This document shows, piece by piece, positions 1-64,000 of a DNA stretch of 64,000 nucleotides. Source of the stretch: Eisenibacter elegans DSM 3317 (GTDB taxonomy: Bacteria > Bacteroidota > Bacteroidia > Cytophagales > Microscillaceae). The notes beneath the pieces were generated by a model. The model saw only the letters and a program-made list of their open reading frames with translations. It was not told the DNA's origin and did no database searches. How positions within the stretch are numbered: the stretch's first letter is position 1; each line of letters begins with the position of its first letter. The position numbers and the translations under genes are program-made. The stretch spans positions 64,001 to 128,000 of the forward strand of contig NZ_AUMD01000021.1 in the NCBI RefSeq assembly GCF_000430505.1. Reading direction: 5' to 3'.

Positions 1-2054
1 TGTTCATCAAAATCATACTGATGGATTTCGAGTAGGAGCTCGCGCAGGCGGCGGCTGCCAAATTTTTTGCTGCGGCTGCCTACTTGCCCAAATTGATCCT
101 GGAATCCATCAGAAAAAATGTAGAAGCTCGTAGGCTCAGAGAGCTGGATGGTGTGTAGGTCGAAGCTGTCTTTTTGGACATAGTTGTTGAAGCCCCCAAT
201 AATGATTGGGTCGCCCTTGATATGGTGCAGCTCATTGTTTTGGATATATACCAAGGGGTGCGAGGCACCGGCATACTGAATTTTGGGCAGACCCAGCAGG
301 CTGTAATACTCTACTGGGTAGGTATCGATAGTACAGATGGCGATATCCATGCCATCTTGGTTGCCGGTATGCTCTTGTGACAATACCCGCTGGACGCTCG
401 TCCGGAGCTCGTTCAAAATCTTATCCGGCTCGGTAATGTTGCGTATGTTGACCAATTCATGTAGAATATCATTGCCGATAAGGCTCATAAACGCACCCGG
501 GATACCGTGTCCGGTACAATCTACTGCTGCCAACACTACTTTGTATTTCTTCTGAGCAAACCAATAAAAATCGCCGCTGACAATATCGCGGGGTTGGAAA
601 AACACAAAGGAGTTGGGTAGATGTGCCTGAATGTCTTCAAGCCTGGGCAATATCGCATTTTGGATGCGTTTGGCATACTTGATACTGTCTACAATATGGA
701 CATTTTGCTCCTCTACAATCAGGTTTTTTTCTTGCACTTTTTGCGCTACCAATGTGAGTTCTTGGTTGGCATATTGAAGCTTGTCATATGCTTCATTGAT
801 TTCGGCAGTGCGTTGGCGCACGGTCTCTTCCAAGGTTTGATTGCGCAGGCGTAGCTCACGGCTAATTTCATCAATGATTTGAAAAGCATCTGAAAATCGC
901 CTAGCCAAAACAAACGATTGGATAAAGAAAAATACCAACAAGGCAGTCCAAAAAATCCACACTGATACATAGTAGGGGGCATATACTACGGTGATGAAAT
1001 CAATCACATAGGCCGAAATCAGCACTCCCAGGCCGAGGGTTGTCAGGCCGGCATAGGGGCGCTTGAAGTACCAAGCCCTACCCGAAAGCCAAAAAACATA
1101 TACAAACCCTCCCAGCAAAAACCATTGGAAATACAAAAATAGCAGGGATGAATGGCGTGTGGGCAATAGGATGGAGGCGGCAATCATCAAAACCACAGCT
1201 ACCAACACGACCTTGGCCATCCACAGCTTGGCCTCAAAGGCAAACAGCTCATGTAAGTACAACAACCCTAGATAAAAGGCCAAGCTAAAGCTGATGACCC
1301 TCAGGCTGTGTGCCGCTTCCCAAGACAACAAGGGAACAAACTCTAATAAGAGGCTCTCGCCCAAAAGCGAAAGTTGGATACCGATAGACAGACAAAGCAG
1401 GCCATAGTGCAGTGCTTGGCGCTCTATGCGGCGTTGGCTGTAGAGAATCAGGTGGTAGATACCCATGACCAAGACCGTTGTCAAAAAAAACATTTCTACC
1501 AACTGGCGTGCCCTGCGATTTTTGTCCACTACTTGGTATTCGCCTACCCAAACAGGGCGGCGGCTGCCACTAAAATAGTAATGATGGTTGGAGTATTGCA
1601 AACAAAAATCCAAGGTATCGGCACGGGGTAATAGTAGCATCTGAGGAATGCTGAATGTCGGTACTTCTGTTGCCATATCAGTAGCAGCGTGGCCTGAGCT
1701 ATGCAAAAGTTTCCCGTTGACATAGAGCCGATAGCCCCCTTGGAGATAGGGTAGGCTCAGCGCATAGGCTTCGGCTTGGTGTTTGGGCAAGATAACGCGC
1801 AAATGAAAAGTCCCCCAACGGACTCCTTGTGGTAAGCGGCCAAAACGCACAATTTTGCGTCGGTCATTGGTAGAAGCATAGGTGGTATCGAAGCGCTCAG
1901 CTACGAAGCTCCATTGGGTATTGAGGTTGGCTGCGCCTTCCGAAAGTTGGTATGCACCCGGAGGAGTATCTTTAAATTGCCCAAAGAGCATCAGCGGCAT
2001 AAAGCTCCAACAAGACAAGCTAATCAGTATCAGATAATGGTAGTAGAGCCTCAT
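1..2054 (-). CDS. 7TM-DISM sensor fused to a PP2C/SpoIIE-type serine phosphatase (SiaA-like). The C-terminus runs off the window start.
   Basis: The minus-strand reading frame is open from the ATG at 2054-2052 down to position 1, with no stop in the window, so it is absent from the ORF track. The translation begins MRLYYHYLILISL and continues with a signal peptide, a periplasmic region, about 7 predicted TM helices, a coiled coil and a PP2C-like domain (DFYWF, AVDCTGHGIPGAFMS, FYIFSDGFQDQ). Confidence 0.75.
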   Translation of the reverse strand, partial: MRLYYHYLILISLSCWSFMPLMLFGQFKDTPPGAYQLSEGAANLNTQWSFVAERFDTTYASTNDRRKIVRFGRLPQGVRWGTFHLRVILPKHQAEAYALSLPYLQGGYRLYVNGKLLHSSGHAATDMATEVPTFSIPQMLLLPRADTLDFCLQYSNHHYYFSGSRRPVWVGEYQVVDKNRRARQLVEMFFLTTVLVMGIYHLILYSQRRIERQALHYGLLCLSIGIQLSLLGESLLLEFVPLLSWEAAHSLRVISFSLAFYLGLLYLHELFAFEAKLWMAKVVLVAVVLMIAASILLPTRHSSLLFLYFQWFLLGGFVYVFWLSGRAWYFKRPYAGLTTLGLGVLISAYVIDFITVVYAPYYVSVWIFWTALLVFFFIQSFVLARRFSDAFQIIDEISRELRLRNQTLEETVRQRTAEINEAYDKLQYANQELTLVAQKVQEKNLIVEEQNVHIVDSIKYAKRIQNAILPRLEDIQAHLPNSFVFFQPRDIVSGDFYWFAQKKYKVVLAAVDCTGHGIPGAFMSLIGNDILHELVNIRNITEPDKILNELRTSVQRVLSQEHTGNQDGMDIAICTIDTYPVEYYSLLGLPKIQYAGASHPLVYIQNNELHHIKGDPIIIGGFNNYVQKDSFDLHTIQLSEPTSFYIFSDGFQDQFGQVGSRSKKFGSRRLRELLLEIHQYDFDE

Positions 2055-2317
2055 GGTAGCGGTGATTTTAGCATCAAGATAGTCAGGAGACTGTTATTTC
2101 GAAGCTCGAAATGTGATACAAGCTTCAAAATAACAGCACACCGATGGTGTAGCACGCAATATAAAGCATATTCCGTTAAAATAAAAAAACTTAATTATGT
2201 AAGGTTTTTGAGTGATTCGAACAAATCCCACACCCTGTTGGTGCTAGCAAAACACCAGCAGACAAATCAACTTGATATAACCGGCTTTGGGGCTACAGTG
2301 CAGGCCGTAGCTAAGGG

Positions 2318-3376
2318 CTAAAAATCAGGGCAGGGGTTGCCTTTGCGTACTTTGGGTTTGACTCCTCGGCGCTCAGCACTAGGGATATTCCACACCAGTG
2401 ACAGCTCGTGAGTGCCACCAGTTGCGGGACTGAGGCGCGAGATGGTCAGGTCATAACTATAACCTAACGCCAGTCCGCCAACACGCATTCCCACCAAGCC
2501 GACCAAGGCATCTTGGTTCAGCAGCGTGCCCTCGGGTGCTTTGAAGAGCAAACCTCGATACCATAGCCCAAACACAATAGGGCTGTAGGTATAGTAGAGG
2601 CCAAGGTCGAGCTGGTCAAATGCTCCTTGGTGTTTGTAGAGTAGCGTAGGGGTAAGGCTGATTTCTTTATAGCCAGGGCGGTATTTGTCGCGCCAGTTGG
2701 CAGCCTTTTCAAATACAATTTTGCGACCTACTTGTAAGGTGTAGCGAATTGGCAGGCGGTTTTGTCCTGCGCCGATAGTTTGGTTGGGGCGGGTAAGGTT
2801 ATGGGCCGAAAGGCCTATCCAGAAATACTCATCATAGACCAGCCCGCCAGCGGCAAGGTTGAAATAGCCCAAGTTGCCGTCGGGTAGGGCTTCGGCAGTA
2901 GGGTTGGCGAAATTTTGCTGATTGGCTACAAACTGATCCCCAAAGAGCAACCCGGCAAAACTGCTAGAGCGCAACACATAACTTCCTTGCATCCCGAAGC
3001 GCGCCGTCCACCGGTCGCTCATGGCCAACTCATAAGCATATTGTATCCCAATATCAGTAGATTGTACCCCGCCGCTGGCGGCGGTCATGTCTTGTGTGAT
3101 GAGCAGCCCAATGCCGCTGTTGATACGCTCTAAAAACACATCTACCCCACCCGAATAAGTAACAAAATTGGTTTCGAGGTTAGTCCACTGGTTGCGATAG
3201 TTTAGCCCCAAGCGAGTCTGATGAGTAGAACCTGCAAATGCCGGATTGGTAAAAAGAGGTGCTGCGTAATATTGTGAAAACTGCGGATCTTGGGCCTGCA
3301 AACCCTTAGGGATGAGCAGTATATTCCCCCAAATACAGGCTACTACAACAAGGAATCGGCGGAAATCAGTGTGCAT
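2318..3376 (-). CDS. Type IX secretion system membrane protein, PorP/SprF family.
   Basis: The N-terminus after the signal peptide reads AQDPQFSQYYAAPLFTNPAFAG, the hallmark start of the PorP/SprF family. The protein is about 350 aa with a beta-barrel-like composition. The start was chosen at MHTDF (3376); the ORF extends to 3424. Confidence 0.75.
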   Translation of the reverse strand: MHTDFRRFLVVVACIWGNILLIPKGLQAQDPQFSQYYAAPLFTNPAFAGSTHQTRLGLNYRNQWTNLETNFVTYSGGVDVFLERINSGIGLLITQDMTAASGGVQSTDIGIQYAYELAMSDRWTARFGMQGSYVLRSSSFAGLLFGDQFVANQQNFANPTAEALPDGNLGYFNLAAGGLVYDEYFWIGLSAHNLTRPNQTIGAGQNRLPIRYTLQVGRKIVFEKAANWRDKYRPGYKEISLTPTLLYKHQGAFDQLDLGLYYTYSPIVFGLWYRGLLFKAPEGTLLNQDALVGLVGMRVGGLALGYSYDLTISRLSPATGGTHELSLVWNIPSAERRGVKPKVRKGNPCPDF

Positions 3377-3526
3377 AAGTTGGAAAGATTTATACCAAGG
3401 TTTATTTGATTTGTAGAAAATCAATTTCCCAAACTAATTTCCATTCAGTACAAGGGCTTGGGGTATACCACCACAAACCTAGGTTTGGGAGATTATGTTG
3501 ACAATCTTTTAGTATCCTGCGGCATT

Positions 3527-4285
3527 CTATACAAAGGCCACTTCCTTGACCCCAAAGGTTTGTATAGCTCCTTCGCGCTCAATCTGCAAGCGCCCATAAG
3601 CATCTACCCCGATGATAGTCCCTTCCCATACAACATCGGTACGGAAAAGATGTTTTTGCTCCCTTCGATACAATAGGCTCAAGTAGCGCTCCCTTTGTTG
3701 GCTCGCCGCCCCTGCCTGTAGCAAAAGATATTGTTGTTCGATAGCTTTGAGGAGACGCTCCAATACTTCTTCAGTATAGGCTTGCTGACCGCTGAGCTGC
3801 TTGATAGAACCCGCATGGGGTGCTGTCGCAAAATTGGTCTGATTGACATTAAGCCCTATACCCACAATACACTGCTCAATACGGCTACCCTTCAAGCTGT
3901 TTTCAATCAACAGTCCGCACAGTTTTTGTTCCTCTACGTACAAATCATTAGGCCATTTGATATAACAAACCATTTGGGGCAAGTACTGTTGTAATACTTC
4001 TTGTAGGGCTAACGAAACAGCAATGCTGAGCTGGAATTGACTGGAGGCCTCCAAAAACTTGGGTTTCAATAAGATAGAGAAAGTCAGGTTTTGATATGGA
4101 GCCGATTCCCACCCATTACCTTGCTGGCCTCGGCCTGCTGTTTGTACAGGGGTAACGACCAAAGTCCCTTCGGGTAGGTCGGATTGGGAAGCCAACTGGC
4201 GGAGTGTACTGCTGGTTGACTGACACTCTGGCAGGACAAATCGGCGCTTCCCTACAAATAATGTGTCAAATGAGCCGTTGTTCAA
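3527..4285 (-). CDS. birA: Biotin--[acetyl-CoA-carboxylase] ligase.
   Basis: It has the GRGQQGNGW and KWPNDLY motifs of the BirA catalytic domain, is about 250 aa, and lacks an N-terminal HTH. Confidence 0.8.
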   Translation of the reverse strand: MNNGSFDTLFVGKRRFVLPECQSTSSTLRQLASQSDLPEGTLVVTPVQTAGRGQQGNGWESAPYQNLTFSILLKPKFLEASSQFQLSIAVSLALQEVLQQYLPQMVCYIKWPNDLYVEEQKLCGLLIENSLKGSRIEQCIVGIGLNVNQTNFATAPHAGSIKQLSGQQAYTEEVLERLLKAIEQQYLLLQAGAASQQRERYLSLLYRREQKHLFRTDVVWEGTIIGVDAYGRLQIEREGAIQTFGVKEVAFV

Positions 4286-4325
4286 AGAATTTTTGTAGTT
4301 TTACCCTCAAATTTAACGATAAAGA

Positions 4326-4706
4326 ATGAAACAAACCAAATTGGCAACAAATTCGAAGGAAATAGGGATGTTGGCTGCACAAGGGATGCAGGAGAAAAAG
4401 GGCAAAAATATTTTACTCTTAGACCTCACGCAGGTACATCAAGCGGTTGCCGACTATTTTGTGATTTGTTCGGGTGGCACACACAACCAAGTCGATGCCA
4501 TTGCTGATTCGGTAGAAGATGCTATCTATAAAGCTACCGGAGAGCACCCTTGGCGCAAAGAAGGCCGCCAAAATGGCGAATGGATTATCATCGACTATTC
4601 TAACGTGGTGGTACATGTGTTCCGAAGCGACCGCCGCGCTTTCTATGCCTTAGAAGACCTTTGGGGTGACGCTCGCATCACAGCCATCGAGTCAGAAAAA
4701 GACTAA
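4326..4706 (+). CDS. rsfS: Ribosome silencing factor RsfS (Iojap-like).
   Basis: It is a 126-aa protein with DYFVICSG, VVHVF and LEDLWGD, which matches the RsfS/Iojap pattern. Confidence 0.75.
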   Translation: MKQTKLATNSKEIGMLAAQGMQEKKGKNILLLDLTQVHQAVADYFVICSGGTHNQVDAIADSVEDAIYKATGEHPWRKEGRQNGEWIIIDYSNVVVHVFRSDRRAFYALEDLWGDARITAIESEKD

Positions 4707-4766
4707 ACCGAACAAACCCGACCTCGAATTTGTTTTGAATACTCTAACGACCTGTATTAGCATAAA

Positions 4767-6797
4767 ATGAGCAATAATAAGAAAAAACTACCCGTTCCCC
4801 CACCGCGTGGAGGGGGCTACCAGCTTTGGATTATCGTAAGCATTGTCGTAGTCATTATCGGGGTTACCTACTTTAGTAAAAGTGGAGCAGCCGTAGAAAT
4901 TACAGAGCGCGAATTTCACAAGATGTTGGCCACTGAGAAAATCCAAGAGGTGGTCGTCTACAACCGCGAAGAAGTAGAGGTTACACTCAAGCCGGCTGCC
5001 CTGCCCGAATACGAATCGCGCCTTACGATGCAGCGCTCGCCTTTCCCCACAGAGCGAGGTCCACATTTCAAGTTCCGGATTATTTCCCCAGATAATTTCT
5101 CTGACCGCTTCGTAAAAGTACAGGCTGAGGCCGGAATCCCCGAAGACAAACGCATTGGCTTCCGCTCCGAACGCCGCTCTGATATCGGGCTACAACTGCT
5201 CAACTGGGCATTGTTGATTTCGATGATTGTTGTAGTCTGGATTATTATGCGCCGGATGTCAGGTGCAGGTGGACCCGGAGGGCAGATTTTCAACATCGGC
5301 AAATCTCGGGCAACACTTTTTGATGCCGAAAACCGCGTCAAAATCACTTTCAATGATGTCGCCGGGTTGGATGAGGCCAAGGAAGAGGTTCAAGAAGTAG
5401 TAGACTTTTTGCGTAGCCCCGAAAAATACCGCGACCTAGGGGGCAAAATCCCCAAAGGGGTACTCCTTGTAGGCCCTCCGGGCACAGGCAAAACCCTATT
5501 GGCCAAGGCTGTAGCCGGCGAAGCCAATGTCCCTTTCTTTTCGCTCTCAGGCTCTGACTTTGTGGAGATGTTTGTAGGAGTGGGTGCGGCTCGCGTCAGA
5601 GACTTGTTCAAACAAGCCAAAGAGAAAGCGCCTTGTATTGTATTCATCGATGAGATTGATGCCATCGGGCGATCTCGTGGGCGTGGCGCAATGCCCGGTG
5701 CCAATGATGAGCGCGAAAATACACTCAACTCTCTCTTGGTAGAAATGGATGGATTCTCGACCGACACCGGCGTAATCATCCTAGCAGCTACCAACCGCCC
5801 TGATGTACTCGACTCTGCCCTGATGCGTCCAGGACGCTTCGACCGCCAAATCAGCATTGATAAGCCCGATATCGTAGGACGCGAGGCCATCTTCAAGGTA
5901 CACCTCAAGCCTTTGCGTAAGTCCGAAGGCGTAGATGCTAAGAAATTAGCTGCCCAAACCCCTGGGTTTGCCGGTGCCGAAATCGCCAACGTATGTAACG
6001 AGGCTGCCCTCATAGCCGCCCGACGCGACAAAAAGGCCATCGATATGCAAGATTTCCAAGATGCCATCGACCGTGTGATTGGAGGATTGGAGAAGAAGAA
6101 CAAGCTCATCTTGCCCGAAGAGAAACGTACCGTAGCCTATCACGAGGCAGGCCACGCTGTCGCCGGATGGTTCTTAGAACACGCAGACCCCTTGGTCAAG
6201 GTCAGTATTGTACCCCGTGGGGTAGCCGCCTTGGGATATGCCCAATACCTCCCCCGCGAGCAGTTCCTCTATACCACAGAGCAACTCTTGGACGAAATGT
6301 GTATGACTCTTGGCGGACGCGCTGCCGAAGACATTGTGTTTGGGAAAATCTCCACCGGTGCACTCAGCGACTTGGAGCGCATTACCAAAATGGCCTATAG
6401 TATGGTCTCTATCTATGGAATGAACGATAAGATAGGCAATGTGTCGTTTTATGACTCCAAACAATCGGACTACTCGTTCAACAAACCATACTCTGATGCG
6501 ACGGCTCAAACCATCGACGAAGAGGTACGCAAATTGATAGATACGGCCTATGAGCGCACTAAGGCGCTCCTGACCCAGCACCGCGAGGCGCTCGAAAAGG
6601 TAGCTCAAGAGCTGCTCTCCAAGGAGATACTATTCCAAACAGATTTGGAAAACCTCATTGGCAAACGCCCCTTTGACCGCCAGACTACCTATCAGGCTTA
6701 CACCAATGCGGCTAGCCCTGAGGCCGAAGCCGCTGCGCCTGCTAACGAAGTTACGGCCACACAGGAAGCCCCCTCAGACAACGAAAACGCTGCCTGA
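4767..6797 (+). CDS. ftsH: ATP-dependent zinc metalloprotease FtsH.
   Basis: It has an N-terminal TM segment, Walker A GPPGTGKT, an AAA domain, an SRH region, and the HEAGHA zinc-binding motif. Length is 676 aa. Confidence 0.95.
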
Positions 6798-7438
6798 TGA
6801 GCCAAAATAGTCGCGAACAGATATTGCGCAATATCCAACAAGCGCTACAGAAACCAACCGAGAAGCCGATGCCTAAGCCCGACTTCTCGGCTTCGGTATA
6901 TATCCCCCCTGTGTCGCCGTATTTGGATGTCGCTTTTGCCGAAAATTTTAAGAAGAACAAAAGCACTTTCTTCTTTTGTCAAAGCATCGAAGAAGCCCTG
7001 CTGACACTCAAACGCTACTTGCAAGAAAAGGCTTATGAACACGTGTTTGTATGGGAAGAATATTTGCAAAAACTGATGGATGTGGCACAATTGCCCTACC
7101 AAAAAGACGAAGCGCTGCTATTGCAGTCTGAAGTAAGCATCACACTTTGCGAAGCCCTAGCCGCCCGCACAGGCAGCATCTTGGTCTCCTCTCGCCAGCA
7201 GGCAGGGCGGCGGCTGAGTATCTATCCTCCGGCACATATTGTGGTGGCGTTTACTTCCCAAATCCAACCCGACCTCAAAGAAGCGCTGACCTTCGTACAG
7301 GAACAATATACTCCCAACTTCCCCTCGATGCTTTCGGTCATCAGTGGGCCCAGCCAAACGGCAGACATTGAAAAAACCTTGGTATTGGGCGCACACGGCC
7401 CCAAAGAACTGACACTCTTTCTCATTGATGAGTCCTGA
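6797..7438 (+). CDS. LUD-domain protein (LutC/YkgG family).
   Basis: This is a 213-aa protein whose pattern matches the LUD/DUF162 domain. Its start overlaps the ftsH stop (ATGA). Confidence 0.55.
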   Translation: MSQNSREQILRNIQQALQKPTEKPMPKPDFSASVYIPPVSPYLDVAFAENFKKNKSTFFFCQSIEEALLTLKRYLQEKAYEHVFVWEEYLQKLMDVAQLPYQKDEALLLQSEVSITLCEALAARTGSILVSSRQQAGRRLSIYPPAHIVVAFTSQIQPDLKEALTFVQEQYTPNFPSMLSVISGPSQTADIEKTLVLGAHGPKELTLFLIDES

Positions 7439-7478
7439 TATCTCGCTCCAATCTTTTTTAGCGCCGCATTTTCCGAAG

Positions 7479-8249
7479 ATGAATACCGGAAAGCGGCTTT
7501 TTTTTGCCTCTGACTTCCACTTGGGCGCACCTAATGCGGATAAAAGCCGCCGCCGCGAGTTGGATATTATCGATTGGTTGGAGCAAATCCGCCCCGAAGC
7601 TGCTGCTATTGTGTTGGTGGGAGATATTTTTGATTTTTGGTACGAATACCGCCACGTTATCCCTAAAGGCTTTGTGCGCTTCCAAGGGAAACTGGCCGAG
7701 TTGAGTGATGCCGGAATCCCCATCGCTTTTTTTACTGGCAACCACGATATGTGGATGCAACGCTACTTCTGGGAGGAACTGGGCATACCCGTTTATCGTC
7801 AGCCACAAAGCCTCCATATCGCCAACCAAAAACTATACATCGGCCACGGCGACGGCTTAGGGCCGGGCGACTATACCTACAAGTTGCTCAAAAGGGTATT
7901 TGAAAACCGATTGGCACGATGGCTCTTTTCGCGGCTTGTACATCCCGACTGGGGAGTGGGCTTGGCCCTCTTTTGGTCGAGAAGCAGCCGCGCCCGAAAT
8001 CAGAAAAAAGGAGAAGAGCAATTTATGGGCGAAAAAGAATGGCTCTGGCAGTATTGCCGCAGCTTAGAACAAACCAACCCCCACGATTGGTACATCTTCG
8101 GGCATCGGCACTTGCCCCTTGACTTGCCCGTAGGCACACAAAGCCGCTATATCAACTTGGGCGAATGGCTGCACCATTATACCTATGCTAGCTATGACGG
8201 CCAACAAGTACATTTGCAGACTTTTGAACCCGTGTCAGTAGCCTCTTAA
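7479..8249 (+). CDS. Calcineurin-like metallophosphoesterase, LpxH-like UDP-2,3-diacylglucosamine diphosphatase.
   Basis: The motifs are FASDFHLG, VGDIFDFW, GNHDMW and GHGDGLG. The ORF track starts at 7425; MNTGKR at 7479 was preferred as the start. Confidence 0.6.
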   Translation: MNTGKRLFFASDFHLGAPNADKSRRRELDIIDWLEQIRPEAAAIVLVGDIFDFWYEYRHVIPKGFVRFQGKLAELSDAGIPIAFFTGNHDMWMQRYFWEELGIPVYRQPQSLHIANQKLYIGHGDGLGPGDYTYKLLKRVFENRLARWLFSRLVHPDWGVGLALFWSRSSRARNQKKGEEQFMGEKEWLWQYCRSLEQTNPHDWYIFGHRHLPLDLPVGTQSRYINLGEWLHHYTYASYDGQQVHLQTFEPVSVAS

Positions 8250-8303
8250 ATCTCTGAAAATCAGTGATATTTTACTTGGAAAGTAGATGCGCTCAAAACC
8301 ATT

Positions 8304-8358
8304 GAGCCTCAAGAAAATCAAATCCAGCAAACCCGCCAATCAGGTAAATCTTGGGATA
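8304..8358 (+). repeat. Family-A intergenic repeat, partial copy (second half).
   Basis: The sequence gagcctcaagaaaatcaaatc...aatcaggtaaatcttgggatat matches the consensus tccttgagaatcaagaaaatcaaatctt.tgaatcttggtataa. Confidence 0.5.
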
Positions 8359-8542
8359 TCATACTTTTTTTGACCGCTCGCTCAAAAAGTACAGCCCAAG
8401 GGTTTTGAATGACCTTATTTTTGCATAAATTCGCTGGTAGTTTAAGTTTCGTTTTGCTTGTTGGCGCTAAAACCGCATAACGTTTTGGCAATCAATACTT
8501 AACACACATCAGTACTTAGTGTAAATCTAAACTCTCAAGTAT

Positions 8543-9829
8543 ATGTCTAAATTTGCTGAACTCACCTTAGACGGGAAAACATACCAATTGCCAGTAATTG
8601 TAGGTACTGAGGGAGAGCACGCCATCGATATCACCAAGCTTCGTGATATGACAGGCTATATCACCCTAGATACAGGCTACAAAAACACAGGCTCTACTAC
8701 AAGTGCCGTTACGTTCTTGGACGGAGAACAAGGAATCCTGCACTACCGTGGCTACCCTATCGAGCAATTAGCCGAGAAATCTACATTTTTGGAAGTAGCT
8801 TACCTCTTGATTCACGGGGAGCTACCTACGAAGGAGCAGTTTGAAGTGTTTGAACGCGGCATCCGTCGCCGTACCTTGGTCAATGAGGATATGCGCAAAA
8901 TTTTTGACGGCTTCCCTGTCAATGCACACCCGATGGGCGTAATGGCTGCTCTGGCTTCTGCCTTGGCTACTTTCTACCCTGGCGCGATTGACCCTAACCT
9001 CGACCCTGATGCCATCAACTTACGTATCGCCCGCCTGATTGCCAAAATGCCAACACTGGCCGCTTGGGCGTACAAAAACTCTAACGGACACCCCGTAAAC
9101 TATCCGCAGAACAAGTTCAACTACATCGAGAACTTCTTGTATATGATGTTCAGCCTGCCGGTAGAAGAGTATACCCCAGACCCAGTGGTGGTAGATGCGC
9201 TAGACAAGCTGCTGATCCTGCATGCCGATCACGAGCAAAACTGCTCTGCTTCAACAGTACGCTTGGTAGGTTCTTCACAAGTAAGCTTGTACTCTGCCGT
9301 ATCAGGTGGTATCAGCTCACTATGGGGCCCTCTACACGGCGGAGCTAACCAAGAGGTGCTCGAAATGTTGGAGGCCATTCACCAAGATGGTGGCAACGTA
9401 GATAAGTTTATCGAAAAGGCCAAAGACAAAAATAGCGGCTTCCGCCTAATGGGCTTCGGACACCGTGTGTACAAAAACTTCGACCCCCGCGCCAAAATCA
9501 TCAAAGTAGCCTGCGACAATGTATTGAACAAGCTAGGAGTAAATGATCCCTTGCTCGAAATTGCTAAAAAACTCGAAGAGCGCGCCCTCAATGACCCCTA
9601 CTTCGTAGAGAAAAAGCTTTATCCGAACGTAGACTTCTATTCAGGCATTATCTACAAAGCCATTGGTATTCCGACCAATATGTTTACGGTAATGTTTGCG
9701 CTTGGCCGCCTACCAGGCTGGATTGCGCAGTGGCTCGAAATGCGCACTGACAAGCAGCCTATCGGTCGCCCTCGTCAGATTTACACTGGGCATACCAAGC
9801 GTGATTATGTTCCGATGGAGCAACGCTAG
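8543..9829 (+). CDS. gltA: Citrate synthase.
   Basis: It carries the GFGHRVYKNFDPRA signature. At 428 aa it is a full-length type II citrate synthase. Confidence 0.95.
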   Translation: MSKFAELTLDGKTYQLPVIVGTEGEHAIDITKLRDMTGYITLDTGYKNTGSTTSAVTFLDGEQGILHYRGYPIEQLAEKSTFLEVAYLLIHGELPTKEQFEVFERGIRRRTLVNEDMRKIFDGFPVNAHPMGVMAALASALATFYPGAIDPNLDPDAINLRIARLIAKMPTLAAWAYKNSNGHPVNYPQNKFNYIENFLYMMFSLPVEEYTPDPVVVDALDKLLILHADHEQNCSASTVRLVGSSQVSLYSAVSGGISSLWGPLHGGANQEVLEMLEAIHQDGGNVDKFIEKAKDKNSGFRLMGFGHRVYKNFDPRAKIIKVACDNVLNKLGVNDPLLEIAKKLEERALNDPYFVEKKLYPNVDFYSGIIYKAIGIPTNMFTVMFALGRLPGWIAQWLEMRTDKQPIGRPRQIYTGHTKRDYVPMEQR

Positions 9830-9857
9830 TTGTCTGATACATTAATTTTTCCCGTAC

Positions 9858-9896
9858 AAACCGCCCCGCAAGCTTTTGCGCCGGCGGTTTTTTTCT
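9858..9896 (+). terminator. Rho-independent terminator after gltA.
   Basis: The hairpin is aaaccgcc(ccgcaagcttttgcgcc)ggcggttt followed by a T-run (ttttct). Confidence 0.6.
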
Positions 9897-10209
9897 AAAA
9901 TAGCTATACCAAAACCAGACTCAATAGGCCATAATGGTACACATTGGACATATTGACACAAAAATTTCACTCTAGCAAGCTTTTTGTACAAATAGAATAG
10001 GTATGTGTGCCTATTTTATTTTTTTGATAGATATTTTTGAAGTTATCCAAGAAATTCGCTCAAAACCAAAGCTCGGCTAGCTGAGTAATTTGCTGTATTT
10101 TGACTCAAAATCTTTGCATCTATTGGAGATTTACGTATTTTCGCCATTGATTACCACACGAGAACTAATCGTTAAACCCTCTTAAATTTCAATTACACAC
10201 TACATTGCT

Positions 10210-11031
10210 ATGAAAAAACTACTATTTGCAGCAGCCCTCTTCTTCGCTACTTCAGCCACTGTATGGGCGCAAGGCATCGAACTAGGCATCCGCGCTGGCG
10301 GTACTTTTACCAGCGGCAGAACTGAGCTGCCAGCCGCTCAAGGAGTTCAGGTACTGGCTCCTAACCCACTTCCTTTTGGTATCCCCGCACTTAATAACAG
10401 TGGTAATGGGGCAGGCACTGGTTTTGTAGCCGGTGTTTATGGACGTTTAACACTCCCCTTGGGTTTCTTTGTTCAGGCTGAGGTGGACTATGTAAGAATC
10501 CAATTAAACCAAAAAGTAGATGCGCCTTTTGCGTTTACCACTGTCGTACCTGTACAGGGTGTAGGCAATGTAGCCAGTGAAATTCGATTTGCAGGAGTAG
10601 AATCTACTACTAATGCAGCCGGTTTCAATATTCCTTTGCACTTCGGTAAAAGCTTTGCCGGTGGATTGGTACGTGCCTACTTAGGCCCTAATTTTCTGTT
10701 TTTGAGCAGCGCGGAGCAAAAAGCAGATTATGAATATGTTGGAGCTACTGGTGCTCTAGCTGCCCAAAATAATCAATTACAATTAGCTTTTAGCGAAACT
10801 CGTACAGACGATCTTACACAACCTACATTGGACCCCAACCGTCAGGTCTTGAGCTTCATCGTAGGCGTTGAGGTAGGTGTAGGTGTCAACTTACCTGTAG
10901 GTGGTTTGGGTGTAGACTTGCGCTATAGCGTGCCAGCCATCACGGGTGTATACGAAAACAAAGACATCAAAGGCTTCTTGGGCATCACATCGCTCACTGT
11001 AAGCAAGCGTCTTTTCAAGCTTGGTATGTAA
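10210..11031 (+). CDS. Outer-membrane beta-barrel protein, hypothetical.
   Basis: It has the signal peptide MKKLLFAAALFFATSATVWAQ, alternating-hydrophobic beta-strand composition, and an aromatic C-terminal region. Confidence 0.5.
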   Translation: MKKLLFAAALFFATSATVWAQGIELGIRAGGTFTSGRTELPAAQGVQVLAPNPLPFGIPALNNSGNGAGTGFVAGVYGRLTLPLGFFVQAEVDYVRIQLNQKVDAPFAFTTVVPVQGVGNVASEIRFAGVESTTNAAGFNIPLHFGKSFAGGLVRAYLGPNFLFLSSAEQKADYEYVGATGALAAQNNQLQLAFSETRTDDLTQPTLDPNRQVLSFIVGVEVGVGVNLPVGGLGVDLRYSVPAITGVYENKDIKGFLGITSLTVSKRLFKLGM

Positions 11032-11067
11032 GCGAGCGATAACGCTAGTAATACAAACAACCATACA

Positions 11068-11096
11068 AAGCACCCCTTGGGGGTGCTTTGTTGCGT
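11068..11096 (+). terminator. Putative rho-independent terminator.
   Basis: The hairpin is aagcacccc ttg ggggtgctt followed by tgttgcgtt. Confidence 0.45.
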
Positions 11097-11317
11097 TAAA
11101 AAAATAGTAACAAAAACGTGCCAAATCAGTTCAAAGACAAAGAAGCGTAGGCTTATGGAGGAAACACTCAAAAAAAGCCTTCGAGGTATTGTTTGAACGC
11201 GGAGTTTTTTATCTTTGGTAAAAATAAATTTGCAAGGTTTTAGCGGGAAGGTATCGATAGGTGGCCGCATCGCCCGCAAAGCTATGCTAAACCTACACCC
11301 ATTAAATAGATAGCACT

Positions 11318-12004
11318 ATGCAGATGCCCATGGAGGAAAACTCTTGGTTGTATATGGAGCTGAACAAGGTGTCGCCACACTATCTCGACATCTTGTGGGC
11401 AGATGGATGGCGGCATTTTGGCAGCTTTTTTTTCCGGGATAAGTTTGGGTTTCATCGCGGTCAGAAAGTCCCTATCTTGCCGCTGCGTATCAATCTCCAC
11501 AAGTTCCGTTTTTCTAAGAGCCAACAAAAGCTGCTCAAACGACAAGCCGCCAGCGAAGTACTGATACGGACAGCACATATTGATGACGCTAAATACGAAA
11601 TGTTTTTCAAACACATTCATCGGTTTGAAGACAATGTCCCCGATTCTATCCACGATTTCTTGGGCCAAGACCCCTCACAAATCCCAGCCCCGATGTTGGA
11701 GTGTTGTTTGTTGAGGGAAGGGCGGATGTATGCAGTCAGCTTTTTTGATAAGGGCAACAAGGCCAGCTCTAGTGTATACGCTATGTTTGACCCGGCCTAT
11801 GGCCAGCTCAGCCCCGGCTTACACACACTCTTGGCCGAGATAGAGTTTTCCCTTGCCCATCAAATGGATTATGTCTACCTAGGGTATGCGTACCGTGAGT
11901 CTTCACATTATGACTACAAAAAACGCTTCTATGGCCTAGAATTTTATGACTGGAATGGCAAATGGCACGATTATCCACGCCTTACTGGAGAAGATGAAGC
12001 ATAA
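11318..12004 (+). CDS. bpt: Arginyl-tRNA--protein transferase family (bacterial Bpt, Asp/Glu leucyltransferase-like).
   Basis: It is 228 aa with an N-terminal ATE_N-like segment (WRHFG, FFRD) and a C-terminal YLGY...YK..F motif. Confidence 0.55.
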   Translation: MQMPMEENSWLYMELNKVSPHYLDILWADGWRHFGSFFFRDKFGFHRGQKVPILPLRINLHKFRFSKSQQKLLKRQAASEVLIRTAHIDDAKYEMFFKHIHRFEDNVPDSIHDFLGQDPSQIPAPMLECCLLREGRMYAVSFFDKGNKASSSVYAMFDPAYGQLSPGLHTLLAEIEFSLAHQMDYVYLGYAYRESSHYDYKKRFYGLEFYDWNGKWHDYPRLTGEDEA

Positions 12005-12008
12005 TAGG

Positions 12009-12106
12009 CCCAATCAAAACTGGTTTGGGAAATGTATTTGAAAATCCTTGAGACCCAAGAAAATTAACCCTTACAAACCCTCAAATCAAGTGAATCTTGG
12101 TATAAA
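12009..12106 (+). repeat. Family-A intergenic repeat, full copy.
   Basis: The sequence is cccaatcaaaactggtttgggaaatgtatttgaaaatccttgagacccaagaaaatt...caaatcaagtgaatcttggtataaaa. It begins 4 bp after the bpt stop. Confidence 0.7.
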
Positions 12107-12189
12107 ATCTAGGCAAAAGCTTGGATAGTTCATTAGAACTCTGTAATATTGCAATCGCTTTTGGAAACACCTGATTTTCGAAAGCCTCC

Positions 12190-12266
12190 GGACCCATAGC
12201 TCAGTCGGTTAGAGCATCTGACTCATAATCAGAGGGTCGCTGGTTCGAGCCCAGCTGGGTCCACCA
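12190..12266 (+). tRNA. tRNA with a CAT anticodon, either Met elongator-type or Ile2 (lysidine).
   Basis: A cloverleaf can be drawn on ggacccatagctcagtcggttagagcatctgactCATaatcagagggtcgctggttcgagcccagctgggtccacca. The G1-C72 pair argues against an initiator tRNA. The anticodon stem-loop resembles tRNA-Ile(CAU). Confidence 0.85.
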
Positions 12267-12293
12267 AGCTGTTAGCCAAACAGACTAATACAA

Positions 12294-12380
12294 ATGCCTC
12301 AAACAATACTACATACTTCAGGAAGTTGGTGGCGCGGTCAAGACCTGACTGCTGCCGAAAGACCTGCGTATGTACGGTGA
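12294..12380 (+). CDS. trpL: Putative trp leader peptide, 28 aa, with tandem Trp codons.
   Basis: The ORF ATG...TGA encodes MPQTILHTSGSWWRGQDLTAAERPAYVR, with TGG TGG at 12327-12332. A hairpin and an intrinsic terminator follow immediately, just upstream of trpE. Confidence 0.45.
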   Translation: MPQTILHTSGSWWRGQDLTAAERPAYVR

Positions 12381-12431
12381 GGAAAGCAGCACACCGACAG
12401 GTGTGTTTGTGTACTCCCAAAAACTTACAAA

Positions 12432-12460
12432 GCTCATTGCCTCGGCAGTGAGCTTTTTTT
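12432..12460 (+). terminator. Intrinsic terminator (attenuator) in the trpE leader.
   Basis: The 10-bp stem is gctcattgcc / ggcagtgagc (one G-U pair) with a 2-nt loop, followed by T7. It lies 64 nt upstream of the trpE ATG. Confidence 0.65.
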
Positions 12461-12523
12461 GTTGTCCAAACTTGATTACAGCTTCCCCAAAACACTTCTT
12501 ATCACCTATTTCTACCCAACACA

Positions 12524-13945
12524 ATGCTCCCACGCTACCAACTCCAAACCCAACACAAACGCTTGCTGGCTGACACACTGACGCCGGTGAGTATCTATCT
12601 CAAGGTGCGCGACAAGTTTCCCAATGCCATCTTGCTCGAAAGCTCGGACTACCACGGAGCCGAAAACACCTTTTCCTATATTTGCTTCGCACCAATGGCA
12701 GGCTTTAGTCTCAGCCAAGGAAAGGTTACGTATAGTTACGCCAATGGCCAAAATATCCAGCGTCAGCTAACACAACCCCAAGAGGCTATCGGGGCTTTGC
12801 AAACTTTTTTGGACAGCTTTGAGGCCGAAAAGCTGCCCTTCCATTTCATCACCCAGGGGGTGTTTGGCTATACGACATACGATGCTGTCCAGTATTTTGA
12901 AGAAGTTTCGATTCAGCGCCCAAGCAATGCCGACACTCACATTCCGGAGATGCGTTATCACCTCTACGGCTATGTAATTGCCATCAACCACTTCAAAAAC
13001 GAGCTATATCTCTTTGAGCATAGCTGCCCGGAGCTGCCCGGGGTTACCAATGGGTTAGAGGTCATCGAGGCGCTCCTACACAACAAAAATGTACCTGCCT
13101 ACAGCTTCAGCTGTGTTGGCGAAGAACAGGCCAATATGGACGATGCCCACTTTCTGAAGATGATTGCTCAGGGGCAACAACACTGTAAGCGGGGCGATGT
13201 GTTTCAGATAGTGCTCTCTAGGCGCTTTTCGCAAGCTTTCAAAGGAGACGAGTTTAATGTGTACCGAGCGCTGCGCTCCATCAACCCCTCGCCCTACTTG
13301 TTTTATTTTGACTATGGTAGCTTCAAGATTTTTGGCTCTTCGCCCGAAGCGCAGCTGGTGGTCAAAGGGCAAAAGGCCGAGATACACCCCATCGCGGGGA
13401 CGTTCAAACGTACCGGCAACGACGAGTCCGACGCAGAGCTAGCCCGCCTACTCGCCGCCGATGAAAAAGAAAACGCTGAGCACGTGATGCTCGTAGACTT
13501 AGCCCGCAACGACCTCAGCCGCAATGGCAGTCAGGTACAGGTCGAGACCTTCAAAGAAATCCAGTATTACTCACACCTCATCCACTTGGTGTCGAAGGTA
13601 ACGGCACATATCCCACCACAAACAGCGGCCTTACAGTTATTTGCCGATACTTTTCCCGCCGGCACGCTCTCCGGCGCTCCCAAACACCGAGCCCTGACCC
13701 TGATAAACCGCTACGAGCCTTCGAACCGAGGGTATTATGGCGGCGCTATTGGCTTTATGAGCTTCGAGGGAGAGCTCAACCACGCTATTATGATTCGTTC
13801 ATTCTTGAGCCAAGGCAACCGGCTGCATTATCAGGCCGGCGCGGGGGTTGTTTCTAAGTCTGTTCCTGAGAATGAGCTAGAAGAAGTGCATAACAAGCTT
13901 CGCGCCCTGCGTACTGCCCTTCAAGAAGCGCAAAATATCCGCTAA
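12524..13945 (+). CDS. trpE: Anthranilate synthase component I.
   Basis: It has the chorismate-binding enzyme fold (LVDLARNDLSR, GAIGF), is 473 aa, and is followed by a glutamine amidotransferase gene. The Trp-codon leader upstream supports TrpE over PabB. Confidence 0.8.
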   Translation: MLPRYQLQTQHKRLLADTLTPVSIYLKVRDKFPNAILLESSDYHGAENTFSYICFAPMAGFSLSQGKVTYSYANGQNIQRQLTQPQEAIGALQTFLDSFEAEKLPFHFITQGVFGYTTYDAVQYFEEVSIQRPSNADTHIPEMRYHLYGYVIAINHFKNELYLFEHSCPELPGVTNGLEVIEALLHNKNVPAYSFSCVGEEQANMDDAHFLKMIAQGQQHCKRGDVFQIVLSRRFSQAFKGDEFNVYRALRSINPSPYLFYFDYGSFKIFGSSPEAQLVVKGQKAEIHPIAGTFKRTGNDESDAELARLLAADEKENAEHVMLVDLARNDLSRNGSQVQVETFKEIQYYSHLIHLVSKVTAHIPPQTAALQLFADTFPAGTLSGAPKHRALTLINRYEPSNRGYYGGAIGFMSFEGELNHAIMIRSFLSQGNRLHYQAGAGVVSKSVPENELEEVHNKLRALRTALQEAQNIR

Positions 13946-13963
13946 TCCCTTTGAGAAATCAAT

Positions 13964-14530
13964 ATGAAAATTTTAGTACTCGACAACTACGACTCTTTTG
14001 TGTACAATCTCGTACATCTTTTGCGCGAACTAGGGCATAGCCCTGAGGTGTTCCGCAACAACAAACTGCCCTTGGAGGCAGTGGCAGCTTATGATAAAAT
14101 CCTGCTTTCGCCGGGGCCGGGCATCCCCTCCGAAGCAGGGTTGATGCCGCAAATCATCGAAGCGTATGCTGCTCAGAAAAGCATCTTGGGCGTATGCCTA
14201 GGCCATCAGGCCATCGGAGAGGCGTTTGGTGCCCAACTTCACAATTTGCCCGAAGTCTTGCATGGCATCAGTTCTACGATGCACATCACAGATACTTCAG
14301 AGCCGCTTTTTGCCGGCTTGCCTGAGCAACTCTCCATCGGCCACTATCATTCTTGGGTTGTAGAAGCAGGAAGTCTACCCGAAAGCCTGCGCATCACCGC
14401 AACGGATGAGCGCGGCCACGTAATGGCCTTGGCTCATACCCGATATGATGTGCGTGGCGTGCAATTTCACCCTGAGTCGGTGATGACCGCCCACGGACGA
14501 GAAATGCTGGCCAATTGGTTGGGAATCTAA
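13964..14530 (+). CDS. trpG: Anthranilate synthase component II (glutamine amidotransferase).
   Basis: It has the class I GATase motifs GVCLGHQAIG and GVQFHPES and is 188 aa. Confidence 0.8.
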   Translation: MKILVLDNYDSFVYNLVHLLRELGHSPEVFRNNKLPLEAVAAYDKILLSPGPGIPSEAGLMPQIIEAYAAQKSILGVCLGHQAIGEAFGAQLHNLPEVLHGISSTMHITDTSEPLFAGLPEQLSIGHYHSWVVEAGSLPESLRITATDERGHVMALAHTRYDVRGVQFHPESVMTAHGREMLANWLGI

Positions 14531-14544
14531 GCGCCTCTCCCACT

Positions 14545-14657
14545 ATTGGCTCATTTATATCAAGACGCACGAGATTTAAGGATGTACAGGGTTTGATTTT
14601 CTTGATTATCAAGGATTTTCAGCACACATATTTCCCAAACCAATTGTGGTTGAGTAT
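14545..14657 (-). repeat. Family-A intergenic repeat, full copy in reverse orientation.
   Basis: The sequence is ttatatcaagacgcacgagattt...gattttcttgattatcaaggattttc...atttcccaaaccaattgtggttgagtata. It starts 15 bp after the trpG stop. Confidence 0.7.
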
Positions 14658-14685
14658 AAAAAAACCCACGGGTGAAGCCGTGGGT
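14658..14685 (-). terminator. Putative terminator for the minus-strand genes.
   Basis: The hairpin is cccacgg gtgaagc ccgtggg preceded by A7 on the plus strand, which gives a T7 tail on the minus strand. Confidence 0.5.
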
Positions 14686-14761
14686 TAAAAAATAAGATTT
14701 CTTACTATCCTGAAGCCAGCGTTATTTCATAAACTGGTGTCGGCTTAGGGTTATTGATGGT

Positions 14762-15053
14762 TTATTTTTTTCGCAGTTGTTGTATGGTCTCTATTGCCAA
14801 CCCGGTGAGTTGTTGGATAATATGCTCATCCAATCCTTCTCTAATCGCTTTTTGGGCAGTCTGAACTATAGTGTTTACCTGATTTTTCTTTGTCGCGGTA
14901 GTTTAGGGCTTTTACAGATGGCAACTCATTGGCAAGCAGGTTATTGAGGAAATCAGTCAGTAAATCTTTGTTGCGTTCGGTATCAAAGATACGCTTGAAT
15001 CCGAAATCAGTAAAGAGGTCAATACAGCGCCCTATGGATGAAGCGTGAGCCAT
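14762..15053 (-). pseudogene. Degraded remnant of an Rpn-family (PD-(D/E)XK nuclease-family) transposase or recombination-promoting nuclease.
   Basis: The 70-aa ORF starts MAHASSIGRCIDLFTDFGFKRIFDTERNKDLLTDFLNNLL, matching the conserved N-terminus of Rpn/YhgA-like proteins (YIDPLTDFGFK.LFG...NKDLLIDFLN). After a frameshift, a +1 frame encodes NTIVQTAQKAIREGLDEHIIQQLTGLAIETIQQLRKK, which resembles the Rpn C-terminal helix-turn-helix tail. The catalytic core of about 200 aa is missing. Confidence 0.45.
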
Positions 15054-15093
15054 TGTGTGGGAGGTTAGGGAGATGTAGGGTTTGGGCAGTAGT

Positions 15094-15462
15094 TTAGGTT
15101 TTTGACCAATTGAGCAGTTCTCGCTGCCTTCGGGGTAGCTTGTCTACTACAAGTTCGTAGGAGTGTCGTATCCAATGTCGTATTTCATCGTCGGTGAGTT
15201 CTCCATTCATCAGGATGGTATTCCAATGTCGTTTGCTCATGTGATAACCCGGCTGTATAGCCTCATACATTTCGCGTAGTTCAAGGGCTTTTTCGGGATC
15301 ACATTTGAGGTTGATACTCTCAAATTCGTTGAGGTCAGTTGCGGCAAACATTTTATCAAACACCTTGAAAACGAGGGTATTCTCATCAAAAGGGAGGCTT
15401 TCACTTGTTTCGGGAAAGGCTAGGCAGTAGTTTCTAAACTCTTCTATATTCATAAGCGGCAA
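15094..15462 (-). CDS. MmcQ/YjbR family DNA-binding protein.
   Basis: This 122-aa protein has FDENTLVFKV, KCDPE and HMSKRHWNTI, which match the MmcQ/YjbR family. Confidence 0.65.
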   Translation of the reverse strand: MPLMNIEEFRNYCLAFPETSESLPFDENTLVFKVFDKMFAATDLNEFESINLKCDPEKALELREMYEAIQPGYHMSKRHWNTILMNGELTDDEIRHWIRHSYELVVDKLPRRQRELLNWSKT

Positions 15463-15761
15463 GCAACTTGGGTTAGGGAGAAATCGTCGGAAGTAGAAAG
15501 ATACAAAAATTTGAGCTAAACCCCATCCGCCTCCCCTCAGATGCCAGCCAAACGAGCCGGCAATGGCTATGTTGAGAGTCCAGATATATTCAAAAACACC
15601 TTATTTATTACGTATAGAGTTACTTAGGTGCTTACAAGGGAATTCAAAAGTACGGTATTCGGCAAGCCGAGTATCGCGGTCTAAATCTCGAAACAAATCG
15701 TTTTGGGACGAGTTATCAAACAAGTATTTGTCTGAAACCCAAACCGCTAAACAATAGATTT

Positions 15762-16181
15762 TTGGAAACATTAAGCAATAGAGATTCTGTGGTGAAAGCA
15801 TTAAGACCCCAATTACCTATAGAAGTGCCTAGCGCAGAGCATGCGTTGGCGCATTTCCAGACCAATGTTTTGCGCCCCATCCTCAAGTTTCAGCACGAGG
15901 TGCTGATGCAATATTTTGAGGCGCATCTCAAACGGACGCATACTGATTTGGCCAAAATACCCCTCAGCAGCCGTATAACTTATATTACACAGATGTTAAA
16001 CCGTAATCAACCCCTGAAGTATATGTTGTTTGGGATGATTTGGGGGATGCTGACCGAAGAAGAGGCGTTGTTTTATGAGCAAAACCATCAAGAACTGAAC
16101 AAGCGCCTGACCCAGTTTCTGGCCAAGCGTTTGTGTGATGGTTGGTGTGAGTCATATCCGGAGGGATGCCTCTTAGCATAG
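15762..16181 (+). CDS. Hypothetical protein.
   Basis: It is a 139-aa ORF with coding-like composition, convergent with pheA and overlapping it by 9 nt. Confidence 0.4.
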   Translation: METLSNRDSVVKALRPQLPIEVPSAEHALAHFQTNVLRPILKFQHEVLMQYFEAHLKRTHTDLAKIPLSSRITYITQMLNRNQPLKYMLFGMIWGMLTEEEALFYEQNHQELNKRLTQFLAKRLCDGWCESYPEGCLLA

Positions 16182-17249
16182 CTTGACATAACTGCCAAGA
16201 CAGCGTATATTGGCTGCGTAGCGTGTCAGAATATCTTTTAAGTTGTCTTGCTCGGCGTGGCCGTCGATTTCGATATAAAAACGAGAGTTGAATTTATGTT
16301 GTTCACGCGCCGGGCGGCTTTCAATTTTACTAAGATTGATGCGTGCCTTGTCAAACTCACTCAAGAAAGAGGCTAGGCTGCCGGGTTGGTCGGGGAGCTG
16401 GGCGACAATGGTAGTTTTATCTTGACCACTAGGTTGGTTGTTGAAATCCTTACTAAGAATCAAAAACCGTGTACGATTGTTGGGGCTATCTTCGATGTTA
16501 TAAAACAAGATAGGCAGCTGATAGAGCTTAGCGCCGATGGCAGCACAGATTGCGGCGCTGTTGTCGCGTTCCATAGCGAGTTGAGCGGCTTTTGAGGTTG
16601 ATTCTACTGGCACCAGCTCTGCGTTGGCCTGAGGGAAATACTCTTCCAAAAACTTCTGGCATTGCAAAAAACCTTGGTCTTTGGAGAAGATATAACGAAT
16701 GTCTTTAAGGTTGTCGTAGCGGCTGGCAAAAGTATGATGTATGGGCAGCAAAATTTCAGCAACAATTTTGACATCGTGCTCCATGAGTGCATCAAGGCTT
16801 TCAGCGACTACACCAGCCTGGTTGTTTTCTATCGGGATGACACCAAAGCGAACCCTTTCTGTAACGACATTCTCAAAAACAGATTTAATAGAAGGTAAGG
16901 GTAGATATTGGCTCATTACGCCAAAGCGGCTTTCGGCGGCCTGGTGTGTGTAGCTGCCTTCAGGGCCAAGATAGGCTACTTTTTCGGGCAGTTCTAGGTT
17001 GCGGCTGGCGGCAAATATTTCTAAAAATACTGCTTCGATGGCCGCACGGTTGAGGGGCGCGTTGGCTGTAAGCTTACCGCTCAGGCGGTCGATAATGTCT
17101 TTTTCGCGCTCAGGACGATAGATAATGGCGTTATTGGTGCGTTTTAGTTCGCCTACTTGGCGAACTACCTCCATCCGTTGGTTGAGTAACTCTACCAATT
17201 GATCATCTATCTGGTCTATGGTTTGGCGTAGGGCTTCGAGCGTTTTCAT
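16173..17249 (-). CDS. pheA: Bifunctional chorismate mutase / prephenate dehydratase.
   Basis: The N-terminal chorismate mutase region reads MKTLEALRQTIDQIDDQLVELLNQRM. The prephenate dehydratase domain (VAYLGPEGSYTHQAA, TRF) and a C-terminal ACT domain follow. The ORF extends to 17351; the start was chosen at MKTLE. Confidence 0.85.
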   Translation of the reverse strand: MKTLEALRQTIDQIDDQLVELLNQRMEVVRQVGELKRTNNAIIYRPEREKDIIDRLSGKLTANAPLNRAAIEAVFLEIFAASRNLELPEKVAYLGPEGSYTHQAAESRFGVMSQYLPLPSIKSVFENVVTERVRFGVIPIENNQAGVVAESLDALMEHDVKIVAEILLPIHHTFASRYDNLKDIRYIFSKDQGFLQCQKFLEEYFPQANAELVPVESTSKAAQLAMERDNSAAICAAIGAKLYQLPILFYNIEDSPNNRTRFLILSKDFNNQPSGQDKTTIVAQLPDQPGSLASFLSEFDKARINLSKIESRPAREQHKFNSRFYIEIDGHAEQDNLKDILTRYAANIRCLGSYVKLC

Positions 17250-17515
17250 TAGCTTCTCTCTATCAAATATTTGGCTACAAATTGCTTCAAAGTAAGACTT
17301 ACCCAAAGGCAAGCGCAACAAAGTGTAGCAAAAAACGAGGGCGTGATTCAAATTAACCGTCGTGTTTGTGCTAATACAAGTAACAATGGTACTTTATAGA
17401 GTTTTGCTTGTCAGGTTCATTTACCAAAAGCAAGAGCATAGCGGACGGAAGTTGAACGAAAAAGTGTAGCTTTGTTGTTGATTAATGATTGTTTACCCAC
17501 AAACTATTAATAACT

Positions 17516-17953
17516 ATGATTAAAGCAGCTATCCATACGGCCTACGGAGTAATGGAAGTGGCATTTTTTGAAAAAGATGCTCCTAAGACAGTAGAAAACT
17601 TTGTAAAGCTTTCTGAATCAGGATTTTATGATGAACTGACTTTCCATCGTGTTATTCCCAACTTTGTTGTGCAGGCTGGATGCCCCGAGGGTACAGGAAG
17701 GGGAGGCCCGGGCTATCGTATTGACTGTGAGCTTACTGGCGACAACCAATACCACGACCGTGGCGTGCTTTCGATGGCTCACGCAGGGCGCAACACCGGA
17801 GGGTCGCAGTTTTTTATCTGCCATAACCGCCAAAACACACAGCACCTTGATCGAAAACATACTGTTTTTGGCAAGGTAGTAGATGGAATCGATATTGTTG
17901 ACCAGATTAAGCAAGGCGACAAAATCGAGAAAATTGTGATTGAGCGCAGCTAA
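17516..17953 (+). CDS. ppiB: Peptidyl-prolyl cis-trans isomerase, cyclophilin type.
   Basis: It has FHRVIPNFVVQAG, GGSQFFI and HTVFGKVV. The start was chosen at MIKAAIHT; the ORF begins at 17489. Confidence 0.85.
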   Translation: MIKAAIHTAYGVMEVAFFEKDAPKTVENFVKLSESGFYDELTFHRVIPNFVVQAGCPEGTGRGGPGYRIDCELTGDNQYHDRGVLSMAHAGRNTGGSQFFICHNRQNTQHLDRKHTVFGKVVDGIDIVDQIKQGDKIEKIVIERS

Positions 17954-18056
17954 AAAATGATGCTACCGCGACTTAGACCTATAAAGTCAGCAACAACTCC
18001 CTTAATGAGAGGTTGGCAAACCTGTTGTTAAGGGAGTGGGCAAAAATACAGTTACA

Positions 18057-18094
18057 AAAACCTATAGGGCTTTTACAAAAGCACTATAGGTTTT
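18057..18094. terminator. Bidirectional terminator between ppiB and the DUF1987 gene.
   Basis: The long near-palindrome aaaacctatagggcttttacaaaagcactataggtttt has T-runs on both strands. Confidence 0.5.
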
Positions 18095-18112
18095 GGCTTA
18101 GGCTGGTAAGTT

Positions 18113-18490
18113 CTACTTAGAGTGTAGTTCGATATTAAGGTTAATCAACGATTTGAAGTCATTGCCAGATTCTTCCATATCCTCATCTCCATCATCATAA
18201 AACCATTTGACAGAGACCTCGGTTTTGTTGGTTTCTTGTACCTTTTCGAGTTGGCGCAGCAAGTCTAAGATACACTTAGAAGAGGCGGTGTTGAAATATT
18301 CCAAATTGAAAACCATCTTGGTTTGCAGCTTTGGATTGTTCATATATTGTTCTAGCCAGTCGAGCAGCGGCTTATAAAAATTAATTGCGTGTTCGGGGAT
18401 AGATCTACCTGAAATTTCTAGTTCACCCGTCTCTGCGTTGAAATGCACATATGGAGAGCGTGCAGTTCCTTCAATATGAATGTTTTCCAT
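18113..18490 (-). CDS. DUF1987 domain protein (SiaC-like partner-switch phosphoprotein).
   Basis: This 125-aa protein has MENIHIEGTARSPYVHFNAETGELEISGRSIPEHAINFYKPLLDWLEQY and LEYFNTASS, which match the DUF1987/SiaC pattern. It lies immediately downstream of the SiaB-like kinase gene. Confidence 0.65.
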   Translation of the reverse strand: MENIHIEGTARSPYVHFNAETGELEISGRSIPEHAINFYKPLLDWLEQYMNNPKLQTKMVFNLEYFNTASSKCILDLLRQLEKVQETNKTEVSVKWFYDDGDEDMEESGNDFKSLINLNIELHSK

Positions 18491-18514
18491 TTAGAATAGA
18501 TTGCTAATGGTTTG

Positions 18515-19072
18515 TTAAATAACAACTTTTACTTGTATGCTATAAAATGCGTACGCATCATCGATGACATCAAAGTGGTAGTCAATTTTTTCGCCTGATT
18601 TACGCGCAATATCTATCAGCCCAAGACCAGCGCCACCGGTATCAGAAGTAGGCTCTTCGGTGGTATTTTCGAGGACTTCTTTGTAGAGCGCTTTGAGTGC
18701 TTGGCTATCCAATGAGTTGACGTGATCGAGGCGCGTTTGCAACTTTTCGATGCGATTGGCCTTCATATAGTTGCCCGTAAGTACATAGTAAGCTTCTGGG
18801 CTTTTTTTAATCATTAGTACGGCAGAGAGGTACTTTGGGTTGTCGTTGTCTTGATGTTGATAGTAATTATAAATGTTCTGCAAACACTCTAAAAGGATGT
18901 TAAACACCTTTTTTTTGACCTTGGTATCTTCGGCTCCCTTGTCGAGCTTATCGTCAATGAGTTGGAGGATAGAGGTTAAGAGGCTATCAGTAATCTCGCC
19001 CTTGAAATACAGGATGATTTGCTCATCTTGCATTTTTTTGAAGTAATCATAGACATCTAACATCATAGACAT
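18515..19072 (-). CDS. SiaB-like protein kinase with a GHKL/anti-sigma-factor-type ATPase fold.
   Basis: This 185-aa protein has a C-terminal GGAGLGLIDIARKSG (G-X-G-L-G-L ATP-lid motif of RsbW/SpoIIAB-like serine kinases). It is co-oriented and adjacent to the DUF1987 gene. Confidence 0.55.
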   Translation of the reverse strand: MSMMLDVYDYFKKMQDEQIILYFKGEITDSLLTSILQLIDDKLDKGAEDTKVKKKVFNILLECLQNIYNYYQHQDNDNPKYLSAVLMIKKSPEAYYVLTGNYMKANRIEKLQTRLDHVNSLDSQALKALYKEVLENTTEEPTSDTGGAGLGLIDIARKSGEKIDYHFDVIDDAYAFYSIQVKVVI

Positions 19073-19367
19073 TGTGGTATAAGGTTTGGATAGCCATCGG
19101 GACTAAAAAAAGTAGACGTGTTTGGAGGGCATTTAATAATGGTATTTTGAAAAGATTGTGTGCTTTGCTGACAAATTTATAGAATCTGAAGTGCAAAAGC
19201 AATGCCACAGTAATTTTTCTGAAAGATAATGTTTTTTACCGGCTTGAAACAAGTATGTCCACATCTTTTTGTGTCTAACTTGTAGAAAAGCCCCTATATT
19301 TTAGCAACTTTGCAAAAATATTGCTGCCACCGGGTAGCGCTCAACACCCTTTGGTTCCTCAGAAATT

Positions 19368-20897
19368 ATGACAGCTCCTCAACTCCTTATTTTAGACTTT
19401 GGCTCTCAGTACACCCAACTGATAGCCCGCCGTGTACGCGAACTGAATGTTTATTGCGAAATACACCCTTTTAACCAACTGCCGGATTATTGGCGGGAGG
19501 TGAAGGGCATTATCCTGTCGGGAAGCCCCTGTTCAGTAAGGCAGGAAGGTGCTCCGGATATTTTGCCGGAAGTACTCGAAGGGAAAGTGCCGGTGTTGGG
19601 CGTATGTTATGGGGCGCAGTTGATAGCCAAAAAGCTAGGAGGCACGGTAGCGCCTTCGGAGCACCGCGAGTATGGCCGTGCCAAGCTGCATTTGGCTGCA
19701 ACGAGTCCGTTGTTTGAGGGCTTGGCTATGCCAACACAGGTTTGGATGAGCCATAGCGATACCATTACTGCCCTGCCTGAAAATATCGAGCGTCTTGCTG
19801 GCACAGAAAGCATTGCCAATGGCGCGTATGCGCTCAAAGACAGACCGGTGTATGGCATTCAGTTTCACCCCGAAGTAACCCATACTACAGAAGGCTTGCA
19901 GCTTTTGCGCAACTTTGTCATTGGGATTTGTGGCTGCGAGCCCAACTGGACACCAGCCTCGTTTGTAGAAGAAACTGTAGCCCAACTGCGCCAACAACTG
20001 GGGAGTGACAAAGTAGTGTTGGGGCTTTCAGGCGGGGTTGATTCGTCGGTGGCGGCGATGTTGCTACATCAGGCCATTGGCCAAAACCTGTACTGTGTGT
20101 TTGTAGATAACGGCCTGCTGCGCAAAGATGAGTTTGATCAAGTAGTGGCCTCTTACCAAAATCTCGGCCTCAACCTCATCGCTGTCGATGCCAAAGAAGA
20201 ATTTTATACAGCCCTCAAAGGGCTTTCTGACCCAGAGGCCAAGCGCAAAGCCATCGGCAAGACTTTCATTGATGTCTTTCAGGATGAAGCCAATTTGCTG
20301 CCCGATATCAAGTGGTTGGGGCAAGGGACAATCTACCCTGACGTGATTGAGTCGGTGTCGGTCAATGGCCCTTCGGTTACCATCAAATCACACCACAACG
20401 TAGGTGGGCTGCCCGAAAAGATGAAGCTCAAGATTGTAGAGCCGCTGCGAATGTTGTTCAAGGATGAAGTGCGCAGAGTGGGCAAAGCATTGGGCTTGCC
20501 TGATTTTATCCTCAATCGCCACCCCTTCCCGGGGCCGGGCTTGGCTATCCGTATTTTGGGAGACATCACCCCCGACAAAGTCCGTATTTTACAAGATGCC
20601 GACGCGATTTATATCAACCACCTGCGCCAAAGCGGATGGTATGACCAAATCTGGCAGGCAGGGGCTATCTTGCTCAACGCACACAGCGTGGGTGTAATGG
20701 GCGATGAGCGTACCTATGAACAGGTAGTCGCTTTGCGCGCCGTTACTAGCCAAGACGGAATGACTGCCGACTGGGTGCATATCCCTTATGAGCTGCTCGC
20801 GCAGATTTCCAATGATATCATCAACCGTGTGAAGGGAGTCAACCGTGTCGTATATGATATCTCCTCCAAACCACCAGCCACTATCGAGTGGGAATAA
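19368..20897 (+). CDS. guaA: GMP synthase (glutamine-hydrolysing).
   Basis: It has an N-terminal class I GATase, the ATP-PPase motif SGGVDSSV, and a C-terminal dimerisation domain. Length is 509 aa. Confidence 0.95.
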
Positions 20898-20920
20898 GCA
20901 AGCCCTACAGCCTAAATACG

Positions 20921-20960
20921 CTCCCCTGTTGTTGAACCATCAATAGCAGGGGAGTTTTGC
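20921..20960 (+). terminator. Rho-independent terminator after guaA.
   Basis: The hairpin is ctcccctg (ttgttgaaccatcaatag) caggggag followed by tttt. Confidence 0.6.
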
Positions 20961-21101
20961 TACATCTCCCAATCACTACAGGAAATATTGTTTCTAGAAA
21001 GTAGCACAAAGAGTAGATTTTTTGTATTTTGAACTTTATTTCTGCAACCCTGTTCTTATCACCAATACCACCTAGACCATCCACCTCAAAAGCCTGATTA
21101 T

Positions 21102-21734
21102 ATGGACACACAAGCGCTAGAAAAAGCCCATCAACGTATTGAAGAAGCCCGTCAAAGTGCCTCACACAACCTCAACCTTTCTTGGCTCAAGCTAGATAGC
21201 CTACCAGAAGCGCTTTTTGCCCTTACTCAGCTCGAAGTGCTCGACTTGAGCCACAATCACCTGACAACATTGCCCGAAAACTTGGGGCTGTTGACCAACT
21301 TGCATACCCTTATCTTAAACGCCAATGCGTTAGAGCACTTACCCGAAAGCTTGGGCAAATGTACACAACTAAAGGTATTGAGATTGGGAGAAAATCAGCT
21401 CAGGGGTATTCCGGCAGCCATCTTTCAACTAACCTTGCTCGAAGAGCTACACCTCAACGAAAATGAACTCGCACAATTGGGGGAAGATATCCAGCTGCTT
21501 CAAAAGCTGCGGATCTTAGACTTGAGCTACAACAATATAGAAGAAATTCCGGAAGCAATAGCCAAACTTCAAAAACTCCAAGAGCTGTACTTGAGTTGGA
21601 ATGACCTCGAAGAGATTCCAGAAGCGTTAGCCCTAATTCCACAACTCCAACTATTGGATTTGTACGAAAACCAAATTGACCACATACCCGAAAGCCTCGA
21701 AAGCAAGGATGGCCTAAAGATTATTATGGAGTAA
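21102..21734 (+). CDS. Leucine-rich repeat (LRR) protein with no signal peptide and no other domain.
   Basis: It contains about eight tandem 23-residue LxxLxLxxNxLxxLPxxL repeats (LEVLDLSHNHLTTLPENLGLLTNL, ...). Confidence 0.8.
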   Translation: MDTQALEKAHQRIEEARQSASHNLNLSWLKLDSLPEALFALTQLEVLDLSHNHLTTLPENLGLLTNLHTLILNANALEHLPESLGKCTQLKVLRLGENQLRGIPAAIFQLTLLEELHLNENELAQLGEDIQLLQKLRILDLSYNNIEEIPEAIAKLQKLQELYLSWNDLEEIPEALALIPQLQLLDLYENQIDHIPESLESKDGLKIIME

Positions 21735-21735
21735 A

Positions 21736-21839
21736 TTACACCAAGATTTACAAGATTTGACAATTGACAGGCTTTGATTTTCTTGATTCTCAAGGACTCT
21801 AGGCGCACATATTTCCCAAACCAGTTTTGGTTGGGTATA
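21736..21839 (-). repeat. Family-A intergenic repeat, full copy in reverse orientation.
   Basis: The sequence is ttacaccaagatttacaagatttg...gattttcttgattctcaaggactct...atttcccaaaccagttttggttgggtata. It starts 2 bp after the LRR gene stop. Confidence 0.7.
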
Positions 21840-21929
21840 GTAATGCTCAATTGTTAGCTGTGCTAAGTAGTTGACTATTAATTTCTTGAAAATAAGAATA
21901 AGGGAGGTTGTTTTTTGCATTCTCCCTAA

Positions 21930-22793
21930 CTATCGCAAGCGCCTGAAGTTGCGGTACTCCCCAATACGCCACCCCGTAAGGCGTTCAATCCACATCAGAA
22001 ACCAAACACGTAATGTATAGTTTTTTTTGCTAATATCATGGGTAAAATCCCAGTCAGCCTGTTGAATATATTTTTGCATTACTACTGGATGAGATTCAGT
22101 AAAAAGTTTTAAAGAGTCAATGTGACTATAATCAAAAGCTTGGTTCTGAGATGTGTATTCAGAGCTGTTATATAGACGATGAAAGGCATGTTGTTTTGCT
22201 TGTTGTTTCTGAGGCTCACGAACCCAACCATAGTGATAAATGAAAGCATTACTGTGTCGAACACGTAGTTTCTGATTACGACCTTTTCTGAACCCTTGCG
22301 CATCTCTATAAGCATAAATACCGCGCCCGGGGCGTATCACACGCACCTCATGACGATACCATTGTCTAGAGTCTGCAATGTATTTATAAGAACCATAGAA
22401 ATGTAGGTAATCGAAGAGTAACCCATCAACCTCTGGCGCATCTTTATAGCGTAACATAGTGTTTAACAAATTCTTGTGATATTTTTCAGGCAGTACCTCA
22501 TCTGCTTGGATGTATATAGCCCAATCAGTATCTTTGGGAACAAGAGCCAATGCTTTGTCTGTTTCTTGTGCCAGTACCTGCCCTCCTTTACGCAGAGAGT
22601 CATCCCAAACAGAATGGTATATTTCGATTTTATCCGAGGCTATATGTTCTAGCAAAATATTTGTGTCATCCTCAGAATTACCTGCTAAGACAATCACTTT
22701 ATCACAAAGTGGAAGAATTGACCGAATAGCAGCATCAATTGGATATCCTAGTTTTACGGCATTACGCACAAAAGTAAATCCAACAACATTCAT
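21930..22793 (-). CDS. Glycosyltransferase (GT2-like).
   Basis: This 287-aa protein has the N-terminus MNVVGFTFVRNAVKLGYPIDAAIRSILPLCDKVIVLAGNSEDDT, typical of a widespread GT2-like family. No TM segment is present. Confidence 0.5.
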   Translation of the reverse strand: MNVVGFTFVRNAVKLGYPIDAAIRSILPLCDKVIVLAGNSEDDTNILLEHIASDKIEIYHSVWDDSLRKGGQVLAQETDKALALVPKDTDWAIYIQADEVLPEKYHKNLLNTMLRYKDAPEVDGLLFDYLHFYGSYKYIADSRQWYRHEVRVIRPGRGIYAYRDAQGFRKGRNQKLRVRHSNAFIYHYGWVREPQKQQAKQHAFHRLYNSSEYTSQNQAFDYSHIDSLKLFTESHPVVMQKYIQQADWDFTHDISKKNYTLRVWFLMWIERLTGWRIGEYRNFRRLR

Positions 22794-23415
22794 ATAGATT
22801 TTGGTGTTTTGTAACGAATTAAACTTACTACAATGACGGGTTTTACAATAAGAACTTGTGAACAGATTACGACATATTTGTGGTAAAGATACGGAAAAAT
22901 ATAAAAATTATCATCTCCACTGTAGATACATCAAGGGTTTAGCACTCAAATAATTGATGTGTTGTGAGCTAGTTATCAATGTATTGATATCGTGTATGTT
23001 ATTTTATGTCAATTACCCCCCCAAGCAGAAGATACAAGGATTTGTAAAAAACACATAAATAACATAAATAGCTGAAGATTCTATTTCAGCTGTGATTTAG
23101 CATATAGCGCTATTTCGATACTTAATGGGTATGTCGTCTCAGTAAACAAGCTTAAGACGACCTTCGCAGTTGTTGAAAATCCTCATCAACAATGTTTTGT
23201 TGAGCAATGTTATGGTTGGATGTTTTTTCTTTTTGGCATGGTGTCAAAAACCAAAACAAGTAAGTTATATTGGATTAGTTTTGAGGTTTTGATTTCCATT
23301 AGCCACATAAAATCGGTATCTTGCCTTCCAAACAAAGGCGCGCTTTGGGGGGTTATACGCAAAGTCATTGGGCACAACTCCCCGCTGCTGAGAATGCTAA
23401 AACCCCGACACCCTG

Positions 23416-24243
23416 ATGAACAACAACGAAATCAAGGCACTCGTATCGTTGTTAGAAGACGACGATTTTGAAATACGCAGCCACGTAGAGCAGAAGATTA
23501 TGGCGATGGGCGAAGTGATGATTCCCTTCCTCGAAACAGAGTGGGAGAGCAATTTCAACGCCAATGTGCAGAAACGTATCGAAGACCTGTTACACAATCT
23601 ACAGTTTAACCTACTGAAAACCAGGCTGCGCGAATGGCTCGACAATGAGAGCGACGACCTGCTCAAGGGGATATGGCTAGTGGCGACTTACCAGTATCCT
23701 GATTTGCCCCTAGCACGCATACGGAAGGAGGTCGAAAAAATCTACTATGAAGTGTGGATGAGCCACCGTACGTATGCCAGCCCCTTCGACCAAATCAAGA
23801 ACCTCAACAATGTGTTTTTTGGCAAATTCAACTTTGTAGCCAATACCCAAAACTATCACGCTCCTTCCAACTCAATGATAAACAATGTGTTGGAGGCGCG
23901 CAGGGGCAACCCAATCTCACTCTGTACGGTGTATATGTTGGTGGCCAATCAGCTGCGGATGCCAGTGTATGGGGTCAATCTGCCCAACCTCTTTGTGTTG
24001 ACTTACAAATCGCCCGACACCCAGTTTTATATCAATGTCTTCAACAAGGGGATTGTATTTGCCAAGGCTGACATAGATCAGTATGTGGCGCAGCTCAACC
24101 TAGCGCCATCAGATACTTTTTATGAACCTTGCACTCACATCGACATCATCCGTCGGGTGTTGCGCAACCTTAGTATCTCGTTTGAGAAGCTCGGCGAAGC
24201 CCACCGCGTAGACGAAATCAGGCAGTTGTTAGACATCTTTTAG
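23416..24243 (+). CDS. Transglutaminase-like superfamily protein (SirB1/YchA-like).
   Basis: This 275-aa protein has GNPISLCTVYMLVANQLRMPVYGVNLPNLFVL, matching the transglutaminase-like core of SirB1-type proteins. Confidence 0.5.
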   Translation: MNNNEIKALVSLLEDDDFEIRSHVEQKIMAMGEVMIPFLETEWESNFNANVQKRIEDLLHNLQFNLLKTRLREWLDNESDDLLKGIWLVATYQYPDLPLARIRKEVEKIYYEVWMSHRTYASPFDQIKNLNNVFFGKFNFVANTQNYHAPSNSMINNVLEARRGNPISLCTVYMLVANQLRMPVYGVNLPNLFVLTYKSPDTQFYINVFNKGIVFAKADIDQYVAQLNLAPSDTFYEPCTHIDIIRRVLRNLSISFEKLGEAHRVDEIRQLLDIF

Positions 24244-24253
24244 CGTTGGTAGT

Positions 24254-24550
24254 TTACAAAAACAAAAACCCCGCCTGTCCGTCTTGTTCTTGGTAGTCTA
24301 GGGTTTTGCCAGCTAGGTGTAAGGCAGCAGTTTTTTGGAGCATTACCCTCAGGCCGTCCAATTCGAATACCAAGTCCTGCTCCTTGGGTCGGTCAAAGCC
24401 CAGTCCTAACTCGGGCGCACATCCGCTGTGGCTATTAGCAGTCAGGCGCAGTCCGTAGCTAGAGTCAAGTTGCTTTTGAGCCATCAGCAGATGTACTTGA
24501 GCAATGGCCGAGGGGGTGAGCTGTACGAGCGAAATGTTTGTGTGAGACAT
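24254..24550 (-). CDS. HesB/IscA-like Fe-S assembly family protein lacking the C-terminal CGCG motif.
   Basis: It has an IscA-like N-terminus (ISLV.LTPSAIAQV, LRL....GC) but ends in QAGFLFL with no Cys pair. Confidence 0.45.
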   Translation of the reverse strand: MSHTNISLVQLTPSAIAQVHLLMAQKQLDSSYGLRLTANSHSGCAPELGLGFDRPKEQDLVFELDGLRVMLQKTAALHLAGKTLDYQEQDGQAGFLFL

Positions 24551-24633
24551 CAGAAAACCAATTTTTTTATTACCTTTGAATTTGCAAAAATACAGCAACT
24601 ACGCTTCAGACACGACCCAATAGCCATAAAACG

Positions 24634-25260
24634 ATGGAATTTCTCTTAGAACTCCTCAAAATAACCCTGCCAGCCGCCTTGGTGCTCTATGCGATGTACT
24701 TGACGGTCAAATCTTTTATCCAACAAGAGCTAGAAAAAACCCAGACCGAGCTACGCCTTAAACAAACCGAACTCTTGCTCAAAAGCAATGATACGCTTTT
24801 GGCAACACGCTTGCAAGCTTATGAGCGGATGGCCCTGTTTTTGGAGCGTATTTCGCCTTCACAGCTCATCCCCCGCATCAACCAGCCAGGCCTTACTGCC
24901 GGCGCTTTGCAGTATTTGCTCAACCAAGAAATCAGAGCCGAATTTGCCCACAACCTCTCCCAGCAAGTCTATATGAGCAGTGAAGTGTGGCTGCTGATTA
25001 AGAAGGGGATGGAAGAAATTATCTTCTTAATCAATAACTCTATGAATGGTGTAGACGAAGAGGCAGACTCCTTGGTGTTGGCCAAACGTATATTTGAAAA
25101 CACCAGCCAGCTAGGGGTATACCCTACGCAAGAAGCGCTTGAAGCCCTGAAAGAAGAGTTACGTCAATACTACATTCCTGCCGCTACCCGCACCTCTGCC
25201 AACGGTGTTCACCAACCCGGAGAAACGCCTTCTCCGCAGGAGGCCGTAGCCAAGGCCTAG
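24634..25260 (+). CDS. Hypothetical N-terminally membrane-anchored protein.
   Basis: This 208-aa protein has an N-terminal TM helix followed by a coiled coil. Confidence 0.4.
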   Translation: MEFLLELLKITLPAALVLYAMYLTVKSFIQQELEKTQTELRLKQTELLLKSNDTLLATRLQAYERMALFLERISPSQLIPRINQPGLTAGALQYLLNQEIRAEFAHNLSQQVYMSSEVWLLIKKGMEEIIFLINNSMNGVDEEADSLVLAKRIFENTSQLGVYPTQEALEALKEELRQYYIPAATRTSANGVHQPGETPSPQEAVAKA

Positions 25261-25297
25261 TGGTTTATACAATCCATTTTTTTGATACCCTCTCTTT

Positions 25298-26815
25298 ATG
25301 AGCAGCGAAAAAGTAGGCTGTACCGGCGGCCTCCAAATACTCCTGTCGATGTTGGCCTTGCTTTTGGCAGCTTGGCTTTGGATTCCTAACGACTTCAACT
25401 TCGGTAGGTTTTCGACATATATCAACAAATACATCCGACAAAGCCCCACCCAAGTTTGGGGCAGTGCCATTCTACTACCGCCCTCTACCCAACGCAATGG
25501 AGAGCGGGAGATACTCTTGTTGCATTCCCAAGTAACGGCATCGCCTGTAACAGAGGTGATTAAGAAGGTCTACCAAACCCCTGATGATGGCCTACTGCCT
25601 ATTTTGTTGACCCACAAAAAGGCCGCGCAATACGAGATTGCTTGGCAAGAGCCATTGCGATACGCCAATGTACATCAGTTGGCAGGTTTGAGGGTGGCAG
25701 GCAGTGCCGATGCCTTGTTTATTATTGCTGACCGTAAGCTCCAATCGATTCGCCGCACAGATGGCTCTCAAGTGTGGGAGCTGAACCTGAGCCAAAGCAT
25801 TGACCCTGCTTGCACGCAGTGTTTTACCTTGGAGCGCGAGACGCTTTTTGTTCTTACGCAAGATGGCGCACTCAAGGCCTTCAATATCAATACAGGGCAA
25901 GTCCAATGGCAGCAGCAAATTCAGCATACCCCTGCCGCCAAACAAGGGTTTGAGCTAGTCAAAAACACCCTTGCTTTTCAGGACATACGCGAGGGCAAGA
26001 CCACCGTCTTCTTTCACTATATTGGCGATGGCAGCCTAGCCCGTGCCATTACTCCGGCTTTGCCCAAAGGCAAGGCGGCTACCCTGTATCAATGGCTTTT
26101 TGACCCTTTCAAAGATTTTGTCTATCTTATTGATAGTCAAGATGAGATACAAGAAATTTCTTGCTGGCGCATCATCGGAACAAAGCAACAGTGGGAGGCT
26201 AAACTGCCGGCTAAAAGCCGTGTGCGTACCTTCCATCGCTACACCTCTGTGTTGGCGGCAGTGGTACAAGAGCGGTTTTTGTATGTGGGTGTAGAGATGG
26301 AAGGCCGTCATGCGCTCCTACGCTTCAATGCACGCAATGGGCAGATGATGCAGTTGGCCGAATCAGATACCTATGGCCTTGTGCCATTACAGGAGGTGAG
26401 CGGGATGTTGTTGGTCAAAGCCCGACATCTCCAAAACGATAGTTATGGCCAACTTTGGTGTTTGAATGTCCAAAATGGTCAACGTATTTGGAACTACGCC
26501 CTTGATGCCAACAACTATGTCCGCGCCAATGCCCCTATCAGCGAGCAACCCGAAGGCTTGAAATGGTCTTTTCAGAGCGTAGGCGGGTTTCTGTATGTCT
26601 TGCAAGAGGGGCCCGAAAAGGGACAGGTCAAGCTCCAGAAGCTGGACTGGCGTAGTGGCCAAGCCCTAAATACCTACACCGGAATGATATCTAGCAATGA
26701 ACAACAAAAAGAATGGCTGGGAGTACTGTGGTTGCCTGACAGGGTGCTGATTACCTTCCAACGCCTCTACTCCCTAGAGCTGGAAGGGGGCAAATGGGAG
26801 GCTTCTTGGCCATAA
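25298..26815 (+). CDS. PQQ-like beta-propeller repeat protein, membrane-anchored.
   Basis: It has an N-terminal TM segment and repeated DGSQVWE, TGQVQWQ and NGQRIWN motifs of PQQ/BamB-like propeller blades. Confidence 0.45.
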   Translation: MSSEKVGCTGGLQILLSMLALLLAAWLWIPNDFNFGRFSTYINKYIRQSPTQVWGSAILLPPSTQRNGEREILLLHSQVTASPVTEVIKKVYQTPDDGLLPILLTHKKAAQYEIAWQEPLRYANVHQLAGLRVAGSADALFIIADRKLQSIRRTDGSQVWELNLSQSIDPACTQCFTLERETLFVLTQDGALKAFNINTGQVQWQQQIQHTPAAKQGFELVKNTLAFQDIREGKTTVFFHYIGDGSLARAITPALPKGKAATLYQWLFDPFKDFVYLIDSQDEIQEISCWRIIGTKQQWEAKLPAKSRVRTFHRYTSVLAAVVQERFLYVGVEMEGRHALLRFNARNGQMMQLAESDTYGLVPLQEVSGMLLVKARHLQNDSYGQLWCLNVQNGQRIWNYALDANNYVRANAPISEQPEGLKWSFQSVGGFLYVLQEGPEKGQVKLQKLDWRSGQALNTYTGMISSNEQQKEWLGVLWLPDRVLITFQRLYSLELEGGKWEASWP

Positions 26816-26825
26816 CATTGGATGA

Positions 26826-26919
26826 TTATACCAAATTTAAGGATTCAAAGTATTTTATTCTCTTGATTATCAAGGAGTTTTAGTAATACATTTCCCAAAC
26901 TAATCTGGATTGGCTATAT
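26826..26919 (-). repeat. Family-A intergenic repeat, full copy in reverse orientation.
   Basis: The sequence is ttataccaaatttaaggattcaaag...attctcttgattatcaaggagtttt...catttcccaaactaatctggattggctatat. It starts 10 bp after the stop of the upstream gene. Confidence 0.65.
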
Positions 26920-27108
26920 TCTTTGGAGCATTCAAAAAAAGCCACGCCATTAATCGGCTCCGTAGGGAGCTCACGCTCAACGCCCTAAAGTGCGATAAAC
27001 ATTGCAACCCGAAGGGATGAGGAATACATATATCACTACTTTGCCCTCTCTGGAAATGGGTAAATTATTTATTGAATAGTCTCTTGAGCAAAAACCCTGC
27101 GACCCAAC

Positions 27109-27783
27109 GTGCAATATTACTACCTGATATATAAACCCTTTTTGGTGCTTTCGCAATTTACTCCTGAAGCCCCCGAAGACCATACCTTGGCCGAGCTAGC
27201 CGATTTCCCTCCTCAAGTTTATCCGGTAGGCCGCCTAGATAAAGACAGTGAGGGACTACTATTGCTCACTAATGACAACTATTTCAAAACAACCCTTCTC
27301 AATCCCAAAAAGCAACATTGGCGCAGCTATTGGGTACAGGTAGAGGGAGTGCCAACCCCTGAGGCTCTCGAACAACTCCGCCAAGGGGTAACAATCAGCG
27401 TACAACAAAAGCCCTATCAAACCCTTCCGGCCAAAGTCCGGCTGCTCGCCCAAGCGCCTCCCGTACCGGAGCGCAATCCTCCTATACGCTTCAGGGCCAA
27501 CATCCCTACGGCTTGGCTCGAAATATCGCTGGTAGAAGGGAAAAACAGGCAAGTTCGCCGGATGACAGCAGCAGTAGGCTTCCCTACACTCAGGTTGGTG
27601 CGCAATGCCATTGAAGACCTGAAACTACAAGATTTTGATTTTAGCCAGACCGCAGTCTACCCCCTTTCACAGGCACAAGCCTATCAGGCTTGTCGTATAG
27701 CGCCCGAAAACAGCACCTATGCAAAGCCCAAAAATACCGGCAAACGACAGTACAAACGGCCTCAAAACAAACCTCGCAAATAA
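27109..27783 (+). CDS. Pseudouridine synthase, RsuA/RluB/RluF family.
   Basis: It carries the catalytic motif YPVGRLDKDSEGLLLLTND and is 224 aa with no S4 domain. Confidence 0.8.
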   Translation: MQYYYLIYKPFLVLSQFTPEAPEDHTLAELADFPPQVYPVGRLDKDSEGLLLLTNDNYFKTTLLNPKKQHWRSYWVQVEGVPTPEALEQLRQGVTISVQQKPYQTLPAKVRLLAQAPPVPERNPPIRFRANIPTAWLEISLVEGKNRQVRRMTAAVGFPTLRLVRNAIEDLKLQDFDFSQTAVYPLSQAQAYQACRIAPENSTYAKPKNTGKRQYKRPQNKPRK

Positions 27784-27814
27784 CCACAACCCTACTTTTG
27801 TGGTTGTACTTTTG
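27782..27814 (+). terminator. Putative rho-independent terminator.
   Basis: A perfect 8-bp stem aaccacaa / ttgtggtt with an 8-nt loop is followed by gtactttt. Confidence 0.5.
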
Positions 27815-27933
27815 ATGAAGCAGGGCTTGTTATACCCAAGGTTTATTTGGCTTGAGGGTTCACTAGTTTTGATTTTCAGACCATATATCTCCCCAGCTGA
27901 TTTTGACCGGATATACCAAACACCTGCCTCTCC

Positions 27934-29058
27934 TTGATGACCAACCCCCAGTCCCCAATGACCCTAACTGCTACCTACCAACCTCATCGCCTCCGGTTTC
28001 GTTTTGCTGCCGGCACTTCACGTGGCATACTACACCACCATCAAGTGTACTACCTACAATTGGCTACGACACAAAACCCCGACTGTGTCGGTGTTGGAGA
28101 GGTTGCGCCCTTGCTTGGCCTCAGCCCCGATGCCCGCCCCGACCTCGAAACAGCCATTCAAGACCTTTGCCAGCGACTGAGGGGCATTAATGCGCCCAAA
28201 AGCATTGACGAGGTATATGTCTTGGCCAAAGAGCTTGTCAATAACGACTGGCCGGCGTTACGCTTTGGGCTAGAGGTGGCCTTGCTCGATTGGCTCAACG
28301 GAGGACAAAGACTGATTTTTGACACACCTTTTGCCCAAGGAAAGGAGGGGTTGCTCACCAATGGCTTGGTGTGGATGAACACCTTGCCCGAAATGTACCA
28401 ACAAGCACAGGACAAAATAGCCCTAGGCTTCGAATGTGTCAAGATGAAAATAGGGGCGCTTGATTTTGAACAAGAGTGTGGGCTTTTGGCTGCCTTACGC
28501 CAAACACATAGCCCGGATCGCCTTACCCTCAGGGTAGATGCCAATGGCGCATTCAGCCCTCAAGAGGCTGAAGCCAAACTACAGCGGTTGGCACAATACC
28601 AACTCCATTCTATCGAACAACCCATTATGGCTGGCCAGTTAGCGGATATGGCCAGACTATGCCGCACAAGCCCTGTGCCCATTGCCCTCGACGAGGAGCT
28701 GATAGTACATCGTACTACAGAAGCCAAACAAAACTTACTGATGCAAGTGCAGCCAGCCTTCATCATCTTGAAGCCTACCCTTGTGGGAGGGCTGGCGCAA
28801 ACGGCAGAATGGATTCAGTTGGCGCAAGCACAAAATATAGGCTGGTGGATTACCTCGGCACTCGAATCAAACATAGGCCTGAATGCTATCGCCCAGTTTT
28901 GTGCAACCTATCAGCCTACGCTACCACAGGGCCTAGGCACTGGAGGGCTGTATCATAATAACCTAGAAGCCCCCCTGAGTTTGCAAAATCAACACCTTTA
29001 TTACAACCCAAACAAAGAATGGCAAAACTTAACGCAGTTGGTTTCGTATAGCAACTAA
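27934..29058 (+). CDS. menC: o-Succinylbenzoate synthase / enolase-superfamily (MR/MLE) enzyme.
   Basis: It has the enolase-superfamily barrel pattern (KMKIG, LRVDANGAF, IEQP, ALDEE) and is 374 aa. Confidence 0.6.
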   Translation: MMTNPQSPMTLTATYQPHRLRFRFAAGTSRGILHHHQVYYLQLATTQNPDCVGVGEVAPLLGLSPDARPDLETAIQDLCQRLRGINAPKSIDEVYVLAKELVNNDWPALRFGLEVALLDWLNGGQRLIFDTPFAQGKEGLLTNGLVWMNTLPEMYQQAQDKIALGFECVKMKIGALDFEQECGLLAALRQTHSPDRLTLRVDANGAFSPQEAEAKLQRLAQYQLHSIEQPIMAGQLADMARLCRTSPVPIALDEELIVHRTTEAKQNLLMQVQPAFIILKPTLVGGLAQTAEWIQLAQAQNIGWWITSALESNIGLNAIAQFCATYQPTLPQGLGTGGLYHNNLEAPLSLQNQHLYYNPNKEWQNLTQLVSYSN

Positions 29059-29077
29059 AATACCAATCGCGAGAAGA

Positions 29078-29386
29078 ATGGAACAACTACAATTAGCCGC
29101 CCACTGGATAGACAATCACTTTGTGGCTGAAGAAACCGGAATGCCTATCGCTTGTCGTTCTATCCAATCAATAGATGAGCTGCGCGATAGCCTGCGCGCT
29201 ATCATCCTAAAGCTAATGCACACAGACTTTGACAGGTTGCTACAAGCAGCCTACCGCATAGATATCGAAGAATGTGCTTTTGTCAATGCCTTGGCTGCGC
29301 AAGATGCAGATTTGATTACGGAGTTGGTGATTGAGCGGACACTTCAGAAGGTAAAATACAGGCAACAATACCGCTCACAAGCCTAA
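29078..29386 (+). CDS. Hypothetical protein.
   Basis: It is a 102-aa ORF lying 20 bp after menC in the same orientation. Confidence 0.35.
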   Translation: MEQLQLAAHWIDNHFVAEETGMPIACRSIQSIDELRDSLRAIILKLMHTDFDRLLQAAYRIDIEECAFVNALAAQDADLITELVIERTLQKVKYRQQYRSQA

Positions 29387-29798
29387 TCATTGAGATGGAG
29401 AAGGGTAGGGGGCAAAGGCGAAGGGGGCTAACACTTCTTTCGCCGCTTTTGTATGGGGCAACTTTCTTTACGTTCGTGTACAAACATCATAAACACATCC
29501 CAACACATTAATGGAGACTGACAAGTAACAGTCTCTTTCTCATTAGATTTGCGGGCTACCGCTTGGGCTACTTTATCTTTGGTTTTTCGGCTCATAAGGC
29601 AATCAGGGGCAAGCGGAAGAATCGGATAATCATCAGCCAAAAGGCTTTTGAACACTAGGGCAACATCACTGCTAGCTATTGCTCACGCTTTCGGAGAGCA
29701 AGTTACTACAATTAGTCCATATGAGTAGAACCAATTGCCAAAGTTTTTTGTTTCACCGTTTTTTTGTTTTTTGGGAAAAATGCCCCTGATTTAGCTTG

Positions 29799-30608
29799 TT
29801 ATCCTTTGGGGATAATCCCGCCCAAGACTTGTGCCCGTTTGCGGGCCTCTTCCAGCCCTTCGATGATGCTTTGGCGCAGGGCATCGGCCTCAAAACTTTT
29901 GAGGGCGGCCTCGGTAGTCCCTCCTTTGGAAGCCACCCGGCCAATCCACTCTTGGCAACTGAGGCTGCTGCGGTTTTCGAGGTGTACGGCTCCCATAAAT
30001 GTTTGGGTTACTAGTAGTTCGGCTTCGGTATGGCTAAAGCCCATTTGTTTGGCTGCCTGCATCATTGCATCCATAAAATAATAGACATAGGCAGGGCCGC
30101 TGCCTGAGATCGCCGTAACGGCATCGAGCTTGTGTTCTTCATCAAAGTAGAGCGACTTGCCCGTCGTATTGAGTAGGTTGTGCACATAGAGCAGCTCTTG
30201 GCGGCTCACAGAAGCATCAGCCGTAAAAGCAGTCATCCCCATCCCGATTTGTGCGGGCAGATTGGGCATCGCCCGAATGATTTTGGAAATGCCCAAGGCT
30301 TGTTGCAGGGTGAAGAGCTGCACACCGGCCATAATAGAAAGCACCAGCTGCTCGGGTTTGAGCCAGGGGCGTAGTTGGGCATAGAGCGAGGCGGTGTCTT
30401 GTGGTTTGACGGCCAGAATCAACAATCGAACTGCACTGACGGAAGCGTCGGCTTGCTGAATCACGTGGGGGAAACCCGCTTGGCGCAGCATATCAGCTTT
30501 TTCATCCGAATGCTCCAACAACAATAGGTCGTCTTTGGTAATGGCTTGCGATTGTAAGAAACTGTCTGCATAGGTCTTGCCCATACTGCCAACTCCGGCG
30601 ATAAGTAT
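29799..30608 (-). CDS. proC: Pyrroline-5-carboxylate reductase.
   Basis: It has a Rossmann N-terminus (MEILIAGVGSMG) and SGSGPAYVYYFMDAMMQAAKQMG. The ORF extends to 30662. Confidence 0.85.
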   Translation of the reverse strand: MLIAGVGSMGKTYADSFLQSQAITKDDLLLLEHSDEKADMLRQAGFPHVIQQADASVSAVRLLILAVKPQDTASLYAQLRPWLKPEQLVLSIMAGVQLFTLQQALGISKIIRAMPNLPAQIGMGMTAFTADASVSRQELLYVHNLLNTTGKSLYFDEEHKLDAVTAISGSGPAYVYYFMDAMMQAAKQMGFSHTEAELLVTQTFMGAVHLENRSSLSCQEWIGRVASKGGTTEAALKSFEADALRQSIIEGLEEARKRAQVLGGIIPKG

Positions 30609-30650
30609 TTCCATTGTAGTAATTAGATTTATGTTTGATAAAAGCTGCTC

Positions 30651-30720
30651 ATACCCAATCAAAAACAGTTTGGGAAGTGTGTGTGCTGGAAATTATTTCG
30701 CATCTAGCAAATCAAAGCTA
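30651..30720 (+). repeat. Family-A intergenic repeat, degenerate copy.
   Basis: The first half, atacccaatcaaaaacagtttgggaagtgt, is clear. The second half has diverged. Confidence 0.45.
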
Positions 30721-30745
30721 GCGCATTTCTACTGCTGACAACAGG

Positions 30746-31735
30746 CTATTTGAAAACCACTTCTTCTAAGAACTTTACCGTAGCTTCTTGTACTTTTTTG
30801 TACTGTGGGTTGGTATATTGCGAGGCGATGACGTGTGCTCCGGCATCGGGAAATGCTTGTGCACGTTTTTGGGACTTGGGGGTGGCGAGCATTTCAAACA
30901 TTTGCAAGGCAGCTTCTACCGAGACGGTCTGGTCTTGGTTTTCTTCGTCTTTATAATAATACCCCATAAAGCAGGGTTGAGTAACTTTAGAGAAGGTTTC
31001 TTCGGTCATCACTGCCTCTGCGAAGGAAGTCAAGGCAATCACTCCTTGGAGATGGTAATGTTGTGACCAATATTGGGCAATTTTGCCCGTGCCGTTATTT
31101 TGGATGTATTCGCCTTGAGCCATTGTTCCAATTTGTCTTCCCCAAGGGTTGTTGAGTAGGTGAATGTAAGGTTTTCGAAAGACTACCAAAGGAGAGTAGA
31201 GTACCAGCGCAGCCACTGCCTCGGGGGTTTGTGCGGCTAGGTGCAGGGCCAGTGCGCCTCCGGTAGAAGTACCGACTAGAATCACTTTTTCGCCCAGTTG
31301 TTGGCCGATGGCCAGCGCTTCGGCAGCCGAAGCGATCAGCTGCTCAGGGGTAAGTTGTTTCATCGCATCCTTATCGCCTTGGCCGTGGCCTGCTAGGCGC
31401 GCTAGGTAGAGGTTGCAGCCAAGTTGGGCGGCCAAGCGCCGATGTACAGGGTGGCCTTCGCCTTGGCTGGCCGAAAATCCGTGCAGATACACAATACTGT
31501 AAGGGGTTTTGCGGCGGGTGCTGTCTGCCCATACAATGCGTGCTTCGTTATCAGGCTTTAGGTTATATTGTGCTTCGTGTGCGGCTATCTGTTCTTCGAG
31601 CGCATCAAAGTCTGAGGGCTGTGCCGGCAGCTGTACCGTGATATCGGGCTTAGGAGGCTTGGGACCCATCAGATACCCAACACTAAGGCAGGAAAATAGG
31701 ATAACAAAAACGAGTAACAGGCGCTTGAAAGTCAT
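30746..31735 (-). CDS. Secreted alpha/beta hydrolase (esterase/lipase-like).
   Basis: It has a signal peptide, an HGF oxyanion motif, the GTSTGG nucleophile elbow, and is 329 aa. Confidence 0.75.
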   Translation of the reverse strand: MTFKRLLLVFVILFSCLSVGYLMGPKPPKPDITVQLPAQPSDFDALEEQIAAHEAQYNLKPDNEARIVWADSTRRKTPYSIVYLHGFSASQGEGHPVHRRLAAQLGCNLYLARLAGHGQGDKDAMKQLTPEQLIASAAEALAIGQQLGEKVILVGTSTGGALALHLAAQTPEAVAALVLYSPLVVFRKPYIHLLNNPWGRQIGTMAQGEYIQNNGTGKIAQYWSQHYHLQGVIALTSFAEAVMTEETFSKVTQPCFMGYYYKDEENQDQTVSVEAALQMFEMLATPKSQKRAQAFPDAGAHVIASQYTNPQYKKVQEATVKFLEEVVFK

Positions 31736-32220
31736 TGGGGTGTGTGGTTTGTTTTGGTGCGAAAAAGTACAAGTAGTTATTAGTTTTTAATTTTGATAGC
31801 TATTCAGGAGATTCAAATGCTTGATTATTAGATACTTGAAGGAAAATAGGTTTCAACTTTAGGAATTTGGCATAAATACAACTGCTTGATAATTAGTGAT
31901 TTATAAAATAAGCTTATTTAAAGCTGAACTATACAACAAAAGATAACTATTTGATAATAAGAGATTTACGGCAAATAATATCACCTAGGTAGTTACGTTT
32001 TATTGATTTGGTTTCGAGTGTTTAGTTGGTTTATTGATTTTTTAACATATTACACAATAAATATAAATTTTTATTTATAATTACAAATAGTTGTTTGAAT
32101 TAAGAGATTTCTTGAGGTGTGGTAGTTTTTTTAGAATATCAATGGCGCAAGTTAATCTTCATTGGAGATAGTCTAACACATTCATTAACAGACACGTGAA
32201 GGTATTTTGGCCTAAATAAT

Positions 32221-32655
32221 CTAAAACTCAGGAACTTTGGGCTTATGCGCTTGGTAGATGGTCGTTAGGCTTAGCAACAACAATACTAGCCACAGCCAAA
32301 CCCACCCAGCGACGAGCGCCCACGATGACCACTGGCTCCACAGCTGAAGCGCCTCCCCTGATAGCCAAGCCCACAGCCCAGCGCAGGGCACCAACAGCCA
32401 ACCCACCAACACACGAGGCCTGCCGATATTCCACAGGCACAATACCAAGACCAATATACTTAACCCAGCCCAGCCCAATAAAGCTAGGCTGCGCGGTAGA
32501 TGGTCGAGCGCTTCTGGGGAGACACCGAGCTCAAAAACACCCAAAAACACCCAAAAAAGCACCCACAGGCAAGCCAAAATACTGAGGAAGTTGAATGTCT
32601 GACGCATAACTCTTGAGCACAGCAGGAATAATGGCTGTGAGACCAAAACTAGCAA
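32221..32655 (-). CDS. Hypothetical Trp-rich integral membrane protein.
   Basis: This 144-aa protein is made almost entirely of hydrophobic helices. It sits in a GC-rich segment flanked by a strongly AT-rich spacer. The call is uncertain. Confidence 0.3.
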   Translation of the reverse strand: MLVLVSQPLFLLCSRVMRQTFNFLSILACLWVLFWVFLGVFELGVSPEALDHLPRSLALLGWAGLSILVLVLCLWNIGRPRVLVGWLLVPCAGLWAWLSGEALQLWSQWSSWALVAGWVWLWLVLLLLSLTTIYQAHKPKVPEF

Positions 32656-32796
32656 ATTATCATCGCAAGTACAAAAAATACTGCTTTCTGGCTGTTTGCC
32701 AAATATTTAATGTTCCTGTCGAATGTTGCGCCAGTAGTTAAACTTTTTCCTCACAGTAATTGTATATTTGTGAAAATATTAGTTACGAAAATCATT

Positions 32797-33934
32797 ATGA
32801 TTAACACCCATAACAAATTAGGCGTTTTTAGCCTGATAACATGCATAATATTATTACAGGCCTGTGGTGGCAAAGCCCCTCAAAAAGAGGCAGAAGAGCG
32901 CCTTGCCGTCATTAGTTTGAAAACCGTAGACACTCAAGTAAAACAGGAGTATGTAGCCGACATAGAGGCTGTCCAGAACGTGGAAGTACGCAATAAGGTA
33001 TCGGGCTTTATAGAAAAGATATTTGTAGACGAAGGGCAAAAAGTATCTCAAGGCCAAGTGCTATTCCAACTCAATGATTCGGAATACCGCGCTCAGCTGG
33101 CAACAGCTACCGCCAACCTACAAACACTCAAGGCTGAAGCCCAAGCCGCCAAGCTCGAAGTAGACCGTATCCAGCAATTGGTAGATAAGAAGGTCGTCTC
33201 GAACACAGAGTTGGCGATGGCGCAAGCCAAAATGGCCGCCGCACAGGCCAAAGTAGCAGAAGCACAATCGCTGGCCGACCAAGCTGCGCTCCGCCTTTCG
33301 CATACCATCATCAAAGCACCTTTTGATGGCACTATCGACCGTATCCCCTTCAAGCAGGGTAGCCTCTTACAAGATGGCACACTCCTGACGACCATCTCCT
33401 CATTGGGAGCAGTATATGCATACTTCAAAGTATCTGAAGCCCAATACCTGCACTATATGCGCCGCCTCAAAAAAGAAGGCGATAACAACATCAATACCGT
33501 AGAACTGTTGTTGGCTGATGGAACAATCTATGAATACAAAGGGCAAATCGAAACCTTAGAAGGTGATTTTGAAAGCAGCACCGGTTCGATTGCTTTCAGA
33601 GCCAAATTCCCCAACCCTGACCACCTCCTCCGCCACAATGCCACCGGCAAGGTCATCATCACGACCCCTGTCGACAAGGCGCTGGTAGTGCCACAACGTG
33701 CCGTATTCGAAATCCAAGACAAGAGCTATGTCTTTGTCCTAGGGGTCAGACAACAAGGTACAGTCGCGGGCTTTTGTCCCCCAGCAGCGCCTGCCCAATT
33801 TTTATTTGGTGGCCTCAGGCCTCAAACCCGGCGACAAAATCCTCTATGAGGGCATCCAAAAAGTGCGCGACGGCGATGTGGTCATCCCCAAAGCCGCCAA
33901 TCTCGATAGCCTCTACCAAAGCATCAGCCGATAA
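32797..33934 (+). CDS. Efflux RND transporter periplasmic adaptor (membrane fusion protein), interrupted by a +1 frameshift at a G4 run (33742-33745).
   Basis: It has the lipoprotein signal MINTHNKLGVFSLITCIILLQAC, a coiled-coil hairpin and the HlyD/AcrA pattern. Frame A ends prematurely with ...GVRQQGTVAGFCPPAAPAQF. The +1 frame encodes the expected C-terminus ...SDNKVQSRAFVPQQRLPNFYLVASGLKPGDKILYEGIQKVRDGDVVIPK, stopping at 33934. Confidence 0.8.
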
Positions 33935-33975
33935 CCAGTACTTCCAACTGACTTAAACATTATCATCACGCCTTT

Positions 33976-36900
33976 ATGGTAGATACTTTCATCAAGCGGC
34001 CAATCCTGTCATTGGTCATCTCGCTCTTTTTTGTCCTTTTGGGATTGCTGGCATTGATTACATTGCCTGTTACCCAATTCCCAGACATCGCCCCGCCCTC
34101 TGTTACAGTTACGGCCAAATACAATGGCGCAAACGCCGAAGTAGCGATGAAGGCCGTCGCCACAACACTCGAACGCGCCATCAACGGTGTACCCGGAATG
34201 ACCTATATGACCACCGTGGTCAGCAACAACGGTGTTACCCTGATACAAGTCTATTTTCAGGTAGGAACAGATCCTGATGTGGCTGCCGTAAGTGTCCAAA
34301 ACCGTGTAGCTACTGTTATTGATGAGCTGCCCGAAGAGGTAATACGCGCCGGAGTGAGCACCGAGAAAGAGGTCAACAGTATGTTGATGTACCTCAACAT
34401 CACCCACGAAGACACGACGGTAGACGAAAAATTCATCTACAATTTCACCGATATTAATATCCTCCAAGAGCTTAAAAGGATTGATGGGGTAGGTTTTTGC
34501 GAAATCTTAGGCTCGCGGGAGTATGCCATCCGTGTGTGGCTCAAGCCTGATAGGTTGGTGGCTTACAAACTTGATGCAGAAGAGGTAATTGCGGCCATAC
34601 GCGCCCAAAACATCGAGGCCGCCCCCGGCAAAACCGGCGAAAGCTCAGCTCGGGCACCACAAATCAAGGAGTATGTACTCAAATATACCGGTAAGCTCAC
34701 CAAGCCCGAAGAGTATGCCAATATCGTAATCAGAGCTGATGAAGATGGATCTATCTTGCGCCTCAAGGATGTAGCCGAAATAGAACTAGGCTCTGTTACT
34801 TACAATATGATGTCAGAAACTGATGGACAACCTTCGGCCTCGATTATGATTAAGCAGCGCCCGGGGTCTAACGCTTCCGAGGTAATCCAGAACGTAAAAG
34901 ACCGGATGGCCGAGCTCAAGGCCACCAAGTTTCCGGCAGGGGTAGATTATAGCCTCTCCTACGATGTGTCGCGCTTTTTGGATGCCTCTATCCACGAGGT
35001 AATCAAGACCTTGATTGAGGCTTTCTTGCTGGTATTCTTGGTTGTGTTTATCTTCTTACAAGACATTCGCGCCACCGTCATCTCGGCGCTGGCGGTGCCA
35101 GTGGCCTTGATTGGTACTTTGGCATGTATGCAGCTGATGGGTTTTTCTATCAATATGCTGACACTTTTTGCCCTTGTACTGGCCATCGGGATTGTGGTCG
35201 ATAATGCCATTGTGGTGGTGGAGGCTGTCCACGCCACCATGCTCACCCGGCACGTATCGGCCTACGAGGCAACCTTTATCGCGATGCGCGAAATCACGGC
35301 GGCTATCATCGCCATTACCTTGGTGATGTCTGCCGTATTTGTACCGGTGGCTTTCCTCTCCGGCCCTGTAGGGGTATTTTATCGGCAGTTTTCCTTGACC
35401 TTGGCTTTTGCCATCGTCATCTCGGGTATCAACGCCCTGACCCTTGCGCCCGCACTTTGTGCCCTTTGGATGAAAAACACCCACGGCGAGCCACCCAAGC
35501 GCAATCTCCTTGCCCGTTTCTTGCGCGGCTTCGACCGCCAGTATATGAAGGTGGAAAATGGGTATCGCCAAACCGTGATACAGTTGGCCGGGCGCAAGCT
35601 GGTAACGGCCTTGGTCTTGGTGGCCTTTGTCGTGGGCACGGGGCTGATGAGCCAAATACTACCTACAGGCTTTATTCCGAATGAAGACCAAGGGATGATT
35701 TATGTCGATGTGGTGTCGCCTGCCGGCGCTACGCTGGAGCGCAGTGCCGAAACCCTCCGCAAAATCCAACAAGTGGCTGCCCAACTCGAAGAGGTGGAGT
35801 CGGTCTCTACCCTGGCGGGTTTCAGTTTGTTGACCGAGGCCAATGGTGCTTCTTATGGGATGGGAATGATTAACCTCAAACCTTGGGACGAGCGCGAGCT
35901 CACCGACGAAGCCCTGATGCAGGTCTTGCGCGAAAAAACCAAGGACTTGGGCGAAGCCAATATCGAATATTTTGCCCCACCTGCCGTACCGGGCTTTGGG
36001 AATGCCGGCGGTTTTGAGCTGCGCCTCACAGACCAAACCGGCCTCCTTGATCTCAACAAGACCGCCGAGGTTACCCAACAATTCTTAGAAGCCCTGCGCA
36101 AACGCAAAGAGATTGCCGGTGCTTTTACGAGTTTCGATGCCAGTTTCCCACAATACCTCATACACCTCGACCCGGCCTTGGTAGCCAAAAAGGGGCTGAC
36201 TGTGGAGAAAGCGATGGACAACCTACAGGTGCTCATCGGAAGTTTTTATGCTACCAATTTTGTGCGCTTTGGGCAAATGTACAAGGTGATGCTACAGGCC
36301 TCGCCAGAGTACCGCCTCAAACCCGAAGACCTGATGCAGCTCTATGTCAAAAACAATCAGGGAGAAATGGTCTCTTATGCCACTTTTGCCCGGATGGAGC
36401 GCGTCTATGGCCCTGAGCAAATCACCCGCTACAATATGTATGTAGCCGCAATGATCAACGGAGATGCAGCCAAAGGCTACAGCAGTGGGGAGGCGATTAA
36501 GGCCGTAGAAGCGGTGGCCAAAGAGGTATTGCCCAAGGGCTACAGCATCGAATGGTCGGGGATGACACGGGAGGAAATCCTTTCTGGCAATCAAACCATC
36601 TATATTTTTGCCATCTGTTTGCTGTTTGTGTACCTCATCTTAGCCGCACAATACGAGAGCTTTGCCCTTCCGATGGCCGTATTGTTGTCTTTGCCAGTAG
36701 GGGTGTTCGGAACCTACTTTTTCCTACAAATCACCGGGCTGCAAAATAATATCTACGCCCAAGTGGCTCTGGTAATGCTCATCGGCTTGTTGGGCAAAAA
36801 CGCCATTCTGATTGTAGAGTTTGCTATGCAGCAGCAACAAAAGAAACAGATATCGGCCTTTGAAGCTGCTGTAGAAGGAGCTACTTTGCGTTTACGCCCT

Positions 36901-37143
36901 ATCCTGATGACCTCGTTTGCCTTTATTGCCGGGATGATTCCGCTTTGCCTCGCCTCTGGCGCAGGGGCTTTGGGGAATAAATCAATCGGAGTGGCCGCCG
37001 CCGGAGGGATGCTCATCGGCACGGTCATCGGGGTGTTCCTCATTCCCGGGCTGTATGTCATCTTTGCCGAGCTAGGCAAGAAACGCAATGCCTCCGCTGC
37101 CGATATAGTGCCCGAAACAACCCTAACAGAAACCAACGCTTAA
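33976..37143 (+). CDS. Efflux RND transporter permease (AcrB/HAE1 family).
   Basis: The 1055-aa protein has 12 TM helices with two large periplasmic loops. It starts MVDTFIKRPILS; VVDNAIVVVE is a characteristic RND motif. Confidence 0.95.
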   Translation: MVDTFIKRPILSLVISLFFVLLGLLALITLPVTQFPDIAPPSVTVTAKYNGANAEVAMKAVATTLERAINGVPGMTYMTTVVSNNGVTLIQVYFQVGTDPDVAAVSVQNRVATVIDELPEEVIRAGVSTEKEVNSMLMYLNITHEDTTVDEKFIYNFTDINILQELKRIDGVGFCEILGSREYAIRVWLKPDRLVAYKLDAEEVIAAIRAQNIEAAPGKTGESSARAPQIKEYVLKYTGKLTKPEEYANIVIRADEDGSILRLKDVAEIELGSVTYNMMSETDGQPSASIMIKQRPGSNASEVIQNVKDRMAELKATKFPAGVDYSLSYDVSRFLDASIHEVIKTLIEAFLLVFLVVFIFLQDIRATVISALAVPVALIGTLACMQLMGFSINMLTLFALVLAIGIVVDNAIVVVEAVHATMLTRHVSAYEATFIAMREITAAIIAITLVMSAVFVPVAFLSGPVGVFYRQFSLTLAFAIVISGINALTLAPALCALWMKNTHGEPPKRNLLARFLRGFDRQYMKVENGYRQTVIQLAGRKLVTALVLVAFVVGTGLMSQILPTGFIPNEDQGMIYVDVVSPAGATLERSAETLRKIQQVAAQLEEVESVSTLAGFSLLTEANGASYGMGMINLKPWDERELTDEALMQVLREKTKDLGEANIEYFAPPAVPGFGNAGGFELRLTDQTGLLDLNKTAEVTQQFLEALRKRKEIAGAFTSFDASFPQYLIHLDPALVAKKGLTVEKAMDNLQVLIGSFYATNFVRFGQMYKVMLQASPEYRLKPEDLMQLYVKNNQGEMVSYATFARMERVYGPEQITRYNMYVAAMINGDAAKGYSSGEAIKAVEAVAKEVLPKGYSIEWSGMTREEILSGNQTIYIFAICLLFVYLILAAQYESFALPMAVLLSLPVGVFGTYFFLQITGLQNNIYAQVALVMLIGLLGKNAILIVEFAMQQQQKKQISAFEAAVEGATLRLRPILMTSFAFIAGMIPLCLASGAGALGNKSIGVAAAGGMLIGTVIGVFLIPGLYVIFAELGKKRNASAADIVPETTLTETNA

Positions 37144-37164
37144 CGCTTTTTTGATTCCCAAAAA

Positions 37165-38634
37165 ATGTCATTCAGACTTCCAAAATCAATTATAGCCCCC
37201 ATATTGGGGCTGTTGTTGATGGGCTTGCAGCTGTTTAGCGCTTGCAACAGCTTCAGACCCATCACCCTCGACACCGCCACTCTCAGCACGCCCGAGCGGT
37301 ACGGCGATCGTGCGGCGGCCGATACCAGCAATACCCTTGGTGCGCGCCCTTGGGAGGAGTTTTTTACAGACTCCGCCCTCAAAGCACTGATTGCGGAGGC
37401 GCTGCGCAACAACCAAGACCTGCGCATTGCCCAACAGCGCATCTTGCAAGCACAAGCCCAACTACAGTTTGCCAAGGGCATTCGCCGCCCTACACTCGAT
37501 GCCTTGGCTGTTGCCGGAGTTACCCGTTTCGGTGATTTCACCATCGACGGAGTCGGTAATTTTGATACCAATTTCTCCCCCAATGTTACGGGCAGCCGTG
37601 TGATTCCCAACCCTGTCCCTGATTTCTTCTTGGGCTTTCGTAGTAGCTGGGAAATAGACATCTGGGGCAAGTGGGGCGCAGCCAAAAAATCAGCCCAAGC
37701 GCGCTTGTTGGCCTCTCAAGAAGTACAAAACCTCAGCACTACCGAAGTAGTAGCACAGGTAGCTTCGGCCTACTATGAGCTGATGGCCTTGGACGAGGAG
37801 CTGGCCGTAATCAATCGCAACATCGCCCTACAAGAGAGCTTGCTACAGCTCATCCGCATTCAAAAAGAAGGGGGCAATGTAACGGCGCTTTCCGTACAAC
37901 AGGCCGAAGCCCAACTCTACAATACCCAAAGCCTGGCCTTTGGCCTCCAGCAGCAGATTGTGGTGCTCGAAAACTACCTCAACTACTTGCTAGGTCGCTT
38001 TCCTCAGCCCATTGCCCGCAGCCAAGGGTTTATGGCCCAAGCCCTGCCCGATTTGGGCAATATAGGCAGCCCCGAACAGCTGGTGATGCGCCGCCCCGAC
38101 ATCCGCCAGGCCTTGTTGTTGCTCAATGCCAATGAAGCCGAGCTGCGTATGGCACAGTTGGCCTTCTTGCCGGCACTCAACCTCCAAGCCCAAGCCGGCT
38201 ACAATGCCTTCCGAGGAGAGGTGCTTTTCAACACCCCGGCCTCCTTGGCTTACAATGCCTTTGCCGGACTGATAGCGCCTTTGCTCAACCGATACCAGCT
38301 AAAAGTACAAAAAAGTGTGAGCAAGGCCGAGGCCGAAATCGCCGCCCTACAGGTACAACAAACCTTGTTGCAAGCCTACGCCGAAGTGCTTAACCAGCGC
38401 CAACTCATTGACAACCTCGCCGCCGTAGAACGCCTCCGCCAACAAGAGGTGCAGGTGCTCAATCAGGCCGTTACGACCTCACAAGACCTCTTCGTAACCG
38501 GATATGCCAGCTACCTAGAGGTGATTGTGGCGCAAAAAAGTGTGCTCGAAGCACAAATGAGCTTCGTCGATATTCGCAAACAACAATTCCAAGGGTACAT
38601 ACAGCTCTACCGAGCGCTCGGCGGGGGCTGGTAA
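37165..38634 (+). CDS. Efflux transporter outer-membrane factor lipoprotein (TolC/NodT family).
   Basis: It has the lipobox LFSAC, two tandem OEP repeats with coiled-coil alpha-barrel composition, and is 489 aa. It is the third gene of the MFP-RND-OMF operon. Confidence 0.85.
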   Translation: MSFRLPKSIIAPILGLLLMGLQLFSACNSFRPITLDTATLSTPERYGDRAAADTSNTLGARPWEEFFTDSALKALIAEALRNNQDLRIAQQRILQAQAQLQFAKGIRRPTLDALAVAGVTRFGDFTIDGVGNFDTNFSPNVTGSRVIPNPVPDFFLGFRSSWEIDIWGKWGAAKKSAQARLLASQEVQNLSTTEVVAQVASAYYELMALDEELAVINRNIALQESLLQLIRIQKEGGNVTALSVQQAEAQLYNTQSLAFGLQQQIVVLENYLNYLLGRFPQPIARSQGFMAQALPDLGNIGSPEQLVMRRPDIRQALLLLNANEAELRMAQLAFLPALNLQAQAGYNAFRGEVLFNTPASLAYNAFAGLIAPLLNRYQLKVQKSVSKAEAEIAALQVQQTLLQAYAEVLNQRQLIDNLAAVERLRQQEVQVLNQAVTTSQDLFVTGYASYLEVIVAQKSVLEAQMSFVDIRKQQFQGYIQLYRALGGGW

Positions 38635-38667
38635 ACCTATAATCAGCCTATTGACTAGCATCAATAA

Positions 38668-38700
38668 ACCCCGCCAACTCCTAAAAAGTGGCGGGGTTTG
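38668..38700. terminator. Bidirectional rho-independent terminator after the efflux operon.
   Basis: The hairpin is accccgcca (actcctaaaaag) tggcggggt followed by ttgtg. An A/T run precedes it, giving a tail on the minus strand as well. Confidence 0.6.
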
Positions 38701-38772
38701 TGATATGGGGGAATCTGTTGTTGGAATGGATGTTATATTTTGAGCAATATGAAGCAGCGGCTGAGGGGACGC

Positions 38773-39396
38773 TTAATTCCCATCGCCTCCGAAGGTCTTG
38801 ATGCCTTCTTCAAACTCGTCTTTGCGGCGGCGCTTAGGCCCTTCATCCTTATTTTTTTGTTGGGCTTCTAGGTTTTTAGCATCCTTGGCTTCGTTTTTGG
38901 CGGCTAGGCGCTCCTGCTTGGCTTGCTCTTTTTTGCGTTTGGCTTGCAGGCGTTGGTCGTAGGCGCGGTTACGTTCGCGGTTGATTTGTACATACCGGCG
39001 GTGTTTCTGCACCTCGCGCTCGTCTATAGGCCTAAACTTTCCTATGGGCGCTTGTTGTGCGTCATAGGCTGTTGTTTTTTTGCGGAAAGTAAAATAAAAC
39101 CAAGGCAAGCCACGATACATCTTGTAGGGCGATTCGGCATTGGCCCGCCCCTGACCCAGTTCCATTCCTGTGAGGTTGGCATCCCGGTTGGCACGGCGTG
39201 ATTGGCGTTTGTTCAAGCCCACGGTATTCTTCGTAACCACTGCGATTTCTTTGCCATATTTGGGGTGGGTATGGTCTACCAAAATACCACAAGAGGGGAT
39301 ACGGCAGCGAGGGGGCAAGCACCCAGTCAACAATACTGCGGCCAACAACAGGTATATACTTGGGCGTAAGGAGCGGGGTATCAGTGTATACAACAT
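38773..39396 (-). CDS. Hypothetical lipoprotein with a Lys/Arg/Glu-rich C-terminal tail.
   Basis: The lipoprotein signal is MLYTLIPRSLRPSIYLLLAAVLLTGC. The C-terminus (KRKKEQAKQERLAAKNEAKDAKNLEAQQKNK) is highly charged. The ORF extends to 39522. Confidence 0.45.
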   Translation of the reverse strand: MLYTLIPRSLRPSIYLLLAAVLLTGCLPPRCRIPSCGILVDHTHPKYGKEIAVVTKNTVGLNKRQSRRANRDANLTGMELGQGRANAESPYKMYRGLPWFYFTFRKKTTAYDAQQAPIGKFRPIDEREVQKHRRYVQINRERNRAYDQRLQAKRKKEQAKQERLAAKNEAKDAKNLEAQQKNKDEGPKRRRKDEFEEGIKTFGGDGN

Positions 39397-39575
39397 AAGA
39401 CTTAGGGCTGTTTGTGGTGAATAGCGATGAGGGTTTATAGGCTTGGTCAAAAAGCATACCGTATCCATAACGACAGGTTGTTTGCTTGAGGTATAAGCAT
39501 TACCTTTGGTAAAGTTAAGCATACATTTTCAGAACGTAGTACTATAGGGCTACGTTCTGTGTCCAGCGAGTTTGT

Positions 39576-40256
39576 TTGCCAATGAAGTTTGCCCTGAAAG
39601 TTTGTGGGATGCGTTCTCCCGAAAACATCACCAACGTGATAAGCGCTGCCGCGCCACAGTACTTAGGCCTGATTTTTTACCCCAAATCGCCTCGGTTTGT
39701 CCCCCTCTCAGAGGCGGCGGCGCTTTCTGCCCTTGATTTTGGTGGGGTAAAGAAGGTCGGGGTTTTTGTCAATGCGGCAGAGGCCACCATCATCGAGCAC
39801 CAAGCTGCTTTTGGGCTGGAGCTTGTTCAGCTTCACGGCCAAGAGTCTTCCGATTTTTGTGCTCGCTTGCGGGCTTTATTGCCCCAATCTTGTAATATTT
39901 TGAAGGCTTGGGGGCCGACCCCTGATACTGATTGGCAGGCCTTGGCCGCCTATGAGCCATACATAGTTGCTTTTTTGTTTGACACGCCCTCGGCTCAACA
40001 CGGTGGCACAGGAAGGCGGTTTGATTGGTCGATATTGCAAGACTACCCTCTCAAAACACCTTTCTGGTTGAGTGGTGGGTTAGATTTGGACAATATCGCG
40101 GAGGCCTTGTTATTGGCCCAACAACAACGCTGGCCGCTTCAGGGGCTAGATGTCAACAGCCGCTTTGAGTTGGCTCCTGCACTCAAAAACACCGAGTTGT
40201 TGGCACAATTGCGCCAACAACTTGATACCTTTCATACTACCGAAGCGCAAAACTGA
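39576..40256 (+). CDS. trpF: Phosphoribosylanthranilate isomerase.
   Basis: It has KVCGM, GLIFYPKSPR and VQLHG, is 226 aa, and has a TIM-barrel PRAI pattern. Confidence 0.75.
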   Translation: MPMKFALKVCGMRSPENITNVISAAAPQYLGLIFYPKSPRFVPLSEAAALSALDFGGVKKVGVFVNAAEATIIEHQAAFGLELVQLHGQESSDFCARLRALLPQSCNILKAWGPTPDTDWQALAAYEPYIVAFLFDTPSAQHGGTGRRFDWSILQDYPLKTPFWLSGGLDLDNIAEALLLAQQQRWPLQGLDVNSRFELAPALKNTELLAQLRQQLDTFHTTEAQN

Positions 40257-40767
40257 GCAATATAGCCTCGGCCAAAGCTTGTGTTTGGGGTGTGGGCATA
40301 TATGCTTCCAAGGTATTGGTATAAGTCAATACGTATATTTTTCCTTGTTTGAGGTAATAATGCTGCCGCCATAACAACTTTTGTATGCCTTGTGTACCAG
40401 AGAAGATGACTTCATACAACTGGTCGGTGTCTTGTTGGCGGAAGTTGGCATACAATATTTTGGCATCCGTGATAAAGTTTTTGATTTGTGTGAGCGAAAG
40501 CTCGGCTATTTCCCCCAAGCCAACAGCGTTTTCTGTGGGGAATTGCTGTACCGTTAAGTTGACATTCGGTCTGAAACCATCGGGCTGTACTTGGTCAAAA
40601 ACAATAAAGTGGGTACCCATCAGACCGCTTTGGTCTAGTTGCCAGTCGGCAGGATAACATATTTGGTATTGGGCAGTCCTCAAGGTATCCCACGGGGTGT
40701 CTTGTGCGTGTGCATCCACAGCCCAAAGTATGAGAAACAGAAAAAGTAGGCGAGCTAAAGAGTTCAT
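40237..40767 (-). CDS. Hypothetical secreted protein.
   Basis: It has the signal peptide MNSLARLLFLFLILWAVDAHAQ and is 176 aa. Confidence 0.45.
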   Translation of the reverse strand: MNSLARLLFLFLILWAVDAHAQDTPWDTLRTAQYQICYPADWQLDQSGLMGTHFIVFDQVQPDGFRPNVNLTVQQFPTENAVGLGEIAELSLTQIKNFITDAKILYANFRQQDTDQLYEVIFSGTQGIQKLLWRQHYYLKQGKIYVLTYTNTLEAYMPTPQTQALAEAILLSFALR

Positions 40768-40892
40768 TTTTTAGAGTTGTTGGATGCCACCAGCAATACT
40801 CCCAAGCCCAAACCTACAAAGAGGATTGCCGGCACGAGCATTGTGATGATGTCGATGTTTGGGTTTTGAACAACAGACATTGGAGGAATATT

Positions 40893-41390
40893 TTAATGGG
40901 GGAGTAGTGCTTCTAGCTTTTGTTTCAAAGCCATCACTTTGTCGTAGTCCGGTTGTTGGGCTATTTCGCTGCTGGGCGCATACCAGCTGAGTATTCGGGA
41001 GGGTTGGCGCGCCAGCGATACCTCCAGCCGGATGCTGGTTACGTGGTATGGGGGAGTGAGGCTGAGCGGTGGCGCTATGCGGCTATCTACCCAGAAGGTA
41101 TTTTGCTCTAGCCACGTACGCAGCCCCTCTTCCTGCTCCGGGGTCAGTTTGGTTTGCAGCAAAGACGTAGGGCGCTTGCCAGCATTACGACCGTAGTGCT
41201 CTTGTTCATAAGTAAGCACCGACTGCCGAAGCTCCCAACGCTCCTCGGTACGGTGTGTGTCCTTAGATTTTTCTAATGTAATCACTTGCAGGCGCAACGC
41301 AGTAGTATTGGCCAATTTGGCGCTATCAATGGGTTCACTGCTGCTCCAACCCAACAATAAGGGCAATATGAGGGCGATATAGCTAATCAT
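40893..41390 (-). CDS. Hypothetical secreted protein.
   Basis: It has an N-terminal signal/anchor and is 165 aa. It overlaps the upstream DUF3592 gene by 8 nt. Confidence 0.4.
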   Translation of the reverse strand: MISYIALILPLLLGWSSSEPIDSAKLANTTALRLQVITLEKSKDTHRTEERWELRQSVLTYEQEHYGRNAGKRPTSLLQTKLTPEQEEGLRTWLEQNTFWVDSRIAPPLSLTPPYHVTSIRLEVSLARQPSRILSWYAPSSEIAQQPDYDKVMALKQKLEALLPH

Positions 41391-41829
41391 AAACTAGAGG
41401 TATATTTTTAGGCTTTTCGCAAAAAAAGCCAGCGTAAAAAAAGCCGAAGAAAAGCATAAACAGCCCTACAATGCTCAAAAATACAGGTTCAAAGTGGCGT
41501 TCCCAAAAAGCATACATCTTGGCTTGCTGAGGATTTTGGGGATTGTATATGACCGTTACCTCTTGGCCAATGCTATAAGGGAAAATATCCACATTTTGTG
41601 CTAACTCACTTTTGAAAACCACTTCTTGTCCTTCCTTGGTTATAAATCTAACCCAAGGCGACTGGTAAATGGCTTTGTGTTCGATTTCAAATACCTGTCC
41701 GGTGGTCAGTTCTCCGCCAGCTTCGAGGTTTATTTGTTGAACCAAAAACCACAGACCATAACCCAATACGGCTCCACCCAATATAACGATGGCAATCCCG
41801 ACGAAAGAAGCTTTTTTGTATCCACCCAT
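41383..41829 (-). CDS. DUF3592-like membrane protein.
   Basis: It has a TM helix, a beta-rich middle region and a C-terminal TM helix (FLSIVGLFMLFFGFFYAGFF). The ORF extends to 41880. Confidence 0.45.
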   Translation of the reverse strand: MGGYKKASFVGIAIVILGGAVLGYGLWFLVQQINLEAGGELTTGQVFEIEHKAIYQSPWVRFITKEGQEVVFKSELAQNVDIFPYSIGQEVTVIYNPQNPQQAKMYAFWERHFEPVFLSIVGLFMLFFGFFYAGFFCEKPKNIPLVYD

Positions 41830-41955
41830 CGTACATGTGTTTGGCCAATCAGTGGGGTTTCTAAGCGTGTTTTGAGGCAAAGCCTGAGCTGATGCTATTT
41901 ACATAAACGCAGGCATAGACGCAAAAGTTGTAGCCCTAAAACCTAGTCGAAGGCC

Positions 41956-42273
41956 TCAATTCAGAATAATCTTGCTTTCTGTACAGAGGTTGATGGGGCC
42001 GTAGCTCCAACTGTCGGCAGCGCTACTTACACGTACTTCCCAAGTACATTCTTGGCTATTTAGCTGATAGCTGAAGTTAGCGCCTTGTTTGAGGGCTGTT
42101 TTTTGGTCATAAACAGTAAACGTCTCGCCATTATCATTTTCAATGACAATACGGATGAGGTCTTCGCCGCTTTGATTTACAAAGACAACCTGCCGGTTGT
42201 TGGATGTTATGTCGGAGGCTCCCAACCAGATGTATATCCCACAAAGCAGGGAGAGGAGTAAATTTGCATTCAT
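41956..42273 (-). CDS. Small hypothetical secreted protein.
   Basis: It has a signal peptide, is 105 aa, and contains 4 Cys residues. Confidence 0.4.
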   Translation of the reverse strand: MNANLLLSLLCGIYIWLGASDITSNNRQVVFVNQSGEDLIRIVIENDNGETFTVYDQKTALKQGANFSYQLNSQECTWEVRVSSAADSWSYGPINLCTESKIILN

Positions 42274-42315
42274 AACACTGGATATTGATAATTAGGTGAT
42301 TAACGAAAAAGTTGG

Positions 42316-43254
42316 TTAAAAATTGTGAGTATCTTCGATGAGGTATTGGTTCAACAACGGGGCGACACTTTTAATCAACAGAAAAGGGTTGTCTCTCCAC
42401 TGTTCTACGGTGGCGTGGGTATTGGTACAGGCTACTTGTTTGAACAAGCCGCTGTGCTGGAGGCGTTCGAGGGCGTTATTGCTGAATAGCCCGTGGGTTG
42501 TGATGGCATATACTTCTTCTGCGCCGGCTTGGTGGTAGGCTTGGGCGGCATTGATTAGGGAGCCTCCCGTGCGAATCATATCATCATAAATGACAACTTT
42601 GCGACCACGGACTTCGGCATTGATGCCTGTAATGGCGGTTTGGCTGCCGCTTAGACGGCGTTTGAACACAAAGGCAGCTTCTACGCCAATGTCGTTGGCC
42701 AAGGACTCTACCCACTTGGCGCGCCCCGCATCGGTACAGGCCAGCACAAAGTCTGTTTCGCCAAAAGCCCGGGCTGCTTCGATGACCAGCTCCTTAGCAT
42801 AGAGATGTACGGGGCGGACGTGGTTTTCAAAATAATATTCCATCCCGGCCACGTGTAAGTCAATCATTACTAGCCTATTGTGCTTGTCTGCATAGGGGAT
42901 AGAAGATAAGAGACGTGCTCTGGTTTTGGCAGTTACTACTTCCCCGCGCTTGACAGCACGCTCCATTGTCGCATAACCAAAATAAGGGACAACCAAGGTC
43001 AGTGTTTCAGCCCCATATTTGACCAAGGCGCAGGCCAAGTCATAGAGTTCGAGAGTGTTGGGGTCGTCTATAGTACCTCCTACAAGCACTACAGTGCGCT
43101 GCCTTACTTCGGTCAGGATACGCTGATAGCGCTCCCCATCAGGGAAGTATTTGACAGTAACTTCCCCGCGCTCCCATCGGTCGGGGGCTTGGGCTAGTAG
43201 TTCTTCGAGAAGGTATTGGTAGGCCTGTGTGGCAAAGAGTATGGGTCGGTTCAT
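42316..43254 (-). CDS. prs: Ribose-phosphate pyrophosphokinase (PRPP synthetase).
   Basis: It has the PRPP-binding loop VVIYDDMIRTGGSL and the Prs N-domain pattern. The ORF extends to 43344; the start was chosen at MNRPILF. Confidence 0.8.
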   Translation of the reverse strand: MNRPILFATQAYQYLLEELLAQAPDRWERGEVTVKYFPDGERYQRILTEVRQRTVVLVGGTIDDPNTLELYDLACALVKYGAETLTLVVPYFGYATMERAVKRGEVVTAKTRARLLSSIPYADKHNRLVMIDLHVAGMEYYFENHVRPVHLYAKELVIEAARAFGETDFVLACTDAGRAKWVESLANDIGVEAAFVFKRRLSGSQTAITGINAEVRGRKVVIYDDMIRTGGSLINAAQAYHQAGAEEVYAITTHGLFSNNALERLQHSGLFKQVACTNTHATVEQWRDNPFLLIKSVAPLLNQYLIEDTHNF

Positions 43255-43459
43255 AGACTTGAAAACAATGCTAGGGGTGATGCTCAATAGCTCATCTGCC
43301 ACCAGAATCGTACCATTCCCGCTGACAGAAGTCAAAACCTGCATCAGCCTGAAAGATTGGCAGGCTTGAGACTGACGCAGGCGCGGGGGTATAAAAGATG
43401 TTTATGCTACTAGATATTTTTGGAAAGATAGCCCCTACCGCGAATTAACACTGTAGGTG

Positions 43460-43591
43460 CGCCACTGGACATTGTTGGAAAAGTAGCTCGGAGCTAGAGA
43501 TCCGAGACAAGCCGAGGCCTCATTTTTTTTGGGGATAAGATAAGACTTAGCCCACAGTTTTAACTGTGGGTTTGAAAAATGTCCAGCGGCG
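43460..43591 (+). mobile_element. Family-B MITE-like element, copy 1 (132 bp), with terminal inverted repeats.
   Basis: The left end cgccactggacatt and the right end (reverse complement) cgccgctggacatt match at 13 of 14 positions. Inside are the hairpin ctcgga...tccgag, a gaggcctc palindrome followed by T8, and the palindrome cccacagttttaactgtggg. Confidence 0.6.
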
Positions 43592-43674
43592 TAGGCAATA
43601 AGCAAAGCCACTCCAAAATTGGAATGGCTCGTATAGGAAAACCTTTGAGTTACTCAAAAGCAGCTTGCTTGGGA

Positions 43675-45510
43675 CTAGAAAGCGTATTTACCTTCGGCAA
43701 TCAGGCGGTCGGCAATCTGACGACGTAGGGCTTTGGCATTGATTGGGTTCAGCTCAGTATATTGGCGTAAGGCGGCTAGGGCCTGGGCATAAGCTTCACC
43801 TTGAGCAATGGCGCTGAGCACCTCTTTGCCATTGAGGTAGACTTGGTCGGCGGCCTCTTGTAGATAAATTTTGGCCATCATCTCTTGGTATTGACAAGCC
43901 TCTGTACCGCGTTGTTGGATGAGTTTCTGGGTACGCAACACTACCGACTCGGCGGCGTACACCTCTACCAACATATTGGCTAGGCTGATAAGCAGCTCTT
44001 GCTCGTCTTTGATGGCTTCTCCGACGTGCTGGACGGTATGGCCTATCATGAGCAACAGCGCTTTTTTGAGTTGTTTGGTGGCAGCCTCCTCATAGCTTAG
44101 CGCAGTGCCATCAGTTTGGCGTGGGGCGATACCTTGGCGTACTTCGGCTTGCACAGCCTTGATGGCGCTCATCAGGTCAAGCTCACCTTTGAGGCCGCGC
44201 TTGAGGATGGTACTGATTGCGAGAATGCGGTTGATCTCGTTGGTACCTTCAAAAATACGGTTGATGCGTGCATCGCGGTAGCAGCGGTCTGCCGGAGCGT
44301 CAGCAGAGTAGCCCATTCCACCAAAAACCTGTACGGTCTCGTCTACGCAATAGTCCAATACTTCAGAGCCGTGAACTTTCATCAGGGCACACTCGATGGC
44401 AAATTGCTCGAAACTTTTGAGCTTGGCTTCGGCCTCTTCCATCCCTTGGGCTTGGAAAGCCTCGATGCAGTCGTCTATATTTTGCCCGGCGCGGTATACA
44501 GCCGATTCGCTGGCGTAGATACGCACGGCCTGCTCTGCCAGTTTGTGTTTGATAGCACCGAAGTTGGCAATGGCCGTCCCAAATTGTTTACGTTCGTTGG
44601 CATAACGAATGGCGTGGTTGAGGGCTGCGCGTGCACCACCAACATTAGAAGCCCCTAGCTTGATGCGCCCAATATTGAGGATGTTGACGGCAATCTTGAA
44701 GCCATTGCCGCGCTCCGAAAGTAGGTTTTCGACCGGCACGTGGCAGTCGTTGAAAAAAACTTGGCGTGTGTCAGAGCCTTTGATGCCCATTTTGTGCTCG
44801 GGGGCGTTCATCGTGATGCCACCAAAGTCTTTTTCTACAATAAAGGCCGACAGATTTTTGTCATCGTCTATTTTGGCAAATACAATAAACAAATCAGCAA
44901 AACCGGCATTGGTAATCCACATCTTCTGCCCATTTATGACATAGTGTTTGCCGTCGGCAGAGAGGGTTGCGCGTGTTTTGCCTGAGTTGGCATCCGAGCC
45001 AGAATCAGGCTCAGTGAGGCAGTAGCAGGCTTTGAGCTCGCCAGTGGCTAGTTTGGGCAAATACTTGGTTTTTTGGGCTTCGTTACCATAATACTGGATG
45101 GGGAGCGTGCCGATACCGGTATGTGCCGAGAAGGCCACCGTAAACGAATGACCGCCGCCAAGGTAGTCTGTTACCAACATTGTAGCGTTGAGGTTCATCC
45201 CAAAACCTTCGTATGCCTCAGGAACACCAGTGGCCAGAAGCCCCAGCTCGGCTGATTTGTCCAATAGCGAGGCCATCAGCTCGGGGCTTTCGGCCTTGTC
45301 AATTTTATCAAGGATAGGCAAAACCTCCTTATCCAACAAATCGAGACAAGACTGCGCTACCATCCGCTGCTCTTCGTCAAACTCTTCGGGGATAAATACC
45401 TGTGTCGCAGGAATATCTTTGACAAGAAATTCACCGCCTTTGACCAACTCTTTATTTTCTATTGCTTGCATATAGAGTAATGATTTTTTGTTTGGAATGA
45501 GGGTAGGCAA
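43675..45510 (-). CDS. Acyl-CoA dehydrogenase, long form with a C-terminal extension.
   Basis: This 611-aa protein has ACAD N, M and C1 domains (CLTEPDSGSD, GGMGY). MQAIENKEL (45471) is an alternative start. Confidence 0.85.
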   Translation of the reverse strand: MPTLIPNKKSLLYMQAIENKELVKGGEFLVKDIPATQVFIPEEFDEEQRMVAQSCLDLLDKEVLPILDKIDKAESPELMASLLDKSAELGLLATGVPEAYEGFGMNLNATMLVTDYLGGGHSFTVAFSAHTGIGTLPIQYYGNEAQKTKYLPKLATGELKACYCLTEPDSGSDANSGKTRATLSADGKHYVINGQKMWITNAGFADLFIVFAKIDDDKNLSAFIVEKDFGGITMNAPEHKMGIKGSDTRQVFFNDCHVPVENLLSERGNGFKIAVNILNIGRIKLGASNVGGARAALNHAIRYANERKQFGTAIANFGAIKHKLAEQAVRIYASESAVYRAGQNIDDCIEAFQAQGMEEAEAKLKSFEQFAIECALMKVHGSEVLDYCVDETVQVFGGMGYSADAPADRCYRDARINRIFEGTNEINRILAISTILKRGLKGELDLMSAIKAVQAEVRQGIAPRQTDGTALSYEEAATKQLKKALLLMIGHTVQHVGEAIKDEQELLISLANMLVEVYAAESVVLRTQKLIQQRGTEACQYQEMMAKIYLQEAADQVYLNGKEVLSAIAQGEAYAQALAALRQYTELNPINAKALRRQIADRLIAEGKYAF

Positions 45511-45628
45511 ATATACAAAAAATATGGTATGCGTGCATACTATATCCTTGATTTGTTAGACTGGCTGTATATCCAAATTGTTTGTGTGTTATGGGGGAGG
45601 TAGTTTGGAAGTAACACCTAGTCAGCAT

Positions 45629-45706
45629 TAGTTTGGGTAATGTACGCTGAAAATCCCTGAAAATCAAATCTATCCAATCCTTTAATGATTTGAATCTTGG
45701 TATTGA
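45629..45706 (+). repeat. Family-A intergenic repeat, partial copy.
   Basis: The sequence is tagtttgggtaatgtacgctgaaaatccctgaaaatcaaatc...gatttgaatcttggtattga. It ends 12 bp before the aat stop. Confidence 0.55.
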
Positions 45707-45717
45707 TTCCGACATCA

Positions 45718-46419
45718 TCAATAATCGATACCTACCTGTTCTAGGCTTTGCCAGTTCCCGCGCCAAGTAGGAATTCGCAAGAGATGGTGAAGTTGTTGCA
45801 CAAATGTTGTTCGAGGAATATGTATAGCGCCTAGGCTTTCGAGATGGGTAGTATGTACCTGACAGTCGATGAGTTGGAAGTCGAGTTGGGCGAGTTTTTG
45901 GGTCAGTGTCAAGAATCCTGCTTTAGAGGCATTGCTGACCTTGCTGAACATCGATTCGCCAAAAAAGACCCTTCCCATACTGACTCCATACAGCCCCCCG
46001 ACGAGTTGCTCATCTTGCCATACTTCTACGGAGTGTGCGTAGCCTTGGTGGTGTAGGTCTAGGTAGGCTTGTAGCATTTCGTCGGTAATCCAAGTACCAT
46101 ATTGGCCGGAGCGGGGGATGTGGCGGCAAGCACCTATGACTTGCTCGAAGGCTTGGTCGAAGCTGACACGGAAGCGCCCTTGGCGCAAAATTGTGCGCAT
46201 ACTTTTAGAAACCTTCAGGTTCTTTGGATAGAGGACAAAGCGCGGGTTGGGCGACCACCAGATGATGGGGTCGCCTTGCGAATACCACGGGAAAATACCC
46301 GAGCGGTAGGCCAACAAAAGGCGCTCTTGGGAGAGGTCGCCACCAAGGGCTAAAATGCCGTCTTCGTCGGCTAGCTCTACGGGGGGGAAGTACAGGTTTT
46401 GGTCTAGGAAATAATACAT
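45718..46419 (-). CDS. aat: Leucyl/phenylalanyl-tRNA--protein transferase.
   Basis: It has the GIFPW, EVW..E.LVGGLYG and FFGESMF motifs. The ORF extends to 46458. Confidence 0.8.
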   Translation of the reverse strand: MYYFLDQNLYFPPVELADEDGILALGGDLSQERLLLAYRSGIFPWYSQGDPIIWWSPNPRFVLYPKNLKVSKSMRTILRQGRFRVSFDQAFEQVIGACRHIPRSGQYGTWITDEMLQAYLDLHHQGYAHSVEVWQDEQLVGGLYGVSMGRVFFGESMFSKVSNASKAGFLTLTQKLAQLDFQLIDCQVHTTHLESLGAIHIPRTTFVQQLHHLLRIPTWRGNWQSLEQVGIDY

Positions 46420-46518
46420 AGTAATCGTTTGGTGTAACAGAGCCAATAACCCTACCACGGAACTATTATGGCAAGCCTATGGTCGAGATTGAGGCTTATA
46501 TTGGCAAAAATCCCTACT

Positions 46519-46547
46519 TTATACCGAATCAAAATTGGGTAATGTAT
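46519..46547 (+). repeat. Family-A intergenic repeat, 5' fragment.
   Basis: The sequence tataccgaatcaaaattgggtaatgtatg matches the first 30 bp of the consensus. Confidence 0.4.
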
Positions 46548-46584
46548 GTTCTGACAATCACAGAGAGAGGTCGTATACAGGTTG

Positions 46585-48639
46585 TCAATTTCGCTTTTGT
46601 ATTTGGGTTAGCACTGCTTCGAGCGTATGTACGGGCAACTGACAAGCTTGTTCAAAACACACATAGTAGGTGTCCTGTCCGTTGAGGGCTTGCCTTTGGT
46701 GTAGGAGAGGTAACGCACTGGGCGCATCAGGTGTTTTGGCGGCCACAAGGTAGTTGAGCACAAACTGACGGTCAAGCTGGCGGGAGGCCGTTTGTGGGTC
46801 GGCAACTACCATTGCGACCTCGGCAGTAGGCACTGCCAACATCGCATAGAGGCAGGCCCAGTTGCTAAGGTATTCGGCATTGGTACTGAGCTGAGGCGAT
46901 ACTAGGCTGAGCATATCAGCGGCTTGTTTGCGCCACTGGGGCTTGTCGAGCAGCAGGCCTAGGCGGTGTAGGTTAAGCGCCATGGCAGAGTTGGATGCAG
47001 GCATAACCCCATCGAATATTTCTTTTTTGCGGGCAATAAGCTGGGCTGCATGGGCAGCAGTAAAAAAGAAAAGCCCCTCAGTCTCATCCCAAAAATGTGT
47101 TTGTGCGCCCCGAACAAGGGCCTCTGCCTTAGCAAGCCAAGAGCTGTCGAAGGTAGTTTGGTACAAAGCAGTATACGCTTCTATGAGAGCGGCATAATCT
47201 TCTAGGTAGGCCTCGATAGCCGGCCCATTATCAGATTTGGGGCTTCGGTACAGCGTTCCTTTGGGGCTGCGCAAGGTTTGTTCAATCATTTGAGCACAGC
47301 TGAGAGCCGCCTCCAACCAGCGTTCTTGGCCAAAGACACGGTAGGCCGTGAGCAATCCTGTGATTGCGAGCGCATTCCAAGCACAGAGCTGCTTTTGGTC
47401 GGTATGTGGACGTGGGCGTTGGGAGCGTGCTTGGCGCAGGGTGTGGTGCCAAAAGGTTTTGACCTCCTGTAAGCCCTCAGGGCTTAGCCGATGAGCTTGG
47501 GCAAAGGCTTCATCATCGACCTTACTGTACAGAATATTCTTGCCCTCTTCCCAGTTGCCTTCTGGGCGAAGCTCATAGTAGGCTGCCAACTGTGCCAAAT
47601 CTGCCTCGGAGAACAAGGCCTGTAGCTCGGCATAAGTCCAGCAATAATATTTCCCCTCTACCCCATCAATAGCAGCATCGACGGCGGTATAAAAGCCCCC
47701 TTGTGGTGCTTGTAGCTCCCGCAACAAGAAATCGGCGGTATCAGTTACGACCTGAGCGAATAGCGGACTAGGCTCAAGGGTATAGGCACGCGCATACAGG
47801 CCGAGTAATTGGGCACTATCGTAGAGCATTTTTTCAAAATGTGGCAGAAACCAAGACGCATCTACCGAATAGCGGGTAAATCCGCCGGCGACAGGGTCAT
47901 AAATCCCCCCCTTGGCCATCCGTTCTAGCGAAAGTAAGAGATGATGCCTGGCCATCGGGTCTTGGGTAGCTTCGTAATAATACATCAAAAACCAATAGAG
48001 CGTAGGCGTTGGGAATTTGGGCGCTTGGCGCAGCCCCCCATATTCAGGGTCAAAATCTTCGGCCAGTTTTTGGAATATCTCCCTGAGGACTTCGGGCTTG
48101 TATGTTTGTACTGCAGCCGGAAAGAGCTGGTATTTTTGCACTTCACTACTTTGAATAGCCTTTGCCAACTCCTCTGCGCTATCCTCTAGCTCTTGGCGGC
48201 GCGTCTGGAAAACGTCTGCCACATTGGCCAAAAGCGCTATCCATTCTTCAGGAGGGAAATAACTGCCTCCATAAAAAGGCTTGCCCTCTGGGGTTAGGAG
48301 CACATTGAGCGGCCACCCGCCCCGCTGCCCCAAGGCCGATACCGCATCCATATACACCGTATCAATATCGGGGCGCTCTTCGCGGTCTACTTTGATACAG
48401 ACAAAGTGTTGGTTCATCAAAGTAGCTACAGTTTCATTGCCAAAAGATTCGGCTTCCATCACATGACACCAGTGGCAGGTCGAATACCCAATACTGAGCA
48501 ACAGCGGTTTGTCTTCTGTTTTGGCACGTTGGAGCGCCTCTTCGCCCCAAGGATACCAATCGACGGGGTTGTAGGCGTGTTGTTGGAGGTAAGGGCTGGC
48601 ACTGTGGATGAGTCGGTTGGGGCTGCTATTGGGTTTCAT
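46585..48639 (-). CDS. Thioredoxin-domain protein (DUF255/YyaL family).
   Basis: It has an N-terminal thioredoxin-like motif STCHWCHVM fused to an alpha/alpha-toroid domain of about 500 aa. Length is 684 aa. Confidence 0.85.
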
Positions 48640-48841
48640 ATTGGTGTGGCTAAATATGGCTCAAGATAATAAATAGGGGCGAGCAGTACAAACACTCACC
48701 ATACAAACAAGACGACACGAGGGGCAGTATAAAGCAGGTTTTGGCTATATTGCAAATTTTAATTGCATTTCTAGGTTACAACCTGTATTTTTGCTTTATT
48801 GCCTATTATTCTCTCTCACCTAAAAACCCCTTGCAAGCCCT

Positions 48842-49138
48842 ATGTCTCAAGAAATATTAGTAGAGCAATTGCAAGCACTCGAAAAAAAGCTCCATAAACT
48901 GGTCATCAAGTGCAATACCTACCAAAAAGAGAACGAACGATTGGTAGAAGAAAATATTCAACTACAAGAAACCGTCAAAAAACAAAAAGAAGAATTAGAT
49001 ACTTTTCATAATCAAGAAAATTTTAGTAGTATTGTTGCCTCAATAGCAACCGGAACAGAAGATACCGTAGAACTTAAAAAGAAACTAGACGAATATATCG
49101 ACGAAGTAGACAAGTGTATTGCCCTTTTGGGTAAATAA
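48842..49138 (+). CDS. Hypothetical coiled-coil protein, possibly ZapB-like.
   Basis: This 98-aa protein is predicted coiled coil throughout and lies immediately upstream of zapA. Confidence 0.4.
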   Translation: MSQEILVEQLQALEKKLHKLVIKCNTYQKENERLVEENIQLQETVKKQKEELDTFHNQENFSSIVASIATGTEDTVELKKKLDEYIDEVDKCIALLGK

Positions 49139-49239
49139 TATATGCTTTTGTGGTTTGGTCTTATTTAAGGTATGACGCTTCAACCAAATCACGCTTAGCA
49201 CTATTTAGTTTATTAATCGTTGAAAGAAGCGATGCAAGT

Positions 49240-49536
49240 ATGGGCGAAAAGCTTTCTATAAAAATAAAAATTGCTGAACGGGAATACCCGATGCGTACCA
49301 GTGTCGATACTGAAGAATTGCTCCGCAAAGCTGGTCGACAACTCAATGAACGCATCCAAAGCTACCGCGAGAATTATCAAATCGAAGATCGCCAAGACCT
49401 GCTCGCAATGGTGGCCTTTGATTGTATGGTAGCGCTGCTGGGGCAGCAGACAGAAAGCGAATCGACCCAATCGCTCCTGAATCAAAAGCTTCAAAAATGG
49501 GACGAGCTGATTACCTCAGCCCTCAAATTGGACTAG
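49240..49536 (+). CDS. zapA: Cell division protein ZapA.
   Basis: It is about 98 aa starting at MGEKLSIKIKIAEREYPM (a V.I.G..Y start), has a coiled-coil C-terminus, and lies upstream of rny. The ORF begins at 49150. Confidence 0.6.
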   Translation: MGEKLSIKIKIAEREYPMRTSVDTEELLRKAGRQLNERIQSYRENYQIEDRQDLLAMVAFDCMVALLGQQTESESTQSLLNQKLQKWDELITSALKLD

Positions 49537-49673
49537 GCCTCAGCGGGTACTTGTATTAGTTTTTTAGTTTGTTCTCATCCTCTCTTCATTCGTTCTGTCG
49601 TTGTTATCGGGATCGCACCGCTACCACCTATGGTGTATTATGGTAGAATGATTTAAAAGTCCACTCCCCGTCA

Positions 49674-51254
49674 ATGATAGTATATATAACCCTCACTGCC
49701 CTCATTTCTATCGTGATAGGAATCGCGATAGACCGCAGCTTGCTCAAGAAAGTACTCAAACGCAAAGAGCAAGAAGCCGAAGCCAAAGGCCAACAGTTAA
49801 TCGAACAGGCAAAAATGCAAGCCAAAAGCATTGTGCAAGATGGCGAAAACCAAAAGAAAGACCGCCTGCTCGAAGCCAAGGAGAAGTTTCTGAAACTCAA
49901 GGCCGAGTTTGAAGAAGAAGCCAACCGCAAGAAAAACCAAATCATCGGCAACGAAAACAAGCTCAAACAACGGGAGCAAAACCTCACCAAGCTGATGGAA
50001 CAGACCAAACGCCGCGAGGCGGAGCTGAATGCCCTCAAAGAAAGCTTGCAAGAGCAAGCCGATTTGGTCAATAAGAAAAAAGAAGAGGCCGAACGCTTGC
50101 GACTCTCGCAAGTAAAACAACTGGAGAAAATAGCGCATCTCAGCGCCGAAGAAGCCAAACAACAACTGATGGAGGCGCTGCGACAAGAGGCCGAAACACA
50201 AGCCGCCTCCGATATCAAAAACGCGCTGGAAGAAGCACGCCTGACTGCCACCAAGGAAGCAAAAAAGGTCGTCATTCAAACAATCCAACGCACGGCTGCC
50301 GAACACGCCATCGAAAACTGTGTGTCGATTTTCCATATCGATAGCGATGATGTAAAAGGTAAAATCATTGGCCGCGAGGGGCGTAACATCCGTGCGCTCG
50401 AAGCCGCCACCGGAGTAGAAATCATTGTGGATGACACCCCCGAAGCCATCATTATTTCAGGCTTTGACCCTGTGCGCCGAGAGGTTGCCCGCCAAGCCCT
50501 ACAAGGCCTCGTTACCGATGGGCGTATTCACCCTGCCCGCATCGAAGAGGTAGTGGCCAAAACACAGAAAAGCATCGAAGAGCAAATCTTAGAACTTGGA
50601 GAGCGTACGGTGATCGACCTAGGCATTCACGGCCTACACATCGAGCTCATCAAGCTCGTTGGGCGGATGCGCTTCCGTTCTTCGTATGGCCAAAACCTAC
50701 TCCAACACTCTCGCGAGGTAGCCAAGCTTTGCGCAGTGATGGCTTCGGAGCTAGGGCTAAACGCAAAACTGGCCAAACGTGCCGGCCTCTTACACGATAT
50801 CGGCAAGGTATACCAAGACGAAACCGATCTCCCACACGCCATCCTTGGGATGGAGCTGGCCAAAAAGTATAAAGAACACCCAGAGGTGTGTAATGCTATT
50901 GGTGCTCACCACGACGAAATCGAAATGACTTCGCTCATCTCGCCCATCGTACAGGCCTGTGATGCTATCTCCGGCTCACGCCCGGGCGCTCGACGCGAGG
51001 TGATGGAGTCATACATCAAACGCCTACACGACCTAGAAGCGCTGGCGCTCTCCTTCAATGGGGTTACAAAATGTTATGCCATTCAAGCCGGACGAGAGCT
51101 GCGTGTCATTGTAGATGCCGACCACGTATCGGATGAGCAAGCGAGCATGCTGTCTTTTGAAATCTCTAAGAAAATCGAAACGGAAATGCAGTACCCGGGT
51201 CAAGTAAAAGTAACGGTCATCCGCGAAATGCGCGCCGTGAGTTATGCCAAATAG
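49674..51254 (+). CDS. rny: Ribonuclease Y.
   Basis: It has an N-terminal TM helix, a coiled coil, a KH domain ([15 protein letters not shown]) and an HD domain (LLHDIGK). Length is 526 aa. Confidence 0.9.
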
Positions 51255-51294
51255 TGGCTCAAGAGATAATCTACTTCTTGGGTAAAAAAACAAA

Positions 51295-51330
51295 CCCGTT
51301 TGGGAAACAATGTTTCCAGACGGGTTTTAT
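51295..51330 (+). terminator. Rho-independent terminator after rny.
   Basis: The hairpin is cccgtttgggaaaca a tgtttccagacggg followed by ttttattgtttgg. Confidence 0.65.
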
Positions 51331-51425
51331 TGTTTGGAAGAGCATTCAGAAAAACTACCCAAAGTAGCCTAAGAGGGGTGTCTTTGTGCGGATATCGCCA
51401 TTGTACTGCTTCGGGAATGGGCAAG

Positions 51426-51496
51426 TTATACCAAGATTCACAAGATTTGGAAATTTACAGGAGCTGATTTCCCAAACCAATTGTAGTCGGGTATAT
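51426..51496 (-). repeat. Family-A intergenic repeat, short copy in reverse orientation.
   Basis: The sequence is ttataccaagattcacaagatttgg...gatttcccaaaccaattgtagtcgggtatat. The central palindrome is missing. Confidence 0.6.
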
Positions 51497-51510
51497 TTAT
51501 TGAAAAGCTA

Positions 51511-51613
51511 CACACCACTGGACATTTTCAAATCCCACAGTTAAAACTGTGGGTTAAGTCTCATTGTACCCCAAAATGAAACCTCAGCTTTTCCAAAAAT
51601 GCCCAGTGGTGTG
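51511..51613 (-). mobile_element. Family-B MITE-like element, copy 2 (103 bp), with TIRs and a putative 9-bp target-site duplication.
   Basis: The left end cacaccactggacatt and the right end (reverse complement) cacaccactgggcatt match at 15 of 16 positions. The flanks gaaaagcta (51502-51510) and gaaaggcta (51614-51622) look like a target-site duplication. The interior carries cccacagttaaaactgtggg in the opposite order to copy 1. Confidence 0.6.
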
Positions 51614-51619
51614 GAAAGG

Positions 51620-52708
51620 CTACATTTTTTCGTAAATGGCGCGAATATCTTCTCTTTTGAGTTTCTGTTCCCAATCGAGACCGATGGCGTGATTCCACAT
51701 ATGTTTGAGTGCCCAGGTTACGTCAATCATCTGTTCGATTTGGGCATCTGTCCAGTCTTTGGCAAGATTTTGAGGGATGTGGATATTATTTTTGGCCACC
51801 ATCTGGTTAAACTCTTCGACTCCCTGAGGGTAGTAGTCGCCAAGGTGGGGGAAGATGATGCAGTTGGCGATGCAGTGGCGCGTTCCGAATACAAAAGACA
51901 GCCCATAAGAAAGAGCGTGGCACACACCCACCTCTGAGTAGGTCAGGCTAAGTCCGCCCATATATGAGGCGACCATCAGTTTTTCGTTGTTGATTGGTGT
52001 TTGGCCAAAGCCATCGCGGAGATATACATCTTGGCAGAGGTCGATAGACTTATAGCCGTAGGCTTCGCTAAAGGTGTTTTTGTAGTGTCCGTTCATTGAT
52101 TCTACACAGTGGATATAGGTATCCATTCCGGTATAGAACCATTGGTTTCGGGGGACATCGGCGATGAGCTCGGGGTCAAGCACGATTTGGTCAAACACCG
52201 TCCAGTCGCATTTGAGGCCGAGTTTTTTCTCAGGCCCAGTCAGTACGGCAGTCATCGATACCTCTGCGCCAGTACCCGAGATAGTGGGTACACCTACGTG
52301 GTATACGCCTGGTTTTTGGATAAGATTTAGCCCTTGGTATTTGGTAGAGGAGCCTTCGTTGGTGAGCATCAGGGCAACAGCCTTGGCGATGTCCATCACG
52401 CTACCGCCACCAATTCCGATTACGCCGGCGGGCAAGCCCTTGGTCTGTAGGATATGGTCGCGGAGCTGGTCTACTTGCTCAGTGGTAGGCTCGTGGTCGT
52501 CTACATCCACAAACAGGAGCATGTCGTGGGCGTGGGCGGGCACGCGCTGCGCGAGAGGCTTGTCTTTGAAGTAGTTGTCTACCAAGAAAATCATTGGGGC
52601 TTCGGGTGTAGGGCGTTTGGCAGCCAAGATATCGTCGAGTTGGTTGAAGCTACCGGCTCCGAAGACGGTCTTATCAACGCTTTTAAAATTTTTCCAAGTA
52701 TTTGTCAT
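51620..52708 (-). CDS. Iron-containing (group III) alcohol dehydrogenase family protein, KdnB-like.
   Basis: It has GIGGGSVMDIAKAVA (GGGSxxDxAK) and CHALSYGLSFVFGTRHCIANCIIFPHL, matching the Fe-ADH metal-site region. Length is 362 aa. Confidence 0.8.
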   Translation of the reverse strand: MTNTWKNFKSVDKTVFGAGSFNQLDDILAAKRPTPEAPMIFLVDNYFKDKPLAQRVPAHAHDMLLFVDVDDHEPTTEQVDQLRDHILQTKGLPAGVIGIGGGSVMDIAKAVALMLTNEGSSTKYQGLNLIQKPGVYHVGVPTISGTGAEVSMTAVLTGPEKKLGLKCDWTVFDQIVLDPELIADVPRNQWFYTGMDTYIHCVESMNGHYKNTFSEAYGYKSIDLCQDVYLRDGFGQTPINNEKLMVASYMGGLSLTYSEVGVCHALSYGLSFVFGTRHCIANCIIFPHLGDYYPQGVEEFNQMVAKNNIHIPQNLAKDWTDAQIEQMIDVTWALKHMWNHAIGLDWEQKLKREDIRAIYEKM

Positions 52709-52776
52709 ATTGTGTGTGGAAGCGTTTGGGTGGTAAGGAGTATAAACGTTGGGGGGCTACACAGGCGTAAGCGGCT

Positions 52777-52855
52777 TAGTGATGCGCCAGCAGTACCCCG
52801 CAGCGAAGCGAGGAGTACAGCGGCGCAGCACGACCCCGAAGGGGGAAGCCCCAAA
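52777..52855 (-). repeat. Family-C conserved intergenic element, copy 1.
   Basis: The sequence cagcagtaccccgcagcgaagcgaggagtacagcggcgcagcacgaccccgaagggggaagccccaaa is about 80% identical to 58365-58436. On the minus strand it forms a C(UUCG)G-type GC hairpin. Confidence 0.5.
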
Positions 52856-52895
52856 CCTAGGGTCTCCCTCCGGCAGTGAGGTTTTAAACAAGTGC

Positions 52896-54098
52896 TTAGG
52901 CCAAGGCTTCGCGCAAGACAGCGGTGAGCTGTTGGGTAAAGGCTTTCAGCTCGTCTTCGGTCCAAGTAACGCGCACGACCATAGAGAGCAAACGGCGCAT
53001 GACCTCATCTGTTTTGGGGAGATTGAGGTGGATGGTGCGGTAGTCTTGTGGCAGCTCATCGAGGGTTTGGGCGTGTACTTTGGCGATGGTTTTCATCTCG
53101 CGGAGGTGCTCCCAGTTTTTGATGTAGTGGAAGTTGTTGTCATACCAATATTGCACTCCGATACTGGCCTTTTGGAAGGCTTGTTGTACTTTGCGGGTGG
53201 TGGCTTCGTCGGGCAAGAAGAAGTCGATAAAGGTAGCGGCATCACCGGCAGGGTCGGGGATGTGTCGGAAGCTGATTTGGGGGAACTGTGCCAGACAGTC
53301 GTGCAGTATTTTTTTGTGTTTGCGTTGCTGTTCGATGATGTAGGGCAGCTTTCGGGCTTGGGCTAGGCCTACGGCGGCGTTGAGCTCGCCCATGCGGTAG
53401 TTGAACCCTACGATGGGGTGTTGCTCGGCGCCACGGTTGTCGCCGATGTGGTCGTGGCCGTGGTCAGAGTATTGGTGGGCATAATCGTATAAGACGGGGT
53501 CGTTGGTGATGACCGCTCCACCTTCGCCGGCAGTGATGATCTTGAAGAAATCAAAAGAGAAGCAGCCCATTTTGCCAAACAAGCCTACGTGTTTGCCCTT
53601 GTAGGTAGCGCCCAGAGCCTGAGCCGAATCTTCGATGAGCAGGAGGTTGTGCTCTTCACAGATGGCCATAATCTCATCGAGGCGTGCCATAGAGCCACAC
53701 ATATGCACCAGCACGACGGCCTTGGTGCGTGGGGTAAGGGCGGCACGGATGCCTTCGGGGCTGAGGCAGAGGGTCTCGTCGATTTCGGCAAACACAGGGA
53801 CTGCCCCGCCGAGGAGTGCGCCTTCTACCGTGGCGATGTAAGTGAAGGGCGGGACAATAACCTCGTCGCCGGCACCAATACCACAGCAAGCCATTGCAAT
53901 GGCTACGGCAGTAGAGCCGCTGGTGCAGGTATGGGCGTATTTGGCTCCCGTAAATTTGGCCAGCTCAGCCTCAAATTCTTTGGCCTTCCAATGGCCGTTG
54001 CGGAGGTTGTCGTGGTTGTATCGGAAAAGAATGCCCGTTTCGAGCACATCGTTTACTTCTTTACGCTCTTCAGCGCCGAATAATTCTGAACCCGGCAT
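52896..54098 (-). CDS. DegT/DnrJ/EryC1/StrS-family PLP-dependent aminotransferase, KdnA-like.
   Basis: It is a 400-aa fold-type I aminotransferase of the sugar-aminotransferase class, with an active-site Lys region (FSFDFFKIITAGEGGAV) and an N-terminal E.EAV.EVL-type motif. Confidence 0.8.
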   Translation of the reverse strand: MPGSELFGAEERKEVNDVLETGILFRYNHDNLRNGHWKAKEFEAELAKFTGAKYAHTCTSGSTAVAIAMACCGIGAGDEVIVPPFTYIATVEGALLGGAVPVFAEIDETLCLSPEGIRAALTPRTKAVVLVHMCGSMARLDEIMAICEEHNLLLIEDSAQALGATYKGKHVGLFGKMGCFSFDFFKIITAGEGGAVITNDPVLYDYAHQYSDHGHDHIGDNRGAEQHPIVGFNYRMGELNAAVGLAQARKLPYIIEQQRKHKKILHDCLAQFPQISFRHIPDPAGDAATFIDFFLPDEATTRKVQQAFQKASIGVQYWYDNNFHYIKNWEHLREMKTIAKVHAQTLDELPQDYRTIHLNLPKTDEVMRRLLSMVVRVTWTEDELKAFTQQLTAVLREALA

Positions 54099-54329
54099 AA
54101 TCTCATTTTTTAGGTGAATGAATTGACTAGTCCTACAAAATTACGCAGCCAACTAGGATTTTGACGAATGCCGGCTGATTTTTTATTGCCAATACCAAGC
54201 CTCACGTGCTTTGGCTGACATCAACAGCAGAAAATTCAGATAAGCAACAAAAAAACAGCAGAACATTCCTCAACTCCAAAGCTTTCTTGTAAATTAGCCA
54301 CTAGCTCTGATGACTAAACGCATTCACCT

Positions 54330-56825
54330 ATGACTCCTGAACAGGCTCGTCAGCTTGAAATATTACAAGCCCGTATTAATAACCTACAAGCTACTTTGGG
54401 GCGCATCCAACAACAAGTGGTCTTGCTACAGAATGATATGACGCTATTGCGGCGCGATATTATAAATCGTCAAGCGCCCCTTGAGCCTAGTAAGCCTCAA
54501 GCCTTTGCTTCCGAGCTTGATGCCCAACCGACGGCTTTTGAGATGGCCTCGAAGCGAGTAGAGGCATTAAAGCAAACCGAGGAAAGGGTTGAGACTCCAA
54601 TAGCCCCCCCCAAAGAAGACACACAAGCACCGCCGCCCCAAGACTTCGCCCCCTCTCCAACGACCCAAGATTGGGAGAATTATCTTGGAGGTAATATTTT
54701 GGGCAAAATCGGGATGTTTTTACTCCTCATTGGGATGGGCACGCTCATCAGTTATGCCGTTACCAACAACCTCATCTCTCCGATGATGCGCGTGGCCTTG
54801 TCTTATGTGGCCGGTATGGTGTTGGTAGGAGTAGCCTACAGGCTCGAAAAAAACTACTCCAATTATGCTGCTTTGCTCTTGGGGGGGGGATGTTCGTTGT
54901 TGTATTTCACAACCTATCTAGGCTATAGTTTTGAAATATTGACCCTGCCCCCAGGGGTGATTTTTGCGATGCTGGTACTTGTTTCGGTCTTTGCTACCGG
55001 TGCAGCTATACGGATGAATCACGAGTTGGTAGCCCTTTTGGGGATTGTTGGAGCTTATGTAGTGCCTATTTTGTTGGGCAATTCGGCCAACCAAGGAATG
55101 CATTTGTTTTTCGGGTATATGGCCTTGCTCAATGGGGCGGTACTGTGGTTGGCTCTGTATAAACGATGGCAAGTATTGAGCTATTTTGCCTTTCTATTTA
55201 CTTGGGGTGCATTTCTGATATGGTATACCACTGCTAACCAAAACGACTGGTATACGGCTGCGGTCTTTTCGACCGTGTTTTTCTTGCTTTTTTATGGTGT
55301 TTGGGTGTCTCAGGCCTGGCAAGCCCCCAAGGAGGAATCACAACGCTTCTGGGTGTTGCTCAATGCAGGGCTGTATTTTGCCCTTGGCCTGACGATATTC
55401 TCGACAAACTATGCAGATACGACCTCAGTATGGTCAGACCAGTGGTTGATTGTCTTGGTGGCTTGGTTATGGGATGTTTCGGATGTTTACAGAGGACTTT
55501 TTGCCCTTGCCAATGGGCTGATGCATACGGCGGTGCTCGCGGTGCTGTGGTTTCGTCAGTATCAAAATGACCAAACCGGCACTCATCGTGAGCTGAACAA
55601 AACGATTTTCTTGCTGGCTTTCAGCGGCATTACGGTAGCTATTCCCTTGCTCTTCCAAGGGAGGATAACGGCGATATTCTGGGCCATCGAGTCTTGCGCC
55701 CTGTTGGTGTTGGCGGGCAGGGGGCTTTCACCACTGTTTCGTATTGCGGCTAACTTTGCCTTGCTGATTGCCTTGTTGTCTACACTCTTCAATTGGTTAG
55801 AATATACCGACAATACCTTGCTGCGCCCTGTTTTCAACAGTGTTTTTGTGAGCAGTGTTTTTGTTGTGGCAGTTTTGGGCTTTTGGGTATATTGGCTTAA
55901 TAGACCCGAAATGGAAGAAAATACCAGCCATATCTCTAGATCGCTACTGCTGTTGACACTCCTCCTTACAGTCTATGTATTGGGCTTATTAGAATGGCAC
56001 AACAGCCTCTATTGGGTGGCTAAATATGGCGTTCAAGGGTATGAAAATGCCGTATTTTGGTCGTATTATTGGCTCTTGGGCGCTACAATATATACAGCCC
56101 TGTTCTTGACAATGATGCTCTTGATAGGAATGAACCACCTACAGGCAGACTTTACGCAGTGGGCGATACAATTGAGCAGCATAGTGTTGCCGATAGGTGG
56201 AGTGCTGGGCGTGATTACTACCCAAAATCTGCTCAATAGCTACTATGAAGCTATGGTGCTAGACAAGGAACTTTTGCCCGGGCTGCTTTTCGCCCGGATA
56301 GGATTTTATGCGGCCTACTTGCTGCTGATAGCGGCAGCGCTGCGCCTGACTCAGAAGCAGTGGCCTTTATTCAAATCCTCACACAATACCCTAGTCTTCC
56401 TCACACACGTATGGGTGTTGTGTTTCCTGAGCTGTGAGGTACGGGCTTTGGCCTATGCCCAAATTATACAAAGCCCTATCAATAGCCTCAAAATGCTCTA
56501 CAGCAAGCTTGAGTTTGTATATGGCACAGGTTATACTATCCTTTGGGGTGCTTATGCGGTAGGCTTGATGACCTTCGGTATCTGGAGCCGCCAGCGTACC
56601 CTGCGCCTGACTGGAATGGCCTTTGTAGGCTTGGTGCTGCTCAAAATCTTTACGGTCGATATTATCCGGATGGAGACACTGGCGCGCATCATTACTTTCT
56701 TGATATTATCGGTTTTGTTCTTGGTTACGGCCTTCTTGTACCAAAAATACAAAGAGGTGATTCTGGCTACTGATGAACCGGAGGATGCCCCCAACAATCC
56801 TACAGAAACAACAGATTCCTTTTAG
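54330..56825 (+). CDS. Large polytopic membrane protein (DUF2339-like) with an N-terminal coiled coil.
   Basis: This 831-aa protein has an N-terminal coiled coil (QARQLEILQARINNLQATLGRIQQQV), a Pro-rich linker, then more than 20 predicted TM helices. Confidence 0.5.
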   Translation: MTPEQARQLEILQARINNLQATLGRIQQQVVLLQNDMTLLRRDIINRQAPLEPSKPQAFASELDAQPTAFEMASKRVEALKQTEERVETPIAPPKEDTQAPPPQDFAPSPTTQDWENYLGGNILGKIGMFLLLIGMGTLISYAVTNNLISPMMRVALSYVAGMVLVGVAYRLEKNYSNYAALLLGGGCSLLYFTTYLGYSFEILTLPPGVIFAMLVLVSVFATGAAIRMNHELVALLGIVGAYVVPILLGNSANQGMHLFFGYMALLNGAVLWLALYKRWQVLSYFAFLFTWGAFLIWYTTANQNDWYTAAVFSTVFFLLFYGVWVSQAWQAPKEESQRFWVLLNAGLYFALGLTIFSTNYADTTSVWSDQWLIVLVAWLWDVSDVYRGLFALANGLMHTAVLAVLWFRQYQNDQTGTHRELNKTIFLLAFSGITVAIPLLFQGRITAIFWAIESCALLVLAGRGLSPLFRIAANFALLIALLSTLFNWLEYTDNTLLRPVFNSVFVSSVFVVAVLGFWVYWLNRPEMEENTSHISRSLLLLTLLLTVYVLGLLEWHNSLYWVAKYGVQGYENAVFWSYYWLLGATIYTALFLTMMLLIGMNHLQADFTQWAIQLSSIVLPIGGVLGVITTQNLLNSYYEAMVLDKELLPGLLFARIGFYAAYLLLIAAALRLTQKQWPLFKSSHNTLVFLTHVWVLCFLSCEVRALAYAQIIQSPINSLKMLYSKLEFVYGTGYTILWGAYAVGLMTFGIWSRQRTLRLTGMAFVGLVLLKIFTVDIIRMETLARIITFLILSVLFLVTAFLYQKYKEVILATDEPEDAPNNPTETTDSF

Positions 56826-56875
56826 TATCGGCTTGGCGAAGAATCCACTTGGCAATCTCCAAGTGGATTACCGCT

Positions 56876-56960
56876 CACACCACTGGACATTTTTGGAAAA
56901 GTAGCTCGGAGTTCTAGCTCCGAGACAAATTAAGACCTCATTAATCACATAGTTTTGTTT
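56876..56960 (+). mobile_element. Family-B element, partial copy 3 (left TIR plus internal hairpin, no right TIR).
   Basis: The sequence cacaccactggacatttttggaaaagtagctcggagttctagctccgagacaaattaagacctcat aligns to copy 1 at 43460-43525. Confidence 0.5.
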
Positions 56961-56987
56961 GGGGAAAGCCACGCCTGAGGAGCCTAT

Positions 56988-58325
56988 TCAGGGCTGTTTT
57001 TTAAGGGTTTTGGTAATGATTTTGTCATTTAAGAAGCGGTAGCGCACCTTTCCAATGACTAGCCCCTGTTTGGTTTCGAGTGTGTTGAGGTCATACCAGT
57101 CGTTTTCCATTGTATGGAGCGAGCCCTTGGTGCCGTAGGCAATGGCGATATAGTCGGGTTGGATGCCTTGGTCAGCGTCGCAGAGGATGACATGTACTTG
57201 CTGGTTGTGGGTGCGACACACACGGATCAGCTCGGGCAGGAGCTGTATATCGCGGGCGGTAGACTTGCTGTCAGCAATGAAGATGATATTGGCCGCTTCG
57301 GGGTGTTTGCGGGCGGCATAGAGCAGGGCTTCGAGGTCGTTTTCGGGCAAGTCTCCTCCGCTACCGGCTTTGGCGGCGCGTGCCATTGTCTCCACAATGT
57401 CTTGGCTGCTCATCGAGGGGCTGCGGTGTAGCCCTCCTGTTCGGCCAATGACCTTTTCGGCAGCAGACTTGCTGTCGCCATCATTGAAAAATAGCAGCAT
57501 CCGCACGGATTCTCGCGAGGGCTCGTTTTTCCGAAACCATACCAAGAGCTGTGCGCCATAGTGGTACATACTGGCTGTCCAATCGACGACAATTACATTT
57601 TTGGGCCATTGTTGCCAATTGCGGCCTACAGCCTTGAAGACGGTAGAGTCGGGCGTTACATAATCTTGGGCGACGATTTGGTAGATATTTTGAGGCTGGC
57701 GATAGTCCATATTGGGCGCATCTTCTATGGGTAGTAGGCGCTCGGGGATGGGGATAGGATCGTCATAAGTGGTGGTATTGTTCCCACCCCCTCCGTCGTT
57801 GTCGGGTTGGCGGTCGGGCTGTTGGGTGGTCAGGCCTTGGTCGGTGGGGGTTTGGGTATCGGGTAGGGCGGTGAAAAACACCACGATACCGTGAAACATC
57901 GCCTGCGCATCGGGGTAGGTTTGGGCGTAGGTCTGGGCGATGTAACGCCACGGAATGTTGGTGTCAATCAACTGGGGTAGGTATTTGGCTACTTCGTAAA
58001 TGCGGCTGCGGTTTAGCTCGTCGAAGTTGCGCCCCTTGGGGAAATCAGTATAGACGAGATGTACCGAATCTATTTGTTTGTTTTTGAGGGTTTGTAGGTC
58101 TTCGGCACTGACGATGAGGTGATTGTCGAAGGACATCTGCAGCGCACGATGAGGCGTTTGGGCAAAGGTGTAGCGAGTTGTTTGTTGACGTAAGGCTTGT
58201 TGGGCCAGGGTTTCGGCAACAGGGTTCTTTTGCTGGGCGTGGAGCGGCCACACAAGGAGGCTGAGCCACCACAAAAGGCTAAGGCTGCAGAAAGAGGTAT
58301 GCGTGCGTACACTGCTTAGGGACAT
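56988..58325 (-). CDS. Hypothetical secreted protein with a vWA-like domain.
   Basis: It has the signal peptide MSLSSVRTHTSFCSLSLLWWLSLLVWPLHAQ and a VIVVDWTASM...DGDS region consistent with a von Willebrand A / MIDAS-like fold. The ORF extends to 58505. Confidence 0.4.
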   Translation of the reverse strand: MSLSSVRTHTSFCSLSLLWWLSLLVWPLHAQQKNPVAETLAQQALRQQTTRYTFAQTPHRALQMSFDNHLIVSAEDLQTLKNKQIDSVHLVYTDFPKGRNFDELNRSRIYEVAKYLPQLIDTNIPWRYIAQTYAQTYPDAQAMFHGIVVFFTALPDTQTPTDQGLTTQQPDRQPDNDGGGGNNTTTYDDPIPIPERLLPIEDAPNMDYRQPQNIYQIVAQDYVTPDSTVFKAVGRNWQQWPKNVIVVDWTASMYHYGAQLLVWFRKNEPSRESVRMLLFFNDGDSKSAAEKVIGRTGGLHRSPSMSSQDIVETMARAAKAGSGGDLPENDLEALLYAARKHPEAANIIFIADSKSTARDIQLLPELIRVCRTHNQQVHVILCDADQGIQPDYIAIAYGTKGSLHTMENDWYDLNTLETKQGLVIGKVRYRFLNDKIITKTLKKQP

Positions 58326-58364
58326 CTTAGCGCGAGAGCGCAAAGTATGCGGGTGTAGCCCACG

Positions 58365-58436
58365 AGCAGTACCCCACAGCACAAAGTGCGAGGAGTATGG
58401 CCGTCCAACCCGACCCCGAAGGGGGAAGTCCCAAAA
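58365..58436 (-). repeat. Family-C conserved intergenic element, copy 2.
   Basis: The sequence gagcagtaccccacagcacaaagtgcgaggagtatggccgtccaacccgaccccgaagggggaagtcccaaa lies 40 nt upstream of the vWA-like gene start. Confidence 0.5.
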
Positions 58437-58497
58437 AGAAAATCTGGTGTGTGTCATCGGTTTTTTGCTTTCAGTACTTTGTTGCGGTGCGTGTTTT

Positions 58498-58583
58498 ATA
58501 CCCAATCAAAATTGGTTTGGGAGATATATCTGTTGAAAATCCTTGGGAATCAAGAAAATCAAATCTTATGAATTTTGGTATAA
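58498..58583 (+). repeat. Family-A repeat, full copy overlapping the 3' end of murI.
   Basis: The sequence is atacccaatcaaaattggtttgggagatatat...gaaaatccttgggaatcaagaaaatcaaatcttatgaattttggtataa. The last 8 murI codons plus its stop are encoded inside the element. Confidence 0.7.
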
Positions 58584-59413
58584 CCCAAGGGGTCTAAGTC
58601 TACCGACTGTATGCTAGGAACGTGGCCTAGGGGCAATAATTGCCATTGTTCCAAAAAAAGGGCAAGCCCCTGGGCGCTCCCTGTAGTCAAGAACCGGTAT
58701 TGCGGGAGTGTTGTTGAGGAGGTGGCCAGATTTTGGGTGTGGAGGCATTGTTGCGTTCGCTTGGCGACCGCCCCGGCGGGGTCGATGATTTGTACGGGCT
58801 GAGTGCCGATGATACGCTCCAAGAGAGGCATCAGGAAGGGGTAATGTGTACAGCCCAAAACCAACTGATCGATGCCGGCGGCCAACATCGGCTCGACATA
58901 GCGGCGGAGCAAGGCTTCGGCCTCGGGTGTGTGGAGGTGGCCTTGTTCTACGATTTCGACCAGGCCTTCGCCTACTTGGGTATGGACGGTGATATGCTGA
59001 GCATAAGCTTGCAGGGTTTGGTGGAAGTGCCGCCCTTTCAGCGTGCCGGCGGTGGCCAACACCCCAATATGACCGCTACGGGTTTGGAGGGCAGCAGGCT
59101 TGACCGCCGGCTCCATCCCCACAAACTGTACCTGTGGGTATTGCTGCCGCAAGGCCGTAATGGCCGCCGCCGTAGCCGTGTTGCAAGCTACTACAATGAG
59201 CTTGGCTCCCTGTGAGAGTAGGGTTTCGGTCAGCTGCCGGGAGAGTTGTACAATCTCTTCAGCCGGGCGTGTGCCATAGGGGCAGTGGGCACTATCGGCC
59301 ATATAGATAAAAGACTCTTGGGGCAATAGGGCGGCTAAATGTCGCCAAACCGACAGCCCGCCCAACCCTGAATCAAACACCCCAATGGGGCCTTGTGAAT
59401 GAAGCATCTCCAT
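58559..59413 (-). CDS. murI: Glutamate racemase.
   Basis: It has VFDSGLGGLSV and IVVACNTA and is 284 aa. Confidence 0.9.
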   Translation of the reverse strand: MEMLHSQGPIGVFDSGLGGLSVWRHLAALLPQESFIYMADSAHCPYGTRPAEEIVQLSRQLTETLLSQGAKLIVVACNTATAAAITALRQQYPQVQFVGMEPAVKPAALQTRSGHIGVLATAGTLKGRHFHQTLQAYAQHITVHTQVGEGLVEIVEQGHLHTPEAEALLRRYVEPMLAAGIDQLVLGCTHYPFLMPLLERIIGTQPVQIIDPAGAVAKRTQQCLHTQNLATSSTTLPQYRFLTTGSAQGLALFLEQWQLLPLGHVPSIQSVDLDPLGYTKIHKI

Positions 59414-59617
59414 AAAGCAAATGAGCTAGGCAACAAAGGTACACAAGGTGGGATAAAAGGCAGGGCTTTTGCCCCAAAAATGAAGTGAGACACGCACAAG
59501 CCCAAAAGCTCGGATTTTGACTGTTACGCAGTATTTCGGTACGGAAGCCCTGACATTGATTGTTAAATCTGCTTTTTTGCTGTATTTTTACAAGGCCGAA
59601 TATCCCTCCATTATTGA

Positions 59618-61126
59618 ATGAAACTATTTACTGCCGCCCAAATACGCACCTGGGATGCGTATACCATAACACAAGAGCCTATTGCTTCTATCGCCTTGAT
59701 GGAGCGGGCTTCGGCGGCCTTGGTGCGTTGGTGGGTAACACACTACAACACGGCGAACCCGGTGTTGGTAGTAGCGGGGATGGGCAACAATGGCGGCGAC
59801 GGGCTGGCTGTGGCCCGAATGTTGCGCCAACGAGGGTATGCCGTATCGGTATGGATTGTCGCACACAGTGCGCAGGGTAGCCCCGACTGGCAAATCAATG
59901 CACGGCGCTGGCAGGAGCTTGATGCGCTTCACTGGGTATACCAAGTAACTGATTTACCAACACCTCCGCCTCACACCTTGCTAGTAGATGCCTTGCTAGG
60001 CTCCGGGCTGAACCGCCCCGCCGAGGGGCTGTTGGCTGATACCATCCGCTGGATGAACGAGAGCGGGCTGCCCATCATCTCGGTCGATATCGCCTCAGGA
60101 TTACAGGCCGAAGGACTGGGAAAAACAGCTGAGGCTATCATAAGACCACAACATACATTGACGCTGCAAACACCTAAATTGGCGATGTTATTGCCTGATA
60201 ATGAATTGTTTGTAGGCAAATGGCACTGCCTCGACATAGGGTTGCACCCTGAGTATAGTTGCCAAACAGAAAGCCCATATCATGTATTGACCGACGCGGA
60301 TATTGCTCCGTGGTGGCACAAACGGGCACTATTTTCGCACAAGGGTACTTATGGCCATGCACTGTTGATAGCAGGCAGCAAAGGCAAGATAGGCGCAGCG
60401 GCCTTGGCAGCGGAGGCCTGCCTCCGCGCAGGAGTTGGGTTGTTGACAGTACACCTGCCCGCTTGTGGCTTGTTACCCCTACAAACACAATTGCCAGAGG
60501 TAATGATTAGCCCTGATGAGGCCGAAGACTGTTGGCAACACCCTCCCGATACCCAAGTCTACAAGGCCATTGCCATAGGCCCAGGGTTGGGCCAAGCTGC
60601 TGAAACTTTAAACGCCTTGGAGGCGTTTCTGTCAAAACCGAACTTGCCACCGCTCGTGCTCGATGCCGATGCGCTGAATTTATTGGCACAAAAACCAACG
60701 CTCTTAACCCAATTACCACCCTACAGTATTTTGACCCCACACCCTAAGGAGTTTGAGCGCCTCGCAGGAAAAAGTACGGATAGTTTGGAACGACTCAACC
60801 GTTTGTGCTATTTTGCAAAAACATACCAAGCGATTGTACTACTCAAAGGCCGGCATACTGCCATTGCTACGCCCCAAGGGCAGCTTTGGTTCAACAACAC
60901 CGGCAACCCGGGAATGGCTACCGCCGGAAGCGGAGATGTGCTCACAGGTATCATTACGGCGCTTTTGGCACAGGGTTATTCCCCGATGAGGGCCGCCTGC
61001 TTAGGGGTTTATGTTCACGGAGCCGCAGGCGATGCCGCCGCACAACAACTAGGACAGGCTGCTTTGCTGGCTTCAGATATTATCAGCGCCACTGCTAGGG
61101 TATTTAAACAAGCATATAATGGATAA
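59618..61126 (+). CDS. nnr: Bifunctional NAD(P)H-hydrate repair enzyme Nnr (epimerase plus ADP-dependent dehydratase).
   Basis: It has a YjeF-N domain (VVAGMGNNGGDGL) and a YjeF-C domain (GSGDVLTG). Length is 502 aa. Confidence 0.9.
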   Translation: MKLFTAAQIRTWDAYTITQEPIASIALMERASAALVRWWVTHYNTANPVLVVAGMGNNGGDGLAVARMLRQRGYAVSVWIVAHSAQGSPDWQINARRWQELDALHWVYQVTDLPTPPPHTLLVDALLGSGLNRPAEGLLADTIRWMNESGLPIISVDIASGLQAEGLGKTAEAIIRPQHTLTLQTPKLAMLLPDNELFVGKWHCLDIGLHPEYSCQTESPYHVLTDADIAPWWHKRALFSHKGTYGHALLIAGSKGKIGAAALAAEACLRAGVGLLTVHLPACGLLPLQTQLPEVMISPDEAEDCWQHPPDTQVYKAIAIGPGLGQAAETLNALEAFLSKPNLPPLVLDADALNLLAQKPTLLTQLPPYSILTPHPKEFERLAGKSTDSLERLNRLCYFAKTYQAIVLLKGRHTAIATPQGQLWFNNTGNPGMATAGSGDVLTGIITALLAQGYSPMRAACLGVYVHGAAGDAAAQQLGQAALLASDIISATARVFKQAYNG

Positions 61127-61676
61127 CATTAGCATCAAAAAAACCATCGAGACCCCCGAAGTCTTGTTTGACTTCAACCAAGGGCTTTTTGAAATCAAAG
61201 GCGTATCTATCCCCGAAGATGCCGATGATTTTTATCGCCCATTGCTACAAGCACTCGAAATGTATATCGCTCAGTCTGAAAACGCAGATACACGCTTTCG
61301 ACTAGAGTTTAATTATTTCAATACCAATACTTCGGCTATTTTGATGAATATGCTCAAAATGCTAGAAGAATTTTACCTCAACGGCCATAGCGTCATGGTA
61401 GAGTGGCGCGCAGAGGAAGAAGATGAGGATATGTATGAACTGGGTGAGTATTTTAGCTCTTTGACCAAGCTGCCTTTTGAGCTAGTCGTAACGAATCTGC
61501 CCGACAACCTCAATGAGGATGAATTTTATCCTGACGACGATGAGGAGGAAGAAGACGTACGCTTTGTCTCTACAGTAGACACGGATAGTGAAATTGATTT
61601 GGAGGAAGATGAAGATGTTTTTGATGATGATGATGACCCAGATACACTCAACGACTCCCCCCTACCAAACGCCTAA
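61119..61676 (+). CDS. DUF1987 (SiaC-like) paralog with a long acidic C-terminal tail.
   Basis: It has MDNISIKKTIETPEVLFDFNQGLFEIKGVSIPEDADDFYRPLLQALEMY and FNYFNTNTS and aligns to the 18113-18490 protein. The C-terminal roughly 60 aa are rich in D and E. Its start overlaps the nnr stop by 8 nt. Confidence 0.65.
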   Translation: MDNISIKKTIETPEVLFDFNQGLFEIKGVSIPEDADDFYRPLLQALEMYIAQSENADTRFRLEFNYFNTNTSAILMNMLKMLEEFYLNGHSVMVEWRAEEEDEDMYELGEYFSSLTKLPFELVVTNLPDNLNEDEFYPDDDEEEEDVRFVSTVDTDSEIDLEEDEDVFDDDDDPDTLNDSPLPNA

Positions 61677-61701
61677 TATTCTCGATACAACACCATAACC
61701 A

Positions 61702-62487
61702 ATGCCCCCTTTAGCAACGCCACCCGACGCATCTTTAGCGCCCTTTGACCGCCTACTGGCGATTATGAACGACCTGCGCACACACTGCCCTTGGGACAAA
61801 GTCCAGACCAAGGAGAGTCTCCGCCGCTTGACCATCGAGGAGGCGTATGAGTTGTCTTCGGCTATTGTGGCCGATGACTGGGAGGAGGTCAAAAAAGAAT
61901 TGGGCGACCTGCTGTTACACATTGTTTTTTATGCCAAAATAGCTTCCGAAAGCCAAGGCTTTGGGATTGAGGAAGTCATCACACAACTGTGTGAGAAACT
62001 TGTACGCCGCCATCCACACATCTATGCGGAAGTCGAAGCCGGCGACGAAGGCCAAGTACGTCAACGCTGGGAAGCGCTCAAGCTCAAAGAAGGCAACCGC
62101 TCGGTGCTCAGTGGAGTGCCCGAAGCGCTACCCGCCCTCGTCAAAGCTTTCCGATTACAAGAAAAAGCCCGTGGAGTAGGTTTCGATTGGGATACCCCGG
62201 AGCAAGTCTGGGCCAAGGTCGAAGAAGAGGCCCGAGAGTTTGCCGAAGTACGACACGACCCCGACCAAGCCGAAGCCGAAATGGGCGACTGGCTCTTTGC
62301 ACTCATCAACTATGCCCGCTTTGCCAATATAGACCCCGAAGCGGCGCTCGAACGTACCAACCAAAAATTTATCCGACGTTTCCAATATCTTGAAACACAG
62401 GCGCAGGCCTTGGGCAAACAACTCCCTGATATGACCTTGGCCGAAATGGATGTTTTTTGGAATGAAGCCAAGGCCAAAGGCCTCTAA
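61702..62487 (+). CDS. mazG: Nucleoside triphosphate pyrophosphohydrolase MazG.
   Basis: It has two tandem MazG domains (EEAYEL, EELGDLLLHIVFYA, EFAE...EMGDWLFALINYAR) and is 261 aa. Confidence 0.85.
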   Translation: MPPLATPPDASLAPFDRLLAIMNDLRTHCPWDKVQTKESLRRLTIEEAYELSSAIVADDWEEVKKELGDLLLHIVFYAKIASESQGFGIEEVITQLCEKLVRRHPHIYAEVEAGDEGQVRQRWEALKLKEGNRSVLSGVPEALPALVKAFRLQEKARGVGFDWDTPEQVWAKVEEEAREFAEVRHDPDQAEAEMGDWLFALINYARFANIDPEAALERTNQKFIRRFQYLETQAQALGKQLPDMTLAEMDVFWNEAKAKGL

Positions 62488-62520
62488 AATAGCGCATCAC
62501 TAATACCTAATTTAATCTCA

Positions 62521-63543
62521 ATGAAAGTCTTTGTGCGGTTTATACTCAGCCTCCTGCTCGTCGGGATGCTGTCTGTTACTACTTTTTATTTTTGGGGAAG
62601 CGCCGGCAAGCTTTCAGAGGCCGAATTGACCCAGACTTATGTGTTGCCCAATGCACAAACACCCACCCAAAGCGACAGTCTGGTATTGGTCTCTTTCAAT
62701 ATTGGCTACCTTGCAGGGATGACCAACAACTTGCCACTTCCTCGTACTCAGGCTTTTGTAGATAGCAATATGCTGCACGTAAAGTCGATATTCAAGCACT
62801 TAAAGCCTGATGTGGTGGGGTATCAGGAGATAGATTATGGCGGTCGGAGGGCTTTTGATAACAACCAATCAGAGGTAATCGCCACACGGCTAGGCTTTGG
62901 CTACCGTGCCGACGCAGTCAATTGGGATAAAAACTATGTACCCTTCCCCTATGCGGTCAATCCGGCCTTGCATTTTGGCAGGGTGCTTTCCGGGCAAAGT
63001 GTACACAGTCGTTACCCGATTTTGTCACACAAGCGCATTGCTTTGCAGAAGGTCAAAAATGCACCCTTTTACTACAATGCCTTCTACCTTGACCGTTTGG
63101 CACAGGTAGTAGAGCTTCAATATGGGCGAGATACGCTGGTGTTGATTAATGTACACCTAGAGGCGTTTGACGGCCCTGCTCGCGAAGCTCAGACGGAAGA
63201 GTTGTTGAACATCTACCGCAGCTATCGCCCAGAGCAGCGTCCGGTGTTGCTCATCGGAGACTTCAATAGCAACGCGCCCACGGAAGCCTATCGACAAAGC
63301 GCTGACTATGAGAGAGTAATAGACCTTATCTTGGCAGAGCCTACATTGGCCTCGGCCTGTGTGCCGGAGCTTTTCAGCCAGCGCGAACAATGCACATACC
63401 CTGCCGATAAGCCGGATGTACACATTGACTATATTTTTTATAACCCAAAATTTTGGGAGCTGCGCCAATACCGGGTATTAAACGAAATGCAAACCGCCTC
63501 CGATCACCTACCCATTATGGCCATACTCAAACGCCTCCGGTAA
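62521..63543 (+). CDS. Endonuclease/exonuclease/phosphatase (EEP) family protein, membrane-anchored.
   Basis: It has an N-terminal TM helix and the EEP motifs VVGYQEID, LIGDFNS and SDHLPIMA. Confidence 0.8.
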   Translation: MKVFVRFILSLLLVGMLSVTTFYFWGSAGKLSEAELTQTYVLPNAQTPTQSDSLVLVSFNIGYLAGMTNNLPLPRTQAFVDSNMLHVKSIFKHLKPDVVGYQEIDYGGRRAFDNNQSEVIATRLGFGYRADAVNWDKNYVPFPYAVNPALHFGRVLSGQSVHSRYPILSHKRIALQKVKNAPFYYNAFYLDRLAQVVELQYGRDTLVLINVHLEAFDGPAREAQTEELLNIYRSYRPEQRPVLLIGDFNSNAPTEAYRQSADYERVIDLILAEPTLASACVPELFSQREQCTYPADKPDVHIDYIFYNPKFWELRQYRVLNEMQTASDHLPIMAILKRLR

Positions 63544-63548
63544 TTTTT

Positions 63549-63634
63549 ATACCTACCCAAAATTGGATTGGGAAATCTACGCATGGAGAATCCTTGATAA
63601 TCAAGGAAATCAAATCTTGTGAATCTTGGTATAA
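63549..63634 (+). repeat. Family-A intergenic repeat, full copy.
   Basis: The sequence is atacctacccaaaattggattgggaaatctacgcatggagaatccttgataatcaaggaaatcaaatcttgtgaatcttggtataa. It starts 6 bp after the EEP gene stop. Confidence 0.7.
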
Positions 63635-63804
63635 TAACCGGCATCGATGTCAAGAGGTATTGGAGAGTATCACAGGGTATTTTACCACACAAGCCGCATA
63701 TACGGGATAAAAGTCTGGGTTTTTTGTAATATTTTTGTATCATGCGAAGTATACCCCACTAGACAGTCATTGCATTGGACACAGCCCCAACCGACGAACA
63801 TTTG

Positions 63805-64000
63805 ATGCAGCAAGTTTGCCAAGGGCAAACCCAACAGCTTGGGTTGCTTTTTGAGCGTTATCATATACGCCTGTACAACTTTTATAGGCGTACCGTCAAC
63901 GATGAGGAATTATGTGAAGACTTAGTACAGACCGTATTTGAGCGCATTCTGAAATACAAGCATACCTACAAGCCCGAGGCGGCTTTTAAATCGTGGTTTT
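63805..64000 (+). CDS. ECF-family RNA polymerase sigma-70 factor; N-terminal part only, running off the window end.
   Basis: The translation MQQVCQGQTQQLGLLFERYHIRLYNFYRRTVNDEELCEDLVQTVFERILKYKHTYKPEAAFKSWF matches sigma-70 region 2 (DLVQ..F.....F..W). TTG at 63775 is an alternative start. Confidence 0.65.
   Translation, partial: MQQVCQGQTQQLGLLFERYHIRLYNFYRRTVNDEELCEDLVQTVFERILKYKHTYKPEAAFKSWF

Follow-up and report, generated by a model that had tools for sequence, protein, structure and literature searches.

SiaABC, the partner switch of Pseudomonas aeruginosa, has so far been studied solely as the regulator of one Pseudomonas diguanylate cyclase. A stretch of Eisenibacter elegans DNA that carries relatives of SiaA, SiaB and SiaC but no SiaD therefore raises the question of what such a switch controls when no gene for its only known output lies alongside. 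Throughout, the window denotes the whole stretch analysed, i.e. 64,000 nucleotides. The original prediction had proposed four genes of this set, and all four are present at the positions and on the strands given in Table 1, with family matches far beyond chance. The SiaB- and SiaC-type families found here are already named by the automatic annotation of NCBI. The span 1-19072 is mostly unrelated housekeeping DNA.

Table 1 Features of the window discussed in the text.
Feature	Position	Strand	Description
7TM-DISM sensor, coiled coil, SiaA-type PP2C	1..2054	-	Candidate input phosphatase
Intrinsic-terminator-like hairpin, then U run	18057..18094	-	Directly 3' of siaC-1
siaC-1	18113..18490	-	SiaC-family (DUF1987) phosphoprotein, 125 aa
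siaB-like gene	18515..19063	-	SiaB-family GHKL Ser/Thr kinase, 182 aa with the start that homologues use
siaC-2 (SiaC' clade)	61119..61676	+	SiaC domain (residues 1-125) and 60-aa acidic tail

The longest open reading frame of the siaB-like gene covers 18515-19072 on the minus strand and encodes 185 amino acids; a later start gives the 182-residue form, and 19063 is probably the true start, because the homologues begin at MLDVY. The product matches Pfam DUF6272, a family of which we found no mention in the literature searched, with an E-value of 3.2e-42 (143.8 bits; cut-off 26.6), and the NCBIfam model NF038262 ('SiaB family protein kinase') with 168.2 bits, the curated subfamily cut-off being 85. 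Its PDB match is P. aeruginosa SiaB (6kko_A; 6.6e-16), onto which its AlphaFold model superposes with a TM-score of 0.85-0.91 and an rmsd of 2.0 Å. All remote structural matches of the model are GHKL kinases, namely SpoIIAB, RsbW, PDK and the CA domains of histidine kinases, and the kinase fold foreseen for this protein is thus borne out. The catalytic Glu (E61 of PaSiaB), the N box (QN) and the GxGxG lid (GGAGLG) are invariant in 24 homologues and align with PaSiaB. By homology, the siaB product is shown to be a GHKL-fold Ser/Thr kinase with intact catalytic residues.

siaC-1 starts 24 nt downstream of siaB, and its product matches Pfam PF09345 (SiaC) at 4.4e-42 (143 bits; gathering cut-off 24.5) and SiaC in the PDB at 1.1e-15. 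The RNA fold of the hairpin behind it has an energy of -19.2 kcal/mol (z = -4.87), which none of 200 shuffles equalled. Only siaB and siaC-1 adjoin within the window, bounded by this terminator hairpin; they form a compact two-gene operon, and a four-gene SiaABCD operon is absent. The second paralog, siaC-2, lies 42 kb from the pair inside an Nnr-MazG gene run, its start overlapping the Nnr/YjeF stop by 8 nt and the MazG gene starting 25 nt past its own stop. Its product is 100% identical to an Eisenibacter elegans DUF1987 protein, matches PF09345 at 7.2e-38 (129.4 bits; gathering cut-off 24.5) and carries 28 D/E in the 60 residues of its tail (61494-61673). Alignment with P. aeruginosa SiaC, which had been suggested as the way to the phospho-threonine, points to T68 in SiaC-1 (YFNT68AS aligned to YLNT68SS of PaSiaC) and to T69 in SiaC-2, which aligns with the same T68. 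Y65, N67 and T68 do not vary among the 90 SiaC sequences aligned. Homology shows both proteins to be STAS-like phosphoproteins with the acceptor threonine retained.

The SiaA-, SiaB- and SiaC-family assignments hold by Pfam, NCBIfam and PDB matches. All products nevertheless score below the NCBI equivalog cut-offs: the kinase reaches 98.9 bits against 225 (SiaB, NF038264), SiaC-1 and SiaC-2 reach 86.4 and 73 bits against 150 (SiaC, NF038265), and the PP2C reaches 134 bits for the fragment in the window and 170.6 for the full protein against 700 (SiaA, NF038263). As judged from these scores, they are therefore family members and not orthologues.

The siaB-siaC pair is conserved in at least 591 species genomes. 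SiaC adjoins SiaB in 77 of 80 Bacteroidota loci, and SiaB-SiaC fusion proteins occur as well (P0295, P0263). A survey of relatives for a recurrent further partner, as the original prediction had advised, succeeded in part: a sensor PP2C and an uncharacterised lipoprotein stand upstream of the pair in 25-36 of the 80 sampled loci, but neither gene neighbourhoods nor domain fusions disclosed the target of SiaC. Many loci have SiaA-type PP2Cs in one operon with SiaB-SiaC, e.g. as PP2C-lipoprotein-SiaB-SiaC; three tandem PP2Cs are linked to the pair in L051, a GAF/PAS-PP2C-SiaB-SiaC-TPR-PP2C-SiaC' operon is found in L103, and a PP2C-SiaC arrangement occurs in L090 and L104. The six-frame translation of the window and its flanks gave no match to HMMs of the neighbours that recur (Lipo3 lipoprotein, c25 coiled-coil membrane protein, clusters 14, 23, 90 and 132). 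The conserved opposite-strand methyltransferase, ZIP transporter and peroxiredoxin genes were also considered as partners and rejected as inherited synteny.

This survey also placed the second SiaC. siaC-2 clusters with copies from L100, L103, L099 and L101 in a separate clade, termed SiaC' here. In two relatives, SiaC' is the last gene of a SiaB-SiaC-(TPR-PP2C)-SiaC' operon, and the assumption that the distant paralog belongs with such modules is supported by the presence of its clade in SiaB-SiaC-PP2C-SiaC' operons. Tandem SiaC-SiaC fusions and adjoining SiaC pairs were seen, which suggests pairing between the two paralogs. The Nnr-SiaC2-MazG run around siaC-2 itself seems unrelated, and siaC-2 could act on its own.

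The phosphatase is less clearly placed. The C-terminal 37 residues of the 7TM-DISM PP2C lie left of the window, and the full protein (P0121) has 721 residues. Pfam assigns 7TMR-DISM_7TM (PF07695) to residues 184-386 (4.8e-16) and SpoIIE to the catalytic part (1.4e-8). The NCBIfam SiaA model aligns with the PP2C part only (model positions 375-656), the N-terminal half being a 7TM-DISM sensor unlike the N-terminal sensor region of SiaA. The sole PDB sequence match of P0121 is the PP2C domain of SiaA (6k4e; 8.7e-31); RsbU, SpoIIE and RsbX gave none at E ≤ 1e-3. P0121 contains the metal-binding motifs SGDFYW, VDCTGHG, SDGF and TDDVLIIG, and homology shows the catalytic domain to be of SiaA type.

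Its membership in the set, as originally proposed, is weakened by several observations. The gene lies 16 kb from the siaB-siaC pair, with housekeeping genes between; it is flanked by PorP/SprF and a convergent SDR gene, and SiaB, SiaC and lipoprotein genes are absent from its left flank. The catalytic domain is equally close to PP2Cs with TPR, REC, HAMP, PAS/GAF and MASE2 sensors and to operon-linked ones. Thus, the protein has no specific tie to siaB-siaC and is one of a large paralogous family with varied sensors; its link to SiaC is a candidate one, drawn from subfamily similarity. The pair might then be the whole module, with the 7TM-DISM PP2C acting in another pathway or on other substrates and the cognate phosphatase being a paralog encoded elsewhere, for example of the TPR or Reg_prop type. 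The operon-linked PP2Cs of relatives, which carry Reg_prop/Y_Y_Y, TPR or GAF/PAS sensors and in no case seen a 7TM-DISM sensor, speak for this alternative, as does the absence of SiaB and SiaC from the surroundings of both close 7TM-DISM homologues. We nevertheless consider it doubtful, given that the catalytic domain resembles SiaA no less than the linked ones do (171 versus 187-192 bits with the SiaA model), that SiaA is its only PDB match and that loci with several PP2Cs show multiple inputs per switch to be normal.

Two further suggestions, on input and output, found little or no support. Sensing of a carbohydrate by the 7TM-DISM domain is a weak inference, because the extracellular carbohydrate-binding-like domain DISMED2 (PF07696) was not detected in the protein at E ≤ 0.1; its precomputed Pfam domains are PF07695 and PF07228 alone, whereas other homologues do show PF07696. 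An output in gliding or T9SS, with the adjoining PorP/SprF gene as the link, was rejected because this adjacency is absent from L105 and L106, which hold full-length homologues of the same architecture, and from L084 and L085, which hold partial relatives covering 7TM and PP2C.

The missing cyclase, in turn, was confirmed. Among the 57 large ORFs of the window, the 54 scanned with Pfam (all but three of 98-128 aa) include no GGDEF, EAL or PilZ domain, and a PleD GGDEF probe, which finds SiaD in the PDB at 1.8e-29, had no match in the six-frame translation of the window. In 80 other Bacteroidota genomes, the stretches up to 10 kb from SiaB hold no GGDEF gene, and the probe returned zero matches at E ≤ 10 in the 1.6 Mb six-frame translation of the window plus 100 loci. 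Relatives of SiaA, SiaB and SiaC without a linked cyclase are common across Bacteroidota. The output could still be c-di-GMP as in Pseudomonas, with SiaC activating a diguanylate cyclase from another part of the genome, and no function of the family other than cyclase control is known from experiment. The lack of GGDEF genes in all these searches makes this unlikely, and so does the SiaC surface: in an alignment of about 27% identity comprising 90 sequences, the majority residues conserve none of the six positions by which PaSiaC binds the SiaD stalk (D29 to R, Y31 to I, M75 to L, R103 to D, L107 to A and E110 to D), the changes often being to opposite charge. As the residues that hold SiaD are replaced in Bacteroidota SiaC, a different target would fit. 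Moreover, diguanylate cyclases are absent from the first four sequenced Bacteroidetes (PMC1183210), and GGDEF occurs in 0 of 10 multidomain SiaC proteins scanned with Pfam. The fusions found were limited to SiaB-SiaC, tandem SiaC and HEAT-, SLT- and zinc-ribbon-SiaC; none joined an enzyme or DNA-binding output domain to SiaC.

On balance, we lean towards reading these genes of the window as a SiaABC partner switch that works independently of c-di-GMP. SiaB would bind SiaC-1 and phosphorylate it on T68, and probably also SiaC-2 on T69. At least one sensor phosphatase of the SiaA type would strip the phosphate once its sensor domain is triggered, the 7TM-DISM PP2C being one plausible input among several paralogous phosphatases and not a dedicated partner. 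Unphosphorylated SiaC, possibly as a SiaC-1/SiaC-2 heterodimer, would then bind and regulate a target that is presumably not a SiaD-type diguanylate cyclase and would be encoded elsewhere in the genome.

Alternatively, the kinase might convey the output, in the manner of RsbW and SpoIIAB: SiaB would sequester a sigma factor or other effector, which is freed when unphosphorylated SiaC binds. Outside its own family, SiaB is structurally closest to these two anti-sigma kinases, and about nine loci share an ECF sigma gene a few genes downstream. However, housekeeping genes (aldolase, accD) lie between siaC and the ECF genes, and this aldolase/accD/ECF-sigma block, which looks like inherited synteny of one clade, was rejected as a partner. 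Pseudomonas SiaB does not bind the effector, and the surroundings of siaBC in the window lack a sigma factor gene, so that we judge an output through the kinase quite improbable.

The c-di-GMP-independent switch favoured here shares with the SiaABCD system of P. aeruginosa (PA0172-PA0169) a SiaB-family GHKL kinase with the conserved catalytic Glu, a DUF1987/SiaC phosphoprotein whose acceptor loop is likewise YxNT(S/A)S, a membrane sensor bearing a SiaA-type PP2C domain and the adjacency of kinase and substrate genes. It differs in lacking SiaD in the window, in a phosphatase that lies outside the operon and has 7TM-DISM in place of the periplasmic/HAMP region of SiaA, and in its two SiaC paralogs, one of them acidic-tailed. 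A kinase-substrate core of this kind occurs widely in a phylum with few cyclases, and there it comes with other sensor phosphatases, frequent duplication (SiaC') and an altered target-binding surface. Tentatively, the Bacteroidota SiaB/SiaC(/SiaC') proteins may form a shared phospho-switch hub with a c-di-GMP-independent output through a new class of target. SiaA-type phosphatases with 7TM-DISM, Reg_prop/Y_Y_Y, TPR, REC, HAMP and PAS/GAF sensors could converge on it, and the target class could be one not previously linked to DUF1987 proteins. If so, the family would ancestrally have served as a general signalling switch rather than in cyclase control. The target of SiaC, once found, would show how many Bacteroidota sensor phosphatases pass on their signals and would define the general role of DUF1987 proteins.

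The logic of a PP2C, a small STAS-like phosphoprotein and a GHKL kinase is also that of the Firmicutes switches RsbU-RsbV-RsbW and SpoIIE-SpoIIAA-SpoIIAB, with remote structural similarity of the SiaB model to SpoIIAB and RsbW. Unlike in these switches, the substrate here is of the DUF1987 and not the STAS Pfam family, and no sigma factor is linked. An antagonist that regulates an enzyme instead of a sigma factor is known from HptB-HsbR-HsbA-HsbD of P. aeruginosa and BgrSTUWV-BgrR of Sinorhizobium meliloti (PMC8457831). In contrast to the set in the window, where none is found, both of these end in diguanylate cyclases, and both use canonical STAS proteins.

The original prediction had read a SiaA/SiaB/SiaC-like set into this window, and all four genes it named proved to be real, as judged from Pfam, NCBIfam and PDB matches at the respective ORFs. 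The siaB product aligned end to end with its PDB match, P. aeruginosa SiaB (PaSiaB; 6kko_A, 6.6e-16), and scored 99 bits on the NCBIfam SiaB equivalog model, below the cut-off of 225 bits. An AlphaFold model computed with 24 homologues as input (pLDDT 82) superposed on the PaSiaB structure with a TM score of 0.85-0.91 and an rmsd of 2.0 Å, and its remote structural matches were exclusively GHKL kinases (SpoIIAB, RsbW, pyruvate dehydrogenase kinase, the CA domains of histidine kinases and CheA P4). The 24-sequence alignment shows no variation at the glutamate equivalent to PaSiaB E61, the predicted catalytic residue (PMC7647112), at the N-box QN or in the GGAGLG lid. Homology identifies the window protein as a predicted intact GHKL Ser/Thr kinase. 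As its homologues begin with MLDVY, translation likely starts at 19063 rather than at the ORF end, 19072. About 100 nt upstream of siaB, TAAATTTG matches the Bacteroidota -7 promoter motif TAnnTTTG; a TTTG lies 14 nt further upstream, at a spacing below the usual one, and the status of this candidate promoter is uncertain.

Features of the window and of related loci and proteins (L numbers, fetched loci with local coordinates; P numbers, database proteins)
Feature	Position	Strand	Evidence or content
PP2C sensor	1-2054	-	7TMR-DISM_7TM 4.8e-16, coiled-coil linker, PP2C (SpoIIE 1.4e-8)
ATE_C-type aminoacyl-tRNA-protein transferase	11318-12004	+	
SiaC-1, SiaC/DUF1987 protein	18113-18490	-	profile 4.4e-42; PDB SiaC 1.1e-15
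Terminator hairpin and U run	right after siaC-1		-19.2 kcal/mol, z -4.9
SiaB-like gene	18515-19072	-	Pfam DUF6272 3.2e-42; NCBIfam 'SiaB family protein kinase' 168 bits (cut-off 85)
Match to -7 promoter motif	19174-19200	-	
Leu/Phe-tRNA-protein transferase	45718-46458	-	
Tight four-gene run	59618-63543	+	Nnr/YjeF NAD(P)HX repair enzyme, SiaC-2, MazG pyrophosphohydrolase, endonuclease/exonuclease/phosphatase-family protein
SiaC-2, second SiaC-family protein	61119-61676	+	7.2e-38; T69 at acceptor position
~196-aa coiled-coil membrane protein	L006:3590-4180, L007:4713-5303, L010:10997-11590, L080		
SiaC-domain fusions	P0257-P0276, P0263, P0278, P0295, P0307, P0308		tandem SiaC-SiaC; SiaB-SiaC; SiaB with three SiaC; HEAT-repeat with two SiaC; SLT-transglycosylase-SiaC; zinc-ribbon-SiaC
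Gene order	L100		SiaB - SiaC - TPR-PP2C - SiaC'
Gene order	L103		GAF/PAS-PP2C - SiaB - SiaC - TPR-PP2C - SiaC'
Gene order	L104		SiaC - SiaC - TPR/GAF-PP2C
Gene order	L090		TPR-PP2C-REC - SiaC

The siaC-1 gene starts 24 nt downstream of siaB. With the terminator on one side and a divergent guaA on the other, siaB-siaC is thus a self-contained two-gene unit, whose neighbours are guaA, a cyclophilin gene and pheA. Alignment pairs the SiaC-1 loop YFNT68AS with YLNT68SS of P. aeruginosa SiaC (PaSiaC), and the phospho-threonine proposed for comparison is found as T68 in SiaC-1 and as T69 in SiaC-2. Among 90 SiaC-family sequences Y65, N67 and T68 were invariant, as expected for recognition by both kinase and phosphatase. 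By homology, SiaC-1 and SiaC-2 are two predicted substrates with an acceptor threonine, and the PP2C is a predicted SiaA-type phosphatase. SiaB would phosphorylate SiaC-1 and probably SiaC-2 as well, sensor PP2Cs would reverse this step by removing the phosphate, and unphosphorylated SiaC would bind a target other than a cyclase.

Among 1.84 billion representatives, 5962 SiaC-family clusters were identified by profile search; tandem SiaC-SiaC fusions form many of the top matches, and SiaB-SiaC fusions also occur. These fusions agree with a kinase-substrate pair and with the pairing of two SiaC domains; the PaSiaB-PaSiaC complex is 2:2 (PMC7647112). Two database proteins of ~315-320 aa (P0049, P0053) carry two tandem SiaB (DUF6272) domains. 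An output exerted by SiaB itself in the manner of RsbW, one of the structural matches of its model, appears quite improbable. The ten multidomain SiaC proteins checked with Pfam contained no GGDEF domain and no output domain of a recognised enzymatic or DNA-binding kind; two of them have ~190-aa C-terminal extensions to which Pfam assigned no domain.

PaSiaC grips the stalk of the diguanylate cyclase SiaD through D29, Y31, M75, R103, L107 and E110 (PMC8457831). Across the 90 sequences, in an alignment of ~27% identity, these positions read D29->R, Y31->I, M75->L, R103->D, L107->A and E110->D, which argues for a SiaC partner different from SiaD. The expectation that no GGDEF gene lies nearby was borne out: among the 57 large window ORFs, the 54 put through Pfam (the other three encode 98-128 aa) had no GGDEF, EAL or PilZ domain. 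The GGDEF domain of PleD, used as a probe, recovered PleD (344 bits) and SiaD (7e6g, 1.8e-29) from the PDB as a control, and matched nothing at E<=10 when run against the window and 100 fetched loci translated in six frames (1.6 Mb in total). An early census found the first four sequenced Bacteroidetes to be without diguanylate cyclases (PMC1183210). With the search covering the window and these loci, a SiaC action on a cyclase encoded elsewhere in the genome, as in Pseudomonas, is improbable in our judgement.

Gene contexts were surveyed from a pattern scan that took one genome for each GTDB species and gave at least 591 loci with a SiaB relative; the best-scoring 80 were fetched, mostly MAG contigs and nearly all Bacteroidota, with a few implausible bin labels (Synechococcus, Arenicella, Hydrocarboniphaga). 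Genes were called simply as longest ORFs and clustered by BLAST single linkage. SiaC came next after SiaB in 77 of the 80, and two arrangements dominated. The window and its Cytophagales relatives L004-L010 have a bare siaB-siaC pair. About 25-36 loci (among L011-L083, e.g. L040:889-1713 and L074:5819-9034) have a same-strand block of four genes, encoding a ~1070-aa protein of Reg_prop beta-propellers, Y_Y_Y, a transmembrane segment and SpoIIE PP2C, a ~274-aa lipoprotein, SiaB and SiaC; many of these loci are interrelated (median SiaB identity 74%, range 30-99%), and their counts do not represent independent events. In L051, three consecutive PP2C genes precede the block. The lipoprotein has an xSCKK lipobox, matches no Pfam or NCBIfam family and has no counterpart gene in the window. 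The suggested search for a recurrent fourth partner thus yielded this lipoprotein, which is extracytoplasmic and more likely has an input-side function, but no cytoplasmic partner recurring beside siaB-siaC in the 80 loci. Directly after SiaC, four Cytophagales-type loci encode a ~196-aa protein whose N-terminal part is a coiled coil and whose C-terminal part contains membrane segments. It is a candidate binding partner of SiaC, given that the stalk recognised by PaSiaC is itself a coiled coil; the window holds no homologue.

Nnr/YjeF and siaC-2 share 8 nt at their stop-start junction, and 25 nt separate the siaC-2 stop from the MazG start; this context was not found at the other SiaC' genes examined. 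Sixteen relatives of SiaC-2 were obtained by a word-seeded search; the 'DUF1987 domain-containing protein' of Eisenibacter elegans (Microscillaceae, Cytophagales) matches it with 100% identity. A neighbour-joining tree placed SiaC-2 together with the solitary copies of L099 and L101 and the distal ones of L100 and L103, and SiaC-1 with SiaB-adjacent copies from Cytophagales. Together with the operon contexts, this grouping establishes SiaC', the clade of SiaC-2, as a distinct, recurrent paralog belonging to SiaB/SiaC/PP2C modules, the parts of which lie scattered in Eisenibacter. Acidic low-complexity segments vary in position within the clade: window SiaC-2 ends in a 60-residue tail with 28 D/E (61494-61673), and in P0247 and L101:6001-6678 the acidic insert is internal, ahead of a WxYEEEDEDM motif. 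In L102:6054-14381, a solitary SiaC-family gene has an AraC-type regulator on one side and, on the other, a contractile-injection-system cluster (Pvc16_N, sheath, tube and baseplate genes).

The PP2C sensor, assigned the SiaA part by the original prediction, holds up as to its catalytic domain. Its full-length form (P0121, 721 aa) has the complete set of PP2C metal-binding motifs, and at E<=1e-3 its sole PDB sequence match was P. aeruginosa SiaA, in its PP2C domain (6k4e, 8.7e-31); Pfam detected no extracellular DISMED2 domain. With 171 bits on the NCBIfam SiaA model, against 187-192 bits for operon-linked PP2Cs of relatives, it is placed by sequence in the same catalytic subfamily. This subfamily is very large (1896 matches at E<=1e-20 among 8000 candidates scored) and its members carry sensors of the 7TM-DISM, Reg_prop, TPR, receiver, HAMP, PAS/GAF, Cache and MASE2 types, with a similar 40-54% identity to the window PP2C throughout, so catalytic-domain similarity fails to single it out as the partner. 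Nor does its neighbourhood tie it to SiaB or SiaC: PorP/SprF lies upstream, an adjacency not kept in homologues, and a convergent SDR gene downstream. That the window PP2C is unrelated to the siaB-siaC pair is accordingly a real, if rather unlikely, alternative. The SiaB and PP2C genes have identical or nearly identical counterparts on one 179-kb JGI metagenome contig.

The presence of the family in Bacteroidota is not new, since the NCBI annotation pipeline labels such proteins there 'SiaB family protein kinase' and DUF1987 has been noted as widespread (PMC8457831). Our literature search found no paper on the PP2C-lipoprotein-SiaB-SiaC operon, on the SiaC' paralog or on a form of the switch that lacks a cyclase. 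The 64-kb window also encodes two N-degron pathway enzymes, both listed in the table.

Follow-up and report, generated by a model that had tools for sequence, protein, structure and literature searches.

Correia elements (CREE/NEMIS) of Neisseria carry 26-bp terminal inverted repeats (TIRs) and a TA duplication, occur in hundreds of near-identical copies and affect promoters and RNase III processing. BOX elements of Streptococcus pneumoniae are built from 45–59-nt modules and form a stable long hairpin. The Cytophagales endosymbiont Cardinium harbors MITECca01, an IS982-derived element of ~240 bp present in 169 copies (PMC9769881). In Porphyromonas gingivalis, the BrickBuilt MITE consists of many units of a 23-nt minisatellite, lies 49–591 nt from coding sequences and drives transcription in both directions, as promoter measurements showed (PMC4596501). 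The REP elements of gamma-proteobacteria are stable, GC-rich palindromes of 20–40 bp with GTAG/CGTC heads and are linked to RAYT transposases (PMC3733652).

We analyzed a 64-kb stretch of DNA (the window) from Eisenibacter elegans, a gliding bacterium of the Cytophagales, that contains a family of short repeats, family A. We conclude that family A is probably a lineage-restricted, non-autonomous MITE-type DNA transposon whose E. elegans copies are old and decayed. It resembles MITECca01 in being small and non-coding, with TIRs and many dispersed, mostly intergenic copies, and in being lineage-restricted among Cytophagales hosts. The parent IS of MITECca01 is known, whereas none was found for family A in the window, and family A is shorter (88–105 bp) and decayed in E. 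elegans; the two are likened here by their features, with no sequence relationship established. With BrickBuilt it shares a MITE-like character within Bacteroidota, small inverted-repeat ends, modular tandem short units of varying number, intergenic placement and a narrow host range, but its units are degenerate 8–10-nt RAATC motifs, with one 17–18-nt unit present or absent depending on the copy, and it often adjoins stop codons. Correia elements and family A alike measure ~100–155 bp, have TATA... ends, occupy TA-containing AT-rich sites near genes, show internal deletion variants and can alter gene ends. In family A, however, the inverted termini span only 9–10 bp and the probable duplication is a 4-bp TATA. 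BOX elements are likewise modular with a variable number of internal units, intergenic and devoid of coding capacity, but they lack the TATA bracket and have no sequence similarity to family A.

Both REP/BIME sequences and family A are dense extragenic repeats located preferentially past gene 3′ ends, and the earlier note had described the family as REP/BIME-like or MITE-like. A REP/BIME identity is not supported, as family A is ~100 bp long, AT-rich (27–38% GC) and weakly folding, with no GTAG/CGTC head. The MITE-like description fits its small size, non-coding nature, TIRs, sharp ends, unrelated flanks and occurrence in a second genome.

Copies, termini and layout of family A

One nhmmer profile was built from six full copies and a second from 13 sequences. 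The searches identified 13 copies of 60–105 nt in the window, with E-values from 6e-29 to ~0.02 (Table 1). All 11 copies listed previously were recovered, ten of them at E=6e-29 to 3e-7 and the short 46.5-kb fragment at E=5e-4 with the six-copy profile (0.011 with the 13-sequence profile), which confirms the family; copies 1 and 7 bring the total to 13. The count over 78.7 kb of E. elegans sequence is also 13, since the 14.7 kb flanking the window contain no copies; the earlier figure of hundreds of copies in a genome is an extrapolation. The copies are non-coding and AT-rich, and at their length a transposase cannot fit inside. As their flanking DNA is mutually unrelated, family A is a dispersed repeat in both orientations, and chance low-complexity similarity was rejected as its source on the strength of these flanks.

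Table 1. Coordinates, form and surroundings of the 13 family A copies in the window (copies 1 and 7 are absent from the earlier list).
Copy	Position	Strand	Form	Detection	Location
1	3390..3467	-	78-nt deletion variant, both termini (TATA-CCCCAAG...CCTTGG-TATAA)	nhmmer E=0.018-0.02; ends by eye; inverted-repeat matches I21 and I22	59 nt past stop of biotin/lipoate ligase (BPL_LplA_LipB) gene; immediately 5′ of PorP/SprF gene
2	8270..8359	+	5′ part degenerate	nhmmer E=2e-8 to 3e-11	20 nt past Metallophos gene stop; 184 nt ahead of citrate synthase
3	12005..12105	+	long form, 101 nt	nhmmer E=3e-24	begins right after bpt (ATE_C) TAA; then tRNA 12190-12263
4	14555..14659	-	long form, 105 nt	nhmmer E=6e-29	24 nt past trpG stop; far end adjoins terminator (14663-14686, -) of PDDEXK_2 pseudogene
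5	21736..21840	-	long form, 105 nt	nhmmer E=1.5e-28	1 nt past LRR gene TAA; 89 nt past stop of convergent gene 21930-22793
6	26826..26919	-	94 nt	nhmmer E=6e-22	10 nt past PQQ_2 beta-propeller gene stop; next start 189 nt away
7	27830..27916	-	degenerate variant without central palindrome	nhmmer E=1e-5; inverted-repeat match I7	46 nt past pseudouridine synthase gene stop, terminator-like hairpin between
8	30650..30721	+	3′ end missing	nhmmer E=1.5e-9	24 nt from stop of alpha/beta-hydrolase gene (30746-31735, -)
9	45614..45705	+	5′ terminus missing	nhmmer E=3e-10	12 nt from stop of aat (Leu/Phe-tRNA protein transferase, 45718-46458, -)
10	46519..46578	+	short, degenerate (TTATACCGAATCAAAATTGGGTAATGTAT...)	nhmmer E=5e-4 / 0.011	6 nt from stop of DsbH-like thioredoxin gene (46585-48639, -)
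11	51426..51496	-	71-nt variant without spacer and palindrome (deletion between GGAAAT repeats)	nhmmer E=3e-7	between convergent RNase Y and Fe-ADH genes; adjoins family B repeat
12	58496..58583	+	short form, 88 nt	nhmmer E=4e-26	overlaps end of murI (58559-59413, -; Pfam Asp_Glu_race)
13	63547..63634	+	short form, 88 nt, sole 8-bp perfect central palindrome	nhmmer E=2e-25	3 nt past TAA of endonuclease/exonuclease/phosphatase gene

The edges of family A are sharp, (T)TATA-CC(C)AA...TTGG-TATA(A), and intact elements measure ~88–105 bp. Every copy with both ends carries TIRs of 9–10 bp with one unpaired C, TTATACC(C)AA / TTGGTATAA; the imperfect inverted repeats described earlier were borne out, now with sharper boundaries. 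TATA is present on both sides in 11 of the 15 two-ended copies. Judging from the sequence, this bracketing TATA may have arisen when 4 bp of a T-TATA-A target were duplicated; the alternative is that it belongs to the 9–10-bp TIR. If it is a target duplication, the inverted repeat shrinks to CC(C)AA/TTGG (4–5 bp). Because TATA is its own reverse complement, support for a target site duplication comes essentially from a single copy, L008, in the Cytophagaceae MAG described below. It has TACA on both sides as a direct and not an inverted repeat, which favors a duplicated target over a TIR. Other tetranucleotide pairs are TACA/TAAA (L005), TATA/TGTA (w21.7k) and CATA/TATA (L010).

From left to right, the element comprises an imperfect palindrome at the left end (CCCAAnCA...TGGTTTGGG) and the conserved block TGGTTTGGGAAAT; beyond a variable spacer follow a 7-3-7 palindrome (TCCTTGA-NNN-TCAAGGA) and a right half made of the RAATC units, of which the MAG consensus has seven at a spacing of 5–10 nt (mostly 8–10). 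The internal palindrome had been called perfect; it is so over 8 bp in copy 13, but elsewhere in E. elegans, where it survives, it spans only 4–6 bp. In the short forms internal units are gone between GAAAAT(C) direct repeats, and the long forms have an imperfect hairpin at the right end (CAAG-TGAAT-CTTG).

The imperfect hairpins beside both ends, together with the fixed tetranucleotide at the left end, are compatible with a REP/REPIN- or PATE-type element, mobilized as a single strand by a Y1 (IS200/IS605 or RAYT) transposase that recognizes subterminal hairpins and inserts 3′ of a TATA-like tetranucleotide with no duplication. We regard this as very improbable. Along the 64 kb the strands of the copies run -,+,+,-,-,-,-,+,+,+,-,+,+ (7 plus and 6 minus, interleaved), lacking the bias expected of lagging-strand-template insertion, and the same tetranucleotide at both ends, with its concordant change in L008, fits a duplication better. 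Furthermore, PATEs have no TIR, whereas inverted termini are present here; the AT-rich composition, weak folding and missing GTAG/CGTC head in the alignment also speak against a Y1 mechanism, and no Y1 transposase or RAYT gene lies within the window.

Distribution beyond the window

Family A was found in a single further genome, a Cytophagaceae MAG of 38% GC, which has eight copies, all with different flanks and at sites non-orthologous to those of E. elegans. Pairwise identity is ~91% among the MAG copies versus ~73% in E. elegans; the homogeneous MAG set therefore represents a younger burst. With family A as a compact marker, horizontal exchange can be followed between two lineages of Cytophagales that differ greatly in GC. 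It is absent from the closest relatives of E. elegans across 42 kb around the syntenic FtsH locus, and from the 82%-identical relatives of the MAG across the 20 kb sampled. The intergenic parts of these syntenic regions do not align. Intergenic spacers are inflated by family A; the BPL-PorP spacer measures 31 nt in one relative (L029) versus ~100–150 nt in E. elegans, where it holds copy 1.

All 13 insertions are common to three E. elegans strains (99.8% identical). As the strains share their insertions and the spacer is rearranged at the sole MAG locus for which relatives were compared, no clean empty site was recovered. The 64-kb window and the MAG contig ends contain no transposase genes, nor any longer element sharing the family A ends (CC(C)AAYCMAAATTGG.../...AATCTTGG). 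Since neither a parent transposase nor a clean empty site was found, we infer the mobility of family A. The repeat breaks short-read assemblies of E. elegans, with contigs ending inside copies: a Logan contig terminates inside copy 4 at 14621, and two independent short-read assemblies terminate inside copy 13 at 63615. The 25-mers at these break points do not recur in the window, which points to closer copies elsewhere in the genome.

Position relative to genes and tests for an RNA element

Twelve of the 13 copies are intergenic, a placement previously attributed to all of them. The exception, copy 12, contains the 3′ end of murI and supplies its final seven codons (YTKIHKI) and TGA, while its left flank keeps the murI frame open for 10 codons, up to a TGA. 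This is expected of an insertion into the 3′ end of a gene, and with the murI C-terminus family A has rewritten at least one gene end. The nearest stop lies 0, 1, 3, 6, 10, 12, 20, 24, 24, 46, 59 or 123 nt away, and in the remaining copy there is an overlap. The claim that copies sit just 3′ of stop codons is loosely correct, for the 10 of 13 within 24 nt, but others are up to 123 nt away. Among tandem gene pairs, the copy is closer to the stop than to the next start in six of seven. A second MITE-like family (B) occupies the same intergenic spaces.

Proximity to stops, both in distance and in tandem pairs, would suit a dedicated 3′-UTR RNA element, i.e. an intrinsic terminator or an mRNA-stabilizing stem-loop co-transcribed with the upstream gene, as the earlier note had suggested. 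Our results largely refute this reading, which we consider extremely improbable. Orientation is mixed, as the note had stated, with five copies sense and eight antisense to the adjacent gene. Folding z-scores (MFE, both strands) range from -2.65 to +0.91, no better than shuffled sequence. Covariation analysis of two hairpins in 16 sequences gave 0 double-sided changes in 14 pairs, not above shuffles; the sole matched change, C-G to T-A, affects the termini of copy 4 and would be expected just as much if these are TIRs. Scanning of 8001–28000 and 44001–64000, which covers 11 of the 13 copies, revealed no terminator-like site, i.e. no GC-rich stem with a T-run, inside a copy, but canonical terminators or terminator-like sites adjoin copies 4, 7 and 11. 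An Rfam scan of the window at gathering threshold found only the tRNA at 12190–12263 and no match to family A. At E<=5 no match aligned to any repeat copy; two sub-threshold sRNA matches at a neighboring terminator overlap copy 4 by no more than its last 4 nt. Finally, the MAG copies lie 39–261 nt from ORFs and are not stop-adjacent.

Proposed history and uneven conservation

We propose that a transposase acting in trans, and encoded outside the window, mobilized family A and inserted it at T-TATA-A sites. The element would have spread through the E. elegans lineage and then aged to its present divergence, becoming fixed in the three sampled strains, and slippage between internal GAAAAT(C) repeats may have partially deleted some copies. 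A more recent spread would have taken place in the Cytophagaceae MAG of unrelated GC. The stop-adjacent location could mainly reflect survivorship: insertions into AT-rich TATA-containing sites may persist where they fall in the short gap behind a gene, which lacks a promoter, or now and then in its final codons (murI), while those in coding and promoter DNA would be purged. The position 3′ of stops would then be due to selection and not to a terminator or UTR role. MITE-like repeats are already many in bacteria, and family A, which is undescribed for this lineage, is one more lineage-specific family among them with modest practical consequences.

Conservation within the element is strongly uneven. 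Among E. elegans copies the pairwise difference is 7.7% in TGGTTTGGGAAAT and 4.8% in TCCTTGA, versus 22% in the termini, 50% in the spacer and 27.5% overall. The inner blocks are well kept but conservation of the termini does not exceed the average, a pattern that simple neutral decay of a MITE does not predict. It could mean that the copies descend from several source lineages, or that selection acts on them in place. A host-maintained (exapted) repeat, in which TGGTTTGGGAAAT, the 7-3-7 palindrome and the phased RAATC units are putative sites for host DNA- or RNA-binding proteins, would account for the well-kept blocks. Such a repeat may act in nucleoid organization, in insulating or modulating intergenic transcription or in orientation-independent 3′-end stabilization, and could nevertheless have spread as a MITE. 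BIMEs hold IHF and gyrase sites, and Correia elements an IHF site that is a precedent for conserved internal blocks as in family A.

We judge exaptation rather unlikely, even though the palindrome resembles an operator, the RAATC motif recurs seven times in the MAG consensus, and ~100-nt non-coding copies have persisted to ~27% divergence in a compact genome, fixed in three strains. Copies 1, 7, 8, 9, 10 and 11 lack the palindrome or one end, the young MAG copies show no significant depletion of changes in these blocks (at low power), and no candidate binding protein is known. Between strains, 0 SNPs were observed versus 1.5 expected, leaving nothing to test selection on. A more elaborate, decidedly unlikely proposal is that the near-invariant TGGTTTGGGAAAT block, the operator-like palindrome and the helically phased RAATC array form a putative composite platform to which a DNA- or RNA-binding protein specific to Cytophagales would attach. 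Copies of this domesticated, orientation-independent regulatory or nucleoid-organizing module would be kept by selection in place, after spread by an undescribed TATA-duplicating transposase. If the uneven block conservation does reflect selection in place, family A would give access to an unknown factor that binds DNA or RNA in a little-studied group. The unevenness is also explicable by several source subfamilies, and the pairwise tests are non-independent; the spacer variants form groups, ATGTGYGC, GTAT.. and ATAT...

Family A copies and their architecture

Exact-seed repeat finding in the window already joined the 11 sites listed in the earlier note, in both orientations. A profile HMM was then built from six full copies, and the search was repeated with a 13-sequence profile. 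All 11 listed sites were recovered by this nhmmer-type search, ten of them at E = 6e-29 to 3e-7 and the short fragment at 46.5 kb at E = 5e-4. Two copies absent from that list, at 3.4 and 27.8 kb, came up as well. The window total is 13 copies, all with refined coordinates, whose strands from left to right are -,+,+,-,-,-,-,+,+,+,-,+,+. Similarity ends sharply at the (T)TATA-CC(C)AA and TTGG-TATA(A) boundaries. The flanks are unrelated, and family A is a genuine repeat family. Both termini are kept in eight window copies, the others being badly degraded or short of one end. GC content is 27–38% in the elements and 48% in the window, whose proteins match RefSeq entries of Eisenibacter elegans (Cytophagales) identically.

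Long forms measure 101–105 nt and short forms, in which one 17–18-nt unit is missing, 88 nt. The left end consists of TATA and an imperfect palindrome (CCCAAnCA-loop-TGGTTTGGG); then come the TGGTTTGGGAAAT block, the variable spacer (about 10 nt) and the centre GAAAA-TCCTTGA-NNN-TCAAGGA. Degenerate RAATC units make up the right half, which closes with TTGG-TATA(A); the consensus of copies from the second host, the MAG SRP141376_co5_355 (CAYZQI01, an uncultured Cytophagaceae bacterium), has seven such units spaced 5–10 nt, mostly 8–10 nt, apart. The two end sequences are CC(C)AAYCMAAATTGGTTTGGG ... AATCTTGG. Copy 7 is without the palindrome and copy 11 without spacer and palindrome; in each case GAAAAT(C)/GGAAAT direct repeats border the deletion, as expected of slippage.

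The MITE-like reading in the earlier note stands in so far as this is a small non-coding repeat with sharp ends and unrelated flanks. By analogy, family A would work like known bacterial MITEs, although its membership is incomplete because neither a parent transposase nor an empty site was found. It can be likened to Correia elements, to the Cardinium MITE (PMC9769881) and to BrickBuilt (PMC4596501). On balance we lean towards a lineage-restricted MITE-type element that would insert at TATA-containing AT-rich sites and survive for the most part in the brief promoter-free DNA that follows stop codons, fixed and decayed in E. elegans and younger in one other Cytophagales genome.

Features discussed in the text (window coordinates unless a MAG locus is named)
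Feature	Position	Strand	Remark
Copy 1	3390-3467	-	BPL-PorP spacer
Copy 4	14555-14659	-
Copy 7	27830-27916	-
Copy 11	51426-51496	-
Copy 12	58496-58583	+
Copy 13	63547-63634	+
murI 3' end in copy 12	58559-58583		last 7 codons and TGA
Canonical-looking terminator	14663-14686		adjoins copy 4
Canonical-looking terminator	27780-27807		beside copy 7
Canonical-looking terminator	51292-51327		beside copy 11
PD-(D/E)XK 'transposase' fragment (PF12784)	14765-15053	-	70-aa ORF 14841-15053, RefSeq-annotated
DUF7935 gene with downstream family A copy, E. elegans	24634-26919
DUF7935 gene with downstream family A copy, MAG	L010 3559-4337
HTH_3 + Phage_pRha pair with short-form MAG copy	L005 2218-3442 and 3513-3592
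Family B	43455-43600	+
Family B	51505-51615	-
Family B	56876-56942		left half
GC-rich repeat	52790-52855		upstream of minus-strand gene
GC-rich repeat	58358-58435		upstream of minus-strand gene
SiaC-family paralogue	18113-19072
SiaC-family paralogue	61119-61676

Gene context and tests of an RNA role

Pfam annotation of the window revealed only housekeeping genes and no transposase. The earlier note had placed all copies between genes, and most of them just 3' of stop codons. The first part holds for 12 of the 13 copies but not for copy 12, which itself encodes the end of murI (YTKIHKI and the TGA). Past copy 12, in the left flank, the murI frame would have run for 10 more codons to a TGA (KTRTATKY*-like tail), as would be expected if the element had landed inside the murI 3' end. 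The second part is only loosely true: nearest-stop gaps are 0, 1, 3, 6, 10, 12, 20, 24, 24, 46, 59 and 123 nt, plus the murI overlap. Between tandem genes, the copy lies nearer the upstream stop than the downstream start in six of seven pairs. The MAG copies are intergenic as well and lie 39–261 nt from ORFs; stop-adjacency is therefore no intrinsic property of family A.

A dedicated 3'-UTR terminator or mRNA stabiliser, one of two options in the earlier note, is not borne out. Relative to the gene with the nearest stop, five copies are sense and eight antisense. Folding of eight copies per strand gave MFE z-scores from -2.65 to +0.91, most within one SD of shuffles. In a 16-sequence alignment we found no double-sided change in the 14 pairs of two internal hairpins and no covariation above shuffles. 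The sole matched change (C-G to T-A, in the copy 4 termini) would be expected just as much of inverted repeats read by one transposase. No hairpin with a T-run was found inside the copies in 8001-28000 and 44001-64000 (20 kb each; 11 of the 13 copies); three canonical-looking terminators lie next to copies (see table). Rfam at the gathering threshold matched only a tRNA in the window, and in a permissive scan no match aligned to any family A copy, two sub-threshold sRNA matches at a neighbouring terminator overlapping copy 4 only by its final 4 nt. A terminator or 3'-UTR stem-loop was rejected on mixed orientation, weak folding and the lack of a T-run, covariation and an Rfam match, and family A is neither a terminator nor a known RNA family. 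The REP/BIME likeness also falls away, since size and composition differ from those of REP/BIME (PMC3733652) and the GTAG/CGTC head is absent. IS200/IS605-type single-strand mobilisation was rejected because the orientations are interleaved.

Hosts, age and strain comparisons

An exact-pattern scan covered one genome per species for 185,579 species, the E. elegans genome not being among them. True members occurred in the MAG only, as eight copies on eight contigs; two other matches were chance hits to the central palindrome. The pattern itself fits no more than 3 of the 13 window copies, and the scan could therefore have overlooked families elsewhere that are diverged or low in copy number. 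Among 241 million metagenome records there were six matches, all chance or coding. A phage vehicle was rejected after two viral-contig scans with chance matches only and BLAST against plasmids and phages, which gave no family A match.

The MAG loci have a GC content of 36–41%. The hosts are not closely related, their DUF7935 orthologues being 55% identical. Mean pairwise identity is 73% (range 67–81%) among full E. elegans copies, 91% (85–94%) among MAG copies and 75% between hosts. Judged by these identities, family A is old and decaying in E. elegans, with a more recent expansion in the MAG.

For the six full copies from E. elegans, divergence was also calculated by region. Pairwise difference is 27.5% overall, 7.7% in the TGGTTTGGGAAAT block, 4.8% in TCCTTGA, 11% in ATCAAG, 22% in the termini and 50% in the spacer, while neutral decay after insertion would be expected to give an even difference across the element. 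The spacer variants form groups, and the unevenness may reflect several source lineages differing in spacer. Alternatively, the blocks may be under selection in place, and the less likely exaptation reading starts from this unevenness. In the young MAG copies, changes are not significantly scarcer in the blocks, at low power.

Two further E. elegans genomes (a 179-kb JGI metagenome contig and the Logan assembly of SRR35364711) are 99.8% identical over all 13 sites with no element-sized indel, and copy occupancy is the same in all three strains. With 0 SNPs in 719 element bases versus 1.5 expected, the strain SNP test has no power. The closest FtsH relatives (76–77% amino-acid identity) keep the gene-order core BPL-RsfS-FtsH-LUD, and their 42 kb contain no copy of family A. 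One of them, L029, also keeps PorP and Metallophos; its BPL-PorP spacer is 31 nt, whereas the E. elegans spacer, which includes copy 1, is about 100–150 nt. In 20 kb from relatives of the MAG (82% nucleotide identity) there is likewise no copy. The MAG Ppx-MoxR spacer is rearranged compared with theirs, and no junction is readable there because a SnoaL_2 gene fills the spacer in these relatives. Neither the three strains nor this locus yielded a clean empty site.

Contigs of two independent short-read assemblies end at the same base, 63615, inside copy 13, and another short-read contig ends inside copy 4 at 14621. The 16- to 31-mers at the break points have no second occurrence in the window, where any two copies share at most 24 nt exactly. 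These breaks are likely due to closer copies elsewhere in the genome. No further copy was found in 9.5 kb to the right or 5.2 kb to the left of the window, giving 13 copies in 78.7 kb of accessible sequence, or about one per 6 kb; hundreds of copies per genome would be an extrapolation from this density.

A DUF7935 gene with a downstream family A copy occurs in both hosts. The MAG copy lies 106 nt past the gene and the E. elegans copy past the next gene, both antisense to it; given the copy density in E. elegans, this is probably a coincidence. At MAG locus L005, an HTH_3 and Phage_pRha pair is followed, 70 nt on, by a short-form copy whose spacer is E. elegans-like; a gene for a Uma2 nuclease is close by. 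These surroundings could represent a mobile or variable region and hint at a vehicle for transfer between lineages; no clear prophage was seen beside Phage_pRha.

Target site, mobiliser and neighbouring repeats

TATA is present on both sides in 11 of 15 two-ended copies, and the next base outward tends to be T at the left end and A at the right. Because TATA is its own reverse complement, two readings fit: a T-TATA-A target duplicated over 4 bp, or TATA as part of a 9–10-bp TIR. The flanks of MAG copy L008 are TACA/TACA, which supports duplication because a TIR would need TACA...TGTA; the L005 copy, of another subfamily, has TACA/TAAA flanks. We favour a 4-bp duplication, if on thin evidence. 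As candidate leads, CC ends together with an AT-rich duplication of 4 bp would recall IS1380, and TA-type targets IS630/Correia. The literature gave no usable match for a parent IS family.

The PD-(D/E)XK 'transposase' pseudogene near copy 4 has its own strong terminator, which adjoins that copy. At MAG locus L011, 1.6 kb separate the family A copy from a frameshifted homologue. A search with the 70-aa PDDEXK fragment for paralogous E. elegans loci returned three proteins. As a partner of family A the pseudogene was rejected: this is a single co-occurrence, with none at the other seven MAG loci or in the rest of the window, and it is treated as coincidence.

A second, MITE-like repeat, family B, combines an internal hairpin, CCCACAGTTTTAACTGTGGG, with inverted ends of about 22 nt (CACCACTGGACATTTTTGGAAAAG ... 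TTTGAAAATGTCCAGTGGTG). Family B, too, contains break points of short-read contigs, and one of its copies adjoins copy 11 of family A. Two copies of a GC-rich repeat of about 50–70 nt (...GCGAGGAGTA..GACCCCGAAGGGGGAAGYCCCAAA), 83% identical and without an Rfam match, are intergenic, upstream of Fe-ADH and VWA-like genes. Unrelated to the repeats, two SiaC-family phosphoprotein paralogues, one beside a DUF6272 gene, may belong to partner-switching modules.

Follow-up and report, generated by a model that had tools for sequence, protein, structure and literature searches.

The trpE-trpG operon of Eisenibacter elegans DSM 3317 is very probably controlled by ribosome-mediated, Trp-sensing transcription attenuation, by way of a leader that would be divergently related to RF01692, the trp leader of Bacteroidota. 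The elements of the attenuator exist and are conserved, their helices covary, and the in-silico switch between them behaves as described below. All positions refer to the window, i.e., the 64,000-nt stretch of contig NZ_AUMD01000021.1 that was analyzed. The initial annotation of this DNA had proposed the trp attenuation layout known from Proteobacteria, in front of a split trp locus in a Bacteroidota genome; that reading is supported, but the layout is not new for Bacteroidota, where it is the Rfam family RF01692 ("Bacteroid-trp"). That family, a Bacteroidete tryptophan peptide leader RNA, was introduced by Weinberg et al. in 2010 and is defined by a location 5' of trpE or trpB, a short ORF with at least two conserved UGG codons, and a hairpin (PMC2864571, supplementary text). 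In the literature searched, RF01692 is still a computational prediction, and no experimental work on any trp leader from Bacteroidota was found.

The trpE-trpG locus and its leader

Every feature that had been listed for this region is present, at coordinates that were either exact or no more than 3 nt off (Table 1). The attenuator element ends 63 nt 5' of trpE; on the 3' side of trpG come a convergent terminator and minus-strand genes. The trpF gene (PRAI domain) is at 39576-40253 and unlinked to trpE-trpG, as the initial annotation had it. The window TrpE is 56-63% identical to those encoded at 160 Bacteroidota TrpE loci, and the best relatives are all from Cytophagales or Flavobacteriales. 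No relative above 63% identity was found in scans of genome and metagenome contigs, and an exact-protein look-up of TrpE returned the same contig only. ARAGORN and Rfam both recognize the tRNA gene that had been reported, with its CAU anticodon, 27 nt 5' of the leader ORF. An independent Logan assembly of run SRR896301 has the same sequence across the junction of tRNA and leader (5098/5098 nt).

Table 1. Features of the trpE-trpG leader region, in window positions.
Feature	Position	Strand	Basis
Candidate Bacteroidota promoter 5' of tRNA	12121-12151	+	Motif scan; weak, consensus match alone
tRNA, anticodon CAT, encoded CCA end	12190-12266	+	ARAGORN; Rfam tRNA 74.5 bits
Small hairpin directly 3' of tRNA, without T-run	12267-12286	+	Folding; terminator scan
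Leader ORF trpL, 28 codons, MPQTILHTSGSWWRGQDLTAAERPAYVR	12294-12380	+	ORF translation; stop codon 12378-12380
Segment 1, anti-antiterminator 5' strand, including Trp codons	12310-12340	+	MFE helices
Tandem Trp codons UGG UGG, proposed sensing site	12327-12332	+	In frame in trpL
Segment 2, core GCUGCCGA at 12351-12358; pairs with segment 1 or segment 3	12346-12374	+	Modelled folds
Cap hairpin, including leader stop codon 12378-12380	12376-12418	+	Folding; present in both conformations
Segment 3, antiterminator 3' strand: terminator 5' arm, loop, first nt of 3' arm	12423-12449	+	Modelled folds
Intrinsic terminator, 12-bp stem 12429-12440 x 12445-12456, loop CUCG, T7 12454-12460	12429-12460	+	-18.4 kcal/mol
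trpE, anthranilate synthase component I	12524-13945	+	Pfam Chorismate_bind
trpG, glutamine amidotransferase component, last gene of two-gene operon	13964-14530	+	Pfam GATase, 173 bits

Taken by itself, the window sequence provides modest evidence for an attenuator, the 257-nt region folding better than shuffled versions of itself (z = -3.8); the decisive support is comparative, and comes from loci whose trpE is related to that of the window, 80 in genomes and 72 in metagenomes. Conceptual translation confirmed the 28-codon leader ORF with its adjacent TGG-TGG codons. At 70 of the 80 genome loci, an ORF that begins with ATG and contains WW or WxW (WWW in nearly all) lies within 450 nt of trpE, and if the exceptions that could be resolved are counted (GIY-YIG insertions, a GTG start at one locus, and a single Trp at one), leader and terminator are present at 77 of the 80. 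The metagenome set, which is independent, has a short WW(W) leader at 66 of 72 loci, 59 of which also have the terminator. Conservation of a Trp-rich leader 5' of trpE, a check that the initial annotation had suggested, is thus seen across Cytophagales and Flavobacteriales.

The UGG codons of the window align with those of the 77 relatives, most of which have three Trp codons as opposed to two in the window. In length, the window leader equals the Microscillaceae-type leader found at loci L002 and L004 (MNQVSLHTQCWWWRKRDLSSANGFTMGV), with which it aligns gap-free, 11/28 residues and 48/87 nt being identical. The classical logic of Trp attenuation has been kept across Cytophagales and Flavobacteriales, in a phylum that makes little use of Shine-Dalgarno sequences.

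Alternative pairings of the leader RNA

The strong terminator that had been placed at 12432-12460, with a 10-bp stem and T7, is the same element as that in Table 1, the full stem being 12 bp. The homologous helix is 94% paired across relatives and shows covariation at 9/12 pairs. An antiterminator that is exclusive of this terminator can be drawn, again as had been proposed for checking, and shows covariation among the related loci. Its helices in the window, obtained when a ribosome is modelled on the Trp codons, are 12351-12358 x 12442-12449, 12359-12365 x 12431-12438, and 12368-12373 x 12423-12428. Among the 77 loci and the window, 75 of 78 sequences have the best complement of their own terminator apex at +24 to +29 from the first Trp codon, the core of window segment 2 being at +24; in the metagenome set, it is found at +24 to +28 in 51/59. 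Leader-apex duplexes have a mean of -11.1 kcal/mol when cognate versus -8.0 when non-cognate, a difference reached by none of 20,000 permutations. In a structure-blind MAFFT alignment, pairing in the core helix (columns 55-61 and 168-174) reaches 86%, and six of its seven pairs vary at both positions, with 23 such cells compared with an expectation of 5.8 +/- 2.1; no shuffle out of 500 matches this, and slid controls are 10-58% paired, but because the sequences are related, such shuffle-based statistics overstate independence. The window has standard pairs at all seven core-helix columns, and its segment 2 pairs perfectly with its own divergent terminator apex (third of 26 apex classes).

Two other forms of the antiterminator were discarded. 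An "apex-only" version was superseded, since the helix reaches over the terminator 5' arm in the window, and the same extended antiterminator engages that arm in relatives. Pairing of 12399-12413 with 12426-12438 found no support in relatives, and the former stretch is part of the cap hairpin, which stays constant. The 6-bp hairpin at 12390-12405 (CACACC gaca GGTGTG), which the initial annotation had included in the attenuator, is present as the tip of that larger hairpin, but it is not a switching element: it caps the antiterminator and exists in both conformations. The cap hairpin lies within a lineage-specific insertion that lengthens the spacing between Trp codons and terminator by ~35-40 nt: the first Trp codon is 102 nt from the terminator in the window versus 55-76 nt in most relatives, and most of the hairpin falls in columns of alignment A1 that are gapped in the other 77 sequences.

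In the minimum free energy fold, segment 1 of the window forms the helices 12310-12316 x 12368-12374, 12319-12322 x 12363-12366, and 12326-12333 x 12351-12358; without a ribosome, segment 2 is thus paired with +3 to +9 from the first Trp codon, i.e., with the Trp codons themselves. Transcripts were modelled up to the terminator apex, with and without a ribosome on the Trp codons. Without one, 55 of 72 sequences have segment 2 sequestered by upstream sequence, compared with 5.8 expected when the upstream sequence is shuffled; with one, the antiterminator forms in 66 of the 72, the window going from 0 to 7 pairs. The anti-antiterminator has no one register that is conserved: with a pairing of 55.6%, a fixed-column helix does not outperform slid controls, and such a helix was rejected as unsupported; the register differs between clades. 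When the ribosome was modelled at the leader stop codon of the window, a 6-bp remnant of the antiterminator still formed, so the model alone gives no guarantee of termination there.

Folding of full-length RNA, with or without ribosome masks, always yielded the terminator, and the antiterminator was obtained only in apex-cut transcripts. At equilibrium with a stalled ribosome, the terminator fold has -44.0 kcal/mol versus -35.0 for the alternative. Full-length folding of a single sequence was dropped as a test of the switch, as it says nothing about kinetic control.

Leader translation, ribosome stalling, and Trp-dependent readthrough, as we infer them, would operate as follows. A ribosome would translate the leader while RNA polymerase is transcribing. 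If charged tRNA-Trp is plentiful, the ribosome would pass UGG-UGG and segment 1 would pair with segment 2; the terminator stem and its T7 would then form, halting transcription 5' of trpE. If tRNA-Trp is scarce, the model has the ribosome stalling on the Trp codons and covering segment 1, leaving segment 2 to pair with segment 3. The long, capped antiterminator would form ahead of synthesis of the terminator 3' arm, so that polymerase would read into trpEG. The switch would be kinetic, given that the terminator fold is more stable by ~9 kcal/mol at equilibrium.

The upstream tRNA gene and other readings of the locus

A tRNA-Ile2 of the lysidine type is the most likely identity of the tRNA(CAU), ahead of tRNA-Met; the E. 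coli genes that match it best (82-83%, full length) carry tRNA-Ile annotations. Only in the window is there a tRNA beside the trp leader: none of 93 related loci has one nearby, and leader and terminator are accordingly ancestral, the tRNA being a newcomer. The terminator scan found no terminator between tRNA and leader, and since the hairpin directly 3' of the tRNA lacks a T-run, tRNA transcription should run on into the leader.

A perfect TAnnTTTG lies within 150 nt 5' of the leader ATG in 66 of 76 relatives, 60 of which have it 5-19 nt from the ATG. In the window, the motif is absent from 12152-12401 even when one mismatch is allowed, and there is no sigma-70-type match between the same positions. 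The near-consensus box closest 5' of the leader ATG is TAATATTG at 12144-12151 (one mismatch), 38 nt 5' of the tRNA, which together with TTG at 12121-12123 and a 20-nt spacer makes up the candidate promoter of Table 1; one other near-consensus box occurs in 11990-12293, at 12033-12040. This lack of a recognizable promoter motif favors co-transcription of tRNA and leader, and we regard it as an even call that the tRNA-Ile2(CAU) gene replaced the attenuator's own promoter, making the tRNA, trpL, and trpEG a single transcription unit. The trp unit, in this less certain step of the mechanism, would have no promoter of its own and be transcribed from that of the tRNA-Ile2(CAU) gene. If the two are co-transcribed, the attenuator terminator would also end the tRNA transcript when Trp is plentiful; in a single transcription unit, tRNA 3' processing would make the 5' end of the leader mRNA, and trpEG output would be tied to the tRNA promoter, which may follow growth rate. 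Such a fusion of tRNA and attenuator would be unusual wiring.

The attenuator might instead be real but served by a promoter of its own, so far unrecognized, either toward the 3' end of the tRNA gene or within the 27-nt spacer, giving two abutting transcription units. In relatives, often just 5-9 nt separate the -7 box and the leader ATG, making very compact promoters normal for the trp leader element and, judging from box position, the leader mRNA probably near-leaderless in many relatives; furthermore, promoter motifs of this lineage are known from the consensus alone, and the scans were for TAnnTTTG and sigma-70-type matches. Nevertheless, we consider this arrangement unlikely, as both scans were empty over 12152-12401 and any upstream promoter elements would fall inside the tRNA, where sequence constraint is strong.

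It is very improbable that the hairpin and T7 are simply the terminator of the tRNA gene, the WW ORF being a chance occurrence or decayed, and trpE being constitutive or controlled by a signal further downstream. The hairpin is the first terminator 3' of the tRNA, the leader has two Trp codons only, neither RF01692 nor a covariance model of our own detects it (see below), and WW occurs by chance in 8 of the 425 short ATG ORFs of the window; a terminator-like hairpin, however, follows trpL alone among these. The ORF also equals the L002/L004 leader in codon length and shares residues with it, segment 2 is at the conserved offset and perfectly complementary to its own apex, and the tRNA-free relatives mark leader and terminator as ancestral. 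In addition, there is no promoter-like box between terminator and trpE, the sole candidate, TTTTTTTG, being within the T-run. Translation-free control, whether by a TRAP-like Trp-activated RNA-binding protein, a T-box-like tRNA interaction, or Rho, is hardly credible: TRAP in Bacillus and T-box elements in Firmicutes are known routes of bacterial trp attenuation, but no T-box or other riboswitch family in Rfam matches the window at E <= 10, and in-frame UGG codons conserved in an ORF with start and stop can be read only by a translating ribosome.

Relation to known trp leaders

The attenuator favored here shares with RF01692 its phylum, its position 5' of trpE, and a short ORF with at least two UGG codons; the hairpin of the family has its equivalent in the MFE hairpin at 12310-12374, which encloses the Trp codons in a register unlike that of the flavobacterial leaders. 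The RF01692 model extends as far as the 5' arm of a terminator located further downstream, in agreement with the layout of the window. In contrast, the window leader has two rather than three Trp codons and 28 codons rather than ~18-20, an inserted cap hairpin that adds ~40 nt of spacing, and a tRNA gene in the place of the promoter; its operon is trpEG only, compared with what ORF sizes would make trpEGDC(F) in the family. In searches with both a 3-kb and a 214-nt sequence, RF01692 (gathering threshold 49 bits) had no match at E <= 10 in the window. Flavobacterial leaders from alignment A1 used as positive controls (L020, L034, L048, and L010) scored 60-80 bits, and at the gathering threshold, the model misses 11 of 15 Cytophagales loci. 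A covariance model of our own (R1, from 77 related leaders) gave no full-length match either: only its terminator part, R1 positions 78-122, found a match (13.3 bits; E = 0.7 when the whole window was searched), and switching the filters off gave the same result. With the window undetected by both models, homology rests on position, gene context, and the gap-free match over 28 codons to L002/L004. RF01692 misses most Cytophagales copies, that of the window among them, so annotation pipelines under-call this family. The 2010 text and the family structure speak only of a "loosely conserved hairpin", and the covarying antiterminator is absent from that description. A family-wide antiterminator would be the first structural model of Bacteroidota trp leaders beyond that loose hairpin; the comparison provides a three-helix model, with specific compensatory pairs, for a family otherwise known as an Rfam motif alone.

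Current understanding of attenuation itself is unchanged by the window element. It has the tandem Trp codons of a classical leader-peptide attenuator, an intrinsic terminator before the first gene, an antiterminator exclusive of the terminator (from covariation, permutation, and relatives), and, in silico only, a segment 1 that overlaps the Trp codons and sequesters segment 2 unless the ribosome stalls. In the Yanofsky model of the E. coli trpL attenuator, tandem Trp codons are combined with a four-segment logic of 1:2, 2:3, and 3:4 pairing. The window has the same logic and the same two tandem Trp codons as E. coli trpL (RF00513, Trp_leader), and in both the antiterminator is the less stable of the two competing structures, which makes control kinetic. 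It differs in having no Shine-Dalgarno-type context, in pairing its Trp codons directly with the segment 2 core, and in the extra constant hairpin that caps the antiterminator. The window scored 12.7 bits against RF00513 (E = 5.5), which relative to the 41-bit threshold means no detectable homology; related Cytophagales leaders gave sub-threshold matches of 31-32 bits.

Sinorhizobium meliloti trpL lies 5' of trpE(G) and governs anthranilate synthase only, the other trp genes being elsewhere, and its released attenuator RNA acts in trans as an sRNA (PMC6614838). The window likewise has a leader-peptide attenuator for the anthranilate synthase genes alone, but S. meliloti belongs to another phylum and its trpL has no sequence relationship to that of the window.

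With regard to the tRNA, the thrU-tyrU-glyT-thrT-tufB operon of E. coli has tRNAs 5' of an mRNA on one primary transcript, from which they are separated by processing. In the window, where co-transcription is our inference, the downstream unit differs from tufB in being an amino-acid attenuator, the terminator of which would end the tRNA transcript as well.

Leader ORF and terminator upstream of trpE

Every element that the initial annotation listed before trpE-trpG (the tRNA gene, the ORF with adjacent Trp codons, the 6-bp hairpin, and the terminator) was found in the sequence, and trpF is, as it said, unlinked. The independent SRR896301 Logan assembly is identical to the window along a 5098-nt stretch that spans the tRNA-leader junction. 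The window sequence alone is suggestive of an attenuator, but the case it makes is not strong: WW is present in 8 of the 425 short ATG ORFs of the window, and a terminator-like hairpin follows only the leader ORF. An Rfam match to the suhB/mmgR sRNA at 12399-12470 (23.7 bits, below the 41-bit threshold) is most likely due to chance, arising from a CUCCC motif and the terminator.

Features of the trpE leader region and the trp genes in the window
Feature	Position	Details
tRNA gene, anticodon CAT	12190-12266	ARAGORN (sole tRNA found in the window); Rfam tRNA model, 74.5 bits
Leader ORF (trpL)	12294-12380	Product MPQTILHTSGSWWRGQDLTAAERPAYVR
Segment 1	12310-12340	Includes the Trp codons
Tandem TGG TGG codons of leader ORF	12327-12332	
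Segment 2	12346-12374	Core 12351-12358
6-bp hairpin CACACC/GGTGTG	12390-12405	Apex of larger hairpin 12376-12418
Segment 3	12423-12449	Terminator 5' arm, loop, start of 3' arm
Terminator	12429-12440 x 12445-12456	12-bp stem, -18.4 kcal/mol; T7 run 12454-12460
trpE	12524-13945	
trpG	13964-14530	
trpF	39576-40253	25 kb distant from trpE-trpG

The window operon consists of trpE-trpG only, closed by a convergent terminator (13964-14700 examined), and no other trp genes were found among the 20 window ORFs scanned with Pfam. Most of the related loci compared (L002, L005, L006, L007, L020, L054, and L070) continue with trpD-, trpC-, and trpF-sized ORFs. No close relative of the window TrpE was present in the searched collections; the best matches, in Microscillaceae, other Cytophagales, and Flavobacteriaceae, are 63% identical.

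Conservation of the WW leader ORF and terminator in relatives, which the initial annotation had proposed as a check, was confirmed in two sets of related Bacteroidota trpE loci. An ORF of 15-33 codons with an ATG start and WW or WxW (nearly all WWW) lies within 450 nt of trpE in 70 of the 80 genome loci. Of the remaining ten, five have the leader displaced 500-700 nt upstream by an inserted GIY-YIG gene, one starts with GTG, L001 has only a single Trp codon, and one contig is truncated; only L058 and L062 lack a leader. Leader and terminator occur together in 77/80 genome loci, and among the 72 loci of an independent metagenome set with sufficient upstream sequence, 66 have the leader and 59 of these a detectable terminator. 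A Trp leader is thus nearly universal among related trpE loci, even at TrpE identities of 63% or less. The leader closest to that of the window, MNQVSLHTQCWWWRKRDLSSANGFTMGV in L002 and L004, has exactly the same length and aligns without gaps, being identical at 11/28 residues and 48/87 nt; the first of the relatives' three TGG codons is AGT in the window.

Several variants were observed. The single-Trp leader of L001, the nearest Microscillaceae MAG (L001:2851-2980, MTNQQLHTNHCWRIFTQNAKRLPV), retains the terminator and complementary segment, perhaps as a sensor that is weakened or tuned differently. Two WWW leader ORFs stand in tandem before a single trpE in L006 (-304..-247 and -156..-93 relative to trpE) and L038 (-390..-339 and -165..-108), possibly as the result of attenuator duplication, with the two copies acting in series. 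The GIY-YIG nuclease gene (98 aa, Pfam PF01541), situated between attenuator terminator and trpE in several Flavobacteriaceae (L045, L046, L047, L063, and L077; for example, L046:2639-2935), has the appearance of a small insertion, mobile or selfish, in the regulatory spacer.

Antiterminator pairing and the modeled switch

Whether an antiterminator could be drawn had been set as the main test of the attenuation proposal; the pairing, of segment 2 with segment 3, was found, is conserved in position, and covaries across relatives. Measured from the first Trp codon, the stretch that best complements the terminator apex of the same locus is at +24 to +29 nt in 75/78 sequences including the window (+24), and at +24 to +28 in 51/59 of the metagenome set. 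Both partners vary in sequence between lineages, the pairing being kept. Over 26 distinct apex classes, duplex energies averaged -11.1 kcal/mol for cognate and -8.0 for non-cognate combinations, a result that none of 20,000 permutations reached.

Segment 2 and terminator apex sequences in the window and related loci
Locus	Segment 2	Terminator apex
Window	GCUGCCGA	UCGGCAGU
L002	CUGCGAAUGG	CUGUUCGCAG
L007	GCUGAACGG	UCGUUCGGC
L033	CGCUGAACAGC	GCUGUUUAGCG
L052	GCCGGAG	CUUCGGU
Most Flavobacteriaceae	GUCGUGA	UCACGAC
L146	GUCGUAAG	CUUACGAC

Helix covariation was assessed in a MAFFT alignment (A1) built blind to structure. The antiterminator helix (columns 55-61 x 168-174) is 86% paired, compared with 10-58% for slid controls, and shows both-side changes at 6/7 pairs (23 cells versus 5.8 +/- 2.1 when shuffled; 0/500 shuffles match); the window has standard pairs at 7/7 columns. 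The terminator helix is 94% paired, with covariation at 9/12 pairs.

For folding, each transcript was cut at the terminator apex, i.e., before polymerase makes the 3' arm. Segment 2 paired upstream in 55/72 ribosome-free folds (5.8 expected when the upstream part was dinucleotide-shuffled), and with a ribosome footprint on the Trp codons, the antiterminator formed in 66/72. The free window RNA forms helices 12310-12316 x 12368-12374, 12319-12322 x 12363-12366, and 12326-12333 x 12351-12358, in the last of which the Trp codons themselves pair with the segment 2 core, together with hairpin 12376-12418 and the terminator. A ribosome placed on the Trp codons gives a single long rod instead (12351-12358 x 12442-12449, 12359-12365 x 12431-12438, and 12368-12373 x 12423-12428); such an extended antiterminator, reaching the terminator 5' arm, is also seen in relatives. 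The rod is capped by hairpin 12376-12418, unchanged from the free-RNA fold, and the 6-bp hairpin of the initial annotation is therefore not a switching element; in these models, the larger hairpin is a bridge between the two antiterminator strands. The hairpin lies in an insertion of ~35-40 nt that is specific to this lineage, mostly gap columns in the other 77 sequences of A1, and the distance from first Trp codon to terminator is 102 nt in the window versus 55-76 nt in most relatives.

No single register of the anti-antiterminator (segment 1 with segment 2) conserved across clades was found, and with a ribosome modeled at the leader stop codon, a 6-bp antiterminator remnant remains in the window. 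At equilibrium, the terminator fold is favored even with a stalled ribosome (-44.0 vs. -35.0 kcal/mol), and control must therefore be kinetic. Trp attenuation in E. coli is under kinetic control. Overall, the conserved leader, the covarying antiterminator and terminator, and the in silico switch support attenuation by a leader peptide upstream of trpE, as first proposed.

The tRNA gene and the promoter

No tRNA gene was found near the trpE leader at any of 93 related loci within the flanking sequence examined. It follows that leader and terminator are the ancestral elements and that the tRNA arrived later, in the place where a promoter would be expected; this placement is modestly new. At 66/76 related loci, the 150 nt preceding the leader ATG contain a perfect Bacteroidota -7 box (TAnnTTTG), which in 60 of those 66 lies 5-19 nt from the ATG (5-9 nt at 22 loci, 15-19 nt at 33). 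This spacing implies that the relatives' leader mRNAs would have very short or absent 5' UTRs, i.e., be leaderless or near-leaderless, which bears on ribosome loading in this phylum, where Shine-Dalgarno sequences are little used. Between the tRNA and leader ATG of the window, neither this box, with one mismatch allowed, nor a terminator was detected (a hairpin after the tRNA lacks a T-run), and the nearest near-consensus box, TAATATTG at 12144-12151, precedes the tRNA by 38 nt and is itself preceded, after a 20-nt spacer, by a TTG. As no such motif separates them, the most economical reading is that the tRNA, trpL, and trpEG are co-transcribed, in which case, under Trp-replete conditions, the tRNA transcript too would end at the attenuator terminator.

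The tRNA is most likely tRNA-Ile2 (lysidine-modified CAU, reading AUA) rather than tRNA-Met, as its best E. coli matches (82-83% over full length) are annotated tRNA-Ile. Codon 5 of the leader ORF, just downstream, is AUA (12306-12308), a rare codon in this genome (3/65 Ile codons across trpE, trpG, and the citrate synthase gene); its presence beside the tRNA gene is probably a coincidence. The window also contains two aminoacyl-tRNA-protein transferase genes, one ATE-like arginyl (11318-12004, the immediate upstream neighbor of the tRNA) and one Leu/Phe (45718-46458).

Relation to known trp leaders

Trp attenuation leaders were, according to the authors, unreported in Bacteroidetes before Weinberg et al. 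2010 (PMC2864571), who presumed the Bacteroid-trp motif to be a peptide leader that controls trpE and trpB and described it as "a loosely conserved hairpin", for which no consensus diagram was drawn. A subsequent Flavobacterium psychrophilum transcriptome paper noted "strong clues" for leader-peptide attenuation before amino-acid operons (PMC9723704); no experimental test of any Bacteroidota trp leader was found in the literature searched. Flavobacterial members of our alignment match the corresponding Rfam family, RF01692, at 60-80 bits, and at gathering score this model fails on 11/15 related loci tested. The window element gave no RF01692 match at E <= 10, scored 12.7 bits with the proteobacterial Trp leader RF00513 (threshold 41 bits), and was matched in its terminator part only (13.3 bits) by a covariance model from 77 relatives. 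Five of nine Cytophagales-type loci (L005, L015, L026, L033, and L054) have sub-threshold RF00513 matches of 28-32 bits, exceeding the RF01692 scores for most of them; this likeness is probably convergent architecture.

What is modestly new is a three-helix model, backed by covariation, of the Bacteroidota trp leader family, and that the Rfam model misses the window's branch of it. By the operational criterion of model score, the window element is not an RF01692 member. It shares its mode of working with the Bacteroidota trp leader, to which it is very probably homologous, and adds a new, divergent example to a kind already known from computational prediction.

Follow-up and report, generated by a model that had tools for sequence, protein, structure and literature searches.

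The stretch of DNA analysed here, referred to throughout as the window, comprises 64,000 nucleotides of the Eisenibacter elegans DSM 3317 genome and is occupied by housekeeping genes, with no transposase gene and no RAYT gene among them. Its gene content and an exact protein match point to E. elegans, and a cyanobacterial origin, considered at first, was rejected on these grounds and because the sequence has no HIP1 site. Scattered between these genes are copies of a non-coding repeat of 100-135 bp with inverted ends of 18-19 bp, designated family B (Table 1). All three copies that the initial annotation had described were found in their places, and all of them, as it had also noted, are intergenic and adjoin gene ends. 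With respect to the genes beside them, both orientations are represented. Copy 1 has on one side the stop of a FadE-type acyl-CoA dehydrogenase gene (43675, minus strand) and on the other the start of prs, the gene for ribose-phosphate diphosphokinase (43344, minus strand). Copy 2 occupies a convergent spacer between the genes for RNase Y (stop 51254) and an Fe-ADH/Kdo-8-oxidase-like protein (stop codon 51620-51622), ending 6 nt from the ADH stop codon, and copy 3 lies in the convergent spacer past the stop of a DUF2339 gene (56825). The Fe-ADH gene adjoining copy 2 (51620-52708, minus strand) bears the JGI name 3-deoxy-alpha-D-manno-octulosonate 8-oxidase and itself adjoins a DegT-type aminotransferase gene (52896-54098, minus strand); such a pairing of oxidase and DegT-type aminotransferase serves to make 8-amino-Kdo in lipopolysaccharide.

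Family B shares the window with other repeats. The second and much denser one, family A, is about 90-117 nt long, has the ends TTATACC...GGTATAA and two internal hairpins, and is present in 12 copies within the 64 kb, all intergenic. One of its copies stops 14 bp short of the left edge of family B copy 2, and short-read contigs break inside family A as well (contig L002 ends at 51449). A third, GC-rich repeat (GCGAGGAGTA...GACCCCGAAGGGGGAAGCCCCAAA) was found at 52808-52855 and 58388-58435 with 83% identity, embedded in a wider similarity at about 52760-52860 and 58345-58440; each copy lies in an intergenic spacer upstream of a minus-strand gene, and neither has an Rfam match at the gathering score.

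Table 1. Coordinates of family B copies, their parts and family A copies (window positions unless a contig is named)
Feature	Position	Strand	Remarks
Copy 1	43458..43593	+	complete, 136 bp; nhmmer E=2.7e-42
Copy 1 left TIR	43458..43476	+	TGCGCCACTGGACATTGTT; 16/19 match to reverse complement of 43575-43593
Copy 1 right TIR	43575..43593	+	AAAAATGTCCAGCGGCGTA
Copy 1 hairpin 1	43487..43506	+	CTCGGA-gctagaga-TCCGAG, GTAG just before
Copy 1 hairpin 2	43551..43570	+	palindrome CCCACAGTTTTAACTGTGGG
Possible decayed left-end fragment	43404..43434	+	ATGCTACTAGATATTTTTGGAAAGATAGC; 24 bp left of copy 1
Copy 2	51511..51613	-	complete, 103 bp; nhmmer E=8.5e-29
Copy 2 hairpin 2 (palindrome)	51534..51553		TTAAAA at centre
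Copy 2 putative target-site duplication, left	51502..51510		GAAAAGCTA; 8/9 match to 51614-51622
Copy 2 putative target-site duplication, right	51614..51622		GAAAGGCTA; minus strand TAGCCTTTC
Copy 3	56876..56962 (right edge approximate)	+	truncated, about 87 bp; nhmmer E=1.4e-24
Copy 4	L241 20130-20254		second strain; nhmmer E=1e-26
Copy 5 (diverged)	L241 ~17130-17262		second strain; E=3e-4
CACCACTGGACATTTT matches	43460 (+), 43576 (-), 51513 (+), 51596 (-), 56878 (+)		two mismatches or fewer each
Family A copies	8276-8358, 11997-12113, 14551-14668, 21735-21848		
Family A copies	26830-26918, 27833-27924, 30650-30728, 45614-45703		
Family A copies	46518-46559, 51423-51496, 58489-58597, 63539-63642		

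Anatomy of the element

A full family B element is bounded by two inverted ends of 18-19 bp. Between them lie, from left to right, an optional GC-rich hairpin (hairpin 1), a spacer rich in T and a palindrome of 20 bp (hairpin 2). The consensus of the ends is CACACCACTGGRCATTTTT, and the element as a whole is 53-60% AT. The core of the inverted end, CACCACTGGACATTTT, has five matches at two mismatches or fewer in the 64-kb window against 0.57 expected and a maximum of 2 among shuffles, plus one stray match at three mismatches. A profile built from the three copies recovers each of them at E-values of 1e-24 to 1e-42 (nhmmer, 64-kb window), and it has no other significant match there. The probability that these copies resemble one another by chance or low complexity, lacking a common origin, is virtually nil: beyond the small copy number, which is all that speaks for it, such an account would have to accommodate these E-values, pairwise identities of 81-84% over 63-70 nt, motif counts that no shuffle reached, and a fourth copy outside the window.

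The element has no coding capacity, with stops in five of the six frames and complete copies of just 103-136 bp, inside the range of about 50-600 bp that is usual for bacterial MITEs, and its single open frame has no match in a set of 5.8 billion protein sequences. The right inverted end of copy 1 holds an outward-facing ATG (AAAATGTCCAG...), at which a spurious 49-aa ORF has been called (contig L086, 18982-19131, equivalent to window 43575-43724 on the plus strand). ORFs starting in right inverted ends may recur at other copies and inflate counts of hypothetical proteins; a search with the translated open frame of family B for spurious ORFs called on other copies yielded no candidates. At the RNA level, Rfam 15 at the gathering score reports one tRNA in the whole window and no match to family B, and a permissive search around copies 1 and 2 returned noise only (E=0.47 or worse). 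A reading of the inverted end as a sigma-54-like promoter or a Bacteroidetes -7 box was set aside on inspection by eye, as the spacing does not fit.

Alignment of the copies to one another revises several details. When aligned to copy 2, copy 1 extends over 43458-43593 rather than the 43460-43591 given initially, while the bounds of copy 2 (51511-51613) are unchanged. The inverted ends are longer than the roughly 14 bp first proposed, and the degenerate sequence with which all three copies were said to begin fails for copy 1, which starts with TGCGCCACTGG. That each complete copy ends in the inverted partner of its start is borne out, at 17 of 18 positions in copy 2 and 16 of 19 in copy 1. Copy 1 is the most diverged of the three window copies; its inverted ends carry several transitions, and its flanks, CACTGTAGG and GGCAATAAG, show no target duplication. 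To its left lies a stretch, 43404-43434, that could be a decayed left end, with 79-83% identity and differences from the consensus that are mostly transitions; its nhmmer E-value of 0.27 is non-significant alone, and it was not accepted as a family member.

The internal modules are collinear. The palindrome CCCACAGTTTTAACTGTGGG recurs in copies 1 and 2 as described earlier, with 0 occurrences expected. Of the proposed terminator-like module, the hairpin GGAAAAGTAGCTCGGAG holds up in copies 1 and 3, whereas the run of eight T that was said to complete it is private to copy 1 and not conserved. The modules had been thought to stand in different order and orientation in copies 1 and 2, a pattern attributed to recombination between elements. 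Reverse-complemented, copy 2 matches copy 1 end to end with a single 28-bp gap; it is simply inverted and short of hairpin 1, so the inference of recombination rested on a misread strand. The segment absent from copy 2 (TAGCTCGGAG...GAGACAAG), flanked by AAG on both sides, is the optional module of 28 bp in which hairpin 1 of copy 1 sits. Since hairpin 1 is present in copies 1, 3 and 4 and in the diverged copy 5, the gap is a deletion in copy 2 and not the product of inter-element exchange, and copy 2 has lost its hairpin 1 by deletion between the AAG...AAG microhomologies.

Copy 3 is partial, as had been noted. It retains the left inverted end, hairpin 1 (56905-56924) and the spacer, and is truncated near 56962, so that it has neither the palindrome nor the right end.

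Putative target duplication at copy 2

At copy 2, the near-perfect 9-bp direct repeat pointed out initially (GAAAAGCTA and GAAAGGCTA) is confirmed at eight of nine positions and abuts both ends of the element exactly. A match of at least 8/9 at this spacing occurs at 2.3e-4 of window positions, determined empirically. The right-hand 9-mer, read on the minus strand (TAGCCTTTC), is the native ADH stop codon plus 6 nt, and the C-terminus of the encoded protein (...YEKM*) is the conserved end of its family. Insertion would therefore have copied the stop codon while leaving the ADH gene intact. The 9-mer belongs to the target DNA and not to the element, because the sequences to the left of copies 1, 3 and 4 bear no relation to it.

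Clean duplication is seen in one of the three complete copies. It is 9 bp long; the TA or 3-bp duplications typical of the IS630/Tc1, IS5 and PIF groups were not seen. Insertion sequences that make duplications of 8-10 bp include those of the IS4, IS1, IS256 and ISAs1 families and the IS5/IS903 group.

Copies beyond the window

A second E. elegans strain, located through exact-protein look-ups, is represented by JGI sample 3300044941 and Logan run SRR35364711 and is 99.7-99.8% identical to the window. Walking 20 kb past the right edge of the window on its contig Ga0484952_000149 (L241) uncovered two more copies, the first of which has the same end as the window copies, which bears out the recurrence at other loci on which the initial annotation had made its reading depend. 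Copy 4 begins 1 nt past the stop codon of a PAS-domain gene. Of its ends, one is canonical (CACACCACTGGACAC) and the other rearranged or variant (CACACCCTGCCGGGCATT), and the centre of its palindrome is deleted. Its flanks match at 0 of 9 positions in register; a match at 7 of 9 is obtained only with the rearranged end shifted by 2 nt and is ambiguous. Copy 5 carries a CTGCC variant at both ends. These end variants suggest subfamilies, and possibly a chimeric copy.

Family B accordingly has a density of about five copies in about 84 kb, three in the window and two in the next 20 kb of the second strain, from which a copy number for the whole genome can be given only as an extrapolation. Logan contigs of the window's own strain end inside copy 3 (56885-56905) and copy 2 (51550), and the window contains no repeat longer than 20 nt of those segments. 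The simplest reading of these breaks is that additional and more similar family B copies exist elsewhere in the E. elegans genome.

Searches outside the species recovered no copy of family B. A 22-mer spanning the end and its subterminal bases, which has three matches in the window, has none in genome and metagenome contig collections, from both of which the source species is apparently absent, and none in viral sequences. The shorter 16-mer end motif gives at least 120 single matches in metagenomes and 17 in viral sequences, all chance-like. No inverted pair of the end motif occurs in 2.5 Mb of fetched loci or in plasmids, and a blastn comparison of copy 1 with plasmids gave no match. One apparent inverted-repeat pair in metagenomes (L120/L193; 455 bp apart, one mismatch) was discarded, as it falls inside the coding sequences of guanylate kinase (gmk) and ribosomal protein L19 (rplS). 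Families A and B are both absent from 80 Cytophagales/Sphingobacteriales loci and from the contigs of the nearest relatives (77-80% ADH identity), and the closest RNase Y among 185,579 species genomes is 74-76% identical. Gene order is not conserved in these nearest relatives, so they offer no comparable site at which an empty target could be sought. The three window copies occupy identical sites in the two E. elegans strains, whose comparison thus shows neither an empty site nor recent movement.

Folding and decay

Complete copies fold as long hairpins closed by the inverted ends, with z-scores of -6.1 to -8.8 as RNA and -4.5 to -6.5 as DNA. Copy 1 forms such a whole-element hairpin at -56.5 kcal/mol as RNA (z=-6.3) and -24.9 kcal/mol as DNA (z=-4.5), and the minus strand of copy 2 reaches -51.2 kcal/mol (z=-8.8). 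The truncated copy 3 forms no whole-element hairpin (z about 0). Within the elements, the two internal hairpins are 89% paired across the five copies. Four base pairs have changed on both sides, all in copy 5, a number that 8 of 500 shuffles reach; three of these compensatory changes fall in hairpin 1. This is a modest sign that the internal stems matter to the element.

Comparison of the two strains offers a view of how the element changes. At the centre of the copy 2 palindrome the window strain has TTAAAA and the second strain TTTTAA, an exact inversion of the loop (51543-51544; contigs L086 and L087), and the strains differ in addition by a 1-bp indel in a C run at 51568. Copy 2 has therefore undergone two mutational events in 103 bp, against a background divergence of 0.24%. 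Taken together, the loss of hairpin 1, the loss of the palindrome centre and the inversion of the loop point to hairpin-driven mutation and not to a conserved host function.

This pattern bears directly on the proposal that the copies are structured modules retained by the host at gene 3' ends, acting as terminators, stabilisers or RNase targets, perhaps once mobile and now kept by selection for RNA structure. Much about their placement invites it. All copies sit just downstream of genes, the same sites are fixed in both strains, and copies 2 and 4, which start 6 nt and 1 nt past a stop codon with no other terminator between, are the first stem-loop after it; the folds of the elements are strong (z=-6 to -9) and the hairpins show the compensatory changes described above. 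Against it, the elements stand in both orientations relative to the upstream gene, copy 3 is truncated and unfolded, and each of hairpin 1, the palindrome centre and the T run can be missing from a copy. The two events in copy 2 are the opposite of constraint, FadE and RNase Y have terminator-like hairpins of their own outside the family B elements, and no orthologous element exists in relatives. Retention by the host is on balance unlikely as the explanation of the family; individual copies may have a host RNA function, which is not needed to explain family B.

Origin of family B

Family B is probably a family of non-autonomous DNA transposons (MITEs) of E. elegans. The anatomy of the element, the 9-bp duplication at copy 2, the occurrence in both orientations, the derivatives with truncations and deletions and the restriction to one lineage all agree with a bacterial MITE that a DDE transposase mobilises in trans. 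The core of the initial annotation, that the copies are non-autonomous DNA transposons, is the best-supported explanation, while its rearranged modules and its recombination between elements have fallen away. The anatomy and the single duplication are observed directly; the transposase and the mechanism we infer. One observation sits poorly with a DDE transposase: hairpin pairing has been kept through four double substitutions, which an enzyme that reads only the ends would not require.

In the corresponding scheme, a DDE-type transposase encoded elsewhere in the genome would bind both family B ends, and its 9-bp staggered cut at insertion would duplicate the target, as at copy 2. After insertion the copies have decayed, mostly at their own hairpins, as seen in hairpin 1 and the loop of copy 2, the palindrome centre of copy 4 and the right half of copy 3. 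Copies would persist where insertion is harmless, in spacers just past stop codons, and those that are transcribed would give the neighbouring mRNA a long stem-loop at its 3' end, which may affect termination or RNA stability.

The internal hairpins raise the alternative that the elements are REP/REPIN-like or derived from IS200/IS605, and were moved as single-stranded hairpins by a Y1 transposase of the RAYT type that reads the internal hairpins and not the inverted ends. Each half of the element has a subterminal hairpin, compensatory changes preserve its pairing, and the whole element folds as a long hairpin, as REPINs do (PMC3116915). Nevertheless, the arms, at 18-19 nt, are not palindromic, and the two hairpins are unrelated in sequence and so do not constitute a REP doublet. 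In copies 1 and 3, GTAG stands before hairpin 1, recalling the GTAG-tagged REPs (PMC3733652), but ATAT and TAAA take its place in copies 4 and 5. Elements derived from IS200/IS605 lack inverted ends and a duplication and insert beside a fixed tetra- or pentanucleotide; family B has strong inverted ends, and no conserved tetranucleotide stands beside them (TAGG, TTTC, CGCT and AGTC are found). Copy 2 is without hairpin 1, yet has its two ends and a flanking duplication of 9 bp, a feature that Y1 transposition does not produce. Movement by a hairpin-reading Y1 enzyme is on these grounds distinctly unlikely.

A further point in favour of the same alternative comes from viral sequences. The palindrome CCCACAGTTTTAACTGTGGG of copy 1 (window 43551-43570) matches a hairpin just downstream of tnpB genes in six viral or proviral loci (IMG/VR contigs L234-L239). 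It is identical there to the right-end hairpin of the tnpB (IS605 OrfB) elements, and two permuted control palindromes found no match; against this, the resemblance is confined to the 20-21 nt hairpin. A 9-bp stem with a 2-nt loop has 11 free positions, which makes one such coincidence plausible in a large database, and the identity is probably coincidental.

The broader possibility that embraces these proposals, namely that family B consists of hairpin-dependent modules, mobile or host-retained, whose internal stem-loops, preserved by compensatory substitutions, are functional through Y1/TnpB-type recognition, which the tnpB palindrome would suit, or through a 3'-end RNA role, stands at best a slim chance. 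Were it true, family B would form with family A a REPIN-like ecosystem of structured repeats, of which no report was found in Cytophagales.

Family B has most likely not been described before, its sequence being new and its kind ordinary. A literature search with the end sequence retrieved unrelated primers only, E. elegans was found named in a single taxonomy paper, and very few accounts of small non-autonomous transposons were found for free-living Bacteroidota. With at least two dense families of small elements, amounting to some 15 copies in 64 kb of core housekeeping DNA, the E. elegans genome illustrates how such repeats break short-read assemblies, seed spurious calls of small ORFs and put strong stem-loops right after stop codons. 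For annotation and assembly, family B is useful bookkeeping; it would be a routine addition to the MITE catalogue unless its parent transposase or a role at the RNA level should turn out to be unusual.

Comparison with known systems

Several groups of small bacterial repeats resemble family B in form. The Correia/NEMIS elements of Neisseria and the ERIC/RU elements of enterobacteria are intergenic repeats of 100-160 bp with inverted ends that form long hairpins when transcribed, are often co-transcribed with neighbouring genes and occur as length variants produced by internal deletion. Correia elements have, in addition, a TA duplication, IHF sites and promoters. Measured against these, family B is alike in its size, inverted ends, long hairpin and internal-deletion variants; it has no sequence similarity to Correia and belongs to a different phylum. 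Reviews on such repeats are PMC3184786 and PMC2229807.

REPINs are REP doublets mobilised by RAYT tyrosine transposases, about 100 bp long, extragenic, present in many copies and vertically persistent (PMC3116915). They share with family B the layout of two inverted arms and a spacer and the hairpins formed in single-stranded DNA or RNA, but their arms are palindromic REPs and they make no target duplication, whereas the arms of family B are non-palindromic and copy 2 has its 9-bp duplication. In QMITE2 of Coxiella burnetii, the direct repeats measure 7-9 bp, the inverted ends 23-29 bp and the core 113-145 bp (PMC10969869). Its core folds as a very stable hairpin; it is larger than family B, unrelated in sequence and resident in a different host phylum. 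The nearest taxon (Bacteroidota/Cytophagales) with a described MITE that was found is Cardinium, a Cytophagales-related endosymbiont, whose MITECca01 is about 240 bp long and derives from the IS982-family element ISCca4 (PMC9769881). Like family B it is confined to its lineage, and sister strains have no copies of it; its ends are matched by those of a resident insertion sequence, and in sequence it shows no similarity to family B.

In form, the nearest counterpart so far described is MITEAba12 of Acinetobacter, which measures 113 bp, has ends of 16 bp and retains its 9-bp duplication in only 40% of copies; it is mobilised by ISAba12 of the IS5 family, and both the identity of this parent insertion sequence and transposition itself have been established (PMC6382973). 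The two are unrelated in the sequence of their ends (GGCTTTGTTGCACAAA in MITEAba12 and CACACCACTGGRCATTTT in family B) and show no similarity elsewhere, and MITEAba12, at 78% AT, has no strong internal hairpins, whereas family B, at its lower AT content, has two. What they have in common is their size class, imperfect ends, a 9-bp duplication, putative in family B, the absence of coding sequence, and insertion in intergenic DNA or at gene ends.
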